Assembly: GCA_041690355.1 (NCBI GenBank)
Contig: JAWLHK010000007.1
Span: forward strand, 1 to 64,000
DNA from: a bacterium
GTDB lineage: Bacteria > J088 > JAWLBW01
Direction of reading: 5' to 3'
Length of the DNA stretch: 64,000 bases
Shown: in pieces, positions 1 to 64,000 of the stretch
How the letters are laid out: every line of letters begins with the position of its first letter
How positions within the stretch are numbered: position 1 is the stretch's first letter
The notes under the pieces: model-generated
What the model was told of the DNA's origin: nothing
Database searches by the model: none
The model's input: the letters and a program-made list of their open reading frames with translations, nothing else
Made by a program: the position numbers and the translations under genes

Positions 1-58
1 AATGCATCTGGCTGAGATTGGGGCCCTTGCGCGAGGCCAGATACGGGCGGCGGTTCAT
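1..58 (-). CDS. 5' end of a gene running off the left edge (MNRRPYLASRKGPNLSQMH...), product unknown
   Basis: ATG at 58 on the minus strand preceded by GAGAGGA (SD-like); open to the window edge; too short to identify. Confidence 0.4.
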   Translation of the reverse strand, partial: MNRRPYLASRKGPNLSQMH

Positions 59-234
59 GGCGTGTCCTCTCGGTATGAAAAAGGTCGGTCCGGAAACGCA
101 TTGAAACGACCGCAGACGGTCGGGCAGAACCGGATCGTTCCGCACACGGGGGCGAGCGGAACAAGGACATATTCTACACTATTGGACCGCTTCGCAGCAG
201 AAGGCACGGAGGCTTTTCTGTTATTCTGTTCGGC

Positions 235-1197
235 ATGACTCTGTCGTCTGGCGCCCTTGCCGTCGCCGCGCTTCTTCATCTTGCGCCCGCCGAGGCCCCG
301 ATCACCGGAACCACCGGCCAGACTGTCGAGTCCTCTGCCCCACTCGACGACGGTTTCGCTCCGGCTCCGGCCACGGGTGAGACGGCGGCCCCGATCGACG
401 AACTCGCCGACGGCGTCACCGCCCCTGTCACGGCGCCCACCGAGGTCATCGATCGCGCCTGGCGCGCCCGGCTCGGCATCACTCTCAGCCTGGCCGAGGG
501 AAACACGAGCACCCGCAACTACGGCCTGACCGCCGATGTGCGCAAGGAAGAGATCCTCTGGTTTTTCAACGGCGACGCCTTCGTGTTGTACGGTCTGACA
601 CGCACCCCCTCGCGGGTACCGAATCCCGAAGGAGCCACGCCGCAGGAGCGGGCCGGCGTGCCGGGAACCGAGTTTCAGGAGACGGCGAACGCCTGGTCGC
701 TGCGCACCAAGTACGGCCGGTACTTCGGACATGCCCGCGTTCAGTACCTTTTTGCCGCCCCCGCAATCGAAAGCGACTTCTTTCGCGGATTCTGGTGGCA
801 GCGGGTCGTCCAGGCAGGGTACGGACGCAAGATCGAGACCGACGGTTTTCTGATGAAGGCCGAAATCGGGCCCGACTTCACCGAAGAACGCCAGGTGACG
901 CACTTCACGCGCAGCCGCCTTTCGCTGGCCGTCAACGCGTCGGCCGAGTACCAGCTCAACAGCAAGGTGACCCTGCGCGAAGAGCTGTCACACATTCGCG
1001 ACATCGCCTCGAACGAGGTCGACCTGAAGCCCTTTCACGAGTACCGCACCCGCAGCAAAACCGACGTCGTCGTCACGCTGACCGATGCGTTCAGCCTCGC
1101 CATTGGCGTTCTGACCGAGCACACCTCCGACCCGGTGCCCGGCGCCCATCCGCTCGACGTCAAGACGACGGCGGCGCTCACCTACAGTCTGCTGTAG
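235..1197 (+). CDS. DUF481/YdiY-like outer-membrane beta-barrel protein
   Basis: Signal peptide, Pro/Ala/Thr linker, GITLSLAEGNT first strand, amphipathic strands, C-terminal ALTYSL. Confidence 0.7.
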   Translation: MTLSSGALAVAALLHLAPAEAPITGTTGQTVESSAPLDDGFAPAPATGETAAPIDELADGVTAPVTAPTEVIDRAWRARLGITLSLAEGNTSTRNYGLTADVRKEEILWFFNGDAFVLYGLTRTPSRVPNPEGATPQERAGVPGTEFQETANAWSLRTKYGRYFGHARVQYLFAAPAIESDFFRGFWWQRVVQAGYGRKIETDGFLMKAEIGPDFTEERQVTHFTRSRLSLAVNASAEYQLNSKVTLREELSHIRDIASNEVDLKPFHEYRTRSKTDVVVTLTDAFSLAIGVLTEHTSDPVPGAHPLDVKTTAALTYSLL

Positions 1198-1282
1198 CGC
1201 AACCCGGCCCGGTCTTCCTGTCCCCCGGCGCTCTCCCCTCCGAAGCGGCATCCCTCACGCGCGGGCACTCCCTTTTGATACG

Positions 1283-2758
1283 ATGGCTGTCTCCATGACA
1301 ACCATGGCAACGGGCGGATTTGACGCAAAGGGCCGGCGCGCCGCATTGGCAGAAGGCGGGTTCGCCGCCGTCTGGGTCGCGCTGACGACCGGCCCGTTTC
1401 TCGCCGGTTTCGCCGTCGCGCTGCAGGCCGGCGCCTTCGTACAGGGACTGCTCGTTTCCCTCCCCTTTCTGGCCTCGACGGCGCAGCTTGCCGGGGCATG
1501 GGCCGTCGAAGTGAAGGGACTCCCGCGCCGGACCACGGCCATCCGCGGGTTTCTCGTCAGCCGCTTCGCCTTTGTCCTGCTCGCCGTCGCCGGCGCCGCG
1601 CTGCTCCCCGCCTACGGCCCAGCAATGCTCATGGCCACCCTGATACTGGTCGCCGTGTCGCACCTCGCGCACCACTTCGGCCACGTGGCCTGGCTCAGCC
1701 TGCTCAGTAACGGCGTCCCCGCCGCGGGCCGGGGCGGGTTCTTCGGCGCCCGCAATCTGCTCGCCGGAACGGTTTCAGTCGCCTTCACAGCCGCCGGCGG
1801 CCTCGTCGCCGGGTTCGACTTCGGCCGTCCCGCTGCTGAACACACGGGCTACCTGATACTCTTCGCGACGGCGGCCGTCCTCGGCATGTCGGGCGTGAGC
1901 GCGATCCGCCGCATCCCCCCCGAGCCGCGCCCGCCCGCGGCCGCGCGGCCCGCCCTGAGCCAGTCGGTGCGCCAATGTCTGCGCGATCGGGACTACCGGC
2001 GATTCCTCGTCTTCTATCTCTGCTGGATGGGGGCCGTCTACATCGCGTCGCCCTTCTTCAACTTTTACTTTCTCGATGCCATGCGGCTCGACATCGGTTT
2101 CGTGGCCCTGGCGCAGACGGCGTCGACCTTCGCGGCCCTGACGACCGTGCGCATCTGGGGGAACATGGTCGACCGCTTCGGCTGCAAGCCGATCCTCACG
2201 GTAACCCTCAGCGTGGCCACCCTGATTCCCCTCGTCTACACCTTCACGACGCCGGCGAATATCCACGCCGTCGCCCTCGGTATGCAGGCGCTGAGCGGAG
2301 CCGTGTGGTCGGGACTCAGCCTGGCCGGATACAACTTTCTCCTGAAGCTCGCCCCCGAACGCAACAACGCAACCTACCTTGCGACCTTCGGAACTCTTTC
2401 GGGGCTGGCGAGCGGTCTGGCGCCGCTGGCGGCCGGGGCTGCGAGCCATGCCTTCGACGGCATGGCGTGGACGCTGGCCGGCATCGAGATGGGGCGCTAC
2501 CAGCTGCTCTTTCTGGCGTCGTTTGTCGCGCGCGGCGCGGCCGCGATGCTGCTCATGCGGATTCCGGAACCGGCGGCCCGATCGGCGGTCGACGTCGTGC
2601 GCGCACTGGGCACCTGGCGTACGCTCTTCAGCATCACGGGTCTGGATCTGGTCTACAGCTACGTGCTCGCGCCGATCTACCGGCGGTTCGGGGGACGGCC
2701 GGTACAGGAGGACGGCGCGGCGGGCACAGAGACACAGCGGAAAACGACCCCGGTCTAG
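1283..2758 (+). CDS. MFS transporter
   Basis: About 12 hydrophobic segments and WGNMVDRFGCK loop motif; the start could be ATG 1295. Confidence 0.8.
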   Translation: MAVSMTTMATGGFDAKGRRAALAEGGFAAVWVALTTGPFLAGFAVALQAGAFVQGLLVSLPFLASTAQLAGAWAVEVKGLPRRTTAIRGFLVSRFAFVLLAVAGAALLPAYGPAMLMATLILVAVSHLAHHFGHVAWLSLLSNGVPAAGRGGFFGARNLLAGTVSVAFTAAGGLVAGFDFGRPAAEHTGYLILFATAAVLGMSGVSAIRRIPPEPRPPAAARPALSQSVRQCLRDRDYRRFLVFYLCWMGAVYIASPFFNFYFLDAMRLDIGFVALAQTASTFAALTTVRIWGNMVDRFGCKPILTVTLSVATLIPLVYTFTTPANIHAVALGMQALSGAVWSGLSLAGYNFLLKLAPERNNATYLATFGTLSGLASGLAPLAAGAASHAFDGMAWTLAGIEMGRYQLLFLASFVARGAAAMLLMRIPEPAARSAVDVVRALGTWRTLFSITGLDLVYSYVLAPIYRRFGGRPVQEDGAAGTETQRKTTPV

Positions 2759-2789
2759 GAACGGGGAACCGCGGAGAAGTCCAGCGTGC

Positions 2790-3260
2790 TCAGAGGTCGA
2801 TTTCGGGGAAGGATTCCACGCGAACCTGAATCGGCACGCCGGGCGCGAGGCCGAGAATGCGGCGCGCGGGGCGCAGCGTGGCATTTCCCTCGATCATGAT
2901 CAGGCGCAGGATACGCTGGGCCAGCGGATCGCTCGGCACCAGATGGGCCGCATTCACGAGCGGCCCGGTATCGTCGGCGTCGAACGCCGTCACCGGCAGG
3001 TAGAAGCAGTCGCCGTTCCACGTCCGATCCTGAATCAGATCGGCGAAGAGGCAGGCCTCGACCTGCACCGCCCGGCCGTTGCGCCGCTGGATGACCAGCT
3101 CGAAGCGCCGCTCGACCCGGGTGCGTTCGCCCAGGTCCATCTGCTCCAGCCGGATGCTGCCCGCCACGAGCATCGTTTCGCGGGCCGCCGCCCCATTTCC
3201 CCCCGGACCGGGCCCCTGCAGCGCGAGCAGCAGGGCGGTCGCCGCCAGTATTCCCGCCAT
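2790..3260 (-). CDS. Hypothetical secreted protein
   Basis: Fills the gap between the MFS and acyl-CoA dehydrogenase genes; MAGILAATALLLALQ signal-like N-terminus. Confidence 0.55.
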   Translation of the reverse strand: MAGILAATALLLALQGPGPGGNGAAARETMLVAGSIRLEQMDLGERTRVERRFELVIQRRNGRAVQVEACLFADLIQDRTWNGDCFYLPVTAFDADDTGPLVNAAHLVPSDPLAQRILRLIMIEGNATLRPARRILGLAPGVPIQVRVESFPEIDL

Positions 3261-3335
3261 GGGACCATTCTGCGGCCGGTCTTGCCAAATTGTCAAGACG
3301 GCGGGAGAGAATCCGCCGGGTTCCGGCGCCGCCGC

Positions 3336-4574
3336 CTATTTCACGAGCCCCAGCTCGACGCGCGCGGCCGTGAGGTAGTTGATATGCGTGGTGCCGGCCC
3401 CGAGTTCGAGCAGCTTGGCGTCACGGGCGAGCTTGGCGATGTGGTACTCCTCCATATAGCCGTATCCGCCGTGGATCTGGATGGCCTTCATGGCGCAGTC
3501 GACCGCCATCTGCGAGGCATAGGCCTTCGATGCGGTGATGAAGGCCGCGTCGCGGATCCCCTTCTTCTGCATCCAGGCCAGCCGGTAGACGATGTTCTCG
3601 ACGTTCCGGTACTTCACGTACATGTCGGCAAGATCGAGCTGGATGGCCTGAAACTCGCCGATGGAACGCCCGAACTGCCGCCGATCCAGCGCATAGGTCT
3701 TCGAGCGCTCGTAGCACTCTTCGATGATGCCCCAGGCCATGGCCGGAATCCCCGAACGCTCATTACCCAGCGATTCCTTCGTATCCTGCCGGCCTTCGCC
3801 CTTTTCAACGCCGCCGAGCAGGTTCGCGCGGGGCACGCGCACGTTGTCGAAGAACAGCTCGCCCGTGGGCGAGTCCTTCATTCCCATTTTGTGGAACGGT
3901 TGGCCCTGGGTGAACCCCGGCATGCCCTTCTCGAGGATGAACGTCGAGACCGGCATCTGCTCGCGCGGCTGCCCCCGGTCGACTTTGGCGTAAACGATGA
4001 AAATGTCGGCGTAGGGTCCGTTCGTGATGAACGTCTTCTGGCCGTTGAGGATGTAGTCGTCGCCGTCGGGGACGGCAACGGTGCGCATGGAGCCGAAGGC
4101 GTCGCTTCCCGCGCCGGGCTCGGTCAGGCACCAGGCGCCGATCTTCTCGAAGGAGGTCAGCGCGAGCGCGTACTTCTCCACCTGGTCTGCCGTCCCTTTG
4201 GAGAGGACGGCCGCGCCGGCAAGCCCGGCCGACACGCCCCAGCTCGTCACGAAACCCGGCGAACAGCGGCTGAGCTCCTTGGTGACGACCGCCATCATCA
4301 TCGGGTTGCCCGCATCGCCCATGATATCCTTCATGCCCACCGCGCCGGCGGCCGCCCCGCCCGCCTCCTTCTCGCGCAGCTTGCGAACCCGGCTCTCGAC
4401 CGACATCTTCGCCATCTCGCCCAACCCCATCGAGGCCGAGAGATCGCGCATCAGATCGTAGGGGAGGAGTTCGCCGGATTCCAGCTGCGGCAGCGCCGGG
4501 CGCAGTTTGCGCTCGCACCACTGGCGCACCATATCCTGGATCATCACGGCCATTTCCGAAAGTTCGAACGACAT
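3336..4574 (-). CDS. Acyl-CoA dehydrogenase
   Basis: WCLTEPGAGSD, LNGQKTFITNG, RRQFGRSI, QIHGGYGY motifs; start set at MSFELSE. Confidence 0.92.
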   Translation of the reverse strand: MSFELSEMAVMIQDMVRQWCERKLRPALPQLESGELLPYDLMRDLSASMGLGEMAKMSVESRVRKLREKEAGGAAAGAVGMKDIMGDAGNPMMMAVVTKELSRCSPGFVTSWGVSAGLAGAAVLSKGTADQVEKYALALTSFEKIGAWCLTEPGAGSDAFGSMRTVAVPDGDDYILNGQKTFITNGPYADIFIVYAKVDRGQPREQMPVSTFILEKGMPGFTQGQPFHKMGMKDSPTGELFFDNVRVPRANLLGGVEKGEGRQDTKESLGNERSGIPAMAWGIIEECYERSKTYALDRRQFGRSIGEFQAIQLDLADMYVKYRNVENIVYRLAWMQKKGIRDAAFITASKAYASQMAVDCAMKAIQIHGGYGYMEEYHIAKLARDAKLLELGAGTTHINYLTAARVELGLVK

Positions 4575-4686
4575 CGCGCACCCCTGAGAGAAGAAAGCGC
4601 CCGGCGGCATGGCGGGCATGGCACAAGTATATCCGGAACGCTCCCCTTTTGTCTACCGCTCGGTAGGCTGCAGAAGCAGGGGGGGC

Positions 4687-5772
4687 TCAGGTCTGACGGA
4701 GCGGGAAGATCGATTCTCCGCGTGCCCGCCGCCGGTTCTCCTGGTGGAGCTGACCGCAGGCGGCGAGCACGTCGCGGCCGCGGCTTTTGCGGATGAAGAC
4801 GTGCATGCCCGCGGCCCGCAGCCGGGCGTGAAAGGCGAGCACGGCCGCATCGTCAGGGCGCAGGTAGGGAGACCCAGGATGCGCGTTGAAGGGGATCAGG
4901 TTCACCCGGCCCGGGACTCCTTCGAGAAGGCGGATGAGGTCGTCGGCGTCGGCCGCGGCGTCGTTCAGTCCGCCCAGCATGACGTACTCGAACATGACGG
5001 TGTGATGGTTCCCCCGTGTAGCGCTCCACTCCCGGATCCAGGCGAGCACGTCGCGGATCGGCCACGCTTTTTCTACCGGCATTACGGCGAGCCGCTTCTC
5101 CGGGTTCGGGCCGTTCAGGCTGAGGGCGAGCCGCACGGTCGTTTCGGCGAGAAGCCGCTGCATCGCCGGCAGCAGGCCGCTCGTGCTCACGGTGATGCGC
5201 CGGGCCGGAAAGCCGACGCCGAAATCGTCGGTCAGAATCGAGAGGGCGGCGAGCACATGATCCAGATTGTGCAGCGGCTCGCCCATGCCCATGAAGACGA
5301 TGTTCGTCAGCGGCGGAATGCCGGGTATGCCCTCGACCTCGCGGCGCACCCGCTTGAACTGGCCCACGATCTCGGCGGGCGTAAGGTGGCGGATGAGCCC
5401 CATCTTGCCGGTGAAGCAGAAATCGCAGGCCATGGCGCAGCCGACCTGCGACGAGATGCAGAGCGTGGCGCGGGTGTCGTCGGGGATGTAGACGGCTTCG
5501 ACGGTGCGATCGTCCTCGAGCCGCAGCAGATACTTGATGGTTCCGTCTTCGGCGGGCCGGGATTCGGCGACCGCGGGGAGCGGGGCCAGATCGTAGGCGG
5601 CACGCACGCGGGCAATCTGCCACGCGGGCGCCTCGACGGCGTCCCAGTCTGGCGCACCGCGCCCATGCACTTCGCGAAAGATGCGGCGGGCCTGCGCAAG
5701 CGTCAGACCGAACCGGGAGCGGGCCTCCTCGAGCCAGCCGTCGCGCGAAAGATTGTCGAAATAGGGGTGCAT
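4687..5772 (-). CDS. rlmN: 23S rRNA (adenine2503-C2)-methyltransferase RlmN, radical SAM
   Basis: CISSQVGCAMACDFC, FMGMGEP, VNLIPFN, AACGQL. Confidence 0.93.
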   Translation of the reverse strand: MHPYFDNLSRDGWLEEARSRFGLTLAQARRIFREVHGRGAPDWDAVEAPAWQIARVRAAYDLAPLPAVAESRPAEDGTIKYLLRLEDDRTVEAVYIPDDTRATLCISSQVGCAMACDFCFTGKMGLIRHLTPAEIVGQFKRVRREVEGIPGIPPLTNIVFMGMGEPLHNLDHVLAALSILTDDFGVGFPARRITVSTSGLLPAMQRLLAETTVRLALSLNGPNPEKRLAVMPVEKAWPIRDVLAWIREWSATRGNHHTVMFEYVMLGGLNDAAADADDLIRLLEGVPGRVNLIPFNAHPGSPYLRPDDAAVLAFHARLRAAGMHVFIRKSRGRDVLAACGQLHQENRRRARGESIFPLRQT

Positions 5773-5807
5773 GTGTCGGTGGTCATTGTAGCCTGCGCGC
5801 GAAGACG

Positions 5808-5840
5808 AAAAAAGCCTGCCCGCGCGGCGCGGGCAGGCTT
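5808..5840 (-). terminator. Intrinsic terminator of the lipoprotein gene
   Basis: Inverted repeat AAGCCTGCCCGCG / CGCGGGCAGGCTT with a T-run on the minus strand just after the stop at 5863. Confidence 0.8.
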
Positions 5841-5862
5841 CGATGCATGGGCCGTACGAGGG

Positions 5863-7341
5863 TCAGAGCACGGTCACGAACCCCGTCTCGTCGGTGATCG
5901 TCACCTTACCCGTCGCGTCGACCGAGACCTGGTAGACGGACTTGCCGCCCGCGTCGTCGTAGACCGTCACGGTGCCCGTGCCCGATCCGTCGGCCGCGAA
6001 CGTGAAGGTCCCTTCTTCGTCCGGGTTCTGGGTCGTGTCCTTGAAATCCTTCTCGTACGCCTGACGCGACGTGCCGTCGGGGTAGTAGGTCATCTCGACG
6101 GTGGCGCTGTCGCCCAGGACGTTATAGACCTCGAGCGTGACCTGGTGCTGCGTAGCCGCTTCGACGACCGTCAGGCGGCCCGTGATGACGGTGTCGTCCC
6201 GATCGGTGTGCGTGAATTCTGCGGTCAGCGTGTTGCCCACGACACGGATGCTCGGAACGTCAAGTTCGGTCGTCTCGCCGTCGCGGAAGGTGATGATGCG
6301 GTGATAGGTACCGTTGCCGGCGTTGCGGCGCCAGATGCCTTCTTCGAACACGGTGTCGATGACATGCGGTTCGGGAAAGGTGGTGGTGACTTCGTACGCG
6401 CCCGACGAGAGGTTCACCGAGCCTTCGCGTTCGAAGCCGTCCCGGCCGGCGGCGGCGATCGAGATGTTCGTGCCGTCCGACTCGACGTGCATCGTGTCGG
6501 CCTTGCCGTCGGCATAGTAGCGGTTTCCGTCGAACGTGCCGATGTCCTTGCCCGTGATGACGGCCACTTCGGTCGTCATCGTCACGTCGCCGGCCGCATG
6601 GGTGATCGTGCGCCGCGCCTCGCCCTGGCTCATGTCCTGGCCGTCGGTCAGCGGGGTCTGCGGAGTCACTTCAGCCGTTACGACGGTGCCGTTGCGCATC
6701 GTCACGACGTGCTCGTAATGAGCGTACTTGCGCGGCTTCGTGGGCTTCTCGAAGTCGCCCCCGAAGTCGACGATCAGCTCGCCGACCACCGATTCGCGCT
6801 CGTCGTTGGCGGGAAAATTGCGCGTGTTGACCACGTGGCTCCAGCCGTCGAGCACGTTGCCGTCGGTCGCGGCGCCGGCATACTCGAGCTCTTCGACATG
6901 CAGCGTGCCGTTGCCGCCGTCCTTATACTGGATCGCGGCGTCGACCTGGTAGTAGATGTAACCGCCGTTGCCGTCGCAGGTATACTTCAGCGTGATCTCG
7001 GCGCTCTTCTCGTCGGCGATGGCCGCGTAATCGTTCTTCGGGAACGTCACGCTGCCGGCGCTCAGGCACAGCTCGCCGAACATCGGCCGCAGCCCGGGGG
7101 CCGCGCTCATGGCCGGGGCCAGGCCGAAGCCGCCGCCGGTTTCGAGGCCCGGCGCCAGCGATTCAATGCCGCCGGCGAGGCCTTTGATCTCCAGAATGCC
7201 GCTCGTCAGATCGCGGGCAAAGACGTTCACGAGCCCCTTCTCGAGGGCGCCCTGATGGCGTTCCAGCGCATCCTGGATCAAATCGCCGCAGCCGGTGACG
7301 CCGGCCAGCAACGCAACGCCAAGTACCATTCCCTTTTTCAC
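5863..7341 (-). CDS. Hypothetical acidic, Thr/Gly-rich beta-rich lipoprotein
   Basis: GTG start after GGGAGGT SD; KKGMVLGVALLAGVTG-C lipobox; own terminator. Confidence 0.75.
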   Translation of the reverse strand: MKKGMVLGVALLAGVTGCGDLIQDALERHQGALEKGLVNVFARDLTSGILEIKGLAGGIESLAPGLETGGGFGLAPAMSAAPGLRPMFGELCLSAGSVTFPKNDYAAIADEKSAEITLKYTCDGNGGYIYYQVDAAIQYKDGGNGTLHVEELEYAGAATDGNVLDGWSHVVNTRNFPANDERESVVGELIVDFGGDFEKPTKPRKYAHYEHVVTMRNGTVVTAEVTPQTPLTDGQDMSQGEARRTITHAAGDVTMTTEVAVITGKDIGTFDGNRYYADGKADTMHVESDGTNISIAAAGRDGFEREGSVNLSSGAYEVTTTFPEPHVIDTVFEEGIWRRNAGNGTYHRIITFRDGETTELDVPSIRVVGNTLTAEFTHTDRDDTVITGRLTVVEAATQHQVTLEVYNVLGDSATVEMTYYPDGTSRQAYEKDFKDTTQNPDEEGTFTFAADGSGTGTVTVYDDAGGKSVYQVSVDATGKVTITDETGFVTVL

Positions 7342-7542
7342 GTGGACCTCCCTTTGAGGATCAAATGCAGCAGGCTCGAAAGCCCTTGCCCGTGCAGTCA
7401 GCAAGAAGCATACCAAATGAGCGGCCGGCGTGCGACCACCGGGGGAACCATGGGTTTTGTGACGGTCCGCACAGGCTCCGGATGCCGTATGAAGACGGCG
7501 GCTGACATGGATGTCATGGCAGCTGGTAGCCGGGCCGTGGTC

Positions 7543-8109
7543 TTACGACGCCCTGGCGAGCGGGAACTCGGCGCGGGCCCGGTAGACAGAACCGCCGCGC
7601 TGCAGGGTACTCTCGAACAGCACGAAGCGGTCGAGGGGGAACCGGGTGCCCCGCAGGCGGCCGGCAAGCTCCGCGGGAAGCGCAATGCCCCGGCTGCGAT
7701 CCGGAAAGCGGGCGAGCGTGTAGTGCACCTTGAAGGGGCGTTGCTCCGGGGCGAAGCCGAGGGCCAGCGCCGCCTGCTCGAGGCCGCTCTGCAGTGCGAG
7801 AACCTGCGGATCCGCCTTGCCCTCGACCCAGAGGACGCGGGGGCGTCTGGGCGTCGGCGCCAGCACGAGCCCGCCCAGCTCGATGGTTCCGGCCGTGACG
7901 CTCGCGGCCGCCGCCTGCGCCCGCTCCCGCAGCGCCTCGACGTCGGTCTGGGCGGCGTTGCCGAGAAACCGCAGGGTCAGGTGAATTCCTTCGGGGCGCA
8001 CCCAGCGCAGGCGGTGTCCGAGATTCCGCAGATCCGTCTGCAGGGCGATCAGGGCCTCGTGGACGGCCGGGGGCGGAGCGGCCGCGAAGAACAGCCGCAG
8101 GGGGGTCAC
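7543..8109 (-). CDS. thpR: RNA 2',3'-cyclic phosphodiesterase (2H phosphoesterase, LigT/ThpR)
   Basis: RLFFA, HLTLRFLG and HYTLAR 2H motifs; GTG start overlaps the cinA stop (GTGA). Confidence 0.88.
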   Translation of the reverse strand: MTPLRLFFAAAPPPAVHEALIALQTDLRNLGHRLRWVRPEGIHLTLRFLGNAAQTDVEALRERAQAAAASVTAGTIELGGLVLAPTPRRPRVLWVEGKADPQVLALQSGLEQAALALGFAPEQRPFKVHYTLARFPDRSRGIALPAELAGRLRGTRFPLDRFVLFESTLQRGGSVYRARAEFPLARAS

Positions 8110-9362
8110 CCCTGCCCTCCGGCGCGGGCGAGCAGCCAGCGGCGCAGGCGGTCGAGCGCGGTGGCCGCGGTCAGCCGCCGCACTTCGTCTCTCCCGAGCG
8201 GTCCGAAGCGGAACTCGCGTACTTCGGCACCGTCGCGGTCGCCCCAGCCGATGTAGACCAGGCCGACGGGGCGTTCTTCGGTGCCGCCGCCGGGTCCGGC
8301 GATGCCCGTGACGGCGATGGCCACGTCGGCGCCCGACTTCTCGAGTGCACCCTGCAGCATCTCTTCGCAGGTCTCGGCCGAGACCGCCCCGTGCTCCCGG
8401 AGCGTCTCGTGGCTTACGCCGAGCCGGCGGATCTTGGCGTCGTTGCTGTACGTGACGAAGCCTTCGAGAAACCAGGCGCTGCTGCCGGCAACGGCGGTGA
8501 TCTGCGAACCGATCATCCCCCCGGTGCAGCTCTCGGCGAGCGCCAGCTTGAGCCCCGTGCGGCCGAGCAGCTCTCCCACGGCGGCCTGCAGGCTGTTCTC
8601 TCCGAATCCGTAGACGCGATCGCCGAGCCGGCGCGCCGCTTCGCGGGCAAGATCCTCGGCGGCCTGTTCGGCGGCGGCGGCCTCTTCCCGTTCCACTTTG
8701 AAGAACACGCGCACTTCGGGAAAGCTGACCAGGTACGCGATTTCGACGCCGGCGATCCCGTCGGCAATTCCCTTGAGCAGCTGGTTGACGCCGCTTTCGG
8801 TGTGCCCGAAGATGCGCAGCTCGCGGATGGCCCGGAAGCTCGCGCGCGGAAACCGCTCTGTCAGCAGCGGCAGCAGCGTCTGCTCGACCATGGCCATCAT
8901 TTCGCGCGGCACACCGGGAAACGTCGCGACAAGCCGCCCCTCCCTTTCTGCCAGATAACCCACGGCCGAGCCGACGGGGTTCAAGATGGGCATGCTCCCC
9001 GCCGGAAAGTGAGCCTGCTTGATGTTTTCGGGCGGCAGGTCGAACCCGCGTTCGCGGAACCGGGCCTGGATGCGCGTCCACGTCGGCTCGTGCACCGTGG
9101 TGGGCCTCCCCGCCCACCGGGCAACCGCTTCGGTCGTCAGGTCGTCGGTCGTCGGCCCGAGGCCGCCGGTGGTGATGACGAGCGGCGCGCGCTCCGAGAG
9201 CTCCTCCAGGCTGCGCGCGATGTCGTCAACGTTGTCGCGGCAGTGGCGGATCTCGAGGACGCGGAAGCCGATGCGATCGAGCGCGAGGCTGATCCACGCC
9301 GAGTTGGTGTCCAGCTTCCCCTCGAGCAGCTCGTCGCCGATGGTGAGGATGCAGGCCCGCAT
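8106..9362 (-). CDS. cinA: Competence/damage-inducible protein CinA (MoCF-like domain plus NMN deamidase PncC domain)
   Basis: IGDELL, TGGLGPTTDDLT, AESCTGG, TGIAGPGGG. Confidence 0.92.
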   Translation of the reverse strand: MRACILTIGDELLEGKLDTNSAWISLALDRIGFRVLEIRHCRDNVDDIARSLEELSERAPLVITTGGLGPTTDDLTTEAVARWAGRPTTVHEPTWTRIQARFRERGFDLPPENIKQAHFPAGSMPILNPVGSAVGYLAEREGRLVATFPGVPREMMAMVEQTLLPLLTERFPRASFRAIRELRIFGHTESGVNQLLKGIADGIAGVEIAYLVSFPEVRVFFKVEREEAAAAEQAAEDLAREAARRLGDRVYGFGENSLQAAVGELLGRTGLKLALAESCTGGMIGSQITAVAGSSAWFLEGFVTYSNDAKIRRLGVSHETLREHGAVSAETCEEMLQGALEKSGADVAIAVTGIAGPGGGTEERPVGLVYIGWGDRDGAEVREFRFGPLGRDEVRRLTAATALDRLRRWLLARAGGQG

Positions 9363-9369
9363 GCGCCCG

Positions 9370-10515
9370 CTACTTGCCGAGGCCCATCGTCTTGGCGATG
9401 ATTTCGTTCATGATCTCGGTCGTCCCGCCCCCGATGGGGAGCAGGCGGGCGTCGCGCGACATGCGTTCGACCAGCGTCTCGCGCATATAGCCCATGCCGC
9501 CGAACAGCTGCACGGCGTCGTAGGTCACCTCCATGGCGACATCCGACGAGAAGTTCTTGGCCATGGAGACTTCCTGTACCAGGTACTCCCCTTTCCGGAG
9601 GCGGTCGGCAATCTGATAATTCAGCGCCTTGGCGGCCGCGACGCGAGTGGCCATGTGGGCGAGTTTGTGGCGGGTCACCTGGAATCCCGACAGCGCACGG
9701 CCGAACGCCTTGCGCTCGCCGACATAACGGACCGCCTCTTCAAGGCAGATTTCGGCCGTGGCGTGGCCGATGACCGCCAGCGTGATGCGCTCGCCCTGAA
9801 AGTTCTGCATGACGGCGAGAAAGCCAGAGCCCTCATCGCCGATGCGGTTTTCGACAGGAACGCGCACGTCGTCGAACGCGAGTTCGGCCGTATCGCTGGC
9901 CCGCCAGCCGGTCTTCTTCAGGGCGCGGCTCACCGTGAAGCCGGGCATCCCCTTTTCGACCACGAAAAAGGTCAGCCCGCCGTGCGGATCGGCCCCCGTG
10001 CGCGCGAGGACGGTCACGTAGTCGGCCCGCACGCCCGAGGTGATGAACATCTTGGAGCCGTTCAGCACATAGCTGTCGCCCTCGCGCACCGCGCGCGTGG
10101 TGACGCCGGCGACGTCGCTCCCCGTGCCCGGCTCGGTGACGCCCAGGGCGGCAATCTTCTCACCGGCGAGCACCGGCGGCACGAAGCGCCGTTTCTGTTC
10201 CTCGGTCCCCACGGCGAGAATGGGCGGCAGGGCGATGCCCATCGAGCCGAGGCCGACCGCGACGCCGGTGCTGCCGCCGCGCAGCAGGGTCTCGGTTGAA
10301 ACGATGGCGTGAAAGACATCGCCGCCTCCGCCGCCGTACTCTTCGGGGAAGTAGGCATTGAGGATGCCCGCTTCGGCGGCCTTGCGATACAGCTCGACGG
10401 GAAAACTCTCGTCTTCTTCCCACTTCTCGGCGTGCGGACGGATTTCCTTCTCGACGAACCTGCGACAGGTTTCGCGGAAGGCGCGGTGGCTGTCGTTCAG
10501 AAAGGCTTCAATCAT
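9370..10515 (-). CDS. Acyl-CoA dehydrogenase
   Basis: VTEPGTGSDV, LNGSKMFITSG, QLFGGMGYM, IGGGTTEIM; start set at MIEAFL. Confidence 0.92.
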   Translation of the reverse strand: MIEAFLNDSHRAFRETCRRFVEKEIRPHAEKWEEDESFPVELYRKAAEAGILNAYFPEEYGGGGGDVFHAIVSTETLLRGGSTGVAVGLGSMGIALPPILAVGTEEQKRRFVPPVLAGEKIAALGVTEPGTGSDVAGVTTRAVREGDSYVLNGSKMFITSGVRADYVTVLARTGADPHGGLTFFVVEKGMPGFTVSRALKKTGWRASDTAELAFDDVRVPVENRIGDEGSGFLAVMQNFQGERITLAVIGHATAEICLEEAVRYVGERKAFGRALSGFQVTRHKLAHMATRVAAAKALNYQIADRLRKGEYLVQEVSMAKNFSSDVAMEVTYDAVQLFGGMGYMRETLVERMSRDARLLPIGGGTTEIMNEIIAKTMGLGK

Positions 10516-10603
10516 AAGGCACCAGTATACTCGGGGGGTAAAGCGCACCGCCATTCCGGGCGGTCCATCCTCTCGCCCAATGGCGAAATCCGGGGGGCCT
10601 GCC

Positions 10604-11221
10604 CTACTCGAACATCGAGACGTCGCCCTTGCCGTGGCGCACCACGACCGGCACGTCGCTCGTGAAGTCGATGACCGAACTCTCGTCGAACTGCACGAAA
10701 CCACTGTCGAGAATCGCGTCGAGCACCTTGCCCATGGCATCGTCAATCTGCTCTGCGCTGGCCAGGGGTTCTTCGCCCTCAAAACCGGCCGTCGTATTGA
10801 CGAGCGGATGCCCCAGCTCTTCGACGAGCATGCGCGGCGCCGAGTGGTCGGGCACGCGAATCCCCACCGTCTTGCGCTTGCCCGTAATCATGAAGCGCGG
10901 CACGACCGGCGTCGCCGGCAGGATGAAGGTATAGGGGCCCGGCAGCAACCGCTTCATGGCCCGGTACGCCTGGTTGTTCACCACGGCATACTCCGCCACG
11001 TTCGACAGGTCGGCGCAGATGAAGGACAGCTGATGGTTCCGCGGCAGCCGCTTCATCTGGTAGATGCGCTCGATGGCCCGCTTATCGAAGAGATCGCAGC
11101 CGAGACCGTAGGCGGTGTCGGTGGGATACGCGATGACGCCCCCGTTACGCAGCACCTCGACGGCCCGCCGGATGTGACGGGGCGACGGGTGATAGTGATC
11201 GATCTGCAACGTGAGCGCCAT
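10604..11221 (-). CDS. Sua5/YciO/YrdC family (threonylcarbamoyl-AMP synthase-like), YciO-type
   Basis: IAYPTDTAYGLGC, LPGPYTFIL, KRKTVGIRVPD. Confidence 0.88.
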   Translation of the reverse strand: MALTLQIDHYHPSPRHIRRAVEVLRNGGVIAYPTDTAYGLGCDLFDKRAIERIYQMKRLPRNHQLSFICADLSNVAEYAVVNNQAYRAMKRLLPGPYTFILPATPVVPRFMITGKRKTVGIRVPDHSAPRMLVEELGHPLVNTTAGFEGEEPLASAEQIDDAMGKVLDAILDSGFVQFDESSVIDFTSDVPVVVRHGKGDVSMFE

Positions 11222-11296
11222 GAGAAACGCGGGGTAAACGCAGGGTAACGCGGGTCCGGCGGGAGCGTGGTGAAGCCCGCCGGACCGCAGATTCCA

Positions 11297-12370
11297 TTAT
11301 TGACGCAGAATGACGACTTCGGCGACCCCGTCGCCGCTCACCGTCTGATCGCCCACCTGAAAGGAGAACGATCCGGGGTGCCGGTAGAGCATGGGGTTGG
11401 CGACGAACGTCTTGATCAGCGTGCGCTCGAACATGTTGAAGTCATCGGCCGCATTCTGGCTCTGCAGCAGCTCGCCGAGCTTGATGGTGCCGGTAACCGG
11501 CTTGCCGCCGTCGTCGGCCTTGATCGTCCAGGCGGCCGGATAGGTGTACTTGTTCGCCTTGTCGTGCCGTTCTTCGGCGCCGGTCAGCGTCACCTGCGTG
11601 GCGCGCGCGATGACCTTGTCTCCCTTGGTCAGCACGAGCGTCGCCATCGGCTTCTTCCCGAGCGACTCGGGGGTGAAGAAGACGAGGAAGTTCACGCCGT
11701 CTTCCTGCGAGAAGCCGCGAAAGGAGTAGAGACGATCAGCCATCTTGTGCGCCGGGTAATCCTGGAGCGAATGGTCCATGTAGCCCGGGCCGTTGAGCGC
11801 CGTCTTCTTCTTGCCCTCGCTCATCGTGCCGGTAACGGCCACGCGCGGGCCGGCGATGTTGAGCTGATAGAACTCGTCGTCGGGATAGATCGTGCGCCCC
11901 GGCCGGACGCCTGCAACGACCGGTTTAACGTTAAGATCGAGCTCGACCCCGTCCTGGCGGATGCGGATGACCCAGTCGCCTTCTTGGGACCTGATGAAGC
12001 TGTCGCCCATCTTGAGATGGAGGGTCTTGGTCGAGAACTTGACCTCGTCATCGTCGAACTTGGACTTGATGAACCTGGGCTTGGCGCCTGGGCGCAGAAT
12101 GGTCGTCTCAACGACGCCGTTGCCGTCAGACCAGGGCTCCATGTTCGTGACCCCGAAGTGCAGAAAGACCCACAGGCCCGCTTCGCCCTGCACCATGAGA
12201 TACCAGCTTTCGGTATACCCTTCGGGCTTGAGCGGGTGCACGGCGATGTCGGCGTCGGACACCGGCTGCCAGTCTCCTTCGAAGATTCTCAGCTTATCCG
12301 CCGCCGAGGCAGCGGCCGCTCCGGTCACGACCGACAGGGCGACTCCTAACCAGACAGTTAATTTGCGCAT
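11297..12370 (-). CDS. Secreted protein, probable AttH/CrtC/Svf1-like lipocalin-like fold
   Basis: Signal peptide; YTESWY and GPGYMDHS segments and YPAAW motif reminiscent of this fold. Confidence 0.55.
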   Translation of the reverse strand: MRKLTVWLGVALSVVTGAAAASAADKLRIFEGDWQPVSDADIAVHPLKPEGYTESWYLMVQGEAGLWVFLHFGVTNMEPWSDGNGVVETTILRPGAKPRFIKSKFDDDEVKFSTKTLHLKMGDSFIRSQEGDWVIRIRQDGVELDLNVKPVVAGVRPGRTIYPDDEFYQLNIAGPRVAVTGTMSEGKKKTALNGPGYMDHSLQDYPAHKMADRLYSFRGFSQEDGVNFLVFFTPESLGKKPMATLVLTKGDKVIARATQVTLTGAEERHDKANKYTYPAAWTIKADDGGKPVTGTIKLGELLQSQNAADDFNMFERTLIKTFVANPMLYRHPGSFSFQVGDQTVSGDGVAEVVILRQ

Positions 12371-12405
12371 GGACGTTCTCCCTGGCTGTTTGCGCGGCGC
12401 CCCCC

Positions 12406-13281
12406 TCAGCGGGGTGCCGGCAGCGCTTCGATGATTTCGACGAGCCGGTGCTCTTGACCGACGCTCATGAGGTGGATTCCCTTGCAGTGCGGCCGCAGCT
12501 GCTCGACGAGCTCGACGCCGATGTGCACCCCTTCCTGCTCGGGGTCGGCGGCGGCTTCGAGCCGCGCAATCGTCTCGTCGGGTATCCGGATGCCCGGAAT
12601 GGACTTGTTGATGAACCGGGCGCTTTTGGCGGAACGGAGGTAGAGCACCCCCGCCAGAATCGGCAGGTCGAAGCGGGCGGCTTCGCGCGCGAACGCGGCG
12701 AACTGCCCGGCGTCGTAGACGGCCTGCGTCTGAATGAACCGGGCCCCGGCGGCCACCTTGCGCTCGAGCCGGCGCATCTCGGCGTCGAGGTTGGGAACGT
12801 TGGGGTTGATGGCCGCGCCGGCGAAGAACCCGGTTTTCCCCTTCAGCTCCTTGCCGGCGTGATCGTGGCCGGCGTTCAGCTCGCCGATGATCCGCAGCAG
12901 CTGGCTCGACTCCATGTCGAAGACCCCCTTGGCGTCGGGGTGGTCGCCGACCTTGACCGGATCGCCGGTCAGGGCGAGCACGTTCTCGATGCCCATGACC
13001 CAGGCGCCCAGCAGATCGGACTGCAGCGCGATGCGGTTGCGGTCGCGGCAGACCAGCTGGGCGATCGGCTCGATGTTCTCCTGGCGCAGTACGAGCGAGC
13101 CGGCGATCGAGCCCAGCTTGACCAGCGCGCGCTGGTTGTCGGTCACGTTGACCGCGTGCACCTTGCCGGCGAACGCGCGCGCCTTGCGGCGGAAGTCATC
13201 GACATCCGTCCCCTTGGGGGGACCGATCTCGGCCGTCAGAACAAATTCGCCCGCGGCGAGGGCATCAGAAAGTCGGCTCAC
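12406..13281 (-). CDS. metF: Methylenetetrahydrofolate reductase
   Basis: TAEIGPPKG, NVTDN, CRDRNRIALQSDL, LALTGD, KVAAGARFIQTQ. Confidence 0.88.
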   Translation of the reverse strand: MSRLSDALAAGEFVLTAEIGPPKGTDVDDFRRKARAFAGKVHAVNVTDNQRALVKLGSIAGSLVLRQENIEPIAQLVCRDRNRIALQSDLLGAWVMGIENVLALTGDPVKVGDHPDAKGVFDMESSQLLRIIGELNAGHDHAGKELKGKTGFFAGAAINPNVPNLDAEMRRLERKVAAGARFIQTQAVYDAGQFAAFAREAARFDLPILAGVLYLRSAKSARFINKSIPGIRIPDETIARLEAAADPEQEGVHIGVELVEQLRPHCKGIHLMSVGQEHRLVEIIEALPAPR

Positions 13282-13389
13282 GGTTTCCGGGGTGACTACG
13301 GGTTACAAAGAAGCCCTTGAGTCTACCATGAGGCCTCGGGGGCCATCAATGCGGGCGCCCGACGAACATAAGCGCGCCCCGCAACGGCA

Positions 13390-14160
13390 TCAGCCGAAGG
13401 GGACGACCTCGACCGGCAGGCCGCGGTCGCCGAAGCGCGCCCGTGCGTCCCCCTCGCGGATACCGATTTCCAGCAGGTCGCCGCTCCCCCAGTAGGCGAT
13501 GGGCTCGCCCGGGGCGGCGTCGGCAAACGTGGTCCCCAGCCTGACCGGGCGAAAGTTGACGCTCACGGCGACTCGTTCGGGCTTGTCGACGATGCGCCGG
13601 TTGATGTTCGTGATCAGGTTGCCGAAGCGGTCGACGTGAATGACCTCCCCCTTGATCAGGTTCCCGATCCGGCCGGCCATCGGCAGGGCGATGCGCACCG
13701 GATCGGAAATCGATTCGGCGACGGCGTCGAGCGGCCGGCCTGTGGCCAGGTGGGCGGCTACCGGGGCGAAGACGTCGCGCCCGTGAAAGGTGGGCGACGC
13801 CCCCTCGAATTGCTCTGCGCGAATGGCGAACCACCGCGTGTCGGCCGGGAGAACCGCTGAAAGGATGCCGTTGTCGGCGCCGACGTGCACCTGCCCGCGA
13901 CCGAGCGCCACCAGGCCGCGCCGTTTCGATCCGACCCCGGGATCGACGACCAGAAGATGCACGGCGCCCTCGGGAAACCGGCCGGCAGCGTTGCGGAGCG
14001 CCAGCACGGCCGCCGTCCGATCCCAGGGCGGGATATCGTGCGCGATGTCGACGAGCGGGATGCTCGGCGCCCGGGCACTGAGCACCCCTTTCATCGCGCC
14101 GACATAGCCGTCTGCGGTTCCGAAATCGGTGGTCAGGGTAATGAGCGGCGCGTTGGGCAC
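13390..14160 (-). CDS. SAM-dependent chlorinase/fluorinase family (DUF62 SAM hydroxide adenosyltransferase)
   Basis: ITLTTDFG, VVDPGVGS, TFHGRDVFAP, VDRFGNLITN. Confidence 0.9.
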   Translation of the reverse strand: MPNAPLITLTTDFGTADGYVGAMKGVLSARAPSIPLVDIAHDIPPWDRTAAVLALRNAAGRFPEGAVHLLVVDPGVGSKRRGLVALGRGQVHVGADNGILSAVLPADTRWFAIRAEQFEGASPTFHGRDVFAPVAAHLATGRPLDAVAESISDPVRIALPMAGRIGNLIKGEVIHVDRFGNLITNINRRIVDKPERVAVSVNFRPVRLGTTFADAAPGEPIAYWGSGDLLEIGIREGDARARFGDRGLPVEVVPFG

Positions 14161-14408
14161 GGGGGCTGACTTTCTGCGAGGTGCGGGGCGATGGGGCGTC
14201 CGGCAGCCGAAGCCGGAAAAGGTACGGGGGCAAAGCGGGACGCAAAGACCTGCCCGGCGGAATATTCTAGCGCCATGCCGAGCGGACTGTCAATGCCGTC
14301 GGCGCCGCATCGGAAGCGGTTCTGCGCAGTGGCGCCGTTGGAGACAAGCGGGTTTATACTGGCAGCAGGGGGGAGGTCGTAACCCATGCCGCACAGGAGG
14401 GTCGGAGG

Positions 14409-14597
14409 ATGCTCGAATCGTCAGAAACAGATGTGCCGTCCCACCTGCCCGCCGGCTCCCTCCCGCGGGACGCCGGCCTCTGGGTCACCCTCGTACTCAT
14501 GCTCGCCGGCACCCTTCTGCTCTCGCTCATGAGCGACGAAGCGGCATCCCGGCAGCCGCTCGAGGCGATGCCTGCCGCCGCCGGCCTCGATCCCTGA
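14409..14597 (+). CDS. Small putative single-pass membrane protein
   Basis: GGAGG just upstream; one hydrophobic stretch (LWVTLVLMLAGTLLLSL); fills the gap before aroK. Confidence 0.4.
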   Translation: MLESSETDVPSHLPAGSLPRDAGLWVTLVLMLAGTLLLSLMSDEAASRQPLEAMPAAAGLDP

Positions 14598-14681
14598 CCC
14601 GCATCCCCGTCGGCGCCATCGCAACGCCCGGTTCCGCCCGATGTGGCGCTTCGCCCGCGCCGCGGGTACCGTAAATCGGAC

Positions 14682-15200
14682 ATGAAAACGGGGATTGTAC
14701 TCATCGGCTTCATGGGCGCGGGCAAGTCGACCATCGGGCGTGCGCTCGCCCGGCGCCTGCACCTGCCGCTCATCGATACCGACCGGTTCATCGAACGCAA
14801 GACGCAGCGCACGATTCCCCAGATCTTTGCCCAGGACGGCGAAGATGCCTTTCGCGCCATGGAGCAGCTCGCCCTGCAGGAGCTCGCCGAGCGCAAACCG
14901 GCCGTGATCGCGACCGGCGGCGGCATGGTCATGCGCGACGAGAACTGGCCGCTTCTGCGGCGGCTGGGGACGATCGTCTACCTGCGTGGCGATCCCGATG
15001 CGCTCTTCGAGCGGGTGAGCCGGCATCCGACGCGTCCGCTGCTGCAGACCCCCAACCCGCGCGAAACCTTCGATCGGCTGCTTGCTCAGCGCACGCCGAT
15101 ATACACGCGCGCCGATCTGACGGTTGACACGACGGGCATGGAATCGCCGGCGGTCGCCGAGCGGATTCTCAAGCTCATGCGGGAGCGTTCGGGCGCCTGA
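14682..15200 (+). CDS. aroK: Shikimate kinase
   Basis: GFMGAGKST Walker A, DTD, GEDAFRAME, ATGGG, RPLL. Confidence 0.93.
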   Translation: MKTGIVLIGFMGAGKSTIGRALARRLHLPLIDTDRFIERKTQRTIPQIFAQDGEDAFRAMEQLALQELAERKPAVIATGGGMVMRDENWPLLRRLGTIVYLRGDPDALFERVSRHPTRPLLQTPNPRETFDRLLAQRTPIYTRADLTVDTTGMESPAVAERILKLMRERSGA

Positions 15201-15933
15201 CCGAAGCAAAGAACAGTCCCAGCAGCACCAGCGCGACGACCGGGAACGTCGCAGGCCGCAGCAGGCGCCGCAGCGCCCCGAGAACGAGGTCGGCCCCCGT
15301 GGGCGCGGCCAGGAGCACTTCCTGCGTGACCGGCTGTTTCAGCAGGTCGAGCAGTGAATACTGCCAGGCGACTCGGCCGCCCGAGACGCGGCCGTTGGTC
15401 TCGAGCACGCCCAGGGGTGTTTCGAGCTCGAACACGAATGGGGCGCTGTCGAGAATGCCCGCGATGCCCATGCGGTTTTCGCGAAGCATGGCTGCGAATT
15501 CCGGATCCCGCGCGGCGGTCGTGAAGTCGAGCCGACGCCGGTAGCGCAGGCTGCCGTCGTCGAGGCGTTCGACCGTGAACGTCTGCCCCTGAAACGCCGG
15601 CGAACCGCCGACGTCGAGGCTTGTCACGTCGTCGACGGCGAGATCGTTGATGTAATGACGGCGGCCCGGCGTCGAGCCCTCGGTATGCCGCTCGAGGCGG
15701 ACGCCGGGCGGCAGCGACGCCCGCAGGGCCTCTTCGCTCAGGAGCAGCGCGAACGTATCCATGGCCGGGCTGCGCCCCATCATCTGCAGAAAGCTCGGGG
15801 CAGCGCGTAGACGCAGTTCGATCGAGGCCGAGCCATCGCGGGCGATGACGATACGTTCCGTATAGTCGATGCACGCGCTCAGGAGAAGCGCGAGCCCGAC
15901 GGCGAGGGCAGAGAATCGATGGCGTTGCGGCAT
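15175..15933 (-). CDS. Hypothetical lipoprotein with C-terminal transmembrane anchor (LppM-like architecture)
   Basis: LLLSA-C lipobox, C...IARDGS beta-start, hydrophobic C-terminus. Confidence 0.65.
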   Translation of the reverse strand: MPQRHRFSALAVGLALLLSACIDYTERIVIARDGSASIELRLRAAPSFLQMMGRSPAMDTFALLLSEEALRASLPPGVRLERHTEGSTPGRRHYINDLAVDDVTSLDVGGSPAFQGQTFTVERLDDGSLRYRRRLDFTTAARDPEFAAMLRENRMGIAGILDSAPFVFELETPLGVLETNGRVSGGRVAWQYSLLDLLKQPVTQEVLLAAPTGADLVLGALRRLLRPATFPVVALVLLGLFFASVRRPNAPA

Positions 15934-15943
15934 TAGAGAAAAC

Positions 15944-15977
15944 AAAAAAGCGTCGCCCGCGGGAAAGCGGGCGACGC
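15944..15977 (-). terminator. Intrinsic terminator of the HU gene
   Basis: GCGTCGCCCGC / GCGGGCGACGC 11-bp stem followed by T6 on the minus strand. Confidence 0.85.
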
Positions 15978-15992
15978 GAAGCGAAACCGGAA

Positions 15993-16265
15993 TTACAGCG
16001 AAGCGCGGAACTTCGGAGCCGGCTTGAAGGCCACCGTCTTGCTGGCCTTGATCTTGATCGGCTGCTTCGTCTGCGGGTTGATGCCCTTGCGCGCAGCGCG
16101 CTTCCGAACCGTGAAGGTGCCGAAGCCGGGCAGGGAGAAACGCGAATCCTTCTTGATCGCCTTCTTCAGTTCCGCGAAAACGGCGTCGACGACATCCGAA
16201 ACCGCCTTCTTCGAAACACCCTTGTTCGCCTTCGCAATGTTGGCAACCAGTTCAGCCTTGGTCAT
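15993..16265 (-). CDS. hup: HU family DNA-binding protein
   Basis: MTKAELV, LPGFGTF, RAARKGINPQT, AFKPA. Confidence 0.95.
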   Translation of the reverse strand: MTKAELVANIAKANKGVSKKAVSDVVDAVFAELKKAIKKDSRFSLPGFGTFTVRKRAARKGINPQTKQPIKIKASKTVAFKPAPKFRASL

Positions 16266-16334
16266 ACTTTTCTCGCTCCTTGTTTTGACCGGATCTGCCG
16301 GTCCTGAGAGGGTTGGGGGGAAAATGATTAGTAG

Positions 16335-16363
16335 GTTTTAGTCAATTCCCCGACGTTTGTCAA
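16335..16363 (-). promoter_or_regulatory. Putative sigma70 promoter of HU
   Basis: TTGACA-17 bp-TAAAAC on the minus strand. Confidence 0.6.
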
Positions 16364-16489
16364 GTAGACCGGCAAGGGACTATTCCGCATGGCCAGAAGA
16401 AATGCCGTGGGCGCGGTGCCGCGCGGCGGCTTATAATGTGGAAATGCGAAAATGGCGTCCCCCTGAACCTGGCCCTGCGGGCGGTACTC

Positions 16490-18808
16490 GTGAGCGATAA
16501 TCGAACCCTCCAGATCCTCGACTGGCCGCGCATCGTGAGCGCGCTTGCCTCACGCACGGCGACGCCGTACGGCCGCGAGCGCGCGGCGCAGGCGCGGCCG
16601 CTCGCGCGGGATGTCGCCGCGCAACTGAGCCGCCGGGTCGGCCTGTGGCGCGACCTGCTGGCCGCCGAGATCCGGCCGCCGCTCGGCAACGTGCCCGAGA
16701 TCGCCGCGCTGCTCGATCGGATCCGCCGCGAAGGGCGGCTCGACGGGGTCGAGCTGCTGGCGGTCGCCGACAACATGGATCTCGTCGCCGCGGTGGGCCG
16801 GTTCCTCGGCGACATGGGCCTGCCCGAAGACCTGCGGGCGCACGCATCGCGGTTTCCGAATTTCGCCGCCATCGCCGACCGCATCTACCGCGTCGTCGAT
16901 CCGTCGGGCGGCGTGCGCGACGACGCCAGCGATGAGCTGCGCCAGGCCGTGAGCGAAGAGCGTTCGCGCTCGACGGAATTGCGTGAACGGGCCGAGGCCC
17001 TGCTCGACGACGAACAGATGCGGCCGCTGCTGCGCGATCGCTACGTCACCCAGCGCGAAGGGCGCTACGTGCTCCCCATCCGCATCGATCGCGGGGCCGG
17101 CCTGCGCGGCATCGTGCACGACGTATCGGGTTCGGGCGCGACCGCCTATGTTGAACCCGAGGCGCTGCAGGCGGCCAACAACCGCCTGGTCGAGGTCAGG
17201 GCCCGCATTCGCGACGAGATCGCCCGCCTGCTCGCCGAACTGTCGGCCGCCGTCGCGCGCGTGGCCGAAGAGCTGCAACAGGGGCTCGACGCCCTCGGCG
17301 AGCTCGACGCCGAATTCGCGCGCGCCCTGCTCGCGCAGGACTGGCATGCCGTGCCCGCCGTCGACGGCGCAGAGGTGTCACTGCGTGACGCGCGCCAGCC
17401 GCTGCTGCTTCTGCGCGGCATCGAACCGGTACCCATCGACGTCCGCCATCCCGGGGTGGGGCGGGGGGTCATCCTGTCGGGCCCCAACGCGGGCGGCAAG
17501 ACCGCCGCCCTCAAGACACTCGGGCTCGCCTTCGTCCTGGCCCGCAGCGGTTGCCACGTCCCGGCGGCCGAGGCCGTGCTCCCCCTCGACTGGGAGGTCG
17601 AAGCCGAGCTCGGCGATCCGCAGAACCTGGGCGAAGACCTGTCGACCTTCAGCGGGCATCTCGCGCGCATCGTAGAGCTGACGCGCGTCGCGCGGCCCGG
17701 AGCGCTTCTGCTGGTCGACGAACTGCTCAAGGGGACCGACCCGGCCGACGGCGCGCCCCTCGCCCGGGCCTGGCTCGAAGACATGGCCGGGTGCGGCGCG
17801 GCCGTCTGGGTGACCACCCACTATGGCAGTATCAAGGCGCTCCCCGTCGTCGACGAGCGCTTTCTCGCGGCGCGCACCGCCTATGCCCGGGGAGAGCCGC
17901 AGTACACGATCCTCTACGGCGAAGCCGGTTCTTCCTATGCCTTCGAGACGGCCGAGCGGCTGGGCTTTCCGCACGCCACCATTGAGCGCGCCCTGCAGTA
18001 CCGCGAGGGCGAGATCACGCACGCCGAGAAGGCGCTCTCCGAGGTTGACGAGCTGCGCAAGGCGCTCGACGGCGCCAGGCGCCAGGCCGAATCCGACCGC
18101 CAGGAGCAGCGGAGGCTACGCGACCGGCTGCAGGCGCAGCTCGATCTGCTCCAGCGCGAACAGAAGGAGCTCGTGCGGCGCGCCGTCGAGCCGACCCTGG
18201 CCAAGCTCGAACGCGCCCGCGAAGTCGCCGAGAAAGCTGAACAGACGATCCTGCGTCGCAAGAAGGAGGCGCCGCGCAAACGGGTCGAGCTCGGCCACGT
18301 GCGCGCCGGGGTCGAGCAGGCGGTCGCCGAACTCGAAGCGCCCGGCAAGGTCGACCCGGCCGATCTGAAACCCGGCGTGACCGTCTACAGCCGCCGCTTC
18401 CGCCGCAACGGCGTCGTGTCGCGCCCCCCCGAGCGCGATCACGTCACGTTGCAGATCGGCGCCATGCAGATCGAGGTGCGCATCGCCGACCTGGCCCCCG
18501 CCCGGCCCGAAGCCGACAGGGCCGCGGCCCCCGCGCGCCGGGCCCGTACGCCCGAGCCGGTCGCCGACCGGCAGGATGTGCGCGGCGAGCGCGTCGAAGA
18601 CGCGGTGCGCCGCCTCGAACCGTGGATCGACGGGGCGCTGCGGGCGCGTCAGAGCGGCGCCCTGCGCATCCGTCACGGCGTCGGCAGCGGCGCCCTGCGC
18701 GACGGCATCCGCGCCTGGTTGCGCGAGCACCCGGCGGGCCTCGACTTTCGCCCGGGGGCCGAAGACGAAGGGGGCGACGGCGTCACCGTCGTGGAACTCG
18801 GAAATTGA
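16490..18808 (+). CDS. mutS2: MutS2 family protein with C-terminal Smr domain
   Basis: TLQILDW N-terminus, GIVHDVSGSGAT, GPNAGGKT, LSTFSGH, DE..GTDP, TTH, coiled coil, HGVGSGALR Smr; start uncertain (16436 or GTG 16490). Confidence 0.9.
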   Translation: MSDNRTLQILDWPRIVSALASRTATPYGRERAAQARPLARDVAAQLSRRVGLWRDLLAAEIRPPLGNVPEIAALLDRIRREGRLDGVELLAVADNMDLVAAVGRFLGDMGLPEDLRAHASRFPNFAAIADRIYRVVDPSGGVRDDASDELRQAVSEERSRSTELRERAEALLDDEQMRPLLRDRYVTQREGRYVLPIRIDRGAGLRGIVHDVSGSGATAYVEPEALQAANNRLVEVRARIRDEIARLLAELSAAVARVAEELQQGLDALGELDAEFARALLAQDWHAVPAVDGAEVSLRDARQPLLLLRGIEPVPIDVRHPGVGRGVILSGPNAGGKTAALKTLGLAFVLARSGCHVPAAEAVLPLDWEVEAELGDPQNLGEDLSTFSGHLARIVELTRVARPGALLLVDELLKGTDPADGAPLARAWLEDMAGCGAAVWVTTHYGSIKALPVVDERFLAARTAYARGEPQYTILYGEAGSSYAFETAERLGFPHATIERALQYREGEITHAEKALSEVDELRKALDGARRQAESDRQEQRRLRDRLQAQLDLLQREQKELVRRAVEPTLAKLERAREVAEKAEQTILRRKKEAPRKRVELGHVRAGVEQAVAELEAPGKVDPADLKPGVTVYSRRFRRNGVVSRPPERDHVTLQIGAMQIEVRIADLAPARPEADRAAAPARRARTPEPVADRQDVRGERVEDAVRRLEPWIDGALRARQSGALRIRHGVGSGALRDGIRAWLREHPAGLDFRPGAEDEGGDGVTVVELGN

Positions 18809-18920
18809 CGATTTACAATCTAAATTGACGATTTTGGGCTTTCCCCTTATCCGCTCGTTTCCGCCCCCTTTCCGGATACTTTGCGGAAATTGGCATTCGT
18901 AATCGTCAATCGTAAATTCC
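18804..18920. repeat. Inverted pair of degenerate TTGACGA/TCGTCAA heptamer arrays
   Basis: ATTGACGATT at 18804 and 18824, reverse complement at 18901; left array starts in the mutS2 TGA. Confidence 0.8.
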
Positions 18921-18929
18921 CCTGCCTGC

Positions 18930-18938
18930 TGGTAAAAT
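18930..18938 (+). promoter_or_regulatory. Extended -10 element upstream of alaS
   Basis: TGgTAAAAT 25 nt before the ATG. Confidence 0.5.
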
Positions 18939-18963
18939 GGTTGGTTTACGGTAGAACGGAACC

Positions 18964-21651
18964 ATGGCAGCAATTCCCCTGAAATCCGGAAGTGAGCTTC
19001 GCGAAGCCTTCCTCCAGTATTTCGCCCGCAACGGCCATCGCATCGTGTCGAGCAGTTCCCTGGTTCCCCATCAGGACCCGACCCTGCTCTTCACGAATGC
19101 GGGCATGAACCAGTTCAAGCGCCTCTTCACCGGTGAGGAGACCCGTGACTACTCGCGCGCCACGACATCGCAGAAATGCGTGCGCGCAGGGGGCAAGCAT
19201 AACGATCTGGAGAACGTGGGGCATACCGCCCGCCACCACACGTTCTTCGAGATGCTGGGAAATTTCTCGTTCGGCGACTACTTCAAGCGCGAAGCCATCC
19301 AGTTCGCCTGGGCGTTTCTCATCGACGAACTCCAGCTGCCGGTCGACCGTCTGCGCGTCACCGTCTTCAAGGGCGAAAACGGCGTCCCCGGCGACGACGA
19401 AGCCTTTCAGCTCTGGCAGGAAGTTGCCGGCGTGCCCGCCGATCGCATCCACCGCCTGGGGATGAAGGACAACTTCTGGGCCATGGGCGACACCGGCCCC
19501 TGCGGCCCCTGCTCCGAGATCCACTATCACCAGGGCGACCAGCTCCCGTGCCTCGAAGAACAGGCCGGGCGCGCCTGCCTGGGAGTCGAGTGCGAGTGTG
19601 ATCGCTGGCTCGAAATCTGGAATCTGGTCTTCATGCAGTTCAACCGGCGAGAGCCGGGTGGCGCCTATGAGCCGCTGCCAAAGCCGAGCATCGACACCGG
19701 GATGGGGCTCGAGCGGCTCGCCGCTGTCGTGCAGGGCAAGCTGACGAATTACGATACCGACCTGTTCATGCCGCTCATCGAGTTTGCGGCCGAAAAGGCG
19801 GGGGTGACTTACGGCGCATCCGCCGACACCGATGTCGCCCTGCGCGTGGTCGCCGATCACTGCCGCGCCATGACCTTTCTCATCGGCGACGGCGTGCTCC
19901 CCTCGAACGAGGGGCGCGGCTACGTCCTGCGCCGGATCATGCGCCGCGCGGCGCGCTTCGTGCGCAAGCTCGAAATTCGCGAACCGTTCCTCTATGCCGT
20001 CAGCGGCCAGGTCATCGAGCAGATGCGGAATGCCTTTCCCGAACTCGTCGACAATGCGAGCTACATCGCCCGCGTCGTCCGGGCCGAAGAGGAACGCTTC
20101 AACGAAACGCTCGACAAGGGGATGGTCGTCTTCGAAGACGCCGTCGCACGTCTGGAGAAGGCGAACGAAAAGACCATCGGCGGCGACGTCCTCTTCAAGC
20201 TGTACGACACCTACGGATTTCCCGTCGACCTGACGCGCATCATGGCCGAAGAGCGCGGGCTCGGCATCGACGAAGCCGGCTTCGAGAGCGCGATGGAAGA
20301 GCAGCGCGCCCGCGCCCGCGAGCATTGGAAGGGCTCGGGCGACGAGGCGGTGCGCGGGGTGTTCAACGGAATCGCCGCTGAAGTCGGGGCCACGAAATTC
20401 GTCGGCTACGAGACGACCGAGACCGATACGCGCGTGCAGCGCATCGTGCGCGGCGATCAGATCGTCGGCGAAGCCGGCCCGAACGACGAAGTCGACCTCG
20501 TCCTCGAAGCCACCCCTTTCTATGGGGAAGGGGGCGGACAGCTCGGCGACAAGGGGACCATCGGATTCGCGGGCGGCCGCGTGCGTATCGTGGATGCGAA
20601 GAAGCCGCTGCCGGGGCTCATCGTGCACCGCGGCATCGTCGAAGAGGGAGCGCTCCGTTCAGGCGACGCCGTGCGCGCGCAGGTCGACGACGAGCTGCGC
20701 GACGCCACCCGCCGCAACCACACGGCGACCCACCTGCTGCACGCAGCGCTGCGCATGGTCCTGGGCGACCATGTCAAGCAGGCCGGCTCGCTGGTCGGGC
20801 CCGATCGCCTGCGTTTCGACTTTACTCATTTCAGCCCGCTCACGCCGGCCGAGCTGCAGGAGATCGAAGACCGGGTCAACGCCGAGATTCTGCGCAACAC
20901 GAAGGTCGAGACCGAACTGCTCTCCTACCAGGAAGCGATGAAGACGGGCGCCATGGCCCTCTTCGGCGAAAAATACGAAGACGAGGTGCGCGTGGTCAGC
21001 GTACCGTCGTTCAGCCGCGAGCTCTGCGGCGGAACGCATGTGAGCCGTACGGGCGACATCGGCCTCTTCCTCATCACGAGCGAAGGCGGCGTGGCCGCCG
21101 GCGTGCGCCGCATCGAGGCCGCGACCGGGCGCAACGCCATCCAGACCGTACGCGATCGCTACCTGAAGCTGGCCGAAGCCGCCGGCGCATTCAAGGTCGC
21201 TCCCGAAGAACTCCCCCAGCGTGTTCAGAAAACACAGGAGACGATCAAGGATCTCGAGCGCGAGATCCAACGCCTCAAGCAGAAGCTTGCGGGCGGCGCC
21301 TCGGTCGATCTGCTGGCCGGTAAAAAGGATATCGGCGGCGTAACCGTGCTCGCCGCCGAGGTCGAGGCCCGCGATCCGAAGGAGCTGCGCGAAACCTACG
21401 ATCAGGTCAAGCAGCGCCTCGGCTCTGGGATTCTCGTCCTGGGTGCCCGCGCCGAAGACAAGGTCTTTCTGCTCGTCGGCGTCTCTGACGATCTGACCGG
21501 CCGGTTCCAGGCGGGAAAACTGATCAAGCCGCTGGCCGAACTCCTGGAAGGCCGCGGGGGCGGCAAGCCCGAACTCGCGCAGGCGGGGGGCGCGCGTCCC
21601 GACCGGCTGCCCGAGGCCCTGCAGATGGTCGACAAGGTTGTGGCCGGGTAA
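18964..21651 (+). CDS. alaS: Alanine--tRNA ligase
   Basis: LLFTNAGMNQFK, HHTFFEMLGNFSFGDYFK, DTGMGLER, HTATHLLH, ELCGGTH, GGGK..AQAGG. Confidence 0.98.
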   Translation: MAAIPLKSGSELREAFLQYFARNGHRIVSSSSLVPHQDPTLLFTNAGMNQFKRLFTGEETRDYSRATTSQKCVRAGGKHNDLENVGHTARHHTFFEMLGNFSFGDYFKREAIQFAWAFLIDELQLPVDRLRVTVFKGENGVPGDDEAFQLWQEVAGVPADRIHRLGMKDNFWAMGDTGPCGPCSEIHYHQGDQLPCLEEQAGRACLGVECECDRWLEIWNLVFMQFNRREPGGAYEPLPKPSIDTGMGLERLAAVVQGKLTNYDTDLFMPLIEFAAEKAGVTYGASADTDVALRVVADHCRAMTFLIGDGVLPSNEGRGYVLRRIMRRAARFVRKLEIREPFLYAVSGQVIEQMRNAFPELVDNASYIARVVRAEEERFNETLDKGMVVFEDAVARLEKANEKTIGGDVLFKLYDTYGFPVDLTRIMAEERGLGIDEAGFESAMEEQRARAREHWKGSGDEAVRGVFNGIAAEVGATKFVGYETTETDTRVQRIVRGDQIVGEAGPNDEVDLVLEATPFYGEGGGQLGDKGTIGFAGGRVRIVDAKKPLPGLIVHRGIVEEGALRSGDAVRAQVDDELRDATRRNHTATHLLHAALRMVLGDHVKQAGSLVGPDRLRFDFTHFSPLTPAELQEIEDRVNAEILRNTKVETELLSYQEAMKTGAMALFGEKYEDEVRVVSVPSFSRELCGGTHVSRTGDIGLFLITSEGGVAAGVRRIEAATGRNAIQTVRDRYLKLAEAAGAFKVAPEELPQRVQKTQETIKDLEREIQRLKQKLAGGASVDLLAGKKDIGGVTVLAAEVEARDPKELRETYDQVKQRLGSGILVLGARAEDKVFLLVGVSDDLTGRFQAGKLIKPLAELLEGRGGGKPELAQAGGARPDRLPEALQMVDKVVAG

Positions 21652-21658
21652 CGATCGC

Positions 21659-22696
21659 GTGTCCGCCTCCGAAGCCACCCCCGCCCTTGCGGTCGCCGGG
21701 GTTCGCAAAGCCTACGGTTCGGTTCAGGCCCTGGCCGGCGTCTCTTTCGACGTCGCGCCCGGCAGCGTCACGGGCCTGCTCGGCCCGAACGGCGCCGGTA
21801 AGTCGACCCTCATGCAGTGCGTGACGACGTTGCTGCGGCCCGACGCCGGCGCGATTCGCATTTTCGGCACCGACGCGGCCGCCGATCCGCGCGGCGCCCG
21901 CGACCTGCTCGGCTACGTCCCGCAGACCCTGGCGCTCGACAAGGTTCTGACCGGCCGCGAACACCTCGAGCTTCACGGCGCCCTCTACCACGTGCCGCGC
22001 GGGAGGATGCGCGAAGCCATCGGCGAGGCGTTGACCCTCGTCGGACTCGCCGACGTGGCCGACCGCCGCGTCGGAACCTATTCCGGAGGAATGGCGCGCC
22101 GCCTCGATCTCGCCGCCGCCCTGCTCCACCGCCCTCGTCTGCTGGTCCTCGACGAACCGACGGTGGGCCTCGACATCCAGTCCCGCTCAGCCATCTGGAA
22201 GTTCGTGCGCGCCCTGGCCGACGGCGGAACCGCGGTGCTGATCGCCAGCCACCATACGGAAGAGATCGAGTTCCTCAGCGACCGCGTCGCCATCCTGGAT
22301 CACGGGGCCGTGCGCGCCGAGGGGACGCCTGACGACCTGAAGGCACGCTTCGGGAGCGCCCTCGTTCACCTCAAGCTGCGCGAGTTCGCCGCGCCGGAGG
22401 AGCTGGAGTCGGCCGCCGGCACGCTGCGCCAGTCGAACCGCTATGCTCGCGTGCTCGTCGATACCCGGGACGGCGGCCGCATCACGGTGGTGCTTGCCGA
22501 GCGCCCCGAGAGTCCGGAGGCCGTCCGTAGGGAATTGGCAGGCCTTCTTTCCGTCGGCGACGAAGGGTTCTTCGCCTTCGCCCTCGAACGCCCCACGCTC
22601 GAAGACGTCTTTCTCGACGCCACTGGCCATGCCCTGCGCGACGCCGCCTGGACAAGCGCCGAAGGGGATCCCATCGGCAGACGGAGGCCGGCATGA
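21659..22696 (+). CDS. ABC transporter ATP-binding protein (DrrA-like)
   Basis: GPNGAGKST, YSGGM, LVLDEPT, PTLEDVFL; start approximate. Confidence 0.9.
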   Translation: MSASEATPALAVAGVRKAYGSVQALAGVSFDVAPGSVTGLLGPNGAGKSTLMQCVTTLLRPDAGAIRIFGTDAAADPRGARDLLGYVPQTLALDKVLTGREHLELHGALYHVPRGRMREAIGEALTLVGLADVADRRVGTYSGGMARRLDLAAALLHRPRLLVLDEPTVGLDIQSRSAIWKFVRALADGGTAVLIASHHTEEIEFLSDRVAILDHGAVRAEGTPDDLKARFGSALVHLKLREFAAPEELESAAGTLRQSNRYARVLVDTRDGGRITVVLAERPESPEAVRRELAGLLSVGDEGFFAFALERPTLEDVFLDATGHALRDAAWTSAEGDPIGRRRPA

Positions 22697-23505
22697 GCAG
22701 TTTCGTCCGCGAGACGATGGCGCTCACGCGCCGGTGGTTTCTGCACACCCTGCGCCAGCCCATCGCCGTCGCCGCCGGTCTGTTTCAGCCGCTCATCTGG
22801 CTGTTTCTGTTCGGCTCCCTGTTCCACCAGCTGCGCCTGCCCGTGGCGGCCGGCGGCGTTGAAGTCAGCTACATCCCCTTTCTGGCGGCCGGCGTCATCG
22901 TCTTCACCGCCTTCAACAGCGCGCTCGCGACCGGCGTTCCCGTCCTCTTCGACAAGGAAAACCGGTTTCTTGAGCGGCTGCTCGTCGCCCCGCTGCGCTC
23001 GCGCTTCAGCATCGTCGCCGCTTCGGCCCTGCACATCTTCGTCATGAGCTGGGTGCAGACGGCCATCGTCATGCTCGTCGTCGATGGGTGGAGCGCCGAC
23101 GTTTCGCTCGGCCTGAGCTCCTTCTTCGGCGTCCTCCTCGTGACCTCGCTGCTCATTCTCGGCTTCACCGTGCTGAGCATCGGGCTCGCCTTCGGCCTGC
23201 GGGCGCACTTCGAGATGCTGTCGCTGATCCAGGTCGTCAGCCTGCCGATGGTCTTCGTCTCGTCGGCCTTCGCGCCGGTGAGCCTCATGCCCGCCTGGCT
23301 GCAGTGGCCGGCCACCCTGAATCCTCTCACGGCGACCATCGAGCCGGTGCGCGCACTCATCCTCCAGGGGCGTCTGCCGGCCGGCCCGCTGCTCGAGGCC
23401 CCTTGGGGCACGCTCGGCTTCGCCGGCTGCGTGGGATACCTGCTCGTCTTCGATCTGGTCGCCGTGCTCGCCGTCGGCGCCTTCCTCCGCCGTTACCTCC
23501 GTTAG
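22693..23505 (+). CDS. ABC-2 type permease (DrrB-like)
   Basis: About 6 transmembrane segments, FLERLLVAP, LNPLT; ATGA overlap with the ATPase gene. Confidence 0.88.
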   Translation: MSSFVRETMALTRRWFLHTLRQPIAVAAGLFQPLIWLFLFGSLFHQLRLPVAAGGVEVSYIPFLAAGVIVFTAFNSALATGVPVLFDKENRFLERLLVAPLRSRFSIVAASALHIFVMSWVQTAIVMLVVDGWSADVSLGLSSFFGVLLVTSLLILGFTVLSIGLAFGLRAHFEMLSLIQVVSLPMVFVSSAFAPVSLMPAWLQWPATLNPLTATIEPVRALILQGRLPAGPLLEAPWGTLGFAGCVGYLLVFDLVAVLAVGAFLRRYLR

Positions 23506-23543
23506 CGTGCCCCGACCTGGTCGGCCGTGATATGCTGACCGGC

Positions 23544-25259
23544 ATGCGAGTCGCCCACTCTCTCCTGCTCGCAGGCGTCCTGACGTCCTGCGCGAGTGAA
23601 CCTGTGCCCGTGCATCCGAGCAACACCGCTCCATCTCCCAAGACTGCCGCCGAATATCCGCTCACGGTTACGGACCCGTGGACGACGTTGACACGCGTCT
23701 GGCTCCCCACCGACGCCTCGGAGGAGACGCGCGCCGCCATTCACCGCGGCGAACTCGAGATCGACGATCTGTCGGACTACCCGCGCCATGGCCTGGACGC
23801 GCTGAAGCTGGGTGCGGGAGAGCCGCACATCCGCTACGCGCCGTTCACCGCGACGACCGCGCCCGCACGCCGCTCGCTGCTCTACTTCGCCCAGCTCTCC
23901 GATACGCACATCACTGATGAAGAGAGCCCCGTGCGCCTCGAAGGCGTGACGCGTTTCGCCTACGCGAGCGCCTACCGCGCCCAGGATCACTACACGGCCC
24001 ACACGCTCGACGCCATGATCCGCACGGTGAACCTCTTCAGCTACGCCGATCGGCCGCTCGATTTCCTGTTCGTCTCCGGCGACCTGTCCGACAATGCGCA
24101 GGAGAACGAACTCTTCTGGCTGCGCGAAATTCTCGACGGCGGCGTGGTGCAGGCCGACAGCGGCGCCATTGACGACCCCGTCCCCGGTCCGGGCAACGAC
24201 TGGACCGACCCCTTCCGTGCCGCCGGAGTCGACCCGCGCGTCCCCTGGTACGCCATTCCCGGCAACCACGACAGCTCGTTTCTGGGCACCTTCAACGACA
24301 CCGAGCAGGTGCGGGCCGCCGCCACCGGCGACCGCATCATCGATCTCTACGGCTTCGGCAACCTGAGCAACGGCGAGGTGACCTTCGGCGTGCGCGACAG
24401 CAGCCGCCCGTTCGCGCCGGTGGTGCGCGGCGGCACCATCGCGCCCGATCCGCGGCGCCGGATTCTCGAAGCGCACGAAGTCATGGCCATGTTCCTGACG
24501 TCGCCGACGAACCCTCCGGGGCACGGTTTCACGCAGCACAACATCGACCTGGACGTGGCGACCTATGTCACGCAGCCGGTCGCCGGGTTCCCCCTCACGC
24601 TCATCGCCATGGACACGGCGACGGAGTTCATTCTCGACGCGAAGGGGAACATCGTGCAGAATGCGAGCAGCGACGGCGAAATTTCCCGCGCGGTCTGGGA
24701 CGAAATCATCGTGCCGGCGCTCGAGCAGGCGCAGGCCGACAACCACCTGATCGTCGCCGCCGCGCACCACTGCACGACCAGCATGTCCGACACCGTCTCG
24801 GAGGTGAAGGCCGACGAGATGCGCCGCACGTTCCGCAGCTTTCCGAATTTTCTCGCTCACTTCTGCGGCCACGGCCACCGCACCGAGATGTGGACCTGGG
24901 AGGCCGAGAAAGCGGGCGAGCACGGTTACGTAGAGATGATGCAGGCGTCGACCATCGACTTTCCCGTCTCGGCCCGCCTGTGGGAACTGGTCGACAACGG
25001 TGACGGGACGTTCTCGCTCTTCAGCACGCAGGTCGAACCGAACGTGAGTCCCGGCATGCCTGCATGGGAAGCGCTGTCGTATACGGCCGCCGCCCACAAC
25101 TTTCCCCTCTCGTCGCTCTTCGAACCCGACAACTGGTCGCAGACGAAGTACGCGCGGAACATGGAACTGGTGCTGCCCGTGCCGGACGCATTCCAGCCGG
25201 TGCTCGATCAGCTCCCGGCGCGGGGGCCCGTCGAGTCGACAGGGCGCCTGGCCCATTGA
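23544..25259 (+). CDS. Calcineurin-like metallophosphoesterase lipoprotein (TIGR03767/TIGR03768-like)
   Basis: VLTS-C lipobox; SDTHITDEESP, GDLSDN, PGNHD, AHH, GHGH; start 23544 (alternative 23532). Confidence 0.8.
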   Translation: MRVAHSLLLAGVLTSCASEPVPVHPSNTAPSPKTAAEYPLTVTDPWTTLTRVWLPTDASEETRAAIHRGELEIDDLSDYPRHGLDALKLGAGEPHIRYAPFTATTAPARRSLLYFAQLSDTHITDEESPVRLEGVTRFAYASAYRAQDHYTAHTLDAMIRTVNLFSYADRPLDFLFVSGDLSDNAQENELFWLREILDGGVVQADSGAIDDPVPGPGNDWTDPFRAAGVDPRVPWYAIPGNHDSSFLGTFNDTEQVRAAATGDRIIDLYGFGNLSNGEVTFGVRDSSRPFAPVVRGGTIAPDPRRRILEAHEVMAMFLTSPTNPPGHGFTQHNIDLDVATYVTQPVAGFPLTLIAMDTATEFILDAKGNIVQNASSDGEISRAVWDEIIVPALEQAQADNHLIVAAAHHCTTSMSDTVSEVKADEMRRTFRSFPNFLAHFCGHGHRTEMWTWEAEKAGEHGYVEMMQASTIDFPVSARLWELVDNGDGTFSLFSTQVEPNVSPGMPAWEALSYTAAAHNFPLSSLFEPDNWSQTKYARNMELVLPVPDAFQPVLDQLPARGPVESTGRLAH

Positions 25260-25280
25260 TACTTTTTCCGCAGGAATTCC

Positions 25281-25889
25281 ATGCAACGCCGCCTGCTGAT
25301 GACCCACCGCTCACCCTTCGCGCGCAAGGTGCGCATCGCCCTGCGTGAAAAGGGGCTTCCAACCGAAGAGACGCTGCTCGATCTGGCCCGCAAGCCGGGC
25401 GAACTCCTGCGCTCGGGCCCGATGCAGAAGGTTCCCGTGCTGTTCGACGGCCCGCTCACGATTGCAGACTCGACCGTCATCTGCGAGTACCTCGAAGACC
25501 GCTATCCCCGGTCGCCCCTGCTTCCGCACGGATACCTGGCCCGGCTCGCCGCACGTCAGTGGGAGAACCTGGGCGACGAGGCGAGCGAAGCGGCCGTGCA
25601 CATCTTCATGCAGGGGCAGCGCCGCGGCGGCGTCGCCGATCGCGACGGCGTACGCAAGGCCGAGGCGACCATTCCCCGCATCCTGGACGCCGCCGAAGAC
25701 GTCCTCCGCAACCGTGCCTTTCTGGTCGGCGATCGGCTCACCGTGGCCGACATCGCCATCGGCTCGACCGTCGCCTACATCGGCTTCCGCCTCGGCGACG
25801 CCTGGCGACGCGGCCGCCCCCACCTGAGCGCATGGCTCGAGACGCTTGAACAGCGGCCGGGCTTTGCCGAAACCCGTCCCCGCCTCTGA
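25281..25889 (+). CDS. Glutathione S-transferase family protein
   Basis: SPFARKVRI, KVPVL, DSTVICEYLE, LTVADIA. Confidence 0.9.
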   Translation: MQRRLLMTHRSPFARKVRIALREKGLPTEETLLDLARKPGELLRSGPMQKVPVLFDGPLTIADSTVICEYLEDRYPRSPLLPHGYLARLAARQWENLGDEASEAAVHIFMQGQRRGGVADRDGVRKAEATIPRILDAAEDVLRNRAFLVGDRLTVADIAIGSTVAYIGFRLGDAWRRGRPHLSAWLETLEQRPGFAETRPRL

Positions 25890-25901
25890 GGAGATTCGCC
25901 C

Positions 25902-27923
25902 ATGCCCTTCCCGCTTCGTCCGCTTGCCGTTCTCTCGCTCGGGCTCCTGCTCACGGGCGCCTGCAGCACGACTGAAGAAAAAGTTCACGTCGCAGTCGAG
26001 ACCCGCGACGGCAAAGAGTGTAATCCGCTCTCCATGGGGGTCTGCGTCCTTCCCGTTCCTTCGTCGGTCTGGCAGCGCAGCGACGCAGCGACCCCGACGG
26101 GGCAGCGCCTCGCGCTTCCCGAAGGCCTGCTTCCGGCCGCAACCGTCGAGGGAAAGGCAATCCCACTCGATCCGGCCCCCTACAATGAAAAGGACGGCTG
26201 GAGCATCGGCACTTCGATCTATATTGCCTTCGACCGGGCCGTCGACGGCGTCAATCTGGCCGGCTATGCCGAAATCGCGCGGACCGTCGATGGCGACAGC
26301 CCGACCGTGCTGCTCGACGCCGAGACAGGAGAACGTGTCGCCCACTGGGCCGAGCTCGACGAGTACGCGAACCTCGGTGCGAAGCCCGGGAAGACCGACC
26401 GCGGCCTGCTCATCCGCCCCGCCGGCACGCTGGAGTTCAACCGCCGCTACGTCGTCGCCCTGCGCAGGAGCCTCGAAGGGACCGCCGGACCCTTCGAGCC
26501 GCCCGCCGCGTTCAAGGCGCTGAGAGACGGCACGCTCACCGATAACGCGACCGTAGAACGGTTGCGCCCGCGCTACACGAAGATCTTCGCGGCCCTGGCG
26601 AAAGCGGGCATCGCGAAGGACGACCTGCTGCTCGCGTGGGACTTCGATACGGGGAGCGACGGGCACCTGCATCGTGACCTCATCGCCATGCGCGATCGGG
26701 CCCTCGACGCTCTGGGAGACGACGGCATCGGGTACACGATCGAGAAGGTCGAACTGCTCGAAGAAGACAACCCGGTCCGCATGCGGGTTACCGGCACGTT
26801 CAAGAGCCCCCTGTTTCTCGAGAACGGCGGAGAGGGCAAGAGCTTTCTCTGCACCGCAACCTTCTCGGGCGCCTGCCCACCCGAAGGGTACGTGCGCGAC
26901 GAACAGGGACTGCCGAAGCAGCTCGGCACGTGGGATCGGCCCTTCCTGCTCACCATCCCGCGGCGCGCCACGGAGGCGACCGTGCCGATCGTGCAGTTCG
27001 GCCACGGCCTGCTCGGCGGCGCCGACGAGATCAACAGCGGCTACAACCGCCGCGTCGCCGAGGAGCTGGGCATCGCCTTTCTCGCCACCGACTGGACGGG
27101 CATGAGCTTTCTCGACGTGCCCTTAGTTGGCGCGGCGCTGCTCGACATGAGCAAGTTCGCCGCCCTCCCCCTCCGCCAGACGCAGGGGCTCATCGACGCC
27201 ATCGCGCTCACCCGCACGTCGCACCGGATCGCGAAGGACGCTCAGCTGCAGCTCAACGGAAAGCCGCTGCTCGATAGCTCGGTGCCGCGCTACTACGGGA
27301 TTTCGCTGGGGGGCATTCTCGGCGGGCCGTTCATGGCCATCTCGACCGACATCGAGCGCGGCGTGCTCAACGTACCGGGGGGCGCCTGGAGCCTCATGAT
27401 CACCCGGAGTTCGAACTGGTCGGGCTATTCGGTCATCATGAACGCGGGCTATCCCGACAAGCTCGATCAGCAGATCGTGCTCGTGCTGCTGCAGACCGTC
27501 TGGGACATCTCCGATCCGGTCGCCTTCGCACCGAAGATCATCCGGGACCCGCTCCCCGGAACGCCGGCCAAGAAAATCCTCTATCAGATGGCGGTCAACG
27601 ACGCGCAGGTGCCGATGGAGTCGACCGAGAAGATGGCGCGCGGCATGGGGCTCCCCCTCATCGTGCCGAGCGTGCGCGACGTCTACGGCCTCGAAGAGGT
27701 AACCGAGGCCGAAAGCGCGTTGACGATCTGGGACGAGAACGTGACGCCGATGCCGATCGAGAACCTGCCCCCCACCGAAACGAACGAAACGCACGGGTCC
27801 ATCCGCGACCTGCCGGAGCTGAAGGCGCAGATCGACGACTTCCTGTTCGGCGACGGCATCATCCGCAATACCTGCGGCGGTCCGTGCAACTACGTGAACG
27901 ACGTGTTGACGGTCGCGCCATGA
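25902..27923 (+). CDS. Lipoprotein with Ig-like N-terminus and alpha/beta-hydrolase domain
   Basis: LLLTGA-C lipobox; GHGLLG oxyanion motif, GISLGG nucleophile elbow, late D and H candidates. Confidence 0.7.
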   Translation: MPFPLRPLAVLSLGLLLTGACSTTEEKVHVAVETRDGKECNPLSMGVCVLPVPSSVWQRSDAATPTGQRLALPEGLLPAATVEGKAIPLDPAPYNEKDGWSIGTSIYIAFDRAVDGVNLAGYAEIARTVDGDSPTVLLDAETGERVAHWAELDEYANLGAKPGKTDRGLLIRPAGTLEFNRRYVVALRRSLEGTAGPFEPPAAFKALRDGTLTDNATVERLRPRYTKIFAALAKAGIAKDDLLLAWDFDTGSDGHLHRDLIAMRDRALDALGDDGIGYTIEKVELLEEDNPVRMRVTGTFKSPLFLENGGEGKSFLCTATFSGACPPEGYVRDEQGLPKQLGTWDRPFLLTIPRRATEATVPIVQFGHGLLGGADEINSGYNRRVAEELGIAFLATDWTGMSFLDVPLVGAALLDMSKFAALPLRQTQGLIDAIALTRTSHRIAKDAQLQLNGKPLLDSSVPRYYGISLGGILGGPFMAISTDIERGVLNVPGGAWSLMITRSSNWSGYSVIMNAGYPDKLDQQIVLVLLQTVWDISDPVAFAPKIIRDPLPGTPAKKILYQMAVNDAQVPMESTEKMARGMGLPLIVPSVRDVYGLEEVTEAESALTIWDENVTPMPIENLPPTETNETHGSIRDLPELKAQIDDFLFGDGIIRNTCGGPCNYVNDVLTVAP

Positions 27924-29107
27924 CGTTCGCGGTCGATCGCGATCGCCTGCGCACGCTCTGCGCCCACGCGGGCGCTCCGCACGACCGAGAGCGCAACGAG
28001 CCCTTCGTGCCGCCGATTGTTCAAGCGAGCCTCTACCAGCTGGGCACGACGGAGAACGCCGCCGCGCTTTTTTCCGGCGAGAAGGCGGGCTTCACCTACA
28101 GCCGGTTCGGCAATCCGACCGCCGAGAAGCTGGCCGAGGTGCTCGCTGCGCTCGAAGGGGGGAGTCAGGCGCGCGTGACTTCGTCAGGCAATGCCGCAAC
28201 CATGGCGGCCCTCACGATGGCGCTGCGCGGAGGCGGCGATCGAATCGTCGCCCCGCCGGGGCTGTATGGGGGAACGCTCGAGCTGCTGCGGCTGTTTGAG
28301 GCGCGCTTCGGCGTGCCCATCGAAATCGCAGACCCCGCACAGACGGCAAATTGGGAGGCGGCGATTGCGAAGGCGACCGTCGTGTTCGTCGAAACGCCGA
28401 CGAATCCGCTCCTGCGCATCATCCCGCTCGCAGAGACGGCCGCGGCGGCACACAAGGCCGGCGCGACGCTCATCGTCGACAACACGGTGGCGACTCCGTA
28501 CAATCAGCTTCCGCTGCAGCTGGGGGCCGATTTCGTCATCCACTCGCTCAGCAAATACCTGAACGGCCACAGCGACGTCGTGGGCGGGGCGGTAATCTCA
28601 CGCGAGCCGTTCACCAGGGCGCAGCGCGACATCCACAAGAACCTGGGGGGCACCGTAAACGGCTTCGACGCCTGGCTGGTGCTGCGCGGGCTTCGCACCT
28701 TTCCCCTGCGCATGGACGCGCACAACCGCAACGCGCAGACGGTCGCCGAATGGCTCGCCCGCCACCCCGCCGTCAGTCGGGTGCATTATCCTGGGCTGCC
28801 CGACCACCCCGGGCACGCCCTGGCGGTGCGCCAGATGGCCGGCTTTTCGGGGCTGCTCTCCTTCGAGCTGGCAGGGGGGCTCGAGGCGGCGCGCAAGCTG
28901 ATCGATCACCTGCAACGTATCGCCCATGCCGTGAGCCTCGGCGGCGTGGAGTCGTCGATCACGGCGCCGGCGGCCACGAGTCACCGCGGCATCCCCGCCG
29001 AAGAGCGCCGGGCGGCCGGTCTGGCCGACGGGCTCGTGCGCCTTTCGGTCGGGGTCGAAGCCGTGGCCGACCTGCTGGCCGATCTCGATCAGGCGCTGGG
29101 TCAGTAA
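27920..29107 (+). CDS. Cys/Met metabolism PLP-dependent enzyme (cystathionine gamma-synthase/methionine gamma-lyase family)
   Basis: YSRFGNPT, ETPTNP, VDNT, HSLSKYLNGHSD, SLGGVES, RLSVGVE. Confidence 0.9.
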   Translation: MTFAVDRDRLRTLCAHAGAPHDRERNEPFVPPIVQASLYQLGTTENAAALFSGEKAGFTYSRFGNPTAEKLAEVLAALEGGSQARVTSSGNAATMAALTMALRGGGDRIVAPPGLYGGTLELLRLFEARFGVPIEIADPAQTANWEAAIAKATVVFVETPTNPLLRIIPLAETAAAAHKAGATLIVDNTVATPYNQLPLQLGADFVIHSLSKYLNGHSDVVGGAVISREPFTRAQRDIHKNLGGTVNGFDAWLVLRGLRTFPLRMDAHNRNAQTVAEWLARHPAVSRVHYPGLPDHPGHALAVRQMAGFSGLLSFELAGGLEAARKLIDHLQRIAHAVSLGGVESSITAPAATSHRGIPAEERRAAGLADGLVRLSVGVEAVADLLADLDQALGQ

Positions 29108-31797
29108 ACGAAGAGAATCCCCTCGAGCCAGAGCTTCATCTCTTCGAGCCACGGGCGGCCGCGCTCGGTGAGGAAGTAGAAGTTCGTCTTCTTGCCCTTG
29201 CGCTTGGCTTCGGGCGAAATCGACCGCATCTCGAGAATGCCGTGGTGCGTGAGCAGCTTGGTCGCCAGGTCGATGTTGACCTTGCTCGTGCTCTCGGGCC
29301 GCCCGAGATCGCCCTTCGCGTAGAGCAGGCGCCCGATCTCCATGGCCCGCGGCGCGAGTACGCGGGTTTCAACCTTGCCCTCGGCGGCCTCGGCGAGCAC
29401 CGTGACGATGACGACGTAGTAGGATTCGAGAAAATTCAGGTAGAGCTGCTGGAAGATCCCGATGCGGTGGGGGCGGCGAACGCGGTAAACCGCCTCGGCG
29501 CTGTCGAATTCCAGATAGCCCTTCTCCATGAAGTAGCCGAGGGCATCCTGCACCGCCTCGTCGACCCGGGTGTCGTACTTGAGATTGAGCTCGGTGTCGA
29601 AGAGCTCCTTCAAGGTGCGGTAGATCGAGGTGAGATCGTCAAAGGTCGGCGTCCGGTTCGCGCGAAATGCGAGCGCGACGAAGCCGAGCCCGTAGAGGTG
29701 GCCCAGAATGCCGTTCTTGTAGAAGTCGAGGGCAAGGCGGCGTTGCTCTTCGCTGGCGTATACGATCTGGCCGGCGATGTGAATCTCGGTGACGAAACGC
29801 TGGTTCTTGAACAGTTCGAGCGTCTTGTCGGGAGCGAAATCGACGCCGGCGAAATCGGTGGAGAAGCGGGCCCCCTGCGCCTCGAGCGCATCGTAGAGCG
29901 TGTTCACGTTCTCGAGCAGCGCCTCGCGGGCGATACCGCGCTTGTGATGCACGAGGATGGCCGCCGCAACGATCTGAGGGTGCGTGATCGTGGCCACCGA
30001 GCGAATCGTGTTGACGATACGGTAACCCAGCTCTTCGACGACCTCCTTGCGGATGAGCGTCTCGCGGGCCCACTCGCCTTCGGCCTCCTCGGGCACTTCG
30101 CCCGGAAGCGCTTCGGCGGGGACAGCCGCCGGCACGGCGGCCCCAGGCGCCTGCGTACGCTCTTCCAGATACTCGCGCAGCGGGATCGGATCGGCAAACT
30201 GGACGAAGGCGCGGCCATAGTTGGTGCGCACGTGCTTGCTCGCCTTGATGACGCCGACGAAGCTCTCCTTCTCCTTGCTCCCCCCCTGCAGCTCCTTGAC
30301 GTACGAGCTCTCTTCGATGATGCGCTCGTAATCGACCGACACCGGCACGATCCAGGCATGCTTGATGTCGGGGCGCTCGAGCACCGCATCAGCCACCATG
30401 CTGAGCATCCCCAGTTTCGGCGGCAGCATCTTGCCCGTGCGACTGCGGGTACCCTCGATGAAGAACTCGAGGTTGTAGCCTTCACGGATCAGCTTGCGCA
30501 CGTAGGCCTCAAAGACGGTCGCATAGAGCCGGTTTCCGCGGAACGAGCGGCGCAGGAAGAAGGCCCCCGATCCGCGGAAGATCGGCCCCATGGGCCAGAA
30601 GCTGAGGTTGATGCCGGCGGCGATGTGCGGGGGCATCAGGTCGTTGTTGAAGAAGACGTAGCTCAGGATCAGGTAGTCCATGTGCGAACGGTGGTTCGGC
30701 ACCAGGAGCAGCGGCCCCGAGCGGGCGGCCTCGCGCACCTTCTGCAGGCCGACGTCGTCGACGTAGAAGCGATCGTAGAGCCGCTTCCACACCTGGGTCA
30801 GCACGAAGTTGAACCCCTCGAGGTAGGTCATACTGTAGTCGGCGGCGATCTCGTCGAGGTATTTGTACGCCTTCTTCTCGATGCGCTCGTAGTCGACGTT
30901 CTCGTCGCGCGCGATGAGCTTGAGTGCGTCGACGGTGTCGCGCTCCTTGAGAATCGCGCGCAGGATGCGCGCACGCGGCTTGAGCAGGGGTCCGCGGATG
31001 ACCCGCTCTTCGCGGGCGAGAAAGACGCGCAGCGTGCGGCGCAGCTTCTTGGCGAGAATCTCGGGCCGAACTTCGGCCAGCGACTGGCTGAACTCACGCA
31101 GCTCGATGGGCTCGCCGGTCTTGACGAAGGCGCGGCGGTGAAAGCGGATGAAGAGGGCGACCTTGCGGATGATGCCCGGATAATCGCGCTCGCCGAAGAG
31201 CAGATCGAGCGGTCCCTTCTCGAACTTCTGGGGGTCCTTCGTCCACAGAATGAGTTGCGGAAGGAGGAAGATCGGCTCGGGAATCTCCTTCTGCAGGGCG
31301 AAGAGGGCCGACGTCGGATCGTCGGTGGGGGCACGGCCGCCGAACACCTTGCGCGCCCCCGCGAGAAACATGACGGGAACGCCGCCGTTGCGCACGCTGT
31401 CGAGCATGCGTTCAGTGCGCGTGCGGTAGCTTGCCGTCTCGCGCCTGACCACCCAGCGCACGAGCTTGCTCCAGGTGGTGCGAAACAGTTCGCGGCCAGA
31501 CTGGTAGAAGATCGGATGGATGCCGTTTGCGACTTCGGGGGCCGGAAGCCCCAGCTCGCGATGGAGCCAGCTGAAATAGAGAAAGTCGATACCGCTGCGC
31601 ACGCGCATGACGAGCACGACGCGGCCACGCGCCAGATAACTCTGCACCAGGGCGGCGTAGTTGGGATCGACCTTCAGGTACGTGAAGAGCGGGCTGAGGA
31701 ACCCGAGCATCCACTTCACGAAGACGTTCGGCGGCCGATAACCTGTTGGCGCCACTGTACTTTTCTCTTGCACGGAGGAGGGCATCGTACCGGCCAT
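29101..31797 (-). CDS. plsB: Glycerol-3-phosphate O-acyltransferase PlsB
   Basis: NHRSHMDY (HxxxxD), GAFFLRR, FFIEGTRSRTGK; start 31797 or 31785. Confidence 0.88.
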   Translation of the reverse strand: MAGTMPSSVQEKSTVAPTGYRPPNVFVKWMLGFLSPLFTYLKVDPNYAALVQSYLARGRVVLVMRVRSGIDFLYFSWLHRELGLPAPEVANGIHPIFYQSGRELFRTTWSKLVRWVVRRETASYRTRTERMLDSVRNGGVPVMFLAGARKVFGGRAPTDDPTSALFALQKEIPEPIFLLPQLILWTKDPQKFEKGPLDLLFGERDYPGIIRKVALFIRFHRRAFVKTGEPIELREFSQSLAEVRPEILAKKLRRTLRVFLAREERVIRGPLLKPRARILRAILKERDTVDALKLIARDENVDYERIEKKAYKYLDEIAADYSMTYLEGFNFVLTQVWKRLYDRFYVDDVGLQKVREAARSGPLLLVPNHRSHMDYLILSYVFFNNDLMPPHIAAGINLSFWPMGPIFRGSGAFFLRRSFRGNRLYATVFEAYVRKLIREGYNLEFFIEGTRSRTGKMLPPKLGMLSMVADAVLERPDIKHAWIVPVSVDYERIIEESSYVKELQGGSKEKESFVGVIKASKHVRTNYGRAFVQFADPIPLREYLEERTQAPGAAVPAAVPAEALPGEVPEEAEGEWARETLIRKEVVEELGYRIVNTIRSVATITHPQIVAAAILVHHKRGIAREALLENVNTLYDALEAQGARFSTDFAGVDFAPDKTLELFKNQRFVTEIHIAGQIVYASEEQRRLALDFYKNGILGHLYGLGFVALAFRANRTPTFDDLTSIYRTLKELFDTELNLKYDTRVDEAVQDALGYFMEKGYLEFDSAEAVYRVRRPHRIGIFQQLYLNFLESYYVVIVTVLAEAAEGKVETRVLAPRAMEIGRLLYAKGDLGRPESTSKVNIDLATKLLTHHGILEMRSISPEAKRKGKKTNFYFLTERGRPWLEEMKLWLEGILFVY

Positions 31798-31896
31798 TGT
31801 ATCAAGGCGTTGCACGTCCGCCAATTCCTTCACATGCCCCCGGCAGGACACCGAGGCGGTGGTATCGCAGCAGGACGCCGGGTATACTGTGACGTT

Positions 31897-32769
31897 ATGG
31901 GTTCAGAAGGCTACATCCTCACCGAAGACATCCGCGACATCGACGGCAATCCGGTGCTCCCGGCGGGGAGCGTCGTCAACAAGACCGTGCTCAAGAAGGT
32001 CGAGCAGAGCCGTCCGGCGTTTGCCGGCGTCGAACTCAAGACGCGCGTGCTCTATGAGGATTTCGAGTCGCTGGTCGAAGAAGCGAGCTACAAAGCGACG
32101 CTGCCGACGAACGACGTCCGCAACAAGGTTCTGCGCTACCTGGGCCGCATCACGCTCCCCGAGCAGCTGTTCCGCGAGATTGAGCAGATGCGCGACCAGA
32201 GCCTCATCGTTTATCACCACACGCTGGCGACGACCTTTCTGGCGACCCGCCTCGTGCTCGAGTACATCTTCTTCGCCGACGATGTCATCAAGGTCGCCTC
32301 GGCGGCCCTGACGCGCGACGTGGGCATGACGCGGCTCCCCGCCGAGCTGCTCAAGAACACCGACCACCTGTCGAAGCAGGAGTATCACCGCATCAAGCGC
32401 CACCCCATCGTCTCGATGGTGCTGCTCACTCACTACCTGGGCGACGGCCTGAATTCGCTCGTCGGCCTGCGTCATCATGACGGACGCAAGCGCGGGGGCA
32501 ACCCCAGCAAGCTGATGGATCTGATGACGATGGTCGACATCTTCAACGCGCTCATCTCGCCGCGCACCTTCCGCACCCGCGCCTTCGACGTGCGCGGCGC
32601 ATTGGATGTGCTCACCGAGATGGTCAAGAAGGGCGAGATGAACGAAGACCTGGTCAAGCTGCTCGTGGCCACCTACCGCAAGGGAAACGAGCGGGCGCGC
32701 CAGATCGTGCTCTCGGGAGAGAAGCTCGGATACGCCCCGACCGAGAACTTCTACGGCGTGGATTCCTGA
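31897..32769 (+). CDS. HD-GYP-like protein with degenerate catalytic motifs
   Basis: YHHT, ALTRDVG (HD to RD), KRHP, RHHD, GGNP, VDIFNALISPRTFR; it is the 3' part of the 28351-32769 track ORF. Confidence 0.75.
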   Translation: MGSEGYILTEDIRDIDGNPVLPAGSVVNKTVLKKVEQSRPAFAGVELKTRVLYEDFESLVEEASYKATLPTNDVRNKVLRYLGRITLPEQLFREIEQMRDQSLIVYHHTLATTFLATRLVLEYIFFADDVIKVASAALTRDVGMTRLPAELLKNTDHLSKQEYHRIKRHPIVSMVLLTHYLGDGLNSLVGLRHHDGRKRGGNPSKLMDLMTMVDIFNALISPRTFRTRAFDVRGALDVLTEMVKKGEMNEDLVKLLVATYRKGNERARQIVLSGEKLGYAPTENFYGVDS

Positions 32770-32816
32770 CCTACGGATTTTCGGACACACGACGCCGTGG
32801 GTGATCGCTCGGCCGC

Positions 32817-33197
32817 CTATGCCTGCATGGCCCGCGAAACCCGCCCGACGAAGTCTTCGACGCTGAACGGCTTGGTGATGTAGTCGCTCACCCGGCGGAC
32901 CTGGAGTGCGTCCTGGATCTCTTTTTCGCGGATGCGCGCCGAGAGGATGATGACCGGCACGTCGCGGTGCTTCTCATCCTGGCGGATCTGGCCGTAGACG
33001 TCCCAGCCGCTCAGCCCGGGCATCATCAGATCGAGAATCACGAGCGCGAAACGGTTCTCGTTCAGCGCCGACGCGATGTCGGGGCTCGTGTTCGCCTGAC
33101 AGACTTCATACCCCTCGTGCTGGAGAATGCTCGTCACGAGATTGGTGATGCCCGGCTCGTCGTCGATGACGAGTATGCGCTGCCGTGCTGCAGTCAT
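32817..33197 (-). CDS. Single-domain response regulator (CheY-like receiver)
   Basis: ILVIDDE, LDLMMPGLSG, ILSA, YITKPF. Confidence 0.92.
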   Translation of the reverse strand: MTAARQRILVIDDEPGITNLVTSILQHEGYEVCQANTSPDIASALNENRFALVILDLMMPGLSGWDVYGQIRQDEKHRDVPVIILSARIREKEIQDALQVRRVSDYITKPFSVEDFVGRVSRAMQA

Positions 33198-33255
33198 CGC
33201 CTGTATTCTAGCAGGGTCCCGCCCGAATCCAAACCCCGAAATTCCCGCTCCCGGA

Positions 33256-35067
33256 CTAAAGATCTTCGACGCGCCGACGGCTCAACGCGTCATGCACCGC
33301 CGAGTCCATGATCCGCTCGGCGAGGTCGCGCGTCGCGTCGTTGAGTGCGTCATAGGCCCGCTTGATGACGCGGAAGTCTGCGTCTTCGCGCGCGCGACGC
33401 AACGCGGCGACGGCCGCCTCGATCCGTTCCCGCTCCGCCGCCTCGAGGGCGTGCCCTGCGGAGAGCGACTTCTCGGCAGCCCGCAGAAGCGCGTCGGCTT
33501 CGACCTGCATCTCGGCGCGCATGCGGGCGCGGTAATCGTCTTCGGCGTGATCGTAGGCTTCTTCAATCAGACGGTCGACCTCGTCTTCGCTGAGACCGTG
33601 GGCGGGCACGACCTCGACCTGCGCCTGGCGGCCGCTGCGCTCTTCGACGGCACGCACCGTGAGAATACCGCTCTCGTCGACGGAGAACCGGACGCGGATC
33701 TTCGCCATGCCGGCGGCCATGGGGGGAATGCCGCGGAGCACGAAGCGGCCGAGCAGCCGGTTGTCGGCGGCCAGCTCGCGCTCTCCCTGCACGATGCGGA
33801 ACTCGACCGCCGCCTGTCCGTCGGCAAAGGTGGTGAACCGCTCCGCGGCCTCGGCCGGCACCGTCGTATTGCGTTCGATGAGCTTCGCGACGGCGCCGCC
33901 CATCGTCTCGAGCCCGAGCGAGAGCGGAATGACGTCGAGCAACAGCGTGCCCCCGCCCCCGCCGCCGAGTATCTCGGCCTGCACCGCCGCGCCGAGGGCG
34001 ACGACTTCGTCCGGGTCGAGCTCCGTGTGCGGCGTGCGGCCGAAGAAAGCCGCCACCCGCTCGCGCACGGCGGGGACGCGCGTCGAGCCGCCCACCAGCA
34101 CCACCTCGTCGATCTCGGAGGGCTCGATGAGCGCATCGCGCAACGCACGGCGCACGGCGGCGAAGGTCCGCTCGAGGAGCGGCGCAATCGCCTGTTCGAA
34201 GCGGGCCCGGTCGACCCGGGCTTCGATGCCAAAGCCGTCGACCGATAGGCGGAAGATGTCTTCGTTCTGTGCGCTCAGGGCAATCTTGACCCGCTCGGCC
34301 TCGGCGCGCAGCGCCTGGCGCACGAGCGGCGACTGCAGGCGAGGATCCTCGGGGGCGATGGCGGCCCCGGCGAGGACGTCGCCGTAGAGGGCCGCATCGA
34401 AATCGTCGCCGCCGAGAAACGTGTCGCCGGCCGTCGACAGAACGCGGAATACCCCTTCCTGCACGTCGAGCACCGAGATGTCGAAGGTTCCGCCGCCCAG
34501 ATCGTAGACGGCGATGGCCCCTTCCTTCTTCTCGTGAAGGCCGTAGGCGAGCGCGGCCGCCGTCGGTTCGTTGAGGATGCGCAGCACGCGCAGGCCGGCG
34601 ATGCGGCCGGCATCGCGCGTGGCCTGCCGCTGGGTGTCGTCGAAGTAGGCGGGAACGGTGATGACCGCTTCGGTCACCGGTTCCCCCAGCGCCGCTTCGG
34701 CGCGCTCGCGGGCCGCCTGGAGAATCAGGGCCGAAATCTCCTGCGGGGTCGCCAGCCGCTCACCAAGGCGCACGGCGAGCCGCCCGCCGTCGGTCGCGAC
34801 CGTGTAGGGAAGATGCGGGAGCACATCGGCCGCCTCTTCGACGCTCTTGCCCATGAGCCGCTTGACAGAGGCCACCGTGCGTTCAGGGTGCTCCATGCGC
34901 AGGCGGCGCGCTTCGCCACCGACAACCGTGCTTCCGTCGGGAAGAAACGTGACGACCGAAGGGATCAGGCGTTCTCCGTCGGCGCCGGCGAGCACGGAGG
35001 GACGGCCGTCGCGCGAGACGGCGGCCAGCGTGTGGGTGGTTCCGAGATCAATACCGATGACCGGCAC
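33256..35067 (-). CDS. hscA: Fe-S protein assembly chaperone HscA (Hsp70)
   Basis: [47 protein letters not shown] start after AGGAG; isc context. Confidence 0.9.
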
Positions 35068-35082
35068 GGTGCGGTGACTCCT

Positions 35083-35094
35083 GGGGGGGGGGGG
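35083..35094. repeat. G12/C12 homopolymer directly upstream of the hscA SD
   Basis: Twelve consecutive G on the plus strand. Confidence 0.9.
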
Positions 35095-35154
35095 AGCGGA
35101 AATGCGGCGGCGCACCCGGCATTCAGGGGCGCCGCCGGCGGAATGCGGCGGGCG

Positions 35155-35676
35155 TCAGAGCGCCTGCTTCGAGTTCTGAATTTTCTCCTGCAGCATGAGC
35201 AGCGCATCGAGAACCGTCTCGGGGCGCGGCGGGCAACCGGGGATGTAGACGTCGACGGGAATGATCTTGTCGATCCCCTGCACGACCGAGTAGTTGCGGT
35301 AGAAGCCGCCCGAGGTGGCGCACGCGCCGAACGAGATGACCCATTTGGGCTCGGTCATCTGGTCGTAGATGCGCCGCAGGATGGGGGCCTGCTTGTGGAC
35401 GATCGTGCCGACGACCATGAGCAGGTCGGCCTGGCGCGGCGAAAAGCGCGGCAGGGCCGCCCCGAAGCGGTCGGTATCGTAATGGCCGGCGCTGGTCGCC
35501 ATGTACTCCATGCCGCAGCAGGCGGTCACGAAGGGGTAGTTGAAGAGCGAATACTTGCGGGCCCAGCCGATGGCCGCGTCGAGTTTCGTCGTGACGGCGA
35601 CCGCCTCCTGTCCGGGACGGGCCGGCGTGGCGCCCCCCGACGGGGCCGGGGGCCGCGTGTTGGGATTGGCGAACAT
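35155..35676 (-). CDS. nuoB: NADH-quinone oxidoreductase subunit B-like 4Fe-4S protein, with no other nuo genes nearby
   Basis: [30 protein letters not shown]; all four N2-cluster cysteines present. Confidence 0.9.
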
Positions 35677-35686
35677 GAGAAAACTC

Positions 35687-36280
35687 CTAGACCGCCCGCT
35701 GCATGCATTCGCCCTCGAGGTCGCGCAGCAGCGAGCCGAAAAACGTAAGGCGTTGCAGATGCGCCGCTATCCGCCCGAGCGCTTCAATGCGCCCCGGGCC
35801 GGCAGGCAGCGCGGCGAATTCCGCGTCGATCGCCGCTCGGGCGTCGGCCGCGCGATGTTCCACTTCGTCGCGCACCCCCTGCCGGTCTCCGCCGTCGGCG
35901 CGTTCGCGCAGGGCGAACTGCTCGGCGACGAAACCGGGGTCGGGTTTCAGCGACGCGGGGGCGGGTCCGCCTTCGAGCGCCACCAGCCGGGCCGCGCGCC
36001 GCAGCGGGTCGCGCAGCGTGGCATAGGCGTCGTTGACGAGCGTGCTCAGCCGCCGCGCGGCGGCGGCGTCGTCGGGCCGGCGATCCGGATGCACGAGACG
36101 CGAAGCCCGCAGATAGGCCTTCTCGAGGTCCGGGCGCCGCAGCGCATACGCCCTCGGCAGCCCGAGGATGCGGAAGGGATCGCAATCGGCCACGCCGCGC
36201 AACGGCTGAAGCGCCCCGCAGGCTTCGCAGGCGACCGGGGTCGCGAGCGCGGCGGCGCAGGCAACGCAGGCGCTCATCAC
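35687..36280 (-). CDS. hscB: Co-chaperone HscB (J domain) with N-terminal CxxC...CxxC
   Basis: CVAC..CEAC, HPD motif, [14 protein letters not shown]. Confidence 0.85.
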
Positions 36281-36615
36281 TCCACCATGAACGAGGTGCC
36301 GCAGCCGCAGGCCTGCACGACGTTCGGGTTCGAGAAGGTGAATTTACGGTTCAGGACGCTGGTGCCGCCGTAGTCGATCTGGGTGCCGTTGATGAACAGG
36401 TAGCTCTTGCGATCGACGAGCAGCCGCAGGCCTTCGGATTCCTGCACCTGGTCGAATTTCGTCGGCGCCTTGTCGAAGGAGAGGTTGTAGCTCATCCCCG
36501 AACAGCCGCCCCCTTTGACGCCGATGCGCAGGTAGGCCTCGGAGGGTTCGAGCCCCTCTTTCGTCATGGCGTTCCGGATCGTTTCGGCCGCGGCCGCCGT
36601 GAGGGTCACCGCCAT
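36277..36615 (-). CDS. iscA: A-type Fe-S carrier IscA/HesB family
   Basis: GVKGGGCSGMSY, NPN..ACGCGTSF. Confidence 0.92.
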   Translation of the reverse strand: MAVTLTAAAAETIRNAMTKEGLEPSEAYLRIGVKGGGCSGMSYNLSFDKAPTKFDQVQESEGLRLLVDRKSYLFINGTQIDYGGTSVLNRKFTFSNPNVVQACGCGTSFMVE

Positions 36616-36617
36616 GA

Positions 36618-37040
36618 TCAGCTGCCCGCCTTCTCGGCCCGGGCAGAGCCGTGTTTCAGCTTGTAGTCGTCGATGGCCGCCTTGATGGCGTCTTCGGCCA
36701 GCACCGAGCAATGGATCTTGACGGGCGGCAGCGCCAGCTCGGCGTGAAGGTCTTCGCTGCGGATCTCGGCGGCCTGATCCAGTGTGCGCCCCTTGAGCCA
36801 CTCGGTGGCGAGCGAACTGGAGGCGATTGCAGAACCGCAACCGAACGTCTTGAACTTCGCATCTTCGATGACGCCGTCGCGCACCTTGAGCTGCAGCTTC
36901 ATGACGTCGCCGCAGTCTGCCGCGCCGACGATCCCCGTGCCCACCGAGGGGTCCGAGGCGTCGAGGCTGCCGAGGTTCCGGGGGTTTTCTGCGTGTTCGC
37001 GTGCCTTGTCGCTGTCAGCCATGTCAGCCATGTCAGCCAT
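36618..37040 (-). CDS. iscU: Fe-S scaffold IscU
   Basis: ENPRNLG, CGDVMKLQ, FKTFGCGSAIASSS, LPPVKIHC. Confidence 0.95.
   Translation of the reverse strand: MADMADMADSDKAREHAENPRNLGSLDASDPSVGTGIVGAADCGDVMKLQLKVRDGVIEDAKFKTFGCGSAIASSSLATEWLKGRTLDQAAEIRSEDLHAELALPPVKIHCSVLAEDAIKAAIDDYKLKHGSARAEKAGS
37014..37040 (-). repeat. Perfect (ATGGCTGAC)x3 tandem repeat at the iscU start
   Basis: Encodes MAD-MAD-MAD. Confidence 0.9.
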
Positions 37041-37057
37041 GATCGTTTGTCTCTCCC

Positions 37058-37489
37058 TTACGCGATTTCCGATTGCACGCCTCCGAGGCGGATGAACTCA
37101 TCGAGCGTCATGTTGCGCACGAAGTCGACGAGCTGCTGATTGAGCATCCGCATGGAGCTGCGGATCGAACAATGACCGATAAGGCCGCAGCACCCGGTCT
37201 CACGCGCCTCGCAGCAGGGGGTCAGGTTCATGGGCCCTTCGACGGCCGAGACGACCTCGCCCAGGCGGATCTTGCCGACGGCCTGTTCGAGCGTGTAGCC
37301 GCCCGTGGCCCCCCGGCGCGTGGCGATGAGGCCGTTGCGCGCCAGCGACTTGAGGATATTCGCCGTCAACGAGAGGGGAATCGCGTTATGTTCGGCGATT
37401 TCCCGGGCGCTCACCGGCGTACCCGTCTTGCCGTGCATATAGACGAGGGCGATGAGGCTGTACTCGACTTTGCGCGTGACCTGGAACAT
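37058..37489 (-). CDS. iscR: Rrf2 family regulator (IscR-like)
   Basis: EIAE..IP..L, RRGATGGYTL, AVEG, Cys-rich C-terminus; first gene of the isc operon. Confidence 0.8.
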   Translation of the reverse strand: MFQVTRKVEYSLIALVYMHGKTGTPVSAREIAEHNAIPLSLTANILKSLARNGLIATRRGATGGYTLEQAVGKIRLGEVVSAVEGPMNLTPCCEARETGCCGLIGHCSIRSSMRMLNQQLVDFVRNMTLDEFIRLGGVQSEIA

Positions 37490-37492
37490 GCA

Positions 37493-37526
37493 ATTGGCAC
37501 CGTTTTAGTACCATTTCATCATACCA
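37493..37526 (-). promoter_or_regulatory. Extended -10 (TGgTATGAT) plus imperfect palindrome, candidate Rrf2 operator
   Basis: ATTGGCAC-N7-GTACCATT at 37493-37515, between the -10 element and the ATG. Confidence 0.45.
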
Positions 37527-37535
37527 GATCCGCAA

Positions 37536-37566
37536 ATTGACGATTTACGATTGACGATTGACGATT
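37536..37566. repeat. TTGACGA heptamer array (4+ units)
   Basis: TTGACGA TTTACGA TTGACGA TTGACGA TT. Confidence 0.9.
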
Positions 37567-37569
37567 TTC

Positions 37570-37909
37570 AGAAAAAAAACCAGTCTTGTCCAGAATCGGT
37601 TCAGCGCGTGACCGTTCGGCCTGAGGAGCCGGGCCTTGGAAATCGAGGTTCAATTCGGACGGCATCGTCTCGCAAGGTTGTCGGCCCCGGCGTCTCGAAG
37701 GCTCAGAGCCGCATGAACACCGGGATCCAGAGCTTCAGAACACGCAATTGCTGAGGTGGCGAGCAAGATCCTGCAGACATTCTGACCCCTCGACAGGCGG
37801 GGCGACAGGATCAGCGGAATCTCAGAATTCCAGCTGCCATCTGTTCCCTTTCCTGGACAGCACTGTAAAAAACCAGGAAAGAACCAAGGCGGCGCTTGCC
37901 AGGGTCCGC
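37570..37909 (-). pseudogene. Possible decayed four-helix-bundle gene remnant
   Basis: No credible intact ORF; minus-strand fragments ERTL.., DSADPVAPPVEG, DLARHLS, IACSEA loosely echo the family; lies between inverted heptamer arrays. Confidence 0.25.
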
Positions 37910-37937
37910 TCAATCGTCAATTGTCAATCGTCAATCG
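37910..37937. repeat. TCAATCG heptamer array (4 units), inverted partner of the 37536 array
   Basis: TCAATCG TCAATTG TCAATCG TCAATCG; contains the epimerase stop codon. Confidence 0.9.
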
Positions 37938-38926
37938 AGGTAGCGGTTTTCGCGGAGCCAGGCGTAGGCGCGCATGATGGCGTCATCGATGGGGCGGGGC
38001 GCGAAACCCAGCTCGCGCGTCGCCTTCGCGTGGCTGAAGTGGAAGTAGTAGCGGCTCGCGCGCGCGAGCGTCAGGTCGAGACGCGGCTCGCGGCCGCTCA
38101 TGCGCCCCGACCACTGGCCTCCGAGCCCCCCCATCCAGACAAAGGGATAGGGGATGCGCGTGCGCGGCGCCCGTGCCCCGACGAGCGAGGCGATACGCTC
38201 CAGCACCGCCTGGTGCGTCAGGTTCTCGCGGGTGAGGATATACCGCTCTCCCCGGCGCCCCTTTTCCCAGGCGAGAATCTGCCCGGCACAGACGTCCTCG
38301 ACGTCGACGTAGGAACTGCCGCCGCGCACGAAGCCGGGAACCTTGCCGCGCACGACCTCGACGATCATCCGCCCGATGTTCGGCCGCACATCCCAGCTGC
38401 CGAACATGGAGCCGGGGTTCACGATGACGACGTCCTGCCCGGCGGCCGCGGCCTCGCGGCAGACGTCTTCGGCCGCGCGCTTGGTAATGGCGTAGTGAAA
38501 GGGAAACCGATCGAGGTTGAACGGCGTCTCTTCGTCGGCCGTCACGCCGGGCTCGAGCGAGCCGGCCACCGCCGATACCGTGCTGGTGTGCACCACGCGC
38601 GGCACACCCGCCTTGAAAGCGGCGACGAGCACGTTGCGAGTTCCCTCGACATTGGTGCGCCACATCTCGCCCGGATCCGGAACGAACATGCGCGTATCGC
38701 CCGCGACGTGAAAGACGACGTCGCAGGCGCGCATGGGCCCCTCGAGGCTGGCGGGATCGCGTACGTCGCCCTGAGTGTACTCGACGTCGAGCCCTTCGAG
38801 CGGAACCCGCCGGCTGCCGGGACGCACGAACACGCGCACCCGGACGCCGCGCGCCAGCAGCGCGCGCACGAGGTTGGCGCCGACGAATCCGGTGGCGCCG
38901 GTGACGAAAGCCCGGGGTGCAGCCAT
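37931..38926 (-). CDS. NAD-dependent epimerase/dehydratase (dihydroflavonol reductase/HpnA-like extended SDR)
   Basis: TGATGFVG, NVEGT, HTST, YAITK. Confidence 0.88.
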   Translation of the reverse strand: MAAPRAFVTGATGFVGANLVRALLARGVRVRVFVRPGSRRVPLEGLDVEYTQGDVRDPASLEGPMRACDVVFHVAGDTRMFVPDPGEMWRTNVEGTRNVLVAAFKAGVPRVVHTSTVSAVAGSLEPGVTADEETPFNLDRFPFHYAITKRAAEDVCREAAAAGQDVVIVNPGSMFGSWDVRPNIGRMIVEVVRGKVPGFVRGGSSYVDVEDVCAGQILAWEKGRRGERYILTRENLTHQAVLERIASLVGARAPRTRIPYPFVWMGGLGGQWSGRMSGREPRLDLTLARASRYYFHFSHAKATRELGFAPRPIDDAIMRAYAWLRENRYLD

Positions 38927-38928
38927 GA

Positions 38929-39279
38929 TCAGGCCGGGAACGGAGGCCAGCCCATCGGACGGCCGCCGACCAGGTGCAGGTGGAGGTGGAAGACCGTCTG
39001 GCCCGCTTCGGCCCCGGTGTTGAGGACGGTACGGTAGCCGCCGGCTTCGATGCCGAATTCGCGCGCGAGGTCTCCCGCGACCCGCACGACGTGGCCGACC
39101 AGCGCCTCGTCTTCGGGGGCGATGGCCGAGACCGAGGCGATGTGTTTCTTCGGAATCACGAGCAGGTGCACGGGGGCCTGCGGGTTGATGTCATGAAAGG
39201 CGACCACCCGGTCGTCGCTCCAGGCGATCTTCGCGGGAATATCGCCGCGCACGATCTTACAGAAAAGGCAGTCTGACAT
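38929..39279 (-). CDS. hinT: Histidine triad nucleotide-binding protein (HinT-like)
   Basis: DCLFCKI, DINPQAPVH, QTVFHLHLHL. Confidence 0.9.
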   Translation of the reverse strand: MSDCLFCKIVRGDIPAKIAWSDDRVVAFHDINPQAPVHLLVIPKKHIASVSAIAPEDEALVGHVVRVAGDLAREFGIEAGGYRTVLNTGAEAGQTVFHLHLHLVGGRPMGWPPFPA

Positions 39280-39296
39280 CGCGGTAACTTCAAAAC

Positions 39297-39995
39297 TCAG
39301 AAAGAGGTTTCGCTGGCGTACTCGGCCGTAACGCGCAGGTAGATTTCGCGCTCGATGAACACGGTGACCAGATGGGGGTCGAAGAGCCGGCCGGCCATGT
39401 TGCGCAACGTGCCGAGCGCCGCGTCCCGCGGCAGCGGCGGCTTGTACGGGCGCTCGCTCACCATCGTATCATAGGTGTCGCAGACGGCGATGATGCGGCT
39501 GCCAAGGGGGATGCGGTCGCCCCCCAGCCCCGCCGGATATCCCGAGCCGTCCCAGCGTTCGTGGTGATGGCGCACGAGCGGGAGCACCTCGACGAAGAAC
39601 GGGCTCCCTTCGAGCATGCGCATACCAATCTCGGGGTGCGACTGGATGTGCAGAAATTCTTCTTCGGTCAGCTTGCCGGGCTTCTTGAGCACGCCGTCGT
39701 CGACGCCGACCTTGCCCAGATCATGCAGAAACGCCCCCATCTCGAGTACTTCGCGCTCGTCTTCACTCAGCCCCAGCTCACGGGCCAGTTCGACACACAG
39801 CTTGCGCACGCGGTTGCTGTGGCCGCGCGTGATGCTGTCCTTGGCCTCCAGGGCCTCGGCAAGCAGCCTGACGGCGTCCCGGCGCGCATCCCGCAGCCAG
39901 AGAGCCTGCCGGCGCAGAGACTCGTTTTCCTGCTCGAGACGCGCCAGTCTCAACAGCATCTCGGCCTGCGTCTCAGTTTGTTTTTCGGCGTGCAT
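39297..39995 (-). CDS. HD-GYP domain phosphodiesterase (c-di-GMP), catalytic motifs intact
   Basis: EAKDSITRGHS, LHDLGK, HHERWDGSGYP, RPYK. Confidence 0.9.
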   Translation of the reverse strand: MHAEKQTETQAEMLLRLARLEQENESLRRQALWLRDARRDAVRLLAEALEAKDSITRGHSNRVRKLCVELARELGLSEDEREVLEMGAFLHDLGKVGVDDGVLKKPGKLTEEEFLHIQSHPEIGMRMLEGSPFFVEVLPLVRHHHERWDGSGYPAGLGGDRIPLGSRIIAVCDTYDTMVSERPYKPPLPRDAALGTLRNMAGRLFDPHLVTVFIEREIYLRVTAEYASETSF

Positions 39996-40166
39996 CTCAG
40001 TTTGCGCGTACGGGCGGGGGATCGGGCTCGCGTCTCCCGGGGAAAGGGTCATTATATCGCAGGAGCGGCCCTCATCAACACCGCTCCGGGAAGCGGGCGA
40101 AATTTCAAGCAAATCGGCAACATAGCAAATTGAGAATGCGCGGGCGGTGATCTAGAATGACAGGGA

Positions 40167-41315
40167 ATGGAAAAGGTTCTCGTTCACGGAAAACTGGCTG
40201 ACGCCCCGCCCCCCCCGGTTCCCGACCGGGCGTTGCGGCGCCAGATTCTCTTCGTCGTCGTCAGCGTCCTCCTGCACCTGAGCATCGCCGCCGGGTTGCG
40301 CGAGGTGACGCCCGCGCGGCACGAGAACGCCGAGGCCGAACCGGCGCGGATCGAGTTCGAGGTCGTCCAGGAGGCGGCACCGGCCCGGACGGCCCCGCCG
40401 CCCCCCGCCCCCGTCGTCCGCGAACAGCCTGCGCAGCCCCAGACGCCGGCGCAGGCGGCGCCGAAACAGATCGTCGAATTGCCCGAAGCGCCCGAGCAGG
40501 CCCCCGACAAGCCGAGTTATCTGGCAGAACGGGACATGCGGGCCGAAGAAGAAACCCTCGCACGCAAGCTCGGCGAAGCGACCAATCAGCGCCAGGACGG
40601 CGCCGCCCCGCAGAAGACCGACCCGCGCGCCATGCGCCAGGACGGCGCCGAAGATGCGCCGAAGCCGGCTCTCGAAGCGCGCCCGGGACAGGCGGGGCCC
40701 GGCCGCGAACGTGCCGGCGAAACGCAGGCGGTGCCGAGCGTGCAGGCCGGAAGCGAACTCTCCGACATACAGGGCGACGGCGTCGAGCTCCCCGCCGGCG
40801 CCCGCGACGGGCGCGCAGAGACGGCCCGCGCCGAACGCGGCGGCGGCCAGGCCGGCAGCCGCCCGATGTCGCCCCCCTCGCTGCTGCCGACCCAGAACCA
40901 GCTCGCGAAGCTCGTCGAGCCCGCCCAGCGCAACCTGCTCGAGGCGAAGCGCGGCGACGTCACGCTGCTTAACGCGCGCAGCAGCGAGATGGCGAAGTAC
41001 GTTATCGCCCGCGCGAAGCGCATCTACAGCTTTCTCAACATCAACGCCCCGATGCTGACCGTTTACTACGAAGACGTGCGCGGCATGCATTTCCCCGTCG
41101 CCGTCGACGCCATCCTCGACCGGCAGGGTAAAATTCTGGGCGTCGAGACCGTGGCCACGAGCGGCAGCGGCAAGATCGATCGCCTGGTCATCGATTCCGC
41201 CCGCGCCGGGCTGCAGAATCAGGGGCCGCCCCCCGCCGAGGCGTTCACGGGCGGCGACACGTTCCGCTTCCGCTTCGCCCTCTTCGCCGACCATATCGAA
41301 GCCGGCACGCCCTGA
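40167..41315 (+). CDS. TonB/TolA-like energy transducer (transmembrane segment, Pro-rich linker, C-terminal domain)
   Basis: SVLLH transmembrane motif, Pro/Ala/Glu-rich region, TSGSGKIDR C-terminal motif. Confidence 0.7.
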   Translation: MEKVLVHGKLADAPPPPVPDRALRRQILFVVVSVLLHLSIAAGLREVTPARHENAEAEPARIEFEVVQEAAPARTAPPPPAPVVREQPAQPQTPAQAAPKQIVELPEAPEQAPDKPSYLAERDMRAEEETLARKLGEATNQRQDGAAPQKTDPRAMRQDGAEDAPKPALEARPGQAGPGRERAGETQAVPSVQAGSELSDIQGDGVELPAGARDGRAETARAERGGGQAGSRPMSPPSLLPTQNQLAKLVEPAQRNLLEAKRGDVTLLNARSSEMAKYVIARAKRIYSFLNINAPMLTVYYEDVRGMHFPVAVDAILDRQGKILGVETVATSGSGKIDRLVIDSARAGLQNQGPPPAEAFTGGDTFRFRFALFADHIEAGTP

Positions 41316-41390
41316 TTCCCACCCTGTGCGCGTCGCCCGGGTAACGGCCCGCCCTGCCGCCGGGAATTCCGAAGCGACGATAATGGGGGC

Positions 41391-42242
41391 ATGAACGCCT
41401 TGAAGACCACCATGCTGCTGGCGGCCCTGACCGGCCTGCTGCTCTTCTTCGGTCAGATGCTCGGCGGCAATCAGGGGCTCGTCGTCGCCTTCGGCCTGGC
41501 CGTCGTCCTGAACTTCGGTTCCTACTTCTTCTCCGACCGCATCGTCCTGCGCCTCTACCGGGCCCAGGAGGTGACCGAAGCCGAGGCGCCGCGGCTCTAC
41601 GCCATCGTCGCACGCCTCACGCAGAAAGCGCGCATGCCCATGCCGCGCGTCTTCCGGATCCCCACGGACACCCCGAACGCCTTCGCCACCGGGCGCAGCC
41701 CGAAACACGCCGTGGTCGCGGCGACCGACGGCATCCTGCGCCTGCTCAGCGAAGAGGAACTGGAGGGGGTCATGGCCCACGAGCTCGCCCACGTCCAGAA
41801 CCGCGACATCCTCATCAGTTCCGTCGTCGCCACCCTGGCCGGCGCAATTGCCATGCTGGCCAGCATGGTGCGCTGGGGAGCCATCTTCGGCGGCTTCGGC
41901 GGGCGCGGCAGCGATGACCGCAGCAACGTCTTCGCCGCCCTGGCCATGGCCATCGTGGCGCCGATCATCGCCCTGCTCATTCAGCTTGCCGTTTCGCGCA
42001 CCCGCGAATTTCAGGCCGACGCCAGCGGCGCCCGTCTCGCCGGCAATCCGCGCGCGCTCGCCTCGGCCCTGCGGCGCATTCACGCCGGTATCCAGACGCG
42101 CCCGCTGGCGGCGACACCGGGACGCGAAGCCAGCGCGCACCTGTTCATCGCGAATCCATTTCGCGGACGCACCTTCGTGAACCTCTTCAGCACCCACCCG
42201 CCGCTCGAAGAGCGGGTCGCGCGCCTCGACGCCATGCTCTGA
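41391..42242 (+). CDS. htpX: Zinc metalloprotease HtpX (M48)
   Basis: PNAFATGR, HELAH, SRTREFQAD, FSTHP. Confidence 0.95.
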   Translation: MNALKTTMLLAALTGLLLFFGQMLGGNQGLVVAFGLAVVLNFGSYFFSDRIVLRLYRAQEVTEAEAPRLYAIVARLTQKARMPMPRVFRIPTDTPNAFATGRSPKHAVVAATDGILRLLSEEELEGVMAHELAHVQNRDILISSVVATLAGAIAMLASMVRWGAIFGGFGGRGSDDRSNVFAALAMAIVAPIIALLIQLAVSRTREFQADASGARLAGNPRALASALRRIHAGIQTRPLAATPGREASAHLFIANPFRGRTFVNLFSTHPPLEERVARLDAML

Positions 42243-42287
42243 GCACGCGGAAGGGAAGGTACGGAAGGCGGCTGCGCCGCACGCGGC

Positions 42288-44243
42288 TCAGGGAATCGAC
42301 GGGCCGGTCGACGAAGTGGCCCCGATGCTGTAGATCGGCGTGCGGTCGTCTTCCTTGATCGGGATGACCGACGGGTCTCCCTCTTCTTCGGGGCCCATCA
42401 TGAAGGGATCGTCTTCGGGCATCATGAGAAAGGGGAGCAGATCCTCGAGATTCTCGCTCTCGCCCGTCTCCTCTTCGCCGTAGAGCGGCGGGTCGATCGG
42501 CACCGAATCCTCGGGGATCGCATCCGGGGCGAGCACCTCGGGCCCGGTTTCGGTGACGGCCGGATCGGACATCGTCTCGGCCGCTTCGCCGGCCCCCGCC
42601 TCGCGTCGCGGCTTGGACTGCGCGGCCGCAACCGGACGGGTGAGGTACCAGCCGATCTGGGCCTCGACATAGCGGGGGTCGAGCTTCAAGGCCCGGCTGA
42701 ACTCGGCATGGGCGGCGGGCTGCCAGGCCACCGGCCCGTAGCGGCGCAGAAAGTTGGCATGAAGAAACGCGATCCGGGAGTTGTCCGGATCGAGCCGCGC
42801 CGCCGCCGCGTAGGCAGAGCGCGCCTCGCCGAGGCGGCGCAGGTCGGCCAGGAGCATCCCCAGCCGAAGATGGCCCTCGACCAGCCCGGGCTGCCGGGCG
42901 AGCGCTTCGCGAAGCTGGGTTTCGGCCTGGTGCAGTTTTCCGCGCCGGTAGGGGAGCGCAACGATGGCCGCCTGATCCATGTACAGGCGGCCGAGATGCA
43001 CGCGCAGGCGCGGGTTCTCGGCCCCCTCGATGGCCTTGCGATACAGGGTTTCGACCTCGGCCAGGGTCGTCTCCCGTTGCGGTTCAGGCGTGCGCAGGGC
43101 CAGGCCATGACGTGCGACGGCCAGGCCGGCAAGATAAGCGGGTTCTTCATCGGCGAACTCGAGGGCGCGGGCGAAGCGGCGCTCGGCCAGCTCGAAATTG
43201 CGCTTCGAGAGTGCCAGGGCCCCGAGCAGGCCGTTGGCAGAAGCCTTCCATGCCGGGGGCTGGCCATGCTCGGCGGCCGCGCGGATCAGGGCCTGCCGGG
43301 CGACGCCGGCCTCGTCGATCAGGTAGGCGAGCTGCCCGCGACGCAGCGCGGTGCCGGCGACGCTGACGCCGGTGACGTCTTCGGGGTGACGCGCGAGGGC
43401 CGCGTCGAGCAGCTCCCGGGCACGTTCATGGTCCTTGTGCCGCCAGGCGAGTTCAGCGCGCAGGACCATGGCCTCGGGAATGGGCCTTTCGGCCGCAACG
43501 GCCGCATCGAGAAGGCGCACGGCCTCGGCGTCGTTGCCGGCGCGCGCGAACAACCCTCCGGCCGCCGCCGCATAGAGCGGTACGGCCGGCGCGAGCGACC
43601 AGGCGCGGGCGAAGCTGTGTCCGGCCGGCTCCCACTGTCCCATGCGGGCGTGCGCGACACCCCGACCGGCGTAGGGAGCGGCGGCGTCGGGCGCGGCCTT
43701 GATCGCGGCGTCGAAAGACCGCAGCGCCTCGGAGGGCTCGCCCCGCTCGAGTGCATGATAGCCGAGGGCAAGGTGCGCGGGCACGAAGTCGGGGTCACGC
43801 TCGAGGGCGCGCCGGAACTCGGCGACGGCCTGCCCCCCGAGCCCGGCGTGCGCCAGGGTGAGGCCGTAGTTGACGGCCAAGGCCGGGGAGTCGGGATGAC
43901 GCTGCGCCGCACGGCCGGCGGCCTCCATGGCGGCGACGTGATTCCCCATGGCATCTTCGGCCATGCCCAGGTTGCTGAGCAGGTACGGGTCATCGGGGGT
44001 GAGCCGCAGCGCCTCGGCCCAGGCATCGCGCGCCTGAAGTACATGTCCGGTTCGCAGCGCCGCAAAGGCCGCCTGCCGATGCCGGGCGACTTCAGCCGCG
44101 GTTTCGTCGGCGGGTGAAGCAGGGGAGCCTGCAGCATCGCGGACGGCCCCGGGCAGGGCTGCCCCACCGCCATCGGAAACCCGGTTCGCCCCGCCGAACG
44201 AGCAGGCGGCAAGAAGGGAAAGGCCAAGTGAGAGAGCGCGCAC
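42288..44243 (-). CDS. TPR-repeat lipoprotein with acidic C-terminal tail
   Basis: LLAA-C lipobox; many TPR-like A..L.P repeats. Confidence 0.78.
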   Translation of the reverse strand: MRALSLGLSLLAACSFGGANRVSDGGGAALPGAVRDAAGSPASPADETAAEVARHRQAAFAALRTGHVLQARDAWAEALRLTPDDPYLLSNLGMAEDAMGNHVAAMEAAGRAAQRHPDSPALAVNYGLTLAHAGLGGQAVAEFRRALERDPDFVPAHLALGYHALERGEPSEALRSFDAAIKAAPDAAAPYAGRGVAHARMGQWEPAGHSFARAWSLAPAVPLYAAAAGGLFARAGNDAEAVRLLDAAVAAERPIPEAMVLRAELAWRHKDHERARELLDAALARHPEDVTGVSVAGTALRRGQLAYLIDEAGVARQALIRAAAEHGQPPAWKASANGLLGALALSKRNFELAERRFARALEFADEEPAYLAGLAVARHGLALRTPEPQRETTLAEVETLYRKAIEGAENPRLRVHLGRLYMDQAAIVALPYRRGKLHQAETQLREALARQPGLVEGHLRLGMLLADLRRLGEARSAYAAAARLDPDNSRIAFLHANFLRRYGPVAWQPAAHAEFSRALKLDPRYVEAQIGWYLTRPVAAAQSKPRREAGAGEAAETMSDPAVTETGPEVLAPDAIPEDSVPIDPPLYGEEETGESENLEDLLPFLMMPEDDPFMMGPEEEGDPSVIPIKEDDRTPIYSIGATSSTGPSIP

Positions 44244-44548
44244 GGTGCTTTCCTTTTTATCCAGTTCTTGCCACCATTATGGGGCCAACATCAGGACGGA
44301 TCAACCGCGGCAGGCCGACAGCCGTCGACCCCGCGGGGCGCCTCTTGCCGGCTCCGCGCCATGCGGCCGCCATTCCGCGAAGGCGACCGAAGTCACCGCG
44401 GCGCCACCCGTGTGGCATACTGAGGCCGGATCTGCGCGGCGAATCCGGCGCAGAACGACTGCCCGGGTACTCCCGGCCTGCCCCGTCTGTCAGAGCGCAC
44501 CGGTGCCCGATGGGCTATAATGATGCCGACGTTCCCGTGAGGCCTGTG

Positions 44549-47221
44549 ATGGATGTGGAGAAGCTGCTGGCGAACGATCCCAACCCTGAAGAGACGCAGG
44601 AGTGGCTCGAGTCGCTCGACTACGTCCTGCAGCGCGAAGGCGCCGAGCGGGCGATCTATCTCTTCGAGCGTCTCAAGGACCGGCTCGCGGCCCGCGGCAT
44701 CTCCCTCCCCTCGCCGACGAACACCCCGTACGTCAACACGATTCCCCCCGACGACGAGCCCCCCTACCCGGGCAGCGTCGAGATCGAGCGCCGCATCCGC
44801 AGCATCATCCGCTGGAACGCCATGGCCATGGTCGTGAAGGCGAACCGCTCGCCGCTCGATCTAGGGGGCCACATCTCGACCTTCGCCTCGGCGGCCACGC
44901 TGTATGAGGTCGGCTTCAACCACTTCTTCCGCGGCAAGCACGGCGAGAAGCCCGGCGACATCGTCTACTTTCAGGGGCACGCCTCGCCGGGTATCTACTC
45001 GCGCGCCTATGTGGAAGGGCGCTTCGACGCCGAGCGTCTCCACCGGTTCCGCCGCGAAGTCGAGCCGGGCGGCTTGTCGTCCTATCCCCACCCCTGGCTG
45101 ATGCCGCACTTCTGGGAGTTTCCGACCGTCTCGATGGGACTCAGCCCCATCATGGCCATCTACCAGGCCCGTTTCAACCGCTACCTGCACGATCGCGGAC
45201 TCAAAGACACGGCGCATCAGAAAGTCTGGGCCTTTCTGGGCGACGGCGAGACCGACGAACCCGAAACGCTCGGCTCGATTTCGCTGGCCGCGCGCGAACG
45301 CCTCGACAACCTCGTCTTCGTCATCAACTGTAATCTTCAACGCCTCGACGGACCCGTGCGCGGCAACGGCAAGATCATTCAGGAGCTCGAAGCCATCTTC
45401 CGCGGCGCCGGGTGGAACGTCATCAAGGTCGTCTGGGGGAGCGACTGGGACCCCCTCCTGCGCGAGGATCACGACGGCGCGCTCGTCAAGCGCATGAACG
45501 AAGTCGTCGACGGCTGGTTCCAGAAGTACACCGTCGAAGGGGGCGCCTTTGCCCGCGAGCATTTCTTCGGCGCCGATCCGCGCCTGCGCAAGCTGGTCGA
45601 GAAGATGTCCGACGAGCAGATCCACAAGATGCTGCGCGGCGGACACGATCCCCGCAAGGTCTACGCCGCCTACCAGGCCGCCATGGATCACAAGGGTTCT
45701 CCCACGGTCATCCTCGCCAAGACGGTCAAGGGTTACGGCCTGGGCGAAGCCGGCGAGGGGCGCAACATCACGCACCAGCAGAAGAAGCTGAACGTCGACG
45801 AGCTGAGCGCTTTCCGCTCCCGGTTCGGCATCCCCATCGGCGATGAAGAGCTGGCCGAGGCCCCCTTCTACCGTCCGCCCCCCGACAGCCCCGAGGCGCG
45901 CTACATCCAGGAGCGCCGCAAGGCGCTGGGCGGATACGTGCCCGAGCGCATCGTCGACGTCGAGCCGATGGAGCCGCTCCCCACGCTGGCGGATTTCAAG
46001 GAGTTCCTCGACGGCTCGGGGGGACGAGAGGTCTCGTCGACGATGGGCTTCGCGCGCATGCTCGGGCGCCTGCTGAGCCTGAAGGATTTCGGCAAGTACG
46101 TCGTGCCCATCGTTCCCGACGAGGCGCGCACCTTCGGCCTCGAGGCCCTGTTCCGCCAGTTCGGCATCTACTCGCACATCGGCCAGCTCTACGAACCGGC
46201 CGACAAGTCGAGCCTGCTCTACTACTTCGAGTCGAAGCAGGGGCAGATTCTGGAGGAAGGGATCACCGAGGCGGGCGCCATGTCGAGCTTCATCGCCGCG
46301 GGCACGGCCTATGCGACACACGGGATCCCCACGATCCCCTTCTTCATCTACTATTCCATGTTCGGCTTTCAGCGCATCGGCGACCTGATCTGGGCGGCCG
46401 GCGACATGCGCGCCCGCGGCTTTCTGCTGGGCGCGACGGGCGGCCGGACGACCCTGAACGGCGAAGGGCTGCAGCACCAGGACGGGCACAGCCACCTGCA
46501 CGCCTCGACCGTGCCCAACGTCATGGCCTACGACCCCGCCTACGTCTACGAGCTGTCGGTCATCATCGAAGACGGCCTGAAGCGCATGTACCGGCACGGC
46601 GAGCCGGTCTTCTACTACATCACGCTCTACAACGAAAACTACATCATGCCCGCCATGCCGGCCGGCGCCGAAGAAGGGATCCGCGAGGGGATCTACCGGT
46701 TGGCGGCCGCGCCCGCGAAGAAAAGGCTGCAGGCGCAGATTCTCGCCAGCGGCCCGATGGTGCCCCAGGCGCTGCGGGCGCAGGAGATGCTGGCCAGCAT
46801 GTTCGACGTCGCCGCCGACGTCTGGAGCGTCACCAGCTACAAGAATCTGCGCTACAACGCGTTGCGCGCCTCGCGGTGGAACATGCGCCATCCCGGCGAG
46901 ACGCCGCGCAAGTCGTACCTGGAACGCGCGGTCGAAGGGATAGAGGGTCCCTTCGTCGCCGTCTCGGATTACATGCGCCAGGTGCCCGAGATGATCTCCC
47001 CGTGGATACCCGGCCGCCTGACGACGCTCGGCACCGACGGGTTCGGCCGCAGCGACCTGCGCAAGAAGCTGCGCGCCTGGTTCGAGGTCGACCCCGAATC
47101 GATCGTGCTCGCCGTGCTCTACTCCCTGATGCAGCAGGGGGCCGTCGGGCGCGAGGTCGTCGACAAGGCGATTGCGACGCTCGAGATCGACCGGGACAAG
47201 GCCTTTTCGCTTTTCGCCTGA
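44549..47221 (+). CDS. aceE: Pyruvate dehydrogenase E1, homodimeric type
   Basis: ETQEWLESL, GGHIST, YFQGHASPG, GDGETDEPE, GEGLQHQDGHS, LGTDGFGRSD. Confidence 0.96.
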   Translation: MDVEKLLANDPNPEETQEWLESLDYVLQREGAERAIYLFERLKDRLAARGISLPSPTNTPYVNTIPPDDEPPYPGSVEIERRIRSIIRWNAMAMVVKANRSPLDLGGHISTFASAATLYEVGFNHFFRGKHGEKPGDIVYFQGHASPGIYSRAYVEGRFDAERLHRFRREVEPGGLSSYPHPWLMPHFWEFPTVSMGLSPIMAIYQARFNRYLHDRGLKDTAHQKVWAFLGDGETDEPETLGSISLAARERLDNLVFVINCNLQRLDGPVRGNGKIIQELEAIFRGAGWNVIKVVWGSDWDPLLREDHDGALVKRMNEVVDGWFQKYTVEGGAFAREHFFGADPRLRKLVEKMSDEQIHKMLRGGHDPRKVYAAYQAAMDHKGSPTVILAKTVKGYGLGEAGEGRNITHQQKKLNVDELSAFRSRFGIPIGDEELAEAPFYRPPPDSPEARYIQERRKALGGYVPERIVDVEPMEPLPTLADFKEFLDGSGGREVSSTMGFARMLGRLLSLKDFGKYVVPIVPDEARTFGLEALFRQFGIYSHIGQLYEPADKSSLLYYFESKQGQILEEGITEAGAMSSFIAAGTAYATHGIPTIPFFIYYSMFGFQRIGDLIWAAGDMRARGFLLGATGGRTTLNGEGLQHQDGHSHLHASTVPNVMAYDPAYVYELSVIIEDGLKRMYRHGEPVFYYITLYNENYIMPAMPAGAEEGIREGIYRLAAAPAKKRLQAQILASGPMVPQALRAQEMLASMFDVAADVWSVTSYKNLRYNALRASRWNMRHPGETPRKSYLERAVEGIEGPFVAVSDYMRQVPEMISPWIPGRLTTLGTDGFGRSDLRKKLRAWFEVDPESIVLAVLYSLMQQGAVGREVVDKAIATLEIDRDKAFSLFA

Positions 47222-47230
47222 GGAGACTGC

Positions 47231-48610
47231 ATGGCCGAACGCATCACGCTGCCTGAACTCGCCGAAGGAATCGCCGGAGGCGACGTCGTCTCCGTCGCGG
47301 TCTCCGAGGGAGATACCGTCACCGAAGGGCAGACCCTGATTGAACTGGAAACCGACAAGGCGACCGTTCCCGTCCCCTCGCCAGCGGCCGGAAAGATCGT
47401 GAAGGTCCTGGCCAAGGTCGGCGAGCCCCTGCAGGTCGGCGAACCGATTGTGGAGCTCGAGGGCGCACCCGGCGCGGTGAAGGCGCCCCCGCCACCCGAG
47501 AAACCTGCAAAGCCGCCCCGGCATGCCGAACGCCCGCCGGCAGAACCGGCCACGGAAGCGGAGCAGGTGGAGATGCCACCGGAAGAGCGCGGCGCAGAAA
47601 AGCCGGCCGAAGAGCAGCGGGTCGAGGCCCGGCAGGCGAGACAGCGGGAGGTTCAGGCCCGGCCCGAGCCGGGCCCGGCAGAAACGCCCCCCGGCGCCCC
47701 CGAAGCGGGAGAACCTGCGCCGGCAGGCCCCGCCGCCCGCCGCCTCGCGCGCGAGCTGGGGGTCGACATCAACCGGGTTCCCGGCTCGTCGCGGGGCGGC
47801 CGTATCAGCCCCGAAGACGTGAAGGACTTCGCGCGCCAGCGCATGAAGTCGGGAGTTCCCGGCGTGACGCCGGCCGCGGCCGAGCTCCCCGACTTCGCCA
47901 GATGGGGTCCCGTGCGCCGCGAGACGCTGACGACGCTGCGCCGCAAGATCAGCGACAACCTGGCGCGCGCCTGGGTCACGATTCCGCACGTTCACCAGTT
48001 CGACGACGCCGACATCACCGACCTGGCGGCCCTGCGCAAGGCGCACGCCCCGCGCTTCAAGGAACGGGGGGCGAATCTGACGATGACCGCCTTCCTGCTC
48101 AAGGCCGTCGTCGCCACCCTGCAGAAGTTCCCCCAGTTCAACGCCTCGCTCGACCCGGTGAACGGCGAGATGGTGTTCAAGGACTATTTTCATATCGGCG
48201 TCGCCGTCGATACCCCCGGCGGCCTCATCGTACCGGTGCTGCGCGACGTCGACCGCAAGGACCTCTACGCGATCTCCCGTGAACTCGGCGATCTGGCCCA
48301 GCGCACCCGTGACCGGCAGGTGGGGCTCGAAGAGCTGCGCGGGGCGAGCTTCTCGGTCTCGAATCTCGGCGGTATCGGCGGGAGCCATTTCACGCCGATC
48401 ATCAATCCCCCCGAGGTGGCGATCCTCGGCGTCGGCCGCAGCCGGGAGGTACCCGTCTGGCGCAACGGCCAGGTCGTCCCGCGTACGATTCTGCCGCTCT
48501 GCGTCGCCTACGATCACCGGGTGATCGACGGCGCCGACGGGGCGCGGTTCATCACCGAACTCGTGCGCACGCTCGAACACTATCAGGATGTCATGCTGCT
48601 CGGGCTGTAG
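47231..48610 (+). CDS. aceF: Dihydrolipoamide acetyltransferase E2 (single lipoyl domain)
   Basis: ETDKA lipoyl Lys, PAARRLARELG, YDHRVIDGA. Confidence 0.92.
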   Translation: MAERITLPELAEGIAGGDVVSVAVSEGDTVTEGQTLIELETDKATVPVPSPAAGKIVKVLAKVGEPLQVGEPIVELEGAPGAVKAPPPPEKPAKPPRHAERPPAEPATEAEQVEMPPEERGAEKPAEEQRVEARQARQREVQARPEPGPAETPPGAPEAGEPAPAGPAARRLARELGVDINRVPGSSRGGRISPEDVKDFARQRMKSGVPGVTPAAAELPDFARWGPVRRETLTTLRRKISDNLARAWVTIPHVHQFDDADITDLAALRKAHAPRFKERGANLTMTAFLLKAVVATLQKFPQFNASLDPVNGEMVFKDYFHIGVAVDTPGGLIVPVLRDVDRKDLYAISRELGDLAQRTRDRQVGLEELRGASFSVSNLGGIGGSHFTPIINPPEVAILGVGRSREVPVWRNGQVVPRTILPLCVAYDHRVIDGADGARFITELVRTLEHYQDVMLLGL

Positions 48611-48651
48611 CCGCGCGCCATGCGGCCCGCCTGCGGAGGAAGCGAGGAATC

Positions 48652-50064
48652 ATGCCCAACACCGCATTTGATCTGGTCGTCATCGGCGGCGGGCCGGGCG
48701 GCTACGCCGCCGCATTCCGCGCCGCCGATCACGGACTGAAGACGGCCATCGTGGAACTGGACGACCGGCTGGGCGGCGTCTGCCTGCTGCGCGGCTGCAT
48801 TCCGAGCAAGGCCCTGCTGCACGCCGCCCAGGTCATTCACGAGACACAGGAGATGGCGGCATGGGGGCTCAAGTTCCCGCGCCCCCAGATCGATCTGGAC
48901 GCCCTGCGCGACAAGAAGGAGACCATCGTCGACAAGCTCTCGCGCGGCACGGGAACGCTTGCCAAGCTGCGCAACGTGAGCATCATTCACGGGCGGGCGC
49001 GCTTTCTGGACCGCAACCGCCTGTCGGTGCTCGGCGGCGAGAAGCCGACCGAGGTGCGGTTCAAGAACGCCATCATCGCGACCGGCTCGCGGCCGGTCAT
49101 TCCCCGCACGCTCTACATCGACGATGAACGCTGGTTCGACTCCACGCGCGCCCTCGATCTTCCCTTCATCCCCGAACGCCTCCTGGTCATCGGCGGCGGC
49201 TATATCGGCATGGAGCTGGGGACCGTCTATGAAGCGCTGGGGAGCAAGGTCACCGTCGTCGAGGGGCTCGATCGCATCCTCAACACGGCCGATCCCGATC
49301 TCGCCCGCCACGTGGCCAAGCGGGCCCAGGCGCGGTTTCAGGCCGTGCGCACGAACACGAAGGTCGAAGGGTTGCGCGCCGAGAAGACCGGCATCGTCGT
49401 GACCCTGCGCGGCCCCGGCGCCGGCGAAGACGAGAAGGAAGAGGCGGAGTTCGACGCCGTGCTCGTCTCGGTCGGCCGCCGCCCGAACAGCGAAGACCTG
49501 GGGCTCGAGACCACGCGCGTGCGCATCAACGACAAAGGCTTCATCGAGGTCGACCGGCAGATGCGCACGGGCGAAGCCAACATCTTCGCCATCGGCGACG
49601 TCGCGGGCGAGCCCATGCTCGCCCACAAGGCCAGCCACGAGGGGTTCACGGCCGTCGGCGCCATCGTGGGCGGCGAGGCGCTCTGGGACAAGAAGGCCGT
49701 TCCGGCGGTCGTCTTCACCGATCCCGAGCTCGCCTGGTGCGGAAAGACGGAAGCAGAGGCGAAGGAAGAGGGGCTCGACGTGAAGGTCCTGCGCTTTCCC
49801 TGGTCGGCCTCGGGGCGCGCGACGACCCTCGACCGTAACGACGGCGTCACGAAGCTCGTCTGCGACGCCGAGAGCGGCCGGGTCATCGGCGTGGGGATCG
49901 CGGGCACCAATGCCGGCGAGCTGATCAGCGAAGGGGTGCTCGCCGTCGAAATGGGCGCCGTCGCCGAAGACATCGCCGGCAGCATCCACCCCCATCCCAC
50001 CCTGAGCGAAACGCTGATGGAAGCGGCCGAGATGTTCGCGGGGCACGCCACCCACCATCGATGA
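48652..50064 (+). CDS. lpdA: Dihydrolipoyl dehydrogenase E3
   Basis: GGGPGGY, GGVCLLRGCIPSK, HPHPTLSE. Confidence 0.95.
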   Translation: MPNTAFDLVVIGGGPGGYAAAFRAADHGLKTAIVELDDRLGGVCLLRGCIPSKALLHAAQVIHETQEMAAWGLKFPRPQIDLDALRDKKETIVDKLSRGTGTLAKLRNVSIIHGRARFLDRNRLSVLGGEKPTEVRFKNAIIATGSRPVIPRTLYIDDERWFDSTRALDLPFIPERLLVIGGGYIGMELGTVYEALGSKVTVVEGLDRILNTADPDLARHVAKRAQARFQAVRTNTKVEGLRAEKTGIVVTLRGPGAGEDEKEEAEFDAVLVSVGRRPNSEDLGLETTRVRINDKGFIEVDRQMRTGEANIFAIGDVAGEPMLAHKASHEGFTAVGAIVGGEALWDKKAVPAVVFTDPELAWCGKTEAEAKEEGLDVKVLRFPWSASGRATTLDRNDGVTKLVCDAESGRVIGVGIAGTNAGELISEGVLAVEMGAVAEDIAGSIHPHPTLSETLMEAAEMFAGHATHHR

Positions 50065-50191
50065 GCCGCTCCCCCGGCCGCGCCCGACTGCCGCGCCCGA
50101 GTGGAAGGGCGCGGCCGGGCGTGCCATGCTGTAGAGGGAGCCGCACCGGGCGCGCGCTCCCTTTCCGCGTTTCCCCTCGGCCACCCTGCGC

Positions 50192-50842
50192 ATGATTCGA
50201 ACGCTGCACCTCACCCTCGACGATCCCGCCGACAACCTCGCGCTGGAAGAGCGCCTGCTGGCCCGCGCAGAACAGGAAGGAGGGCCTCAGGTCCTCCGCA
50301 CCTGGGAATCGGCGGTCCCCTTTGTCGTTCTCGGCCTCTCCTGCCGCGAAGAAGCCGACGTGAATCTGGCTGCCTGCCGCGAAGACGGCGTCCCCGTCCT
50401 GCGCCGGAAGAGCGGCGGGGGAACGGTTCTCCAGGGGCCGGGCAGCTTCAGCTACGCCCTCATCCTGCACCAGGACACCGATCCGGCGCTGCGCTCCATC
50501 GGCGGCGCGAACGAGTGGGTGCTCTCGCGCATCGCCGACCAGCTGCGGCTGCACGACGTTCCGGCCGAGATCCGGGGCATCAGCGACCTGGCCGTCGGCG
50601 GGCGAAAAATTTCGGGGAACGCGCAGCGGCGCAAAAAGGACTGGATTCTCTTTCACGGCACGCTTCTGCACGGGATGCCGGCCGAGCAGATCGCCCGGTA
50701 TCTGCGCATGCCCCCCCGGCAACCCGACTACCGGGCCGACCGCGCGCACCAGGACTTTCTGACGACCCTCCCGCTCGGTCCCGACAAGCTCGTCGAGATT
50801 CTCGAAGCCGCCTTCGGCGCCTTCTCACCGCTGGGGCTGTAA
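50192..50842 (+). CDS. Lipoate-protein ligase family, catalytic domain only
   Basis: NLALEE, RRKSGGGTV, RKISGNAQ, HGTLL. Confidence 0.85.
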   Translation: MIRTLHLTLDDPADNLALEERLLARAEQEGGPQVLRTWESAVPFVVLGLSCREEADVNLAACREDGVPVLRRKSGGGTVLQGPGSFSYALILHQDTDPALRSIGGANEWVLSRIADQLRLHDVPAEIRGISDLAVGGRKISGNAQRRKKDWILFHGTLLHGMPAEQIARYLRMPPRQPDYRADRAHQDFLTTLPLGPDKLVEILEAAFGAFSPLGL

Positions 50843-50869
50843 CGGCCGTTCCGCAGAAGCGGGCGAACT

Positions 50870-51775
50870 TCAGCTGCCGATCCCGGCGATGACGGCCGCC
50901 GCGGCCATCGCCCACAGGGCCGCGGTCGCCAGCAGCGGCCGATCGGTCAGCAGGGTGTCGGTCGGATTCGCCGCTTCGTTGCGATGGTAGACCAGATACT
51001 GGTAGCGGAAAACGCCGTAGAGGACGAAGGGGAAGGTCAGGAGCATGCCGCGGCCGAAGCGCGCTTCGGTTTCGGGCGCGACGCAGTACATGAGGTACGA
51101 GATGACCGTCAGGGCGGTCACGAGCCCCATCATCTGATCCAGAAACGGCTCGCTGTACTCCTCGAGCACCCGGCGGGTCTCGGTGCTCGGGAGCGTCAAT
51201 TCGTGCCGGCGCTTGGAGAAGCCCAGAAAGAGCGCGAGCATCGAGGTGCAGACGAGCAGCCACGTCGACGGCTGCACGGCAATGGCGGCCGCCCCTGCCT
51301 CGACCCGCAGGACGAAGCCGGCGGCGATGATGATGACATCGAGAATGACCTGGTGCTTGAGCTTCAGGCTGTAGAGGACGTTGAGTCCGAAATAGGCGAG
51401 CAGAATGAGCGCGAGCGGCGGCGCGACGAACCACGCCCCCCCCACGCCGATCAGGAGCAGCAGCACGAGAGCCACATACGCCAGGGGAACCGGCAGCGCC
51501 CCCGAGGCGATCGGGCGCAGGCGTTTCTTCGGATGCGCCCGGTCGGCCTCGACGTCGACGATGTCGTTCAGCAGATAGACGGCGCTGGCCGCGGCCGAGA
51601 AGGCCGCGAAGGCCGCGGCGGACGCCAGGGCCGTGGGCGCTTCGAAAAGGCGCCCCGCGAAGAGCGCCGGCGCAAAGACGAAGCCGTTCTTCACCCACTG
51701 CTGGGGCCGCATGCAGCGCAGCAGCCCCGCGAGGGACGACGCGGGAGACCTTCGGCTCGAAACAACCGTATCCAT
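50870..51775 (-). CDS. UbiA family decaprenyl-phosphate phosphoribosyltransferase-like protein
   Basis: RPQQWVKN, NDIVDVEADRAHPKKRLRPIASG, KRRHEL. Confidence 0.85.
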   Translation of the reverse strand: MDTVVSSRRSPASSLAGLLRCMRPQQWVKNGFVFAPALFAGRLFEAPTALASAAAFAAFSAAASAVYLLNDIVDVEADRAHPKKRLRPIASGALPVPLAYVALVLLLLIGVGGAWFVAPPLALILLAYFGLNVLYSLKLKHQVILDVIIIAAGFVLRVEAGAAAIAVQPSTWLLVCTSMLALFLGFSKRRHELTLPSTETRRVLEEYSEPFLDQMMGLVTALTVISYLMYCVAPETEARFGRGMLLTFPFVLYGVFRYQYLVYHRNEAANPTDTLLTDRPLLATAALWAMAAAAVIAGIGS

Positions 51776-51857
51776 GAGCATTCCATGATAGCCCAAGCGC
51801 TCGTGGAATGCCCGCGCGCGACCGCCGCCCGGCGGCCCCATTCAGCCTGCAGATCGC

Positions 51858-53243
51858 TCAGGCCGCCCGGCCGTAGCGATCCTGAAGGCGTACGACGTCG
51901 TCGAGCTGCGGCGTGCTGACCTCGAGAATTTCACAGTCGGCTTCGGCTTCCATCTGGTGCACGGTGCGCGGCCGGATGTGGAAGCTCTCGCCCGGTTTCA
52001 TCCGCCTCTCGCTCAGCGCCTCAGGGGCCGGCCCGTGACGGAAGCGCAGCTGCCCGCGGAGCACGTAGATGGTTTCGTCTTTCTCGCGATGGTACTGCAG
52101 ACTCAGGCTTTCGCCGGCGCGGATGAAAAGAATCTTGCCGACGTAGCCGTGCGTGTGCGCCCAGATGAGCTCGGCCCCCCAGGGCTTCTCGACCCGCTTC
52201 GGCAGCGGCTGGACGCCCCCCTTGCGCCCCGCGGGCGTCATCGATTTCGCGATGCGCCCGACGTCCTGACCGTGCCCCTTCTTGAGCACAAGCAGGCCTT
52301 CGTCGCTGTCGACGATCAGGATGTCCTGCAGGCCGACGACGGCGACGGGGCGTTGCGAAAGGACGTCGACCCCGTCTGACATCGCATCGACGGTCGGCGG
52401 CAGTAGTCGGCCGTCGGCGCGGAGAAAGGTCGCCACGGCCTCCCAGGTGCCGACGTCGCTCCAGCCGAACGACGCAGGAACCATCAGGACGTTGGCGGCC
52501 TTCTCGAGAATCCCGTAGTCGACCGAGACCCCGACCGACTCTTCGAAACGCTCCTGAAACTCCTGCCAGGGACGGGCGGCGAGGGTCGCCACCTCGGGCA
52601 GATACTGCCAGACGGCGCGCAGGATCGTTCCCGCCTGCCACACGAAGACGCCGCTGTTCCAGTAGTGATCGCCGGCGGCCATGAAGGCCCGGGCCCGTTC
52701 GGCATCGGGTTTCTCGGTGAAGCGCACGACGGGCGCCACGCCGTCATCGACGGCGCCGGCCTGAATGTAGCCGTATCCGGTTTCGGGGGCGGTCGGCACG
52801 AGCCCCAGCGTTATGAGCGCATCCGCTTCGGCGGCACGCAGGGCCGTCCGCAGGGCGGCGCGAAACGCTTCGGGATCGGTGACGTGATGATCGGCCGGAA
52901 GGACGATCATGCGCGTCTCGGGCCCCAGCCGATCTCGCAGATAGGCGGCGGCAAGCGCAATTGCGGGCGCCGTATTGCGGCCGACCGGCTCCGAGAGAAC
53001 CTCGACCTGATCGGCGTCGAGCCCGAGCTCCCGCAGCTGCGCATCGGTCTCCATGCGCTGCTCGGCGCCCGTCAGAATGAGGATGCGATCGACGTGCAGG
53101 TCACGGATGCGCTCCACCGTCTGCTGCAGCAGCGTACGCTGGCCGAACAGGCGCAGAAACTGCTTGGGCGCTCCCGGCTGACTCAGCGGCCAGAGCCGCG
53201 TGCCTGAACCCCCCGCGAGTATGACAGCAACGACTTTCCCCAT
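51858..53243 (-). CDS. manC: Mannose-1-phosphate guanylyltransferase with C-terminal cupin (copy 1)
   Basis: LAGGSGTRLWPLS, EPVGRNTAPA, EKPD, WNSG, WSDVGTW, KPWG..LSLQYH. Confidence 0.88.
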   Translation of the reverse strand: MGKVVAVILAGGSGTRLWPLSQPGAPKQFLRLFGQRTLLQQTVERIRDLHVDRILILTGAEQRMETDAQLRELGLDADQVEVLSEPVGRNTAPAIALAAAYLRDRLGPETRMIVLPADHHVTDPEAFRAALRTALRAAEADALITLGLVPTAPETGYGYIQAGAVDDGVAPVVRFTEKPDAERARAFMAAGDHYWNSGVFVWQAGTILRAVWQYLPEVATLAARPWQEFQERFEESVGVSVDYGILEKAANVLMVPASFGWSDVGTWEAVATFLRADGRLLPPTVDAMSDGVDVLSQRPVAVVGLQDILIVDSDEGLLVLKKGHGQDVGRIAKSMTPAGRKGGVQPLPKRVEKPWGAELIWAHTHGYVGKILFIRAGESLSLQYHREKDETIYVLRGQLRFRHGPAPEALSERRMKPGESFHIRPRTVHQMEAEADCEILEVSTPQLDDVVRLQDRYGRAA

Positions 53244-53323
53244 GCATCTCCTTCAGGGCGCCCGGCGCCCACAGCAAGCTCGAGGTTGATAAGGCAGAAT
53301 CGGCGCACGACGAAACAACGCCA

Positions 53324-54280
53324 TCAGGCGGCCCGCCGCCTGCCGGTGGCGGGCCGTTCGCCGCCATGCTCGACGTACCATTGATAAGTCTCGGCGATCC
53401 CTTCGCGAAGACCGATGCGCGGCCGCCATCCCAGGGCACCGAGGCGGCCGACGTGAAGCAGCTTTCGCGGCGTGCCGTCCGGCTTACCGGCGTCCCAGAA
53501 GATGGGACCGCGGTGGCCGGCGATCTCCTGCACGACCAGGGCCAGATCGCGAATGGCGATGTCTTCTCCGGTCCCCAGGTTGATGAGGTCGTTAGCGTCT
53601 GCGTGCAGCATGAGATGGACGCATGCGTCGGCCGCGTCGTCGGCGTGCAGAAACTCCCGGCGCGGCGCGCCGCTCCCCCAGAGGATCACCGGACGATCGG
53701 GGAGCGCTTCGTGGAACTTTCGGATGAGAGCCGGAAGTACATGGCTCTCTTCCGGGTCGAAGTTGTCGCCCGGACCGTACAGATTCGTCGGCATGGCGCA
53801 CAGGAACTTCGTCCCCAGCTGCCGGTTGTAGGCGCGGCACATCGTAATCCCGGCAATCTTGGCGACCGCATAGGGTTCGTTCGTCGACTCGATCCGGCCC
53901 GTGAGCAGATACTCCTCGCGGATCGGCTGGGCGCAATCGCGCGGATAGATGCAGGACGAACCGAGAAACAGGAGCTTGTGCACCCCGAAGGCCGCCGCCG
54001 CGTCGATGACGTTGGTCTGAATCTGAAGATTATCGCGGATGAATTCCGCCGGCCGCGTCTGGTTGGCCCAGATGCCGCCGACGCGGGCGGCCGCGAGAAA
54101 GACGTATTCGGGCTTGTCCCGCTGAAAGAGCCGGTCGACCTTGGCGCGGTCGCGCAGATCGACTTCGGCCGAAGACCGCAGGATGAGATTCCGGTAGCCC
54201 AGCGCCGTGAGGCGCCGCGCGATGGCAGAGCCGACCAGGCCCCGATGCCCGGCCACGAAGATCCGGCTGTTGAACTGCAT
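53324..54280 (-). CDS. fcl: GDP-L-fucose synthase (copy 1)
   Basis: [43 protein letters not shown]. Confidence 0.93.
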   Translation of the reverse strand: MQFNSRIFVAGHRGLVGSAIARRLTALGYRNLILRSSAEVDLRDRAKVDRLFQRDKPEYVFLAAARVGGIWANQTRPAEFIRDNLQIQTNVIDAAAAFGVHKLLFLGSSCIYPRDCAQPIREEYLLTGRIESTNEPYAVAKIAGITMCRAYNRQLGTKFLCAMPTNLYGPGDNFDPEESHVLPALIRKFHEALPDRPVILWGSGAPRREFLHADDAADACVHLMLHADANDLINLGTGEDIAIRDLALVVQEIAGHRGPIFWDAGKPDGTPRKLLHVGRLGALGWRPRIGLREGIAETYQWYVEHGGERPATGRRRAA

Positions 54281-54394
54281 GCCTCCCCCTTCTCTGCCCT
54301 CAGGCTAGCACGGGGCGAGGGGCGCGCCGGCAAGGCGCACCCGGAGGGAGGGAGAACAAACTGGAGCCCCCTTGACAACGGGGGCCGGCGCGCC

Positions 54395-54423
54395 ATTCCT
54401 GATTCTTGATTCTTGATTCCTGA
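54395..54423. repeat. ATTCYTG heptamer array (4 units)
   Basis: ATTCCTG ATTCTTG ATTCTTG ATTCCTG. Confidence 0.9.
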
Positions 54424-54459
54424 CGAAGCAAGGGCAGGAAGAGTGCCGGCCGAAAAAGT

Positions 54460-55839
54460 TCAGCGGCCGTAGCGGTCGAGCAGGCGCACCACGTCTTCGA
54501 GCTGCGGGGTGCTCACCTCGAGCACGCGGCAGTCTTCGACGGCTTCCATCTGGTGCACGGTTTTGGTGCGGATGTGGAAACTCTCGCCCGGCTGCATGAT
54601 CCGCTCTTCCAGGTGGTCGGGATCGGTGCCGAAGCGGAAGCGCAGCGAGCCCGTCAGCACGTGAATCGTCTCGTCCTTCTCGCGGTGATACTGCACGCTG
54701 AGACTCTCGCCCTTGCGGATGGTCAGCGTCTTGCCGACATACGACGGCGTTTCAGCCCAGATGAGTTCCTCGCCCCACGGTTTCGGAACGACGCGGGGGA
54801 GCCGGGCTTCTTCGGGGGGCGTCTCGGCGAGTTCGGCCATGGCGCGCGCAACGGCTCCCACGTCCTGCCCCTTGCCCTTGCGCATGATGAGCAGCCCCTC
54901 GTCACCGTCGATGACGAGCACGTCTTCGAGGCCGATGACGGCGACCGGACGGCGCGAGTAGACGTCGACCGACTCCGATTCCACTTCGACCGCGGGCCGG
55001 TTCATGCGGCCGTCGGCGCGCAGGAAGCCGGCCACCGAATCCCACGTACCGACATCGCTCCACGCGAAGCGGGCGGGAACCATGCGGACGTTATCCGCCT
55101 TCTCGAGAACGGCGTAGTCGATGGAGATCTTCGGCAGTTCGGCAAAGCGCGTCTGCAGGTCGGCAGCCGGAAGCGACCAGAGCGCCGACTCTTCGGGCAG
55201 GTAGCGGCGCAGCGCATCGAGAATGGCCCCGGCCTTCCAGAGAAACATGCCGCTGTTCCAGTAGTAATCCCCTGCGGCGAGGTACTGGGTGGCGCGCTCG
55301 AAATCCGGCTTTTCCACGAATGCGCGCACGACGGCCGCGTTCGACTCGACAGGGCCCGCGTGGATGTACCCGTAGCCGGTTTCGGGACCGGTGGGCTGGA
55401 TGCCGAGGGTCACGAGCACGTCTTCGCGGGCGACTTCGAGCGCGGCCTGCAGCGTCGCGAAAAACTGCGCCCGGTCGCCGATGTGATGATCCGCCGGAAG
55501 CACGACCATCCGCGCGTCGTCACCGAATCGTTCGCGCACGAACGCGGCGGCCAGGCCGATGGCCGGCGCGGTGTTGCGGGCGACCGGCTCGGCCAGCACA
55601 GTGGCGCGTTCCTGCAGCCCCAGCTCGCGGATCTGCGCGACGGTCTCCAGGCGGAGACTCTCACCGGTGACGACCACCAGGTGCGCGTAGTCCAGATCGG
55701 CCACGCGACGCACGGTCTCCTGCAGCAGGGTGTGCTCGCCGAACAGCTTCAGGAACTGCTTCGGGGTATCGGGCCGGCTGAGGGGCCACAGGCGCGTACC
55801 GGAACCGCCGGCGAGAATGACAGGGACTACGGACGACAT
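54460..55839 (-). CDS. manC: Mannose-1-phosphate guanylyltransferase with C-terminal cupin (copy 2)
   Basis: Same motifs as copy 1; start MSSVVPV after a GAGG SD. Confidence 0.88.
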   Translation of the reverse strand: MSSVVPVILAGGSGTRLWPLSRPDTPKQFLKLFGEHTLLQETVRRVADLDYAHLVVVTGESLRLETVAQIRELGLQERATVLAEPVARNTAPAIGLAAAFVRERFGDDARMVVLPADHHIGDRAQFFATLQAALEVAREDVLVTLGIQPTGPETGYGYIHAGPVESNAAVVRAFVEKPDFERATQYLAAGDYYWNSGMFLWKAGAILDALRRYLPEESALWSLPAADLQTRFAELPKISIDYAVLEKADNVRMVPARFAWSDVGTWDSVAGFLRADGRMNRPAVEVESESVDVYSRRPVAVIGLEDVLVIDGDEGLLIMRKGKGQDVGAVARAMAELAETPPEEARLPRVVPKPWGEELIWAETPSYVGKTLTIRKGESLSVQYHREKDETIHVLTGSLRFRFGTDPDHLEERIMQPGESFHIRTKTVHQMEAVEDCRVLEVSTPQLEDVVRLLDRYGR

Positions 55840-55880
55840 GGAATAATCCTCTCTGGCCCGTTCACTGTACCATCCCGGCG

Positions 55881-57092
55881 TTACCCCTGACCAAGCGTGG
55901 CCGGGGGAACTGCGTCCGACGCGCGCCGCGCCGCGAGCCGAATTCCACCCGGCCGCCCGAGCCAGAAGACTGAAAGCCCGAACCACGCCCACGTAAGGAT
56001 GTCGTCGAGGCGCAAAGGGGACCACGCCGAAAACCAGAAGATTCCGAGGAGCATGGTCAGGCCGAGGCGGGCCGCCGTGGAATCGGCGGCGGCGCGCAGG
56101 AGCCAGGGGAAGAAGAAGAGGAGAATTCCGAGGCGGTAGTCGAAATGATTCCCCAGCACAAAGACCCCCGCGAACAGCCCGGCGCCCATCATGGCGAGAA
56201 CGCCGTCGAGCGGGCGCTCTGCCGGGGGGACGAAGAACGACGTCCGCATGCGGCGGGCCAGCGCCAGGGCGACGACGGCGACAATGGCGGCAAGCACTGC
56301 GGAAACTGCGGAAAGATACGCGGCGTCGACGCGAAGGATCTCGAGGAGCCGGGCGGGGAGCACGCGCGAGCCGAACGAGAACCAGGTCGCCCGGGGAACG
56401 GCGGCGCCGATCAGGCGGATATCTTCCAGATTGACGACGACGTAGACGCCGAAGGCCAGCGCCAGAACCATGCCCAGCCGGAGGGCCCATTCGCGCGGAA
56501 TCTGCCGCAGGGCGCTCGCGCCGAAGATGGGAAACAGCTTCAGGGCCCCGGCCGTGAAGAGAATGGCCGTTCCGGTTCCGTAGCGGGAACGCGAGAGGGC
56601 GCGTCCGGCCAGAATCAGCACGGTGAACATGAGGATATCGATATTCCCCCGTTCGACCCCGAGCATGATGGGCGGCGAAAGCAGCGCCGCCCCGAACAGA
56701 AGCCCCTGCCACCAGAGGAGCGGACCGGCCATCCACAGGACCGCCGCAAGAAACAGCGCCCCGAGGACGACGCCGACGGGGTTCGTGTGCGCGACCGTGA
56801 GCCCGGCACCCTGCCAGATGGAAATCCAGACGCGTGGATAGTTCATGCGCCGCTTCCACGGATCGCAGGGGTTCGTGCGCAGGACGTCGAGCCCGCGGGC
56901 GGCACACTCGGCTCCCGTGCTGATGTTCCGCAGATCGGCAAATGCGGGAGAGCGGGTCGGCACGCCCATGCGGTCCCAGGCGCGCAGCTCCGGACGCAGC
57001 ACGTGCCCGTAAAGCACGATGCCGAAGTAGATCAGCAGCATCGCCAGGGCAATCAGGCGGCCATCCAGGAATTTACGATTGACGATTGACAA
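55881..57092 (-). CDS. Multi-pass membrane protein, GT-C fold glycosyltransferase (GT87/DUF2029-like)
   Basis: FADL, MNYP, ERGNID, LKLFP motifs and many transmembrane segments; true start uncertain because the first codons (SIVNR) come from the heptamer array. Confidence 0.65.
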   Translation of the reverse strand: MSIVNRKFLDGRLIALAMLLIYFGIVLYGHVLRPELRAWDRMGVPTRSPAFADLRNISTGAECAARGLDVLRTNPCDPWKRRMNYPRVWISIWQGAGLTVAHTNPVGVVLGALFLAAVLWMAGPLLWWQGLLFGAALLSPPIMLGVERGNIDILMFTVLILAGRALSRSRYGTGTAILFTAGALKLFPIFGASALRQIPREWALRLGMVLALAFGVYVVVNLEDIRLIGAAVPRATWFSFGSRVLPARLLEILRVDAAYLSAVSAVLAAIVAVVALALARRMRTSFFVPPAERPLDGVLAMMGAGLFAGVFVLGNHFDYRLGILLFFFPWLLRAAADSTAARLGLTMLLGIFWFSAWSPLRLDDILTWAWFGLSVFWLGRPGGIRLAARRASDAVPPATLGQG

Positions 57093-57105
57093 TTGACGAT
57101 TTACG
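57070..57105. repeat. TTGACGA heptamer array (5 units)
   Basis: TTTACGA TTGACGA TTGACAA TTGACGA TTTACG; contains the stop codon of fcl copy 2. Confidence 0.9.
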
Positions 57106-58027
57106 GGACGGACGTCTCATGCTGCAGGAACCATTCGTAGGCCGAGCGGATGCCTTCGCGCAGCGGAATGCGGTGTTTCCAGCCGAGGGCGTGGAGGCGA
57201 TCGACGTTGAGCAGCTTGCGCGGCGTGCCGTCGGGCTTGCTCGTATCCCAGACGAGCTCGCCCCTGTGCCCGACGACCTCCTGCACGAGCTCGGCCAGTT
57301 CGCGGATGGTCACGTCTTCACCGGTGCCGATGTTGACGATGTCCGACCCCTCGTAGGTCTCCATGAGGTGCACGCAGGCGTCGGCCAGGTCGTCGGCGTG
57401 CAGGAATTCCCGCCGCGGCGCGCCGGTGCCCCACACGGTCACCGGCCGGTCGGGAAGCGCCTCGTGAAACTTGCGTATCAGGGCCGGGAGCACGTGGCTC
57501 GTCTGCAGATCGAAATTGTCATTCGGCCCGTAGAGGTTCGTCGGCATGACGCTCAGGAAGCGCGTCCCATGCTGCCGATTGTACGACTGGCACATGACGA
57601 TGCCTGCGATTTTCGCTACGGCATACGGCTCGTTGGTCTTCTCGAGCGGACCCGTCAACAGATATTCCTCGCGGATGGGCTGGGGGCAGTCGCGCGGATA
57701 GATGCAGGACGATCCGAGGAACAGAAGCTTCTGCACGCCGTGTCGCCACGCCGCATCGATGATGTTCGTCTCGATCAGCAGATTGTCGCGGATGAAGTCT
57801 GCCGGGTAGGTGTTGTTCGCCAGAATTCCGCCGACCTTCGCGGCGGCCACGTAGACCTGCTCCGGCTTCTCGGCGGCAAAGAAGGCCTCGACGGCGGCGG
57901 CGTCGCGCAGATCCAGTTCCGCCGACGTCCGCAGCAGCAGCCGGTCATGGCCGCGCGCCATCAGATTGCGCACGAGCGCCGAGCCGACGAGTCCGCGGTG
58001 GCCGGCAATAAAGATCCGAGAAGTCAT
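57101..58027 (-). CDS. fcl: GDP-L-fucose synthase (copy 2)
   Basis: [39 protein letters not shown]. Confidence 0.94.
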
Positions 58028-58056
58028 CAGTCGTAAGTCGTAAGTCGTAAGTCGGT
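58022..58056. repeat. AGTCGTA heptamer array (5 units), left arm of the four-helix-bundle cassette
   Basis: AGTCATC AGTCGTA AGTCGTA AGTCGTA AGTCGGT; the first unit contains the fcl start codon. Confidence 0.9.
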
Positions 58057-58094
58057 AAAAAAACCGGGGGAATATTCATATTGCTGCTTTTTCG

Positions 58095-58124
58095 TTGACA
58101 TTTCCACGGACCCTGCACTATAAG
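58095..58124 (+). promoter_or_regulatory. Near-consensus sigma70 promoter of the four-helix-bundle gene (probably leaderless)
   Basis: TTGACA-18 bp-TATAAG ending 7 nt before ATG 58132. Confidence 0.6.
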
Positions 58125-58131
58125 AGGCGGT

Positions 58132-58536
58132 ATGACAACCATCCGCCGTTTCGAAGATAGCCTCGCATGGCAGAAGGCAAACGCTCTCTCCGCGTTTGTC
58201 CACCGTCTCTCGGATAGAAAGGCATGGGGGCGCGACTGGTCCCTTCGAGAGCAGATTCGGTCGGCTGCCGGGTCCGTACCGGGAAACATCGCCGAGGGCT
58301 TCAACAGCGGAGGCGACCGTCACTTCCGACATTACCTCCGCATCGCAAGGGCATCGGCGGGTGAAGTTCGTGCTCACGCATACACCGCGCACCATATCGG
58401 GTACCTGTCCGATGAGGAACTGAGTTCAATCTGCAGCGCCAGCCACGAGTGCGAACGCCTGATCACCGGATTCATCAATTACCTGACGCGTTGCCTGGAA
58501 CAACTGGAAACCGACGCAGAGGAAAGCAGTTCATGA
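58132..58536 (+). CDS. Four-helix-bundle protein (23S rRNA intervening-sequence protein/bAvd-like, TIGR02436-type)
   Basis: FEDSLAWQKA, LREQIRSAAGSVPGNIAEG, FRHYLRIARASAGEV, IGYL. Confidence 0.9.
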   Translation: MTTIRRFEDSLAWQKANALSAFVHRLSDRKAWGRDWSLREQIRSAAGSVPGNIAEGFNSGGDRHFRHYLRIARASAGEVRAHAYTAHHIGYLSDEELSSICSASHECERLITGFINYLTRCLEQLETDAEESSS

Positions 58537-58563
58537 TCACCGGTTCACAATGAGCAACCTGTC

Positions 58564-58597
58564 ACTGAAGACTGAAGACTGGCGACTTACGACTGAG
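58564..58597. repeat. ACTnnnG heptamer array (5 units), right arm of the cassette
   Basis: ACTGAAG ACTGAAG ACTGGCG ACTTACG ACTGAG; contains the gmd stop codon. Confidence 0.85.
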
Positions 58598-59663
58598 CCC
58601 GATGACCCGCCGCTATCACTTGTTCTTCCTTGGCCCACTTGATATCCTCGCGAACCATCTCGGCGCATAGCTCCTCCACGCTGGTCTTCGCCTCCCAGCC
58701 GAGCTTCTCCTTCGCCTTCGAAGGATCGCCGAGCAGCGTCTCGACTTCGGTCGGGCGGAAGTAGCGCGGATCCACTTCGACGAGCACCTTGCCGGTCTTT
58801 GCGTCGCGCCCCTTCTCCTCCACACCCTTCCCTTCCCATTCCAACTGGATATCGACGTGCTCGAAGGACGCCTCGACGAAGCGGCGGACAGAGATCTGGC
58901 GGCCGGTGGCCAGCACGAAATCCTCGGGTTCCGGCAGCTGCAGCATCCGCCACATGCCGTCGACGTAATCACGGGCGTGCCCCCAGTCGCGCAGGCTGTC
59001 GAGATTTCCCAGATACAGCTTGCCCTGCATCCCGAGATGGATGCGGGCGACGGCGCGCGTAATCTTGCGCGTGACGAAGGTCTCGCCGCGCACGGGAGAT
59101 TCGTGGTTGAACAGTATCCCGTTGCAGGCGTACATGCCGTAGGCTTCGCGGTAGTTCACCGTGATCCAGTAGGCATACAGCTTCGCCGCCGCATACGGAC
59201 TGCGCGGATAAAACGGCGTCGTCTCCTTCTGCGGCGTCTCCTGCACCTTGCCGAAGAGCTCCGACGTGGATGCCTGATAGAACCGGGTCTTCTGCTCGAG
59301 GTTCAGGATGCGGATCGCTTCGAGAAGCCGCAGGGTGCCCACGGCGTCGGCGTTGGCCGTGTATTCCGCCGTCTCGAAGCTGACCTGCACGTGGCTCTGG
59401 GCGGCCAGGTTGTAGACCTCGTCGGGCTGCACTTCCTGCACGATCCGGATGAGGTTCGTGCTGTCGGTCATGTCGCCGTAGTGCAGGAAGAAGCGCGGGT
59501 CGTCGATATGCGGATCCACGTAGAGGTGGTCGATGCGCCCGGTGTTGAACGACGACGATCGCCGCTTCACCCCGTGCACGACGTACCCCTTCTTCAGCAG
59601 CAGTTCCGCCAGATAGGAACCGTCCTGCCCGGTCACGCCGGTGATCAATGCTACTTTTGCCAT
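58587..59663 (-). CDS. gmd: GDP-mannose 4,6-dehydratase
   Basis: [55 protein letters not shown]. Confidence 0.97.
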
Positions 59664-59667
59664 TACT

Positions 59668-59701
59668 TGAAGTGACGAGTTACGAGTGACGAGTGACGAA
59701 T
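59668..59701. repeat. AGTGACG heptamer array, direct-repeat copy 1
   Basis: TGAAGTGACGAGTTACGAGTGACGAGTGACGAAT; ends 4 nt upstream of the gmd ATG on the minus strand. Confidence 0.9.
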
Positions 59702-59722
59702 AACTTCTAAATCACTTGTTTC

Positions 59723-59753
59723 TCAAGAATTAAGAATCAGGAATCAGGAATCA
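59723..59753. repeat. TCARGAA heptamer array (4+ units)
   Basis: TCAAGAA TTAAGAA TCAGGAA TCAGGAA TCA; contains the acyl-CoA dehydrogenase stop; inverted relative to the 54395 array. Confidence 0.88.
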
Positions 59754-60932
59754 AACTGCGGCCGGCTGCTTCTTCTTGCCCGGCAGAATGCCCATGAGCT
59801 TGCAGATGATGCCGAGCATGATCTCGTCGGCGCCGCCGCCGATGGAGAGGAGGCGCGAATCGCGCATCGCGCGGGAGACCTGGCTCTCCCACATGTAGCC
59901 CATGCCGCCCCAGTACTGCAGGCAGGAATCGGCCACCTCACGGGTCAGCTTTCCGGCTTTCAGCTTGGCCATCGAGGCCAGCTTGACGACCTCCATGTCG
60001 TCCGGATTATCCACATAGCGCTCGACCGTCGTGTACACCAGGGCGCGCAGGGCCTCGACTTCGGTCTGCAGCTCGGCCAGCTTGAAGTGCACGACCTGAT
60101 TGTCGATGATCGGCTGGCCGAACGTCTTGCGCTCCCGCGTGTACTCGATCGTTCCCTGAATCATGCGATCCATGGAGCGCAGCGAGCTGGCGGCGCCGAA
60201 CAGGCGCTCTTCCTGAAACTGGCGCATCTGCATGATGAAGCCCATGCCTTCTTCGCCGATGCGGTACCGCTGCGGAACGCGGACGTTGTCGAAAAAAATC
60301 TGCGCGGTGTCTGACGACCACATGCCGAGCTTGTGCAGCTTCTGGGCCCGCGAGACGCCGGGCGTGTTCATCGGAACGACGATCATCGTCTTGTTGATGT
60401 GCGGCTTGTCGTCGGAGGTGTTGGCGAGCAGGCAAATCCAGTCGGACTGCATGCCGTTGGTGATCCACATCTTGGTGCCGTTGATGACGTAGTCGTCGCC
60501 GTCCTTCACGGCGGTGGTCTTCAGGCCGGCGACGTCGGACCCGGCGCCCGGCTCACTGACGCCGATGGAGCAGACCATGTCACCGGCGATGGTCGGCGCC
60601 AGGAACTCGCGGCGCAGCTCGTCGGAGCCGAACCGGGCCAGCGCGGGGGTCGCCATGTCGGTCTGCACGCCGATGGCCATCGGCACGCCGCCGCAGTTGC
60701 AGTTGCCGAGTTCTTCGGCGAACGCGACGGCATAGGAGTAATCGAGCCCCATCCCCCCGAACTCGGTCGGCTTGCTGATCCCGAGCAGCCCCAGGTTCCC
60801 CATCTTCTTGAACAGCTGGTGGGCGGGAAAAATGCGATCCTCTTCCCACTGGTCGACATAAGGATTGATTTCCTGTTCGACGAACTTGCGGACGGTCTGG
60901 CGCAGATTCTCGTGTTCGGCCGTGAAAAGCAT
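59751..60932 (-). CDS. Acyl-CoA dehydrogenase, citronellyl-CoA dehydrogenase AtuD-like
   Basis: Acyl-CoA dehydrogenase motifs; GGMGLDYSY..CGGVPMAIGVQTDM.TPALARFGSDELR matches AtuD as I recall it. Confidence 0.88.
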   Translation of the reverse strand: MLFTAEHENLRQTVRKFVEQEINPYVDQWEEDRIFPAHQLFKKMGNLGLLGISKPTEFGGMGLDYSYAVAFAEELGNCNCGGVPMAIGVQTDMATPALARFGSDELRREFLAPTIAGDMVCSIGVSEPGAGSDVAGLKTTAVKDGDDYVINGTKMWITNGMQSDWICLLANTSDDKPHINKTMIVVPMNTPGVSRAQKLHKLGMWSSDTAQIFFDNVRVPQRYRIGEEGMGFIMQMRQFQEERLFGAASSLRSMDRMIQGTIEYTRERKTFGQPIIDNQVVHFKLAELQTEVEALRALVYTTVERYVDNPDDMEVVKLASMAKLKAGKLTREVADSCLQYWGGMGYMWESQVSRAMRDSRLLSIGGGADEIMLGIICKLMGILPGKKKQPAAV

Positions 60933-60996
60933 GGAGCACTCCGGGAGGGGATTTCGAGTATCCGTTGATTCTCCCGTATGGAGCGTCCATTTTCAA

Positions 60997-61030
60997 TGAA
61001 GTGACGAGTGGCGAGTGACGAGTGACGAAT
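60997..61030. repeat. AGTGACG heptamer array, direct-repeat copy 2
   Basis: TGAAGTGACGAGTGGCGAGTGACGAGTGACGAAT; 32 of 34 positions identical to copy 1. Confidence 0.9.
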
Positions 61031-61050
61031 CAAGACCGGAAAAAAGACAC

Positions 61051-61082
61051 AAAAAAGGCCGGCACGAGAGTTCGCGCCGGCC
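61051..61082 (-). terminator. Intrinsic terminator upstream of the atuD-like gene, with no CDS ending before it
   Basis: GGCCGGCGCGA-ACTC-TCGTGCCGGCC-TTTTTT on the minus strand. Confidence 0.7.
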
Positions 61083-61181
61083 GCTCGACAGCCCCATGAG
61101 GGAGGTAAGGCGGGCCATCGGTTCTGAGGGTACCCGCTCGGCAGGTTTTCCGTCGATACCCAAAAATGGCAAACTTCGGGG

Positions 61182-61292
61182 GTCGAGAGTCGAGAGTCCA
61201 GAGTCGAGGGTCCGAGGGTCCGAGGGTTTACCGAAGCGCCTGGGGTCACATGTCGCCGACTCATGACGCATGAGACGCTCGACTCTTGACTC
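61182..61292. repeat. GTCSRGR heptamer array (6 units) plus a short inverted partner at 61278-61292
   Basis: GTCGAGA GTCGAGA GTCCAGA GTCGAGG GTCCGAG GGTCCGAG ... CTCGACTCTTGACTC. Confidence 0.8.
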
Positions 61293-61328
61293 GTCTACGG
61301 GGTATCGTAATGGGGTCTGGACGCACCC

Positions 61329-62228
61329 ATGCAGACCAAGCCCACCGTTTCCGTCATCATCCCCGTCTTTAACGATTATCCGGCGCTCGCCCGCTGCCTG
61401 GCCGCGCTCGAGGCGCAGTCCTACCCGCGCGAGCGCTTCGACATTTTCGTAATTGACAACGGTTCAACGGAACGCGCTCCCCTCCCGGCAATGTCGAAGG
61501 CGACGTTGCTCGAGGAGCCGCGCCCGGGTTCCTTCCGCGCACGGAATGTGGGCATTGCCGCCAGCAAGGGCGAAGTGCTCGCGTTCATCGACTCTGACTG
61601 CCTGCCCGCGCGGGACTGGCTCGAAAACGGGGTCGCCGCCCTGCTCCACTGCAAAGGGCCCGCCTACGTGGCCGGTCGGGTCGTCACGGTGCCCGCCGAT
61701 CCGGAGCATCCGACGCCGACCGAGCTGTACGAAATGTCGACCGCCTTCCCTTTCGACAAACACCTCAAGGATTCGCACTACGGCGGCTCGGGCAACCTGT
61801 TCGTCTGGCGCAGCATCATCGAGGACGTCGGTCCGTTCGACGCAGAGATGCAATCGGGAGGCGACGCGGAATTCGGCCGCCGCGTGTTTCTCGCCGGCTA
61901 CCAGCAGTTCTTTGCAGGCGACGCCGTCGTAAGTCACCCCGCCCGCCGCACGCTGGAAGAACGGCTCATCAAAGCCTACCGCGTGCACGCCGGGGCCCTC
62001 GACCTGATGCGCAAGGGGAATCCGGGGGCGATCGCCATGTACGGAAGCGTGACGAAGCCCTTTCTCCCCCCCGTGCGCAAGCTCCTCAACATCGCCCGCA
62101 CGGACAAGATCCGCGGTCCGGGGGCCAAGGCCAAGGCCATGTCAGTGCAGCTCGCCCTGCACTACGGCCTCGCGTGGGAACACCTGCGCACCACGAAGCT
62201 CGGCAAGCCGCCGCGCGGCGTGCGCTGA
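61329..62228 (+). CDS. Glycosyltransferase family 2
   Basis: VSVIIPVFN, IDNGST, ARNVG, FIDSDC. Confidence 0.9.
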   Translation: MQTKPTVSVIIPVFNDYPALARCLAALEAQSYPRERFDIFVIDNGSTERAPLPAMSKATLLEEPRPGSFRARNVGIAASKGEVLAFIDSDCLPARDWLENGVAALLHCKGPAYVAGRVVTVPADPEHPTPTELYEMSTAFPFDKHLKDSHYGGSGNLFVWRSIIEDVGPFDAEMQSGGDAEFGRRVFLAGYQQFFAGDAVVSHPARRTLEERLIKAYRVHAGALDLMRKGNPGAIAMYGSVTKPFLPPVRKLLNIARTDKIRGPGAKAKAMSVQLALHYGLAWEHLRTTKLGKPPRGVR

Positions 62229-62300
62229 CGCATGCAAAGCGCCTGATCCCGGATTTCTAATCCTGTAAGCGAAAGATGTTCGCGCGTGGGCGCACGAGGC

Positions 62301-63452
62301 TCACGAACCGAGCTTATCCGCGAGAACCCGCGCGATCTGCCGGGCGGCCGTGCCGTCCCCATAGGGGTTGACGGCCGTGGCCATCGCGCGATAGTCGGCG
62401 TCGTCGGTGAGAAGCCGGCTGACTCCCCTGACGATCCGCTCCCGGTCGGCCCCCACGAGGCGCGCGGTACCCGCGTCGATGGCTTCGGGGCGCTCGGTCG
62501 TCTCGCGCATGACGAGCACCGGCTTGCCGAGCGCCGGCCCCTCTTCCTGCAGGCCGCCCGAATCGGTGAGCAGCAGGGTCGACCGGCTCATGAGGTAGAC
62601 GAACGGATCGTAGGGGAGCGGTTCGATAAGGAACAGATTCGGAAGCTCCTTGCCGACCCGTGGCGCGAGCAGGGTCTCGACCGGCCCGCGCACATTCGGA
62701 TTCAGGTGCACCGGGTACACGAAGTCGACGTCGGCGAACGACGCGGCCAGCTCGGCCAGGGCCGCGCAGATCTGATCGAACCCGGCGCCGAAGTTCTCGC
62801 GCCGGTGGGCGGTGACGACCACGAGCCGTCGATCCCGAGCCACGTAGCCCGCGTCGCGCAACAGCCCCGCATAGGAAGCATCCTGTGCGGCCACGCGGTC
62901 GCGCGCAAAGAAAAGCGCATCGATCGCCGTGTTCCCCGTGACGAAGATCTGTTCCGCCGGCGTGCTCTCGGCGAGCAGATTCGCCCGCGCGCGCTCCGTC
63001 GGCGCAAAGTGAAAATCGGCGATTGATCCTGTGATGCGGCGGTTCATCTCTTCGGGGAACGGGGCGCGCTTGTCCCGCGTCCGCAGCCCCGCCTCGACGT
63101 GACCGACGGGAATCTGCGCGTAGAATGCCGCCAGGGCCGCCGCCATGCTTGTCGTCGTATCGCCGTGGACGAGAACCAGATCGGGCTTCCACTTTGCCAG
63201 AACATCGCTCACGCCGCGCAGGACGCGGCCGGTGAGATCGGGCAGATCCTGGCCGGGGCGCATCAGGTCGAGATCGAATTCCGGCTGGAGCGCAAAGAAG
63301 GCAAGCACCTGGTCGAGCATCTGGCGGTGCTGCGCGGTCACGCACACGGCCGTCTCGAAACGTTCCGCGGTACGCAGCGCGTGAACGACCGGGGCCATCT
63401 TGACCGCCTCGGGCCGGGTCCCGAAGACCAGCAGCACTCGCTTCCGGCTCAC
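62301..63452 (-). CDS. wecB: UDP-N-acetylglucosamine 2-epimerase (non-hydrolysing)
   Basis: FGTRPEAVKMAP, TAQHRQML, HGDTTT, HVEAGLR, TDSGGLQEE, NPYGDG; GTG start overlaps the upstream stop. Confidence 0.95.
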   Translation of the reverse strand: MSRKRVLLVFGTRPEAVKMAPVVHALRTAERFETAVCVTAQHRQMLDQVLAFFALQPEFDLDLMRPGQDLPDLTGRVLRGVSDVLAKWKPDLVLVHGDTTTSMAAALAAFYAQIPVGHVEAGLRTRDKRAPFPEEMNRRITGSIADFHFAPTERARANLLAESTPAEQIFVTGNTAIDALFFARDRVAAQDASYAGLLRDAGYVARDRRLVVVTAHRRENFGAGFDQICAALAELAASFADVDFVYPVHLNPNVRGPVETLLAPRVGKELPNLFLIEPLPYDPFVYLMSRSTLLLTDSGGLQEEGPALGKPVLVMRETTERPEAIDAGTARLVGADRERIVRGVSRLLTDDADYRAMATAVNPYGDGTAARQIARVLADKLGS

Positions 63453-64000
63453 ACGACGTCCTTTCCGAGAGCGCGTTTCAGGAGCCGAATGCCCTGTTCG
63501 ACCGGAGCGAAAAGTGCCGGCTTTTCCAGATTGTTGAACAGAAACCGGTAGAAATTCGGATAGGCCGCAAGCTTGTGACGCACGTCCCAGTGCTTGCGCT
63601 CGTAGGTCTCGACGGCTGTAACGGCCGACGACACTTCGTCGGCATCGCGGAGGCGCGTCTCGCGGAAAATGCGCTGCATCTCCTCCCGATGGCGATTCCA
63701 GTCGAGTTCGGCTTCGGCCCAGGTGCGGGCCCGCCGTTTCAGTGCGCCCAGTTCGTCCTTCCGGTCGAGATACCACTGCATGGCTGTGCGGATGCCGGCG
63801 GCGTCGACCAGCGACTGCGGCCAGTAATACCCGTCGTCGCGGGAAACGAAGCGGGAGACGGGAACGAGACGTCCGCTTTCCGGGTCGACCTGTTCGTTCA
63901 TCGGTGCGTTGTCGGTCGTAATCGTGGGCAGGCCGCACGCCTGCGCCTCGGCCATGGTGAGCCCGATCCCTTCTAGCCGCGACGGATAGACGTAGACGTC
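63449..64000 (-). CDS. Glycosyltransferase family 4 (GT-B), 3' part only
   Basis: DVYVYPSRLEGIGLTMAEAQACGLP (EX7E motif); open to the right edge. Confidence 0.85.
   Translation of the reverse strand, partial: DVYVYPSRLEGIGLTMAEAQACGLPTITTDNAPMNEQVDPESGRLVPVSRFVSRDDGYYWPQSLVDAAGIRTAMQWYLDRKDELGALKRRARTWAEAELDWNRHREEMQRIFRETRLRDADEVSSAVTAVETYERKHWDVRHKLAAYPNFYRFLFNNLEKPALFAPVEQGIRLLKRALGKDVV

Follow-up and report, generated by a model that had tools for sequence, protein, structure and literature searches.

Heptanucleotide repeats of bacteria have been known since 1990 and, over decades, catalogued in cyanobacteria, Xanthomonas, Burkholderia and Beggiatoaceae, without a mechanism being attached to them. 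The ORF-bearing intervening sequences of 23S rRNA, as in Leptospira and Coxiella, interrupt a helix of that rRNA, are removed from its transcript by RNase III and carry an S23p (PF05635) ORF, while REP and BIME mosaic elements and MITEs occur as hundreds of short intergenic copies, characterized by hairpin cores, mosaic modules and lineage-specific bursts. TRAP is an oligomeric ring that reads one short repeat per subunit, its triplet repeats lying in the 5' leader. Among the heptanucleotide repeats proper, GGGAATC of Xanthomonas and GGGGA(C/T)T of Nostoc PCC 7120 have been described (Rehm et al. 2015, PMC4692102), and PMC4679880 treats the STRR sequences of cyanobacteria and, in Beggiatoaceae, TAACTGA repeats. 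Avd, a protein of the diversity-generating retroelements (DGR), forms a pentamer of positive charge according to the consulted part of a preprint, in which an 'Avd-binding RNA' is also described (bioRxiv 10.1101/2023.10.23.563531).

The arrays considered here, which were noticed in the window (the whole 64-kb stretch of DNA that was analysed) and are dispersed through the genome to which it belongs, resemble the Xanthomonas, Nostoc and Beggiatoaceae heptamers, as portrayed in the consulted sections of those papers, in their period of 7, their intergenic location, a preference for about four units, convergent inverted pairs and the lack of a known function. Over-representation of 7-nt units, exclusion from coding sequence, placement at stop codons with a strand rule and a length of about four units were all found, and repeats of this type, together with the rule that governs where they lie, have already been published (Rehm 2015). 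In contrast with the Xanthomonas and Nostoc repeats, each of which has one dominant unit in the sections consulted, at least nine unit families coexist here, combining in fixed orders and only some of them being G-rich. The arrays also differ from the published heptamers in sharing the build of cassettes around PF05635 genes, a link that goes unmentioned in the consulted sections of PMC4692102 and PMC4679880. A literature search for a connection between the PF05635/TIGR02436 family and heptamer repeats found none, and the portions seen of PMC8700078 and PMC8491059 draw no such link. In our reading, which we consider somewhat probable, the arrays did not grow locally as microsatellites but form the arms at the ends of small inserted elements, a four-helix-bundle gene being still present in some of these.

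An earlier note on this DNA had listed 13 arrays in the window, all of which exist. Tandem Repeats Finder (score >=30) recovered ten of them, with starts at 37536, 37910, 54395, 57071, 58021, 58564, 59671, 59723, 61000 and 61176, and the remaining three (18801-18836, 18886-18918 and 61278-61295), imperfect or short, are yet visible in the sequence. Gene strands around the arrays were assigned by Pfam matches. The coordinates confirm the five stop codons said to lie inside arrays, namely those of mutS2, the epimerase, fcl copy 2, gmd and the acyl-CoA dehydrogenase; the two start-codon contacts also hold, that of fcl copy 2 falling inside 58021-58054 and that of gmd lying 7 bp from the array at 59671. 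None of the 13 listed arrays is inside a coding region, as had been claimed, and short period-7 matches of at most 3.6 units do occur within genes of the window, for example at 9130-9155. From 54.3 to 61.3 kb, an array is present in six of the seven gaps. The features are as follows.

18801-18836: left arm of the AATCGTC family (+ strand ATTGACG), about five imperfect units, holding the mutS2 stop TGA at 18806-18808
18886-18918: right arm of the AATCGTC family, inverted partner of 18801-18836, 45 bp before the start of the next gene
37536-37566: left arm, ATTGACG x4.4; the minus-strand Rrf2 gene has its start 46 bp away
37577-37880: copy of a non-coding dispersed repeat between two arms, outside the arrays proper
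37910-37937: right arm, TCAATCG x4.0, holding the epimerase stop at 37931-37933
54395-54423: lone array, ATTCCTG x4.1, AATCAGG family, in left-arm orientation between fcl copy 1 and manC
57071-57105: array, ATTGACG x5.0, overlapping the fcl copy 2 stop at 57101-57103
58021-58054: left arm of the gene cassette, AGTCGTA x4.9, overlapping the fcl copy 2 start codon
58132-58536, + strand: PF05635/TIGR02436 four-helix-bundle gene, 134 aa, assigned by Pfam, TIGR02436 and model fold
58564-58596: right cassette arm, ACGACTT/ACTGAAG x4.7, complementary to the left arm in inverted orientation, holding the gmd stop at 58587-58589
59671-59699: left arm, AGTGACG x4.1, ACTCGTC family, 7 bp from the gmd start
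59723-59754: right arm, AATCAAG/AATCAGG x4.6, holding the acyl-CoA dehydrogenase stop at 59751-59753
61000-61028: left arm, AGTGACG x4.1
61176-61227: array, AGTCGAG/GGGTCGA x7.1
61278-61295: CTCGACT x2.5, a short run that forms an inverted pair with 61176-61227; the glycosyltransferase start follows after 33 bp

The array at 59671-59699 carries an imperfect 28-mer common to 11 array loci, and together with 59723-59754 it forms a bracket whose arms come from different families. The 343 bp between the two arms at 37.5 kb were considered as a gene remnant, which was rejected; they represent a separate non-coding dispersed repeat of about 230-300 bp, with 19 copies in the genome and without a match in Rfam.

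The excess of period 7 over its neighbours is borne out genome-wide, where 667 period-7 arrays of at least 3.5 units were counted against 108 of period 6, 66 of period 8 and 42 of period 9. The period-7 runs are thus real and number in the hundreds across the genome, far more than were first listed. By home-made gene calls, 571 of the 667 are intergenic, intergenic DNA accounting for 11.2% of the genome. Compared with uniform placement in the same spacers, arrays within 10 bp of a stop codon are enriched (175 observed, 87 expected), and those within 10 bp of a start codon number 47 against 63.5 expected. Convergent spacers are the richest, with 173 arrays in 631 spacers, tandem spacers holding 165 in 1193. 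Two of the largest families, AAGCGCC and ACTCGTC, comprise 119 and 112 arrays and have no cognate PF05635 gene in the assembly, in which the arrays total about 744 against ten PF05635 genes. Clusters of a single array make up 342 of 508, and 267 of 300 neighbouring pairs join different unit families (e.g. K+A+ 21 and K+C+ 18, with same-family inverted pairs such as A-A+ 9 and R-R+ 5); since most two-array clusters mix families, arm-to-arm pairing cannot be the general function of the arrays.

The A-N-T-C skeleton that was claimed to be shared by the units stands only in part. It is found in 30 of 85 unit classes, where letter shuffles give 14.1 +/- 3.1 and 0 of 500 shuffles reach 30, and in 441 of 743 arrays, but it is absent from 41% of the arrays, including three families (AAGCGCC, AGCGCCC and ACGTCCG). 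The strands chosen array by array to display the skeleton do not match the real polarity of the arrays.

The length distribution of the period-7 arrays, and of no other period, has a mode, at 4.0-4.5 units, other periods falling off steadily. A perfect 28-nt periodic stretch occurs in only 22 of the 550 arrays of at least 28 nt, while identical imperfect 28-mers are common to 17, 16 and 11 loci, and where the units of one array differ, they mostly do so by a single transition. Phase-variable contingency repeats, for comparison, are perfect and change their unit number between cells or strains. Polarity is fixed in each of the major unit families, facing outward, and the spacers read from left arm to right arm (LR 82, LRR 18, LLR 14, RL 1). 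When the count is restricted to arrays that lie wholly outside genes and no more than 40 bp from one, 238 agree with the polarity of their family and 14 disagree (169 and 10 at stops, 69 and 4 at starts), each family's polarity having been defined on the same data in which it was then counted. This polarity follows the spacer and not the direction of transcription, and for AATCGTC, AGTCGTC, ACGTCCG and AGCGCCC it equals the polarity of the arms around PF05635 genes. The pentamer CTTGC occurs in the inner flanks of 212 of 623 arrays against the outer flanks of 49; the inner motif GTCCTTGCCGG and its complement follows about one third of the arms, two copies being able to form a hairpin, and a G+C-rich hairpin is located between the arms of the commonest composite. 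The mode of 4-4.5 units, the shared imperfect patterns and the strict polarity sustain the view of the earlier note that the arrays are not the outcome of random slippage; they are not independent microsatellites, and they bear the signature of copying from imperfect templates.

The gene at 58132-58536 scores 85.7 bits against PF05635 (cut-off 33.8) and 87.2 bits against TIGR02436 (cut-off 24). Its protein model (pLDDT 90) consists of four helices, and the best fold matches are 2gsc (TM 0.79/0.90, rmsd 1.4), 2rld, 4dwl and 8ub7, solved relatives that each contain five chains, A-E, per entry; by analogy with them, the protein would be pentameric. A promoter-like TTGACA-18-TATAAG upstream of the gene was read by eye and was not called by the consensus scan, and no terminator was found by that scan of 57950-58700. 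Both the MFE and the centroid fold show the cassette arms 58021-58054 and 58564-58596 base-paired with each other, the whole-cassette fold being no better than shuffles (z = -1.2). The cassette resembles the 23S rRNA intervening sequences in that a small PF05635 gene is enclosed by stem-forming inverted repeats whose arms pair in folds. It differs from them in its position between the protein genes fcl and gmd and in arms made of tandem heptamers, and most copies in this genome have lost the gene or never had it; no rRNA was found within the 64-kb window. The four-helix-bundle fold is likewise shared with Avd of the DGR (4dwl, 8ub7; TM 0.70), but neither an adjacent reverse transcriptase nor a template/variable repeat pair accompanies the cassette, the only reverse transcriptase of the genome lies elsewhere, and the Avd model NF033474 gives at best 35.4 bits against a cut-off of 80 and no match to the window protein.

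The proposed association of arrays with four-helix-bundle genes proved sound in this genome and beyond it. An array lies within 150 bp of nine of the ten PF05635 genes, compared with 16.4% of all 3713 genes, and arrays flank five of the ten on both sides, compared with 1.6% of all genes; because three of the ten arose by recent duplication, the genes are less independent than this in-genome test makes them. Inverted arms were recognized by eye at seven of the ten, with a unit that differs between paralogs only 21-33% identical, and at one cassette (C7:230799) the arms are direct and not inverted. A search for decayed PF05635 genes inside the gene-less brackets gave no further matches even at E<=10. 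In other phyla, where loci were sought with a single protein as query, a period 7-9 array occurs within 300 bp of the PF05635 gene at 49 of 62 loci in one set and 69 of 80 in a second (30 genomes), 118 of 142 combined, and the arrays are mostly inverted. At the 62 loci, 55 period-7 arrays fall in the 30 kb within 250 bp of the gene against 61 in the 459 kb farther away, a density about 14 times higher. The units of loci flanked on both sides are inverted complements (<=1 mismatch) at 26 of 30 and 27 of 34 loci, the upstream arm has G>C at 71 loci and C>G at 9, and the median length of the adjoining arrays is about 4.5 units. The expected correlation between arrays and genes across genomes is positive but weak (Spearman 0.26, p=0.04), arrays showing in the samples of 7 of 26 genomes with the gene and 5 of 40 without it. 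G080 contains 12 period-7 arrays in a 20-kb sample and no PF05635 or TIGR02436 match at E<=1, and G001 has five PF05635 genes and only two period-7 arrays in 39.7 kb. A search for three copies of GGGAATC, aimed at tying the Xanthomonas repeats to XCC0516, found them in 0 of 401 sampled genomes of L052's class, a sample that probably includes no such genome.

Insertion is evident from comparison with G001, the only genome of the same family. Both orthologous spacers examined (2/2; 88 and 118 bp) are without arrays there, including the counterpart of the mutS2 site, and the epimerase orthologue is three residues longer and without an array. In the present genome (G000) the arm begins within the last 1-4 codons at the two compared spacers. 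The best account of the overlap with stop codons is that arms took the place of the last 1-4 codons and supplied a new TGA or TAA, since arms inserted at such codons bring stops with them, several families carrying TGA or TAA every 7 bases. Read inward, 372 of 623 arrays close at least two frames; read outward, 154 do. Three-frame stops were considered as a design principle and rejected, as the pattern holds for four families, is reversed in AGTCGTC and is nearly absent in ACGTCCG and AGCGCCC. In this reading the arrays are not regulators anchored on codons; they occur at either end of genes, where they are the arms of inserted segments and face outward.

One rival explanation holds that these are ordinary long simple-sequence repeats, grown in place outside genes, and that the link with PF05635 is a side effect of shared spacers. 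Polymerase slippage favouring 7-nt units was proposed by Mrazek et al. 2007, as summarised in the consulted part of PMC4679880, where heptamers outnumber every other class of long repeats in many prokaryotes; the array-rich G080 without the gene, the weak correlation across genomes and the prevalence of single transitions among unit variants would fit such an origin. A non-monotonic length distribution, the rarity of perfect arrays beside identical imperfect 28-mers at up to 17 loci, the 238 to 14 polarity, the conserved inner-flank motif and the density of arrays with complementary arms at PF05635 genes of other phyla speak against it, and we judge it decidedly unlikely. Cis elements of the REP/BIME type that serve the host as 3'-end stabilisers, terminators or processing sites and are kept by selection, with the four-helix-bundle gene as a passenger, would account for the doubled frequency within 10 bp of stops, the richness of convergent spacers and the G+C-rich hairpin, and the Xanthomonas repeats are mostly transcribed and lie beside or over stop codons (Rehm et al. 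2015, PMC4692102, in the part consulted). The arrays do share with REP/BIME and MITEs a dispersed distribution, a hairpin core and a mosaic structure, but their termini are tandem 7-bp arrays. The two array-free spacers of the sister genome, the occupation of the same positions by many families of unrelated sequence, the lack of a U-tract after the hairpin and of a terminator in the scanned region, and a polarity that tracks the spacer and not transcription make a host-serving role unlikely.

A third explanation goes back to the earlier note, which named TRAP-like binding of one unit per subunit by the four-helix-bundle protein as one candidate; in it, the protein of 58132-58536 would regulate the neighbouring glycan genes through array RNA. 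Pentameric relatives, a mode of 4-5 units, the arrays in nearly all gaps of the glycan locus and the RNA binding of the family relative Avd agree with it. However, the arrays of that locus belong to four unit families and only two of them match the arms of the gene, these families are also found beside hundreds of genes unrelated to the locus, the arrays favour 3' ends and spacers over leaders and occur to either side of genes, and the four-helix bundle is unrelated to the fold of TRAP; regulation of this kind is thus highly improbable.

In their anatomy, the arms consist of some 4-5 imperfect units of 7 bp whose polarity from outside to inside is fixed, and two outward-facing arms bracket a segment between the end of one gene and the promoter of the next. 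In the complete form, exemplified by 58021-58596, a PF05635/TIGR02436 gene stands between complementary arms. Most brackets of this genome are gene-less, many with arms of two families, and they probably spread by copying of imperfect templates. The presumably pentameric protein plausibly binds the arms, with roughly one unit per protomer, and pairing between complementary arms may take place in single-stranded DNA or in RNA. Neither a transposase nor a target-site duplication nor a reverse transcriptase could be linked to the elements, and no enzyme for copying them was found. A reverse-TRANSCRIPTASE origin was rejected, the only RVT_1 gene being located on contig 18 in an Abi_C/PLD defence-like island. 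A wider proposal, which we regard as possible but doubtful, is that PF05635 pentamers are sequence-specific heptamer readers, one unit per protomer, recognizing a core of 3 nt common to the units (A, then G>A>T, then T>G) and a 4-nt variable part matched to each paralog, and that the intergenic heptamer repeats (STRR, LSSR) of many bacterial phyla derive from gene-plus-arms cassettes.

This genome offers an unusually clear view of such repeats, in which at least nine unit families obey one polarity rule that is also the rule of the arms around PF05635 genes. It gives gene annotators a warning, as C-termini and stop codons beside arrays may be recent replacements. Through a small gene family whose solved members are pentameric and whose DGR relative binds RNA, the heptamer puzzle becomes a testable lead, and, if the wider proposal is true, the PF05635-heptamer pair would amount to a system in which a protein recognizes repeats and which leads a selfish life cycle of its own.

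A reading of the window made from sequence alone, the earlier note, had listed thirteen arrays of a tandem 7-bp repeat, most of them in the glycan locus, and had ascribed to them a shared A-N-T-C skeleton, anchorage on stop and start codons, an origin other than random slippage and a possible protein reader acting in a TRAP-like manner. In the assembly GCA_041690355.1 (G000; 4.64 Mb, 65.6% G+C, 42 contigs, the window being part of contig 7), all thirteen arrays are present, ten being called by Tandem Repeats Finder (score ≥30) and the other three, imperfect or short, being clear by eye. When Pfam-supported gene models are used, all five of the stop codons named there lie within arrays, the start of fcl copy 2 falls within the array at 58021-58054, the gmd start lies 7 bp off the array at 59671, and one or more arrays occupy six of the seven gaps of the glycan locus from 54.3 to 61.3 kb. 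The minus-strand genes of this locus were assigned by Pfam as fcl copy 1, manC, an unknown ORF, fcl copy 2, gmd and an acyl-CoA dehydrogenase. The fcl-like epimerase occurs twice in the window (53324-54280 and 57101-58027), and more gmd and fcl paralogs with 73-78% DNA identity are located on contig 29 (13065-14067 and 32307-33198). A perfect 9-bp repeat, TGTCAGCCA in 3.2 copies, is found at 37013-37041, where two minus-strand genes meet.

Among G000 arrays of at least 3.5 units, period 7 (667 arrays) is far commoner than period 6 (108), 8 (66) or 9 (42), and 571 of the 667 are intergenic, although intergenic DNA makes up just 11.2% of the genome according to our own codon-model calls of 3713 genes. 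If arrays were placed uniformly, each inside its own spacer, 87 would be expected within 10 bp of a stop codon and 63.5 within 10 bp of a start codon, whereas 175 and 47 were observed, respectively.

Slippage, a proposal of Mrazek outlined by MacGregor (2015, PMC4679880), accounts poorly for these arrays. Only at period 7 do copy numbers show a mode, at 4.0-4.5 units; the other periods display a steady decay. A perfect 28-nt periodic stretch is present in only 22 of the 550 arrays of at least 28 nt, and the most widely shared 28-mers are imperfect ones occurring at 17, 16 and 11 loci, one of which lies in the window array at 59671. Moreover, clusters of arrays recur in a set order and relative orientation, e.g., (AAGCGCC)n followed by a hairpin and then (AATCGTC)n or (ACTCGTC)n. 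The copy-number mode, the imperfect 28-mers common to several loci and the recurring cluster orders thus uphold the view that the arrays are not slippage products. A copying enzyme was sought in G000 and none was found; its sole reverse transcriptase (532 aa; contig 18, 58500-65000) adjoins two genes, one with an Abi_C domain and one PLD-like, in what is probably a defence island.

The four-helix-bundle gene of the window belongs to the PF05635/TIGR02436 family, and its surroundings comprise the following features.

58021-58596: cassette made up, in order, of left arm, promoter-like site, gene and right arm, the two arms being inverted complements of each other
58132-58536, plus strand: four-helix-bundle gene (Pfam)
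58055-58131: stretch GCTTTTT(C/T)GTTGACATTTCC between the upstream arm and the gene, conserved in two more cassettes (on contig 20 and at contig 7, 231162-231228)

The promoter-like TTGACA-18-TATAAG was seen by eye and fails a consensus scan. The arms pair in both the minimum-energy and centroid folds, although for the region as a whole folding is no better than in shuffled sequence. The three genes behind GCTTTTT(C/T)GTTGACATTTCC are otherwise only 21-33% identical, and this stretch may serve all three as promoter or operator.

A profile search places the 58132-58536 protein in TIGR02436, and the structure predicted for it with confidence is a four-helix bundle, whose best structural matches are XCC0516 (2gsc), BT_0352 (2rld) and the DGR protein Avd (4dwl, 8ub7), with five chains deposited in each. 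According to a preprint (bioRxiv 10.1101/2023.10.23.563531), Avd is a pentamer carrying positive charge, and there is an Avd-binding RNA element. By analogy, this would be compatible with the earlier note's idea that the protein binds one unit per subunit.

In G000, ten genes score above the PF05635 cut-off and an eleventh match falls below it; three of the ten are recent duplicates. An array was called within 150 bp of nine of the ten genes and on both sides of five, as against 16.4% and 1.6% of all genes, respectively. Read by eye, the flanks of the ten consist of inverted arms in seven cases, direct arms in one and a one-sided arm in two. The arm unit varies by paralog (AATCGTC for the one on contig 20, AGTCGTA, AATGGTC, AGCGCCC, ACGTCCG, GGGGGAG, AATCAGG and AAATGCC), and paralogs with different units likewise share only 21-33% identity. 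Three near-identical copies of one gene carry ACGTCCG-type arms (contig 5, 68992-72041, and contig 2, 371975-372397); their shared downstream sequence runs past the arm, a hint that the duplicated unit is larger.

The association extends to other genomes, which were sampled as 62 loci retrieved via one paralog (Acidobacteriota, Planctomycetota, Chloroflexota, Bacteroidota and others; set 1) and as 80 loci from 30 genomes chosen by kinship alone (set 2). An array of period 7-9 lies within 300 bp of the gene at 49 of 62 and 69 of 80 loci, and arrays flank both sides at 30 and 34, of which 26 and 27, respectively, have inverted-complement units with at most one mismatch. In set 1, array density within 250 bp of the gene exceeds that over the remainder of the 10-kb loci about 14-fold for period 7 and 18-fold for period 8. 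The arms have a median length of about 4.5 units, and the upstream arm is richer in G than in C at 71 loci and the reverse at 9. Their units are diverse (82 distinct units among 97 arms), sharing when phased a weak common core of A, then G>A>T, then T>G (3.03 bits vs 2.75 ± 0.08 in shuffles). In the sampled gammaproteobacterial genome G294, a control pattern (the query reversed, CTAAGGG units) matched six times, representing another heptamer array family.

The shared skeleton holds in part. Of 743 arrays, 441 contain A-N-T-C in some rotation on one strand or the other, and it is enriched since 30 of 85 unit classes contain it vs 14.1 ± 3.1 after shuffling the letters of each unit, these classes not being independent because they are related by single changes. 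Three families that together constitute a quarter of all arrays, AAGCGCC, AGCGCCC and ACGTCCG, lack it, however. As A-N-T, once rotated, equals its own reverse complement, the skeleton could be found by picking the strand array by array, and the strands so chosen in the earlier note do not fit the real polarity.

That polarity is fixed for each family relative to the nearest gene boundary, stop or start alike: when only arrays lying wholly outside genes but no more than 40 bp from one are counted, 238 follow the rule and 14 break it (169/10 at stops, 69/4 at starts), the direction for each family having been taken from the same data. Spacers hold left then right outward-facing arms (LR 82, LRR 18, LLR 14 vs RL 1), and in the four families where both are comparable, all show the orientation of the arms at PF05635 genes. 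The motif GTCCTTGCCGG is common to the inner side of arms in six unit families, and CTTGC is present in 212 of 623 inner flanks vs 49 of 623 outer flanks. Across G000, a hairpin between arms has GTCCTTGCCGG and its complement at its base; the window has no clear copy, and on contig 23 the motif is repeated five times 3' of a PF05635 gene.

Insertion best explains the position at stops. In G001, the only same-family genome compared, the mutS2 and epimerase-Rrf2 spacers lack arrays and measure 88 and 118 bp, whereas their G000 counterparts measure 155 and 441 bp. At both, the G000 arm sets in within the final one to four codons of the gene and itself provides the stop, which would be why arrays contain stop codons, and the old -10 region is retained just beyond the other arm. 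Units that hold TGA or TAA close frames quickly: at least two are closed in 372 of 623 arrays read inward vs 154 read outward, an effect that is not general, as the pattern is inverted in one family and stops are nearly absent from two others.

A dispersed repeat of about 230-300 bp was also observed at window 37577-37880 and in 18 further G000 copies (e.g., contig 15, 64223-64441, and contig 26, 38278-38494). The copies are 70-85% identical with ends like CAGTCTTGTCCA...TGGACAGCA, and have no consistent reading frame across them and no Rfam match; the consensus fold contains 28 pairs, 7 with double changes. Several lie inside heptamer arrays, so that one and the same array flanks them left and right, directly oriented, and one truncates a PF05635 gene.

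Other results stand against a simple partnership of protein and repeat. Neighbouring arrays come from different families in 267 of 300 pairs, and the arms of most neighbours therefore cannot pair; single arrays account for 342 of 508 clusters. The large AAGCGCC and ACTCGTC families have no cognate PF05635 gene in G000. Across 20-kb samples from 66 kin-chosen genomes, period-7 arrays occur in 7 of 26 with the gene vs 5 of 40 without it, a link that is positive but weak (Spearman 0.26, p=0.04). G001 has five PF05635 genes and only two period-7 arrays in 39.7 kb, and G080, a 1.0-Mb genome, has twelve such arrays in 20 kb (contig 1, 20001-40000), all in spacers, and neither PF05635 nor TIGR02436 finds a match there at E≤1.

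Repeats of this kind, and the rule for where they lie, have already been published, by Rehm et al. (2015, PMC4692102). There, the Xanthomonas GGGAATC and Nostoc GGGGAYT repeats are described as favouring four units, lying near and overlapping stop codons, obeying a strand rule, forming convergent pairs and being transcribed. Our literature search, which covered papers without their supplements, found none linking PF05635 to heptamer repeats. The observation in the earlier note is confirmed, and its interpretation is partly supported: the exclusion of slippage stands, and the protein partner is wanting for the two large families. The reading that fits the arrays best is that they are the arms of intervening-sequence-like cassettes and of the gene-less mosaic derivatives of these, the reading of the arms by the protein being putative. 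The arrays of G000 are a variant of the published Xanthomonas and Nostoc type, and G080 provides a natural test case for what else can accompany heptamer arrays.

Follow-up and report, generated by a model that had tools for sequence, protein, structure and literature searches.

A second nuoB gene kept beside iscA and an Rrf2-type regulator gene in an isc-type operon

Introduction

The classical isc operon of the E. coli type has the order iscR-iscS-iscU-iscA-hscB-hscA-fdx-iscX. Few consumers of Fe-S clusters are larger than complex I, whose NuoB subunit carries cluster N2; to our knowledge, how bacteria bring its assembly into line with cluster supply has been worked out mainly in E. coli. 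In the nif clusters of nitrogen fixers, the gene of an A-type carrier (IscA/HesB) lies beside its client, and in mitochondria the Mrp/NBP35-type ATPase Ind1 (NUBPL) acts as a complex I-specific Fe-S delivery factor.

We analysed an isc-type locus that contains a nuoB gene, here called nuoB2, in a 64,000-nt stretch of bacterial DNA (the window). Compared with the classical isc operon, the order of Rrf2 regulator gene, iscU, iscA, hscB and hscA is kept and HscA scores over its subfamily cut-off, but iscS and fdx are missing, nuoB is inserted and the regulator falls under the IscR equivalog cut-off. As in the nif clusters, an IscA-family carrier is encoded beside a specific Fe-S client, apparently under shared control; here, however, the client is a duplicated housekeeping respiratory subunit rather than the main copy of a specialised enzyme. 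With Ind1/NUBPL the locus shares the idea of a route devoted to supplying complex I with clusters, but that factor belongs to another protein family, no such gene is in the operon, and client specificity of the IscA is not indicated. Relative to the regular NuoB (Nqo6/PSST) of this genome, encoded on a different contig (C3), NuoB2 has the same family models, the same four cysteines, the same N-terminal helix motif and 135 of 139 core residues in common. In contrast to the regular gene, nuoB2 is located between hscB and hscA instead of nuoA and nuoC and behind an Rrf2-type regulator gene, and the ends of its product differ from those of the regular NuoB and are kept in the isc-linked copy of a sister genus.

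Organization of the isc-type locus

All six genes lie on the minus strand, tightly packed in the order Rrf2/IscR-like-iscU-iscA-hscB-nuoB-hscA, an arrangement that an earlier sequence-only reading had reported and on which gene calls, Pfam names and NCBIfam names agree. The first gene (37058..37489) encodes a 143-aa regulator (PF02082, 106.5 bits) that met the cut-off of the Rrf2 superfamily model (95.1 versus 73.3) and did not reach that of the IscR equivalog (66.5 versus 207.55). Three of its cysteines are invariant in all three aligned proteins (the operon copy, its sister-genome ortholog and a SUF-linked Rrf2 protein), and it may bind a cluster. After 17 nt follows iscU (36618..37040), which encodes a 140-aa scaffold with 150.4 bits for PF01592 (cut-off 22) and 191.8 for the IscU equivalog TIGR01999 (cut-off 192.4). 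This was the only IscU-type match among five genomes of the phylum; the other matches were weaker (55-94 bits), and the one examined, on contig C11, is SufU. The A-type carrier gene iscA (36277..36603; 108 aa; PF01521, 55.4 bits; TIGR00049, 108.2 versus 58.8) shares 69% identity with its syntenic counterpart in the sister genome, and its stop overlaps by 4 nt the start of the hscB-like gene (35687..36280). The product of the latter is a 197-aa J-domain co-chaperone (PF00226, 35.3 bits) with an N-terminal CxxC-x9-CxxC motif, whose best matches are HscB models, at scores below their cut-offs (60.6 versus 198 and 37.6 versus 46.75).

The second NuoB copy, nuoB2 (35155..35676; 173 aa; PF01058, 96.6 bits versus a cut-off of 27), begins with an ATG at 35676, and its distance from the hscB stop codon (TAG, 35689-35687) is 10 nt, as had been reported; a GGAG lies in this spacer 8 nt ahead of the ATG. 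Another 39 nt separate nuoB2 from hscA (33256..35115), whose 619-aa Hsp70-type product met the cut-off of NF003520 (725.3 versus 620) and scored 704.1 against the 708.55 of TIGR01991. Directly 3' of hscA, also on the minus strand, is a terminator-like hairpin (33235..33255); it was the sole such site in 32500-38200, where shuffled sequence yields a mean of 3.4 sites, which makes it weak evidence. An Rfam scan of the same interval gave no match at E up to 0.1. The downstream neighbor, a response-regulator receiver gene (32817..33197, minus strand; PF00072), is kept, as the same gene follows nuoB in the sister genome.

The reported absence of iscS and fdx from the operon was borne out by searches of the whole genome. 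The IscS model gave eight matches, none on the window's contig and none over the cut-off (best score 349.8 bits versus 643.2, on another contig); in all five relatives tested, a true IscS gene lies between iscR and iscU. The fdx_isc model gave a single match (39.5 bits, cut-off 132.1), within a 498-aa frame on contig C4. A full SUF operon is present in this genome. The absence of fdx from the operon, and of any ISC-type fdx over the cut-off from the genome, would speak for the proposal made from the sequence that NuoB2 is a stand-alone 4Fe-4S protein for Fe-S assembly, as an electron donor replacing Fdx, a carrier or a sensor; in a wider form of this idea, it could also store clusters, and would act together with IscA or IscU. 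Its gene also sits with isc rather than nuo genes in both genomes of the family, and the protein has N- and C-terminal ends of its own that are kept.

NuoB2 and the regular nuo operon

NuoB2 scored above the cut-offs of TIGR01957 (215.3 versus 142.7) and NF005012 (218.1 versus 116) and just under that of NF011392 (270 versus 271). Its four cluster cysteines, a tandem CC in TACCGME and single cysteines in FGACATSGG and PGCPP, are retained, as the sequence-only reading had noted, and are also present in the three other NuoB copies of the family. That reading had further taken a 17-residue N-terminal segment to be special to the isc-linked copy. The segment occurs unchanged in the product of the nuo-operon nuoB, with close variants in NuoB of other genomes, and its presence in both paralogs marks it as a lineage trait.

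Exactly two PF01058 matches are present in the genome, nuoB2 and the regular nuoB, the latter within a complete nuoA-N operon of 14 genes on contig C3. It had been suggested that the genome be searched for such a second nuoB; its existence, together with an isc link in the sister genome, disposes of the simpler possibility that the window holds the sole nuoB and that the adjacency is absent in relatives. The NuoA, NuoC and NuoD models matched on contig C3 alone, consistent with the claim that the window holds no other nuo gene, and nuoB2 is flanked by hscB and hscA instead. The genome has one NuoD-family gene, and a search of it for a NiFe-hydrogenase large subunit found none, so that the only large-subunit partner for NuoB2 is the NuoD of complex I. 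The paralogs are identical at 150 of 168 aligned residues (89%) and at 410 of 462 nt, and the first approximately 20 and last 6 residues of NuoB2 differ from those of the operon copy.

The locus in the sister genus

One other genome is available for the family; its syntenic locus consists of Rrf2-iscA-nuoB, and the gene order common to both genera is epimerase, Rrf2, iscA, nuoB, response regulator, HD protein and plsB. With the queries used, neither an IscU-type scaffold nor HscB or HscA turned up in the sister genome, whether at the locus or elsewhere; as this genome is 97% complete and in 430 contigs, these genes are to be read as not found rather than as proven absent. The best matches in it were a NifU_N domain of 84 bits, which is of SufU-like strength, an HscB match at the level of a J-domain and an HscA match at the level of DnaK. 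Searches of the sister-genome spacers for remnants of iscU, hscB and hscA (blastn, tblastx) gave chance-level matches alone, and loss versus gain of these three genes is argued solely from gene order. The hscB-nuoB-hscA synteny that was to be looked for in relatives was recovered in part: the isc link (Rrf2-iscA-nuoB) recurs, and hscB and hscA were not found beside it. The constant partners of nuoB2 are the Rrf2 regulator and IscA, and iscU, hscB and hscA are additional in the genome studied here.

Divergence, selection and gene conversion

In a 139-residue core, the paralogs differ at 4 residues in this genome and at 1 in the sister genus, with 42 and 55 nucleotide differences over the corresponding 417 nt. 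Over 144 codons, which include part of the tails, dS between paralogs was 0.49 here and 0.95 in the sister genus, with dN/dS of 0.09 and 0.02; the two copies are thus near-identical in protein at high synonymous divergence, with locus-specific ends. Between the genera, dN was 0.053 for the isc-linked copies and 0.060 for the operon copies, and by these estimates nuoB2 evolves at the same low rate as the operon copy, neither relaxed nor accelerated. Its reading frame is intact, and dN/dS against the sister-genus ortholog was 0.07.

A core that departs from that of the complex I copy at only 4 and 1 of 139 positions and evolves at the same rate would be unexpected if the contact surfaces for complex I were no longer needed, which argues against a stand-alone 4Fe-4S protein. 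Likewise, nuoB2 is retained in the sister genome, where the queries used recovered none of IscU-type scaffold, HscB and HscA, so that a role in IscU-based assembly cannot explain the retention. Among the clusters of complex I, N2 is also the one with the highest potential and therefore a poor reductant. Given the core identity, the rate and the sister-genus retention, the suggestion that NuoB2 replaces Fdx or acts alone in Fe-S assembly did not find support, and we regard it as quite improbable.

The C-terminal tails follow the locus rather than the genome, those of the isc-linked copies being QNSKQAL here and QHSKQSF in the sister genus, and those of the operon copies QRQPQKI and QRSPQKF. Among 20 related sequences, the tail type of the isc-linked copies was found in 10 and that of the operon copies in 6; the link between tail type and iscA is known from the two family genomes, and the 8 further proteins with the former tail are metagenomic. 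Two N-terminal types, MNP..N and MDLN, also recur among related sequences. These two kept tail types and two N-terminal types, as well as a separate putative promoter with its own regulator, would fit an isoform subunit that is made under particular conditions and builds a complex I differing in assembly, stability or partner contacts. We consider such an isoform very unlikely, because the copies differ only in short termini that are probably flexible and agree in the core with its cluster ligands, and because none of the other nuo subunits tested had a second copy in the genome.

In a tree of 31 NuoB sequences, the four family copies formed one clade (support 99/97), and the extra nuoB is therefore home-grown and not imported. 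It stems from a duplication of the lineage's own nuoB that preceded the split of the two known genera. Within the NuoB protein tree, the paralogs grouped by genome, with support of 97/91 and 87/35, and in the aligned part 13 synonymous sites grouped the copies by genome versus 9 by locus. For the pair in this genome, the longest run in a run test was 14 (P = 0.008), suggesting gene conversion between the paralogs; no conversion tract was detected for the sister-genus pair (P = 0.31).

The grouping by genome, the synonymous sites and the significant run test are what might be expected of a redundant duplicate that has no role of its own, ended up in the operon by chance and stays similar to the regular copy through gene conversion. 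We think this unlikely, since the frame is intact, the ortholog dN/dS is 0.07 and the position is kept, and since the locus-specific tails are maintained in 10 and 6 sequences. Moreover, the sister-genus paralogs, with a dS of 0.95 and no detected tract, differ at only 1 of 139 core residues, which requires purifying selection on nuoB2 itself.

As a separate observation, the sister-genus paralogs share genus-specific residues even though no tract was detected between them, and the explanation that we prefer below covers this only partly.

Putative promoter and operator

A putative promoter and operator (37494..37526, minus strand) was read ahead of the regulator gene. It comprises an extended -10 element, TGgTATGAT, at 37526-37518, followed by an imperfect inverted repeat, ATGGTACTAAAACGGTGCCAA, at 37514-37494, which stops 4 nt short of the Rrf2 start codon. 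At the same place in the sister genome are TGcTATAGT and then ATAGGACTAAAATAGTCCGAA, which has 16 of 21 positions in common with the repeat found here. A search of the 4.64 Mb genome for the shared operator pattern returned one occurrence, the site itself, and none ahead of the nuo operon, so that no regulon could be drawn; a generic promoter scan did not include the site among its predictions. The alternative offered in the sequence-only reading, that complex I maturation is coupled to IscR-type control, fits the data best. Nothing points to the genes of complex I being controlled together.

A model for the role of nuoB2

We consider it somewhat probable that nuoB2 is a second, selectively kept structural gene for the NuoB of complex I that is co-regulated with an A-type carrier; most likely, the supply of NuoB follows iron-sulfur status, rather than NuoB2 being a new kind of electron donor. 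Neither a new protein family nor new chemistry is indicated. Under this model, poor Fe-S status would be sensed by the Rrf2 regulator and the operon would be derepressed. The A-type carrier and fresh NuoB apoprotein would then be made together from genes that are presumably co-transcribed, and NuoB2 would join the same complex I as the regular copy, where it could sustain assembly or replacement of the N2-bearing Q-module. The model builds on the duplication, conservation, purifying selection and synteny seen above and on the lack of another large-subunit partner; control by Fe-S status, co-transcription and entry into complex I are inferred. For entry into the complex, indirect evidence comes from the near identity of the core to that of the operon copy and from the single NuoD-type partner in the genome. 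The arrangement of putative promoter and inverted repeat, kept in both genera and unique in the genome, would count in favor of this model, as would the GGAG site and the tight spacing of the operon genes. In E. coli, maturation of the Fe-S subunits of complex I is carried out by the A-type carrier ErpA (PMC11327457). Maturation of complexes I and II by SUF, for which this genome has a full operon, is inefficient (PMC8593673). On the other side, the two kept tail types and distinct N-termini could mean that the copies are not interchangeable, and gene conversion can hold copies alike without selection for identical function.

A further reading, which we offer tentatively and regard as rather doubtful, is that regulator, A-type carrier and tail-variant NuoB make up a dedicated cassette, controlled by Fe-S status, that builds or replaces the N2-bearing module of complex I, with SUF as the general machinery. 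If true, bacterial complex I would here have an Fe-S delivery line specific to this client, made from ISC parts and Ind1-like in its working, and the assembly operon itself would encode the client subunit.

Independently of that reading, the locus places a duplicated subunit under what appears to be an Fe-S assembly regulator, beside an A-type carrier, in an arrangement kept across two genera. It offers a natural handle on which carrier loads N2 and on whether, under Fe-S stress, the supply of NuoB is limiting for assembly or repair. With regulator, carrier and NuoB alone, the sister genome provides a deletion series made by nature, in which this module stands apart from the IscU-HscBA machine.

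Related loci

In the literature covered, from which subscription journals were largely absent, we found no description of nuoB inside an isc operon. At 80 related loci found via HscA, iscU and iscA lie upstream of hscA in 23, and no NuoB gene was present near hscA in any of the 80 (up to 6 kb on each side, less at contig ends). A metagenome scan with the NuoB protein returned at least 598 stretches, the best 80 loci being at most 78% identical, and a protein search recovered related NuoB proteins at 79-93% identity that were not among these loci. An IscA tree of 29 rows gave no evidence on the origin of the operon and no placement among ISC-operon carriers or with the phylum's other carrier; in it, the two isc-linked IscA proteins paired with each other at a support of 100/98.

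Organization of the isc-like operon

In the window, the minus strand carries six genes in close succession: an Rrf2-family regulator gene (37489-37058; above cut-off in the Rrf2 superfamily model only), iscU (37040-36618), iscA (36603-36277), an hscB-like J-domain gene (36280-35687), nuoB (35676-35155) and hscA (35115-33256). Pfam and NCBIfam models identified iscU (0.6 bits under the equivalog cut-off), iscA, nuoB and hscA, and the hscB-like gene was assigned from its J domain and sub-threshold HscB models. The nuoB ATG, with GGAG 8 nt 5' of it, begins 10 nt after the hscB stop codon, as the sequence-only reading had described for this compact operon, and 39 nt separate nuoB from hscA. That reading had also noted that all four cluster cysteines are kept, that no other nuo gene is in the window, and that iscS and fdx are missing from the operon. 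Each of these points held: the cluster N2 cysteines are present (4/4), NuoA, NuoC and NuoD had no match on the window's contig (all matches were on one other contig), and neither did iscS or fdx. By score and ligands the protein is a NuoB family member, although its gene does not lie among nuo genes as is usual. The operon is ISC-like, yet without iscS and fdx and with a client gene inside.

Just 5' of the Rrf2 start codon stand an extended -10 box and, behind it, an inverted repeat, an arrangement kept in both genera of the family, those of the source genome (G000; 4.64 Mb, 42 contigs, 100% complete) and of its sister genome (G001). The pattern common to both occurs once in G000, and as a putative promoter and operator its layout fits an autoregulated operon. 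Further upstream, between the epimerase gene and this promoter, an element of about 400 nt (37530-37940), with no match in Rfam, is edged by 26-nt inverted arms built of tandem heptamers, (CGATTGA)n, of a type found at 70 sites in G000. Copies of its inner ~220 nt with 77-86% identity occur on contigs C15 (twice), C11, C14 and C27, and the matching spacer in G001 is only ~116 nt; the element looks like a dispersed MITE-like repeat. The HscB-like protein carries CxxC-x9-CxxC at residues 5-21 (36280-36200), ahead of the J domain, a possible metal-binding extension reminiscent of the N-terminal cysteine-rich region in eukaryotic HSC20.

Elsewhere, G000 has a full SUF operon (Rrf2, sufB, sufC, sufD, sufS, sufU and sufT), and its best IscS-like cysteine desulfurase lies away from the window in a sulfur-relay-like cluster (C6:123000-131000, locus L220), beside an ArsR-rhodanese regulator, an MFS-rhodanese fusion and a DsrE-like protein. 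A third IscS/NifS-like frame (C40:4286-5395) contains one in-frame TAG, which may mark a pseudogene or reflect an error in the assembly.

Two nuoB copies and their origin

G000 has exactly two NuoB-family matches and one NuoD-family match, and a further partner of the NuoD/hydrogenase large-subunit type was not found in the genome. The second nuoB in a full nuo operon that the sequence-only reading had raised as a point to check was found on contig C3, where it is part of an ordinary operon with the complete set of 14 genes from nuoA to nuoN. The two proteins are identical at 150 of 168 aligned residues and the two genes at 410 of 462 nt, with similarity ending at the borders of the conserved coding core. 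The operon copy has exactly the same N-terminal segment ([17 protein letters not shown]) that had been taken as peculiar to the orphan copy, and the NuoB proteins that match best in other genomes carry close variants (e.g. L094 and L096); it is a trait of this NuoB subfamily and not of the isc-linked copy alone. Because the isc-linked copy is not divergent, the finding is less striking than had been supposed; the nuoB-in-isc arrangement itself is real, conserved and testable.

In a NuoB tree of 31 sequences, the four family copies formed one clade (support 99/97), which indicates that the extra nuoB derives from the lineage's own nuoB, and within this clade the paralogs paired by genome (97/91 and 87/35). 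The C-terminal tails instead follow locus (QNSKQAL and QHSKQSF in the isc-linked copies, QRQPQKI and QRSPQKF in the operon copies). A protein search added 13 NuoB sequences with 79-93% identity, one of them the G001 operon copy; among 20 sequences, ten had the first tail type, six the second and four neither, and on a core-only tree, itself poorly resolved, the types were unclustered (for each type 5 changes, with a mean of 5.1 after shuffling). That the isc-linked copy makes a distinct isoform of complex I is improbable; in the core, the paralogs differ at 4 of 139 residues in G000 and at 1 of 139 in G001.

Over a 144-codon stretch, dS was 0.49 between the paralogs in G000, 0.95 between those in G001, 0.76 between isc-linked orthologs, 0.82 between operon orthologs and 0.94-0.96 in cross comparisons. 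Synonymous sites of the aligned part grouped the copies by genome at 13 positions, by locus at 9 and crosswise at 5. In a run test (99 polymorphic sites, 5000 permutations, six pairs tested), the longest run of concordant sites was 14 in the G000 pair (P = 0.008) and 6 in the G001 pair (P = 0.31), where conversion was not detected. Over the same stretch dN/dS was 0.02-0.09, and dN between genera was the same for the two copies (0.053 and 0.060). Together with the synteny, these values point to a single old duplication that was followed by patchy gene conversion (supported in G000 only), with both copies under strong purifying selection. We regard a neutral duplicate maintained through gene conversion as rather unlikely.

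Conservation in the sister genome and function

The phylum sample comprised five species genomes, of which just one more, G001, belongs to the same family. It has two nuoB genes, one in nuoA-B-C-D-E and one in a locus syntenic with the window, in the order epimerase, Rrf2 regulator, iscA, nuoB, response regulator, HD protein (opposite strand) and plsB. The syntenic locus lacks iscU, hscB and hscA, and elsewhere G001 (97% complete, 430 contigs, so that these genes count as not found, not as proven absent) gave only a weaker NifU_N match (84 bits, the strength of SufU in G000), DnaK-level Hsp70 matches and J-domain-level matches. The module constant in both genera is therefore regulator, A-type carrier and NuoB. 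Since iscU, iscA, hscB and hscA stand in canonical order in the window, loss from G001 would be more economical than three separate gains in G000; no remnants of the three genes were found in G001. The phylum's other family includes one genome with a single nuoB of the ordinary kind and two, G002 (98% complete) and G004 (84%), in which no NuoB gene was matched at E <= 1e-20; part of the phylum may lack complex I.

A stand-alone Fe-S protein recruited to cluster assembly would suit a gene encoded among isc genes, and we consider it quite unlikely: the gene is kept in G001, in which an IscU-HscBA machine was not found, and this disfavours a part in IscU-based assembly, be it as reductant or as helper. 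Were a copy freed from complex I, its contact surfaces for other subunits should lose constraint; the isc-linked NuoB has kept that constraint. We lean towards the isc-linked nuoB being a second structural gene for NuoB, for which we infer co-transcription with the A-type carrier. A putative cluster-sensing Rrf2 regulator would control carrier and NuoB together, and the product would enter complex I. A passage of PMC11327457 describes maturation of the Fe-S subunits of complex I by the E. coli A-type carrier ErpA, and part of PMC8593673 describes complexes I and II of E. coli as matured poorly by SUF.

Distribution of the arrangement

The possible hscB-nuoB-hscA synteny raised by the sequence-only reading was recovered in part: Rrf2-iscA-nuoB recurs in G001 without hscB or hscA, and no NuoB gene lay near hscA in 80 HscA-found loci (up to 6 kb each side, less at contig ends; mostly Planctomycetota and Chloroflexota, 45-57% identity). 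In 23 of these 80, iscU and iscA lie upstream of hscA, and a true IscS stood between iscR and iscU in all five loci tested. No account of nuoB inside an isc operon was found in the literature covered, which leaves out most subscription journals. Among the matches listed, the 80 best NuoB-found metagenome loci, a set outside which the closest relatives lie, had other nuo genes beside nuoB in 70 cases and iscR, iscU, hscB or hscA in none. Four of them (L152, L158, L195 and L196) are arranged differently: upstream stands an iscA-like gene, followed by folB, a nuoB-nuoD pair without nuoA or nuoC, and unrelated genes, with a MerR gene between folB and the pair in one. The NuoB genes closest to the family outside the phylum, L236 (G021:C13, 74% identical) and L237 (G007:C24, 70%), stand alone, without another nuo gene in 13 kb; that of G021 is its sole NuoB match and has planctomycete-type cytochrome domain proteins nearby.

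Follow-up and report, generated by a model that had tools for sequence, protein, structure and literature searches.

A PF05635 gene framed by inverted heptamer arrays in a gmd–fcl spacer: a probable cassette of the intervening-sequence type

We analysed a 64,000-nt stretch of bacterial DNA (hereafter, the window) and concentrated on the spacer between gmd and an fcl-type gene (Table 1). The sole long open reading frame (ORF) with a family match in this spacer lies on the opposite strand, as a preliminary description of the window had proposed. The encoded 134-aa protein matched PF05635 at 85.7 bits (E = 3.1e-24, curated cut-off 33.8) and TIGR02436 at 87.2 bits (E = 8e-25, curated cut-off 24). 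Its codon usage is atypical, with a GC3 of 0.652, below the genome median of 0.84 and the 0.84–0.85 of the neighbouring genes. The AlphaFold model of the protein is all-helical (pLDDT 95.4), and the best PDB matches in a structure comparison were 2GSC (TM 0.77/0.91, rmsd 1.6–1.7), 2RLD (TM 0.72/0.88) and Avd (4DWL); that is, the predicted structure is a four-helix bundle of the 2GSC/2RLD type. The 2GSC and 2RLD entries hold five chains each, i.e. they are pentameric. Avd also appeared among the fold matches within DGR ribonucleoprotein entries (8UB7 and others), with E-values far weaker than those of 2GSC and 2RLD. Neither a reverse transcriptase nor template/variable repeats were found among the ORFs of 55000–61500, and the gene therefore lacks the surroundings of a DGR accessory (Avd) gene.

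Table 1. Features of the gmd–fcl spacer and its flanking genes (positions in the window).
Feature	Position	Strand	Evidence
gmd (GDP-mannose 4,6-dehydratase), upstream host gene	59663..58587	-	PF16363, 4.9e-160
fcl-type GDP-L-fucose synthase (epimerase/reductase family), downstream host gene	58027..57101	-	PF01370, 2.6e-68
PF05635/TIGR02436 four-helix-bundle gene, 134 aa	58132-58536	+	profile matches, fold model, codon usage
Promoter-like motif: T-run, TTGACA 58095-58100, 18-nt spacer, TATAAG 58119-58124	58087..58124	+	sequence, motif recurrence
Left heptamer array, AAGTCGT-type, 4.9 units, period 7	58021-58054		TRF, inverted-repeat search, sequence
Right heptamer array, ACTGAAG/ACTTACG units, 4.7 units, period 7	58564-58596		TRF, inverted-repeat search, sequence
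Predicted stem base, fcl side, holding the fcl AUG (58027..58025)	58019..58029	-	fold; duplex with 58598-58608
Predicted stem base, gmd side, in the last non-conserved gmd codons	58597..58608	-	fold, duplex calculation

The gene is bracketed by two heptamer arrays of about five units each, and the right array is inverted with respect to the left one. The inverted arms (58027–58053 and 58570–58596) span 27 nt each, with 85% complementarity, and are separated by 516 nt. Their longest exact inverted match, scored computationally, is 14 nt, in agreement with the perfect 14-bp inverted repeat reported earlier. The codon overlaps of the preliminary description are likewise evident from the sequence: the right arm includes the gmd stop codon (TAA, 58589..58587), and the left array, read on the minus strand, forms a leader immediately 5' of the fcl ATG, the A of which is the end of the left arm. 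No direct repeat resembling a target-site duplication was visible outside the arms, and the ORF lists contain no transposase within the cassette or adjoining it. When the cassette was used as a blastn query, its sole match was itself, unlike a MITE or transposon with multiple copies and target-site duplications.

The gene had also been credited with a promoter of its own. A motif of that form is present, and the cassette ATG lies just 7 nt past its TATAAG, so the cassette mRNA would be leaderless. The extended motif, CTTTTTNNTTGAC with TAnnnN 18 nt after it, occurs at 10 sites in the genome, three of them 5' of PF05635 genes, and the promoter-like motif recurs at a locus (L082) in the genome of a sister genus (G001). 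On the other hand, a sigma-70 and terminator scan of both strands of 57800–58800 called no cassette promoter, no fcl promoter and no terminator; the TTGACA-18-TATAAG motif escaped it because the scan demands a T at the last position of the -10 element. What stands is thus a discrete cassette with inverted heptamer ends and a recurrent promoter-like motif, rather than a called promoter.

We folded the region to assess pairing between the arms, and the end-to-end stem anticipated by the preliminary description was seen in the minimum-free-energy (MFE) structure, the centroid structure and the ensemble, with an arm pairing probability of 0.59–0.74 over three window sizes and both strands. The arm duplex was calculated at -41.6 kcal/mol, compared with -18.5 ± 4.0 for 500 shuffled versions (minimum -33.4). 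The z-score of the whole-region fold was only -1.67. The element therefore has, in silico only, the complementary termini and long stem in a host transcript that characterize an intervening sequence (IVS). The gmd side of the stem base reaches into the C-terminus of gmd, where most homologues cease matching at residues 341–350 of 358. Wobble pairs among the arm mismatches did not clearly favour either RNA strand (108 sense G-U, 83 antisense, 241 other) and hence lend no support to selection on an RNA helix.

Inspection of the sequence upstream of fcl revealed no GGAG-like motif, so the lack of an obvious Shine-Dalgarno (SD) sequence noted previously is real. It is, however, unremarkable: by genome-wide gene calls from a crude codon-score caller, which missed several PF05635 genes and gives only approximate start and stop distances, a 4-mer SD precedes only 1501 of 3239 genes, and it is present at 5 of the 43 genes whose start codon is abutted by an array. 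The absence is a property of array-led genes as a class, not a peculiarity of fcl.

The gmd–fcl junction itself is abnormally long. Among 160 loci compared, fcl follows gmd at 101, with a median gap of ~27 nt and a gap of at most 150 nt in 93 of the 101; the gap here is 559 nt. The closest gmd matches were 77% identical in genome contigs and 81% in metagenome contigs, with nothing nearer, leaving no empty site for comparison; in addition, the second gmd of this genome has no adjoining fcl and the sister-genus genome has an fcl without gmd beside it. In two other lineages (L187 and L063) the junction is occupied by a ~126-aa GxxExxY (TIGR04256) gene flanked by inverted CGCAAAG-type heptamers. 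These cassettes resemble the PF05635 cassette in site and in brackets; they differ in that the gene belongs to another fold family and lies on the sense strand. This genome's own GxxExxY genes comprise one with direct, not inverted, arrays and one without arrays.

A survey of PF05635/TIGR02436 genes for similar flanks was strongly positive. Among the 10 PF05635 loci of this genome, 8 reached an inverted-flank score of at least 16, compared with 10 of 1421 other genes of up to 250 aa, and reading by eye found inverted short-unit arrays at all ten, one being cut short at one side. Flanks were strongly inverted at four of five loci in the sister genus. PF05635 was found in 48 of 121 sampled genomes; after one locus of 870 nt at a contig end (L138) had been left out of a 60-locus survey of other lineages, 44 of 59 loci exceeded the 99th percentile of a mismatched-flank null, which pairs flanks of different genomes and leaves each genome's own composition uncontrolled. 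The best period at these 44 loci was 7 in 35 and 8 in 6, the median arm was 34.5 nt long, and the 5' arm had more G than C in 34 versus 6. Genomes that have few other arrays (e.g. G008) show the inverted flanks too. None of the 60 loci lies inside rRNA, and six lie beside tRNA genes. The gmd–fcl cassette alone among the 10 loci here lies antisense between two co-directional genes, so antisense placement is no rule; the earlier statement that 23S rRNA IVSs encode the family in antisense is not supported for Coxiella. Three near-identical cassettes were considered as evidence of cassette mobility and rejected as such: homology extends more than 300 nt past the right array, so these cassettes lie in larger duplicated segments.

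Heptamer arrays are not peculiar to the cassette, since the genome contains 744, of which 684 are mostly intergenic. They have a preferred length of 29–32 nt, with a distribution that does not decay, and occur in 16% of co-directional, 30% of convergent and 16% of divergent spacers. Genome-wide, arrays stand in forward orientation immediately 5' of SD-less start codons and reversed just past stop codons, a rule that both arms of the gmd–fcl cassette follow. Of 153 inward-facing pairs of neighbouring arrays, 126 combine different families that are unable to pair; an RNA stem is therefore not the general role of the arrays. Five heptamer superfamilies are large, and each flanks one PF05635 cassette type in this genome (P = 0.014 if cassettes drew families by abundance); the arms at gmd–fcl belong to superfamily V, with 58 arrays. 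The PF05635 paralogues are 23–70% identical, duplicates excepted. An ACGAGTG sub-family of 91 arrays is without a cassette in the assembly, and the dispersed families of the sister genus match its cassette flanks in part, the commonest having no counterpart among its five genes. Within the phylum, period-7 arrays number 71 and 37 per 400 kb in the two genomes that carry PF05635; the three that lack it have none in 400 kb, none in 200 kb and one in 56 kb, which amounts to a single family-against-family contrast. G008 has nine PF05635 genes yet just eight period-7 arrays in 400 kb.

Some inverted array pairs are short and contain no gene, and these share an inner GGCAAGRGC/GCYCTTGCC motif. One such gene-free module (C10:123480-123589) begins 3 nt past a stop codon and ends 2 nt ahead of a start codon. 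A 230-nt dispersed repeat within the array pair at 37536–37937 was considered as an alternative cassette cargo and rejected, as it is not regularly flanked by arrays; an Rfam search of 37400–38000 gave no match.

Several known systems share parts of this architecture. ORF-bearing IVSs are reported in the 23S rRNA of Leptospira as well as Coxiella burnetii. The sections on the Coxiella IVS in PMC4990558 describe a 28-bp terminal stem, excision by RNase III, and three to four tandem heptamers 5' of the S23p ORF. Like these elements, the gmd–fcl cassette combines a PF05635-family gene, inverted stem-forming termini and heptamers inside a longer host transcript. In contrast, its host is the spacer of a protein-coding operon and not helix 45 (or helix 25) of 23S rRNA, no 23S rRNA gene being present in the assembly; its ORF runs opposite to the host transcript, behind a promoter-like motif of its own; and RNase III excision is a feature of the Coxiella element, whereas here the stem is predicted. 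REP/REPIN–RAYT systems pair a single-copy gene with a short repeat that is dispersed between genes and of which inverted copies flank the gene. The cassette gene is likewise flanked by an inverted, genome-dispersed repeat; gene types number about one for each repeat family, and convergent spacers are enriched. However, where a RAYT gene encodes a Y1 transposase, the flanked gene here encodes a PF05635 four-helix bundle; its repeats are also tandem heptamers and not palindromes, and movement is only putative. bAvd, the DGR accessory protein, binds nucleic acid. It is a homologous four-helix-bundle pentamer (4DWL), and differs in that the gmd–fcl cassette has no reverse transcriptase or template/variable repeats nearby.

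Dispersed heptamer repeats are known from cyanobacteria as STRRs. The available text of PMC4679880 reports TAACTGA intergenic heptamers from Beggiatoaceae, Cyanobacteria and Bacteroidetes, and that of PMC4692102 reports GGGAATC and GGGGAYT heptamers from Xanthomonas and Nostoc, including 70–75 convergent inverted pairs in Xanthomonas. The GGGAATC family numbers about 186 per genome in the count of Rehm et al.; the protein of PDB entry 2GSC is XCC0516 of Xanthomonas campestris. As far as these texts describe them, such repeats are of the same kind as the arrays here, i.e. tandem 7-mers of few units, mostly intergenic and oriented by gene ends, and superfamily V (ACTGAAG/ACTGACG) resembles TAACTGA. 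The present genome, by contrast, has several families side by side, and each comes with a PF05635 cassette. The terms '23S', 'S23', 'intervening' and 'four helix' are absent from the text of both papers, which makes no link to PF05635.

The anatomy of the cassette, its recurrence in this genome, the sister genus and many lineages, the abnormal length of the junction and the thermodynamic pairing of the arms are direct observations. On these grounds, we consider it probable that the locus represents a widespread PF05635 cassette of the IVS type, of which one copy has lodged antisense in the gmd–fcl operon spacer. In such a cassette, two inverted arrays, each of about five 7-nt units, would bound a PF05635 gene that has a promoter of its own. 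In a read-through gmd–fcl RNA, the arms may close an interrupted stem of ~26 bp that hides the fcl AUG; RNase III, being specific for double strands, would cut this stem as it does in the rRNA IVS, yielding separate gmd and fcl mRNAs with a heptamer array heading the latter, and processing of this sort would render the insertion tolerable. By analogy with the rRNA elements, we rate this course of events at a little under an even chance. More tentatively, and compatibly with stem processing, the pentameric product might bind the arrays with one heptamer per protomer, which would explain both the period of 7 and the array length.

Other readings of the same data need to be weighed. It is very improbable, and disfavoured, that two ordinary intergenic arrays, a gmd trailer and an fcl leader, coincidentally surround a small gene. 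The large number of intergenic arrays, the compliance of both arms with the orientation rule and the membership of the distal units of the right arm in a family common 5' of start codons would all fit, but the contrast between PF05635 loci and other genes in matched inverted flanks, the flanks in other lineages even where arrays are scarce, and the usual difference in family between neighbouring arrays do not; the framing of PF05635 genes by inverted arrays is not chance. Long-range translational coupling, in which ribosomes reaching the end of gmd would melt the 5' arm and so free the fcl AUG beside the gmd stop, would make sense of a stop codon and last gmd codons inside that arm, of an AUG paired in the stem base and of an fcl without SD, and the gene-free modules share the same stop-array...array-start geometry. 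We nonetheless regard it as improbable: the 43 genes with start-abutting arrays have no matching upstream arm, arrays are as frequent in divergent as in co-directional spacers and commoner in convergent ones, a wobble signal for the operon strand is absent, and a 540-nt loop that is itself antisense-transcribed would be a poor device.

Somewhat less doubtful, though still rather unlikely, is a DNA-level mobile element whose inverted arrays act as terminal repeats for a recombinase or transposase supplied in trans, RNA pairing being incidental. The terminal symmetry is kept although the sequences differ completely between cassettes, which occupy many unrelated contexts (e.g. tRNA clusters, or between Rhs-like repeats); the codon usage of the gene is atypical; the gene-free pairs with the shared inner motif look like deletion derivatives; and GxxExxY genes with inverted heptamers fill the same junction in two other lineages. 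Against this, there is no transposase in or beside the cassette, no target-site duplication and no copy at the level of the cassette. A slightly better, yet still minority, prospect is that the PF05635 pentamer acts in trans on its own dispersed heptamer family, in the manner of REPIN/RAYT or TRAP, with the RNA stem secondary. The pairing of superfamilies with cassette types, the divergence of the paralogues, the preferred array length, the abundance of arrays in phylum genomes with PF05635 and their near absence without it, and the partial agreement in the sister genus all point this way, as does conservation over lineages of a 7-nt period that a plain stem would not need. Set against them are a family without known catalytic activity, the array families of each genus that have no cassette there, the scarcity of arrays in the PF05635-rich G008, which makes spread not obligatory, and the dependence of the phylum comparison on one contrast between families. 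The IVS-type cassette remains our preferred account of the locus.

Two old puzzles converge on these loci: the role of the S23p or 'IVS protein' family, and the origin and role of dispersed heptamer repeats. Although structures of S23p proteins have been solved, the descriptions available for the family call it uncharacterised or without known function outside the Avd–DGR role. We found no paper linking PF05635 genes with heptamer arrays in a literature search that covered few subscription journals, and a precedent in print is possible. Besides rRNA, the IVS architecture occurs in mRNA operon spacers and tRNA clusters. The link is a testable one, by way of protein binding to arrays, the processing of array stems by RNase III and a spread like that of REPINs. 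Speculatively, PF05635 pentamers and heptamer arrays may form one bacteria-wide system in which each type of protein reads its own family, each protomer taking one 7-mer, at about five 7-mers per array. If so, a PF05635 gene would travel framed by two inverted cognate arrays, and arrays would have spread to hundreds of gene boundaries here, and perhaps in Xanthomonas, Nostoc and Beggiatoaceae. Such boundary arrays would work as leaders, as trailers or as sites of processing. The 'IVS proteins' and the STRR, TAACTGA and GGGAATC repeats, long without an explanation, would thereby gain a function, and the rRNA IVS would be a special case.

The gmd-fcl spacer is 559 nt long and contains one plus-strand ORF, whose 134-aa product belongs to the four-helix-bundle "IVS protein" family (PF05635/TIGR02436, S23p), IVS being the intervening sequence of 23S rRNA. 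The closest solved structure by sequence comparison is 2GSC, a protein of Xanthomonas campestris. An AlphaFold model built from an alignment of 27 relatives is all-helical (pLDDT 95.4) and superposes best on 2GSC (TM 0.77/0.91), with 2RLD second and Avd (4DWL) matching more weakly. The ORF is framed by two period-7 arrays in inverted orientation. Their arms (58027-58053 and 58570-58596, 27 nt) are 85% complementary, and the outermost 14 nt match perfectly; the right arm contains the gmd TAA (58589..58587), and the left arm ends on the A of the fcl ATG. The positions stated in the preliminary description are all confirmed by the sequence and Tandem Repeats Finder (TRF).

Genes and heptamer arrays of the gmd-fcl locus (window positions)
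Feature	Position	Strand	Support
gmd	59663..58587	-	PF16363, 4.9e-160
fcl-type epimerase/reductase, downstream of gmd	58027..57101	-	PF01370, 2.6e-68
small ORF, 134 aa	58132-58536	+	PF05635, 3.1e-24; TIGR02436, 8e-25
left period-7 array, 4.9 copies	58021-58054		Tandem Repeats Finder
right period-7 array, 4.7 copies	58564-58596		Tandem Repeats Finder

Six more period-7 arrays were noted (54395-54423, 57071-57105, 59671-59699, 59723-59754, 61000-61028 and 61176-61227), and in the polysaccharide-gene region of the window such an array sits at almost every gene boundary. One of these boundary arrays overlaps the fcl stop and the start of the next ORF; another abuts the gmd start codon. The same genome holds three fcl-type paralogues (70-74% identity to fcl of the locus) and a second gmd (77% identity), with listed coordinates 53324-54280 in the window and, on contig C29, C29:32303-33205 and C29:13049-14092; none of them forms a second gmd-fcl pair.

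Genomes and metagenomes yielded 160 gmd loci, and in 101 of these gmd was followed by fcl on the same strand. The gap had a median of ~27 nt and was at most 150 nt in 93 of the 101; the 559 nt seen here is an outlier. Five junctions were at least 499 nt long. In two of them (sampled loci L187 and L063) the spacer is occupied by a GxxExxY gene (TIGR04256; 4.4e-41 and 1.9e-42) between inverted CGCAAAG-type heptamers, and the other three hold a VapBC-like gene pair (by eye), a glycosyltransferase-like ORF (by eye) and non-coding repeats. The GC3 of the 134-aa ORF is 0.652, below the first percentile (0.682) of called genes in its genome (median 0.84; gmd 0.844; fcl 0.851). The last eight gmd codons enter the predicted stem, beyond residues 341-350/358 where most homologues stop matching. 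No empty gmd-fcl site was found, the closest gmd being 77% identical among genomes and 81% among metagenomes. From the junction comparison and the codon usage, we infer that the cassette was probably inserted at the gmd-fcl junction.

Both GxxExxY genes (L187:3545-4392 and L063:4075-4885) are on the sense strand, the two junctions are unrelated, and the L063 spacer has an additional duplicated array module. A GxxExxY gene in the genome of the window (C11:140038-140388) has direct, not inverted, GCGGAG-type arrays on either side, which reappear several times further downstream in the form of a longer repeat of ~100 nt.

The cassette anatomy recurs across loci. The genome of the window (4.64 Mb, 42 contigs) has ten PF05635 matches above cut-off, all framed by inverted short-unit arrays (by eye; one truncated on one side), and the repeat unit differs between cassette types. 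On a fixed score, the best ungapped inverted match of the two 330-nt flanks, 8/10 PF05635 genes reached at least 16, versus 10/1421 other genes of up to 250 aa. The paralogues share 23-70% identity, one duplicated type excepted. Three near-identical cassettes sit in larger duplicated segments and hence do not demonstrate movement of the cassette itself.

Heptamers are by far not confined to these genes. At a minimum of 3.5 copies, TRF listed 667 entries of period 7, 108 of period 6 and 66 of period 8. Merging gave 744 arrays of at least three copies, of which 684 were mostly intergenic (the intergenic share of the genome is ~13% by rough custom gene calls); the commonest lengths are 29-32 nt and the median is 31. 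Roughly five superfamilies can be told apart (ATTGACG-like 298, AGCGCC-like 165, ATTCCTG-like 94, GGACGTC-like 64 and CAGTCGT-like 58), each of which flanks one cassette type (P = 0.014 if families were drawn by abundance). Array orientation is set by position, independently of gene direction: where two arrays were neighbours in a gene-free spacer (900 nt or less), 153 pairs faced inward (S...A) and 14 outward (A...S), and the two direct arrangements accounted for 49 and 46. Both arms of the gmd-fcl cassette follow this genome-wide grammar. Among spacers at least 30 nt long, 30% of the convergent ones contain an array, compared with 16% of the co-directional and 16% of the divergent ones. Different superfamilies make up 126 of the 153 inward-facing pairs. 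Most array pairs are unable to base-pair; an RNA stem is therefore not the general purpose of the arrays.

Other arrangements were also observed. At C14:71786-72099, 4-5 head-to-tail copies of a 65-nt unit, made up of a 31-nt AATCGTC-type array and a 34-nt spacer, adjoin an inverted array and form a higher-order repeat of array modules. Gene-free inverted pairs with loops of 30-250 nt (C1:129123-129264, C2:56571-56689, C8:49793-49896 and others) share an array-adjacent inner motif, GGCAAGRGC ... GCYCTTGCC, and several PF05635 cassettes carry this motif at their inner edges as well. In the window, inverted ATTGACG-type arrays (37536-37566 and 37910-37937) enclose 343 nt without a convincing ORF. 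This interior is a ~230-nt repeat dispersed genome-wide in at least 20 copies (74-97% identity), with no Rfam match; it also lies inside the PF05635 cassette at C26:38021.

PF05635 was found in 47/120 genomes of other lineages (48/121 counting that of the window). A survey of the family for inverted flanks had been proposed, and its outcome was positive: of 60 loci taken with 500-nt flanks, one was left out for insufficient length, and 44 of the other 59 scored above the 99th percentile (13) of a null in which flanks were paired across loci irrespective of each genome's own composition, the same-genome control having been made in the genome of the window only. Among these 44, the best period was 7 in 35 and 8 in six, the median arm length was 34.5 nt, the left arm had G>C in 34 versus 6, and the Pfam match was preceded by one arm at ~59 nt and followed by the other at ~55 nt. 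No locus among the 60 was within an rRNA gene. tRNA genes adjoined six (L106, L128, L133, L137, L141 and L142), five of them on the tRNA strand; the L128 gene lies between same-strand tRNAs, and the L133 array begins 7 nt past a tRNA.

Within the phylum, the sample is thin (one same-family genome, from a sister genus, and three others). In the sister genus, 4/5 PF05635 genes have inverted 7- or 8-mer arrays, again of different sequence, and a 400-kb sample contains 37 period-7 arrays whose families partly match the cassette flanks. In the three members without PF05635 hits, period-7 arrays numbered 0, 0 and 1 over 400, 200 and 56 kb, respectively, which amounts to a single phylogenetic contrast. 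One sister-genus cassette (L085, contig C101) has inverted arrays of the AATGCCC type and is enclosed by two stretches that resemble Rhs/YD-repeat C-terminal cores (by eye). The only gene there without arrays (L084, contig C279) starts a few bases past the stop of a gene whose end resembles a ComM/YifB-type Mg-chelatase (by eye).

The predicted end-to-end stem appears in both the MFE and centroid structures of minus-strand 58010-58610, where the whole-region z-score is only -1.67. The arm duplex reaches -41.6 kcal/mol, versus -18.5 +/- 4.0 (best -33.4) in 500 shuffles of one arm. For the operon strand, partition-function folds at three window sizes gave a mean arm-to-arm pairing probability of 0.59-0.71; for the opposite strand, the range was 0.68-0.74. 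Arm mismatches in 64 cassettes were G-U-compatible on the gene's sense strand in 108 cases, on the antisense strand in 83 and on neither in 241, with no sign that selection favours a helix on one particular RNA strand. The passages of PMC4990558 on the Coxiella IVS describe a 28-bp terminal stem, excision by RNase III and a loop carrying the S23p ORF, which is preceded by three to four heptamers in tandem. The anatomy is alike, but the Coxiella ORF is on the sense strand whereas ours is antisense; the premise that the family is encoded antisense in 23S IVSs is therefore not supported for Coxiella. By this analogy and the thermodynamics, processing of the stem at the RNA level may occur, with the balance tipping slightly against it. 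We also found no 23S rRNA gene in the 42 contigs, despite a stated completeness of 100%.

Translational coupling from gmd to fcl is geometrically possible: at the predicted stem base, GGGUCAUCGG (the last gmd codons) pairs with CUGAUGACUU, which contains the fcl AUG. A consensus scan of 57800-58800 found no fcl promoter or terminator. As noted earlier, fcl has no Shine-Dalgarno (SD) sequence, but this is a class property in the genome: a 4-mer SD at -20..-4 was present in 1501/3239 genes (535 in a control window), and in only 5 of the 43 genes whose start codon abuts an array. Coupling is not favoured, and we consider it improbable. The framing of PF05635 genes recurs, and pure coincidence of arms and gene is very hard to credit.

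The promoter-like sequence ascribed to the 134-aa gene, TTGACA-18-TATAAG, is present, but the same scan called nothing on either strand since the -10 lacks its final T. The ATG is 7 nt downstream, so the mRNA would be leaderless. The extended motif CTTTTTNNTTGAC has ten sites in the genome, each with an 18-nt spacer then TAnnnN; three lie upstream of PF05635 genes, and one PF05635 gene of the sister genus is also preceded by it. A real promoter is plausible.

Related arrays have been described. TAACTGA repeats are intergenic, forward just before SD-less start codons and reversed after stops (MacGregor, 2015, PMC4679880), and in Xanthomonas ~186 GGGAATC arrays were counted in each genome, where convergent inverted pairs number 70-75 (Rehm et al., 2015, PMC4692102). 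Terms for the IVS protein family are absent from the text of both, and our literature search found no paper tying PF05635 genes to flanking heptamer arrays.

Overall, we moderately favour the combined reading that an IVS-type PF05635 cassette, ending in heptamer arrays, has lodged in the gmd-fcl spacer. On this view an mRNA operon hosts an IVS-like element; the original observation is confirmed and its interpretation partly supported. Binding of each array by its cognate protein is a putative and rather doubtful addition. If true, it would explain the conserved 7-nt period, the length of about five units and the association of one cassette with each array family. The wider PF05635-heptamer regularity is a more interesting result than the gmd-fcl locus itself.
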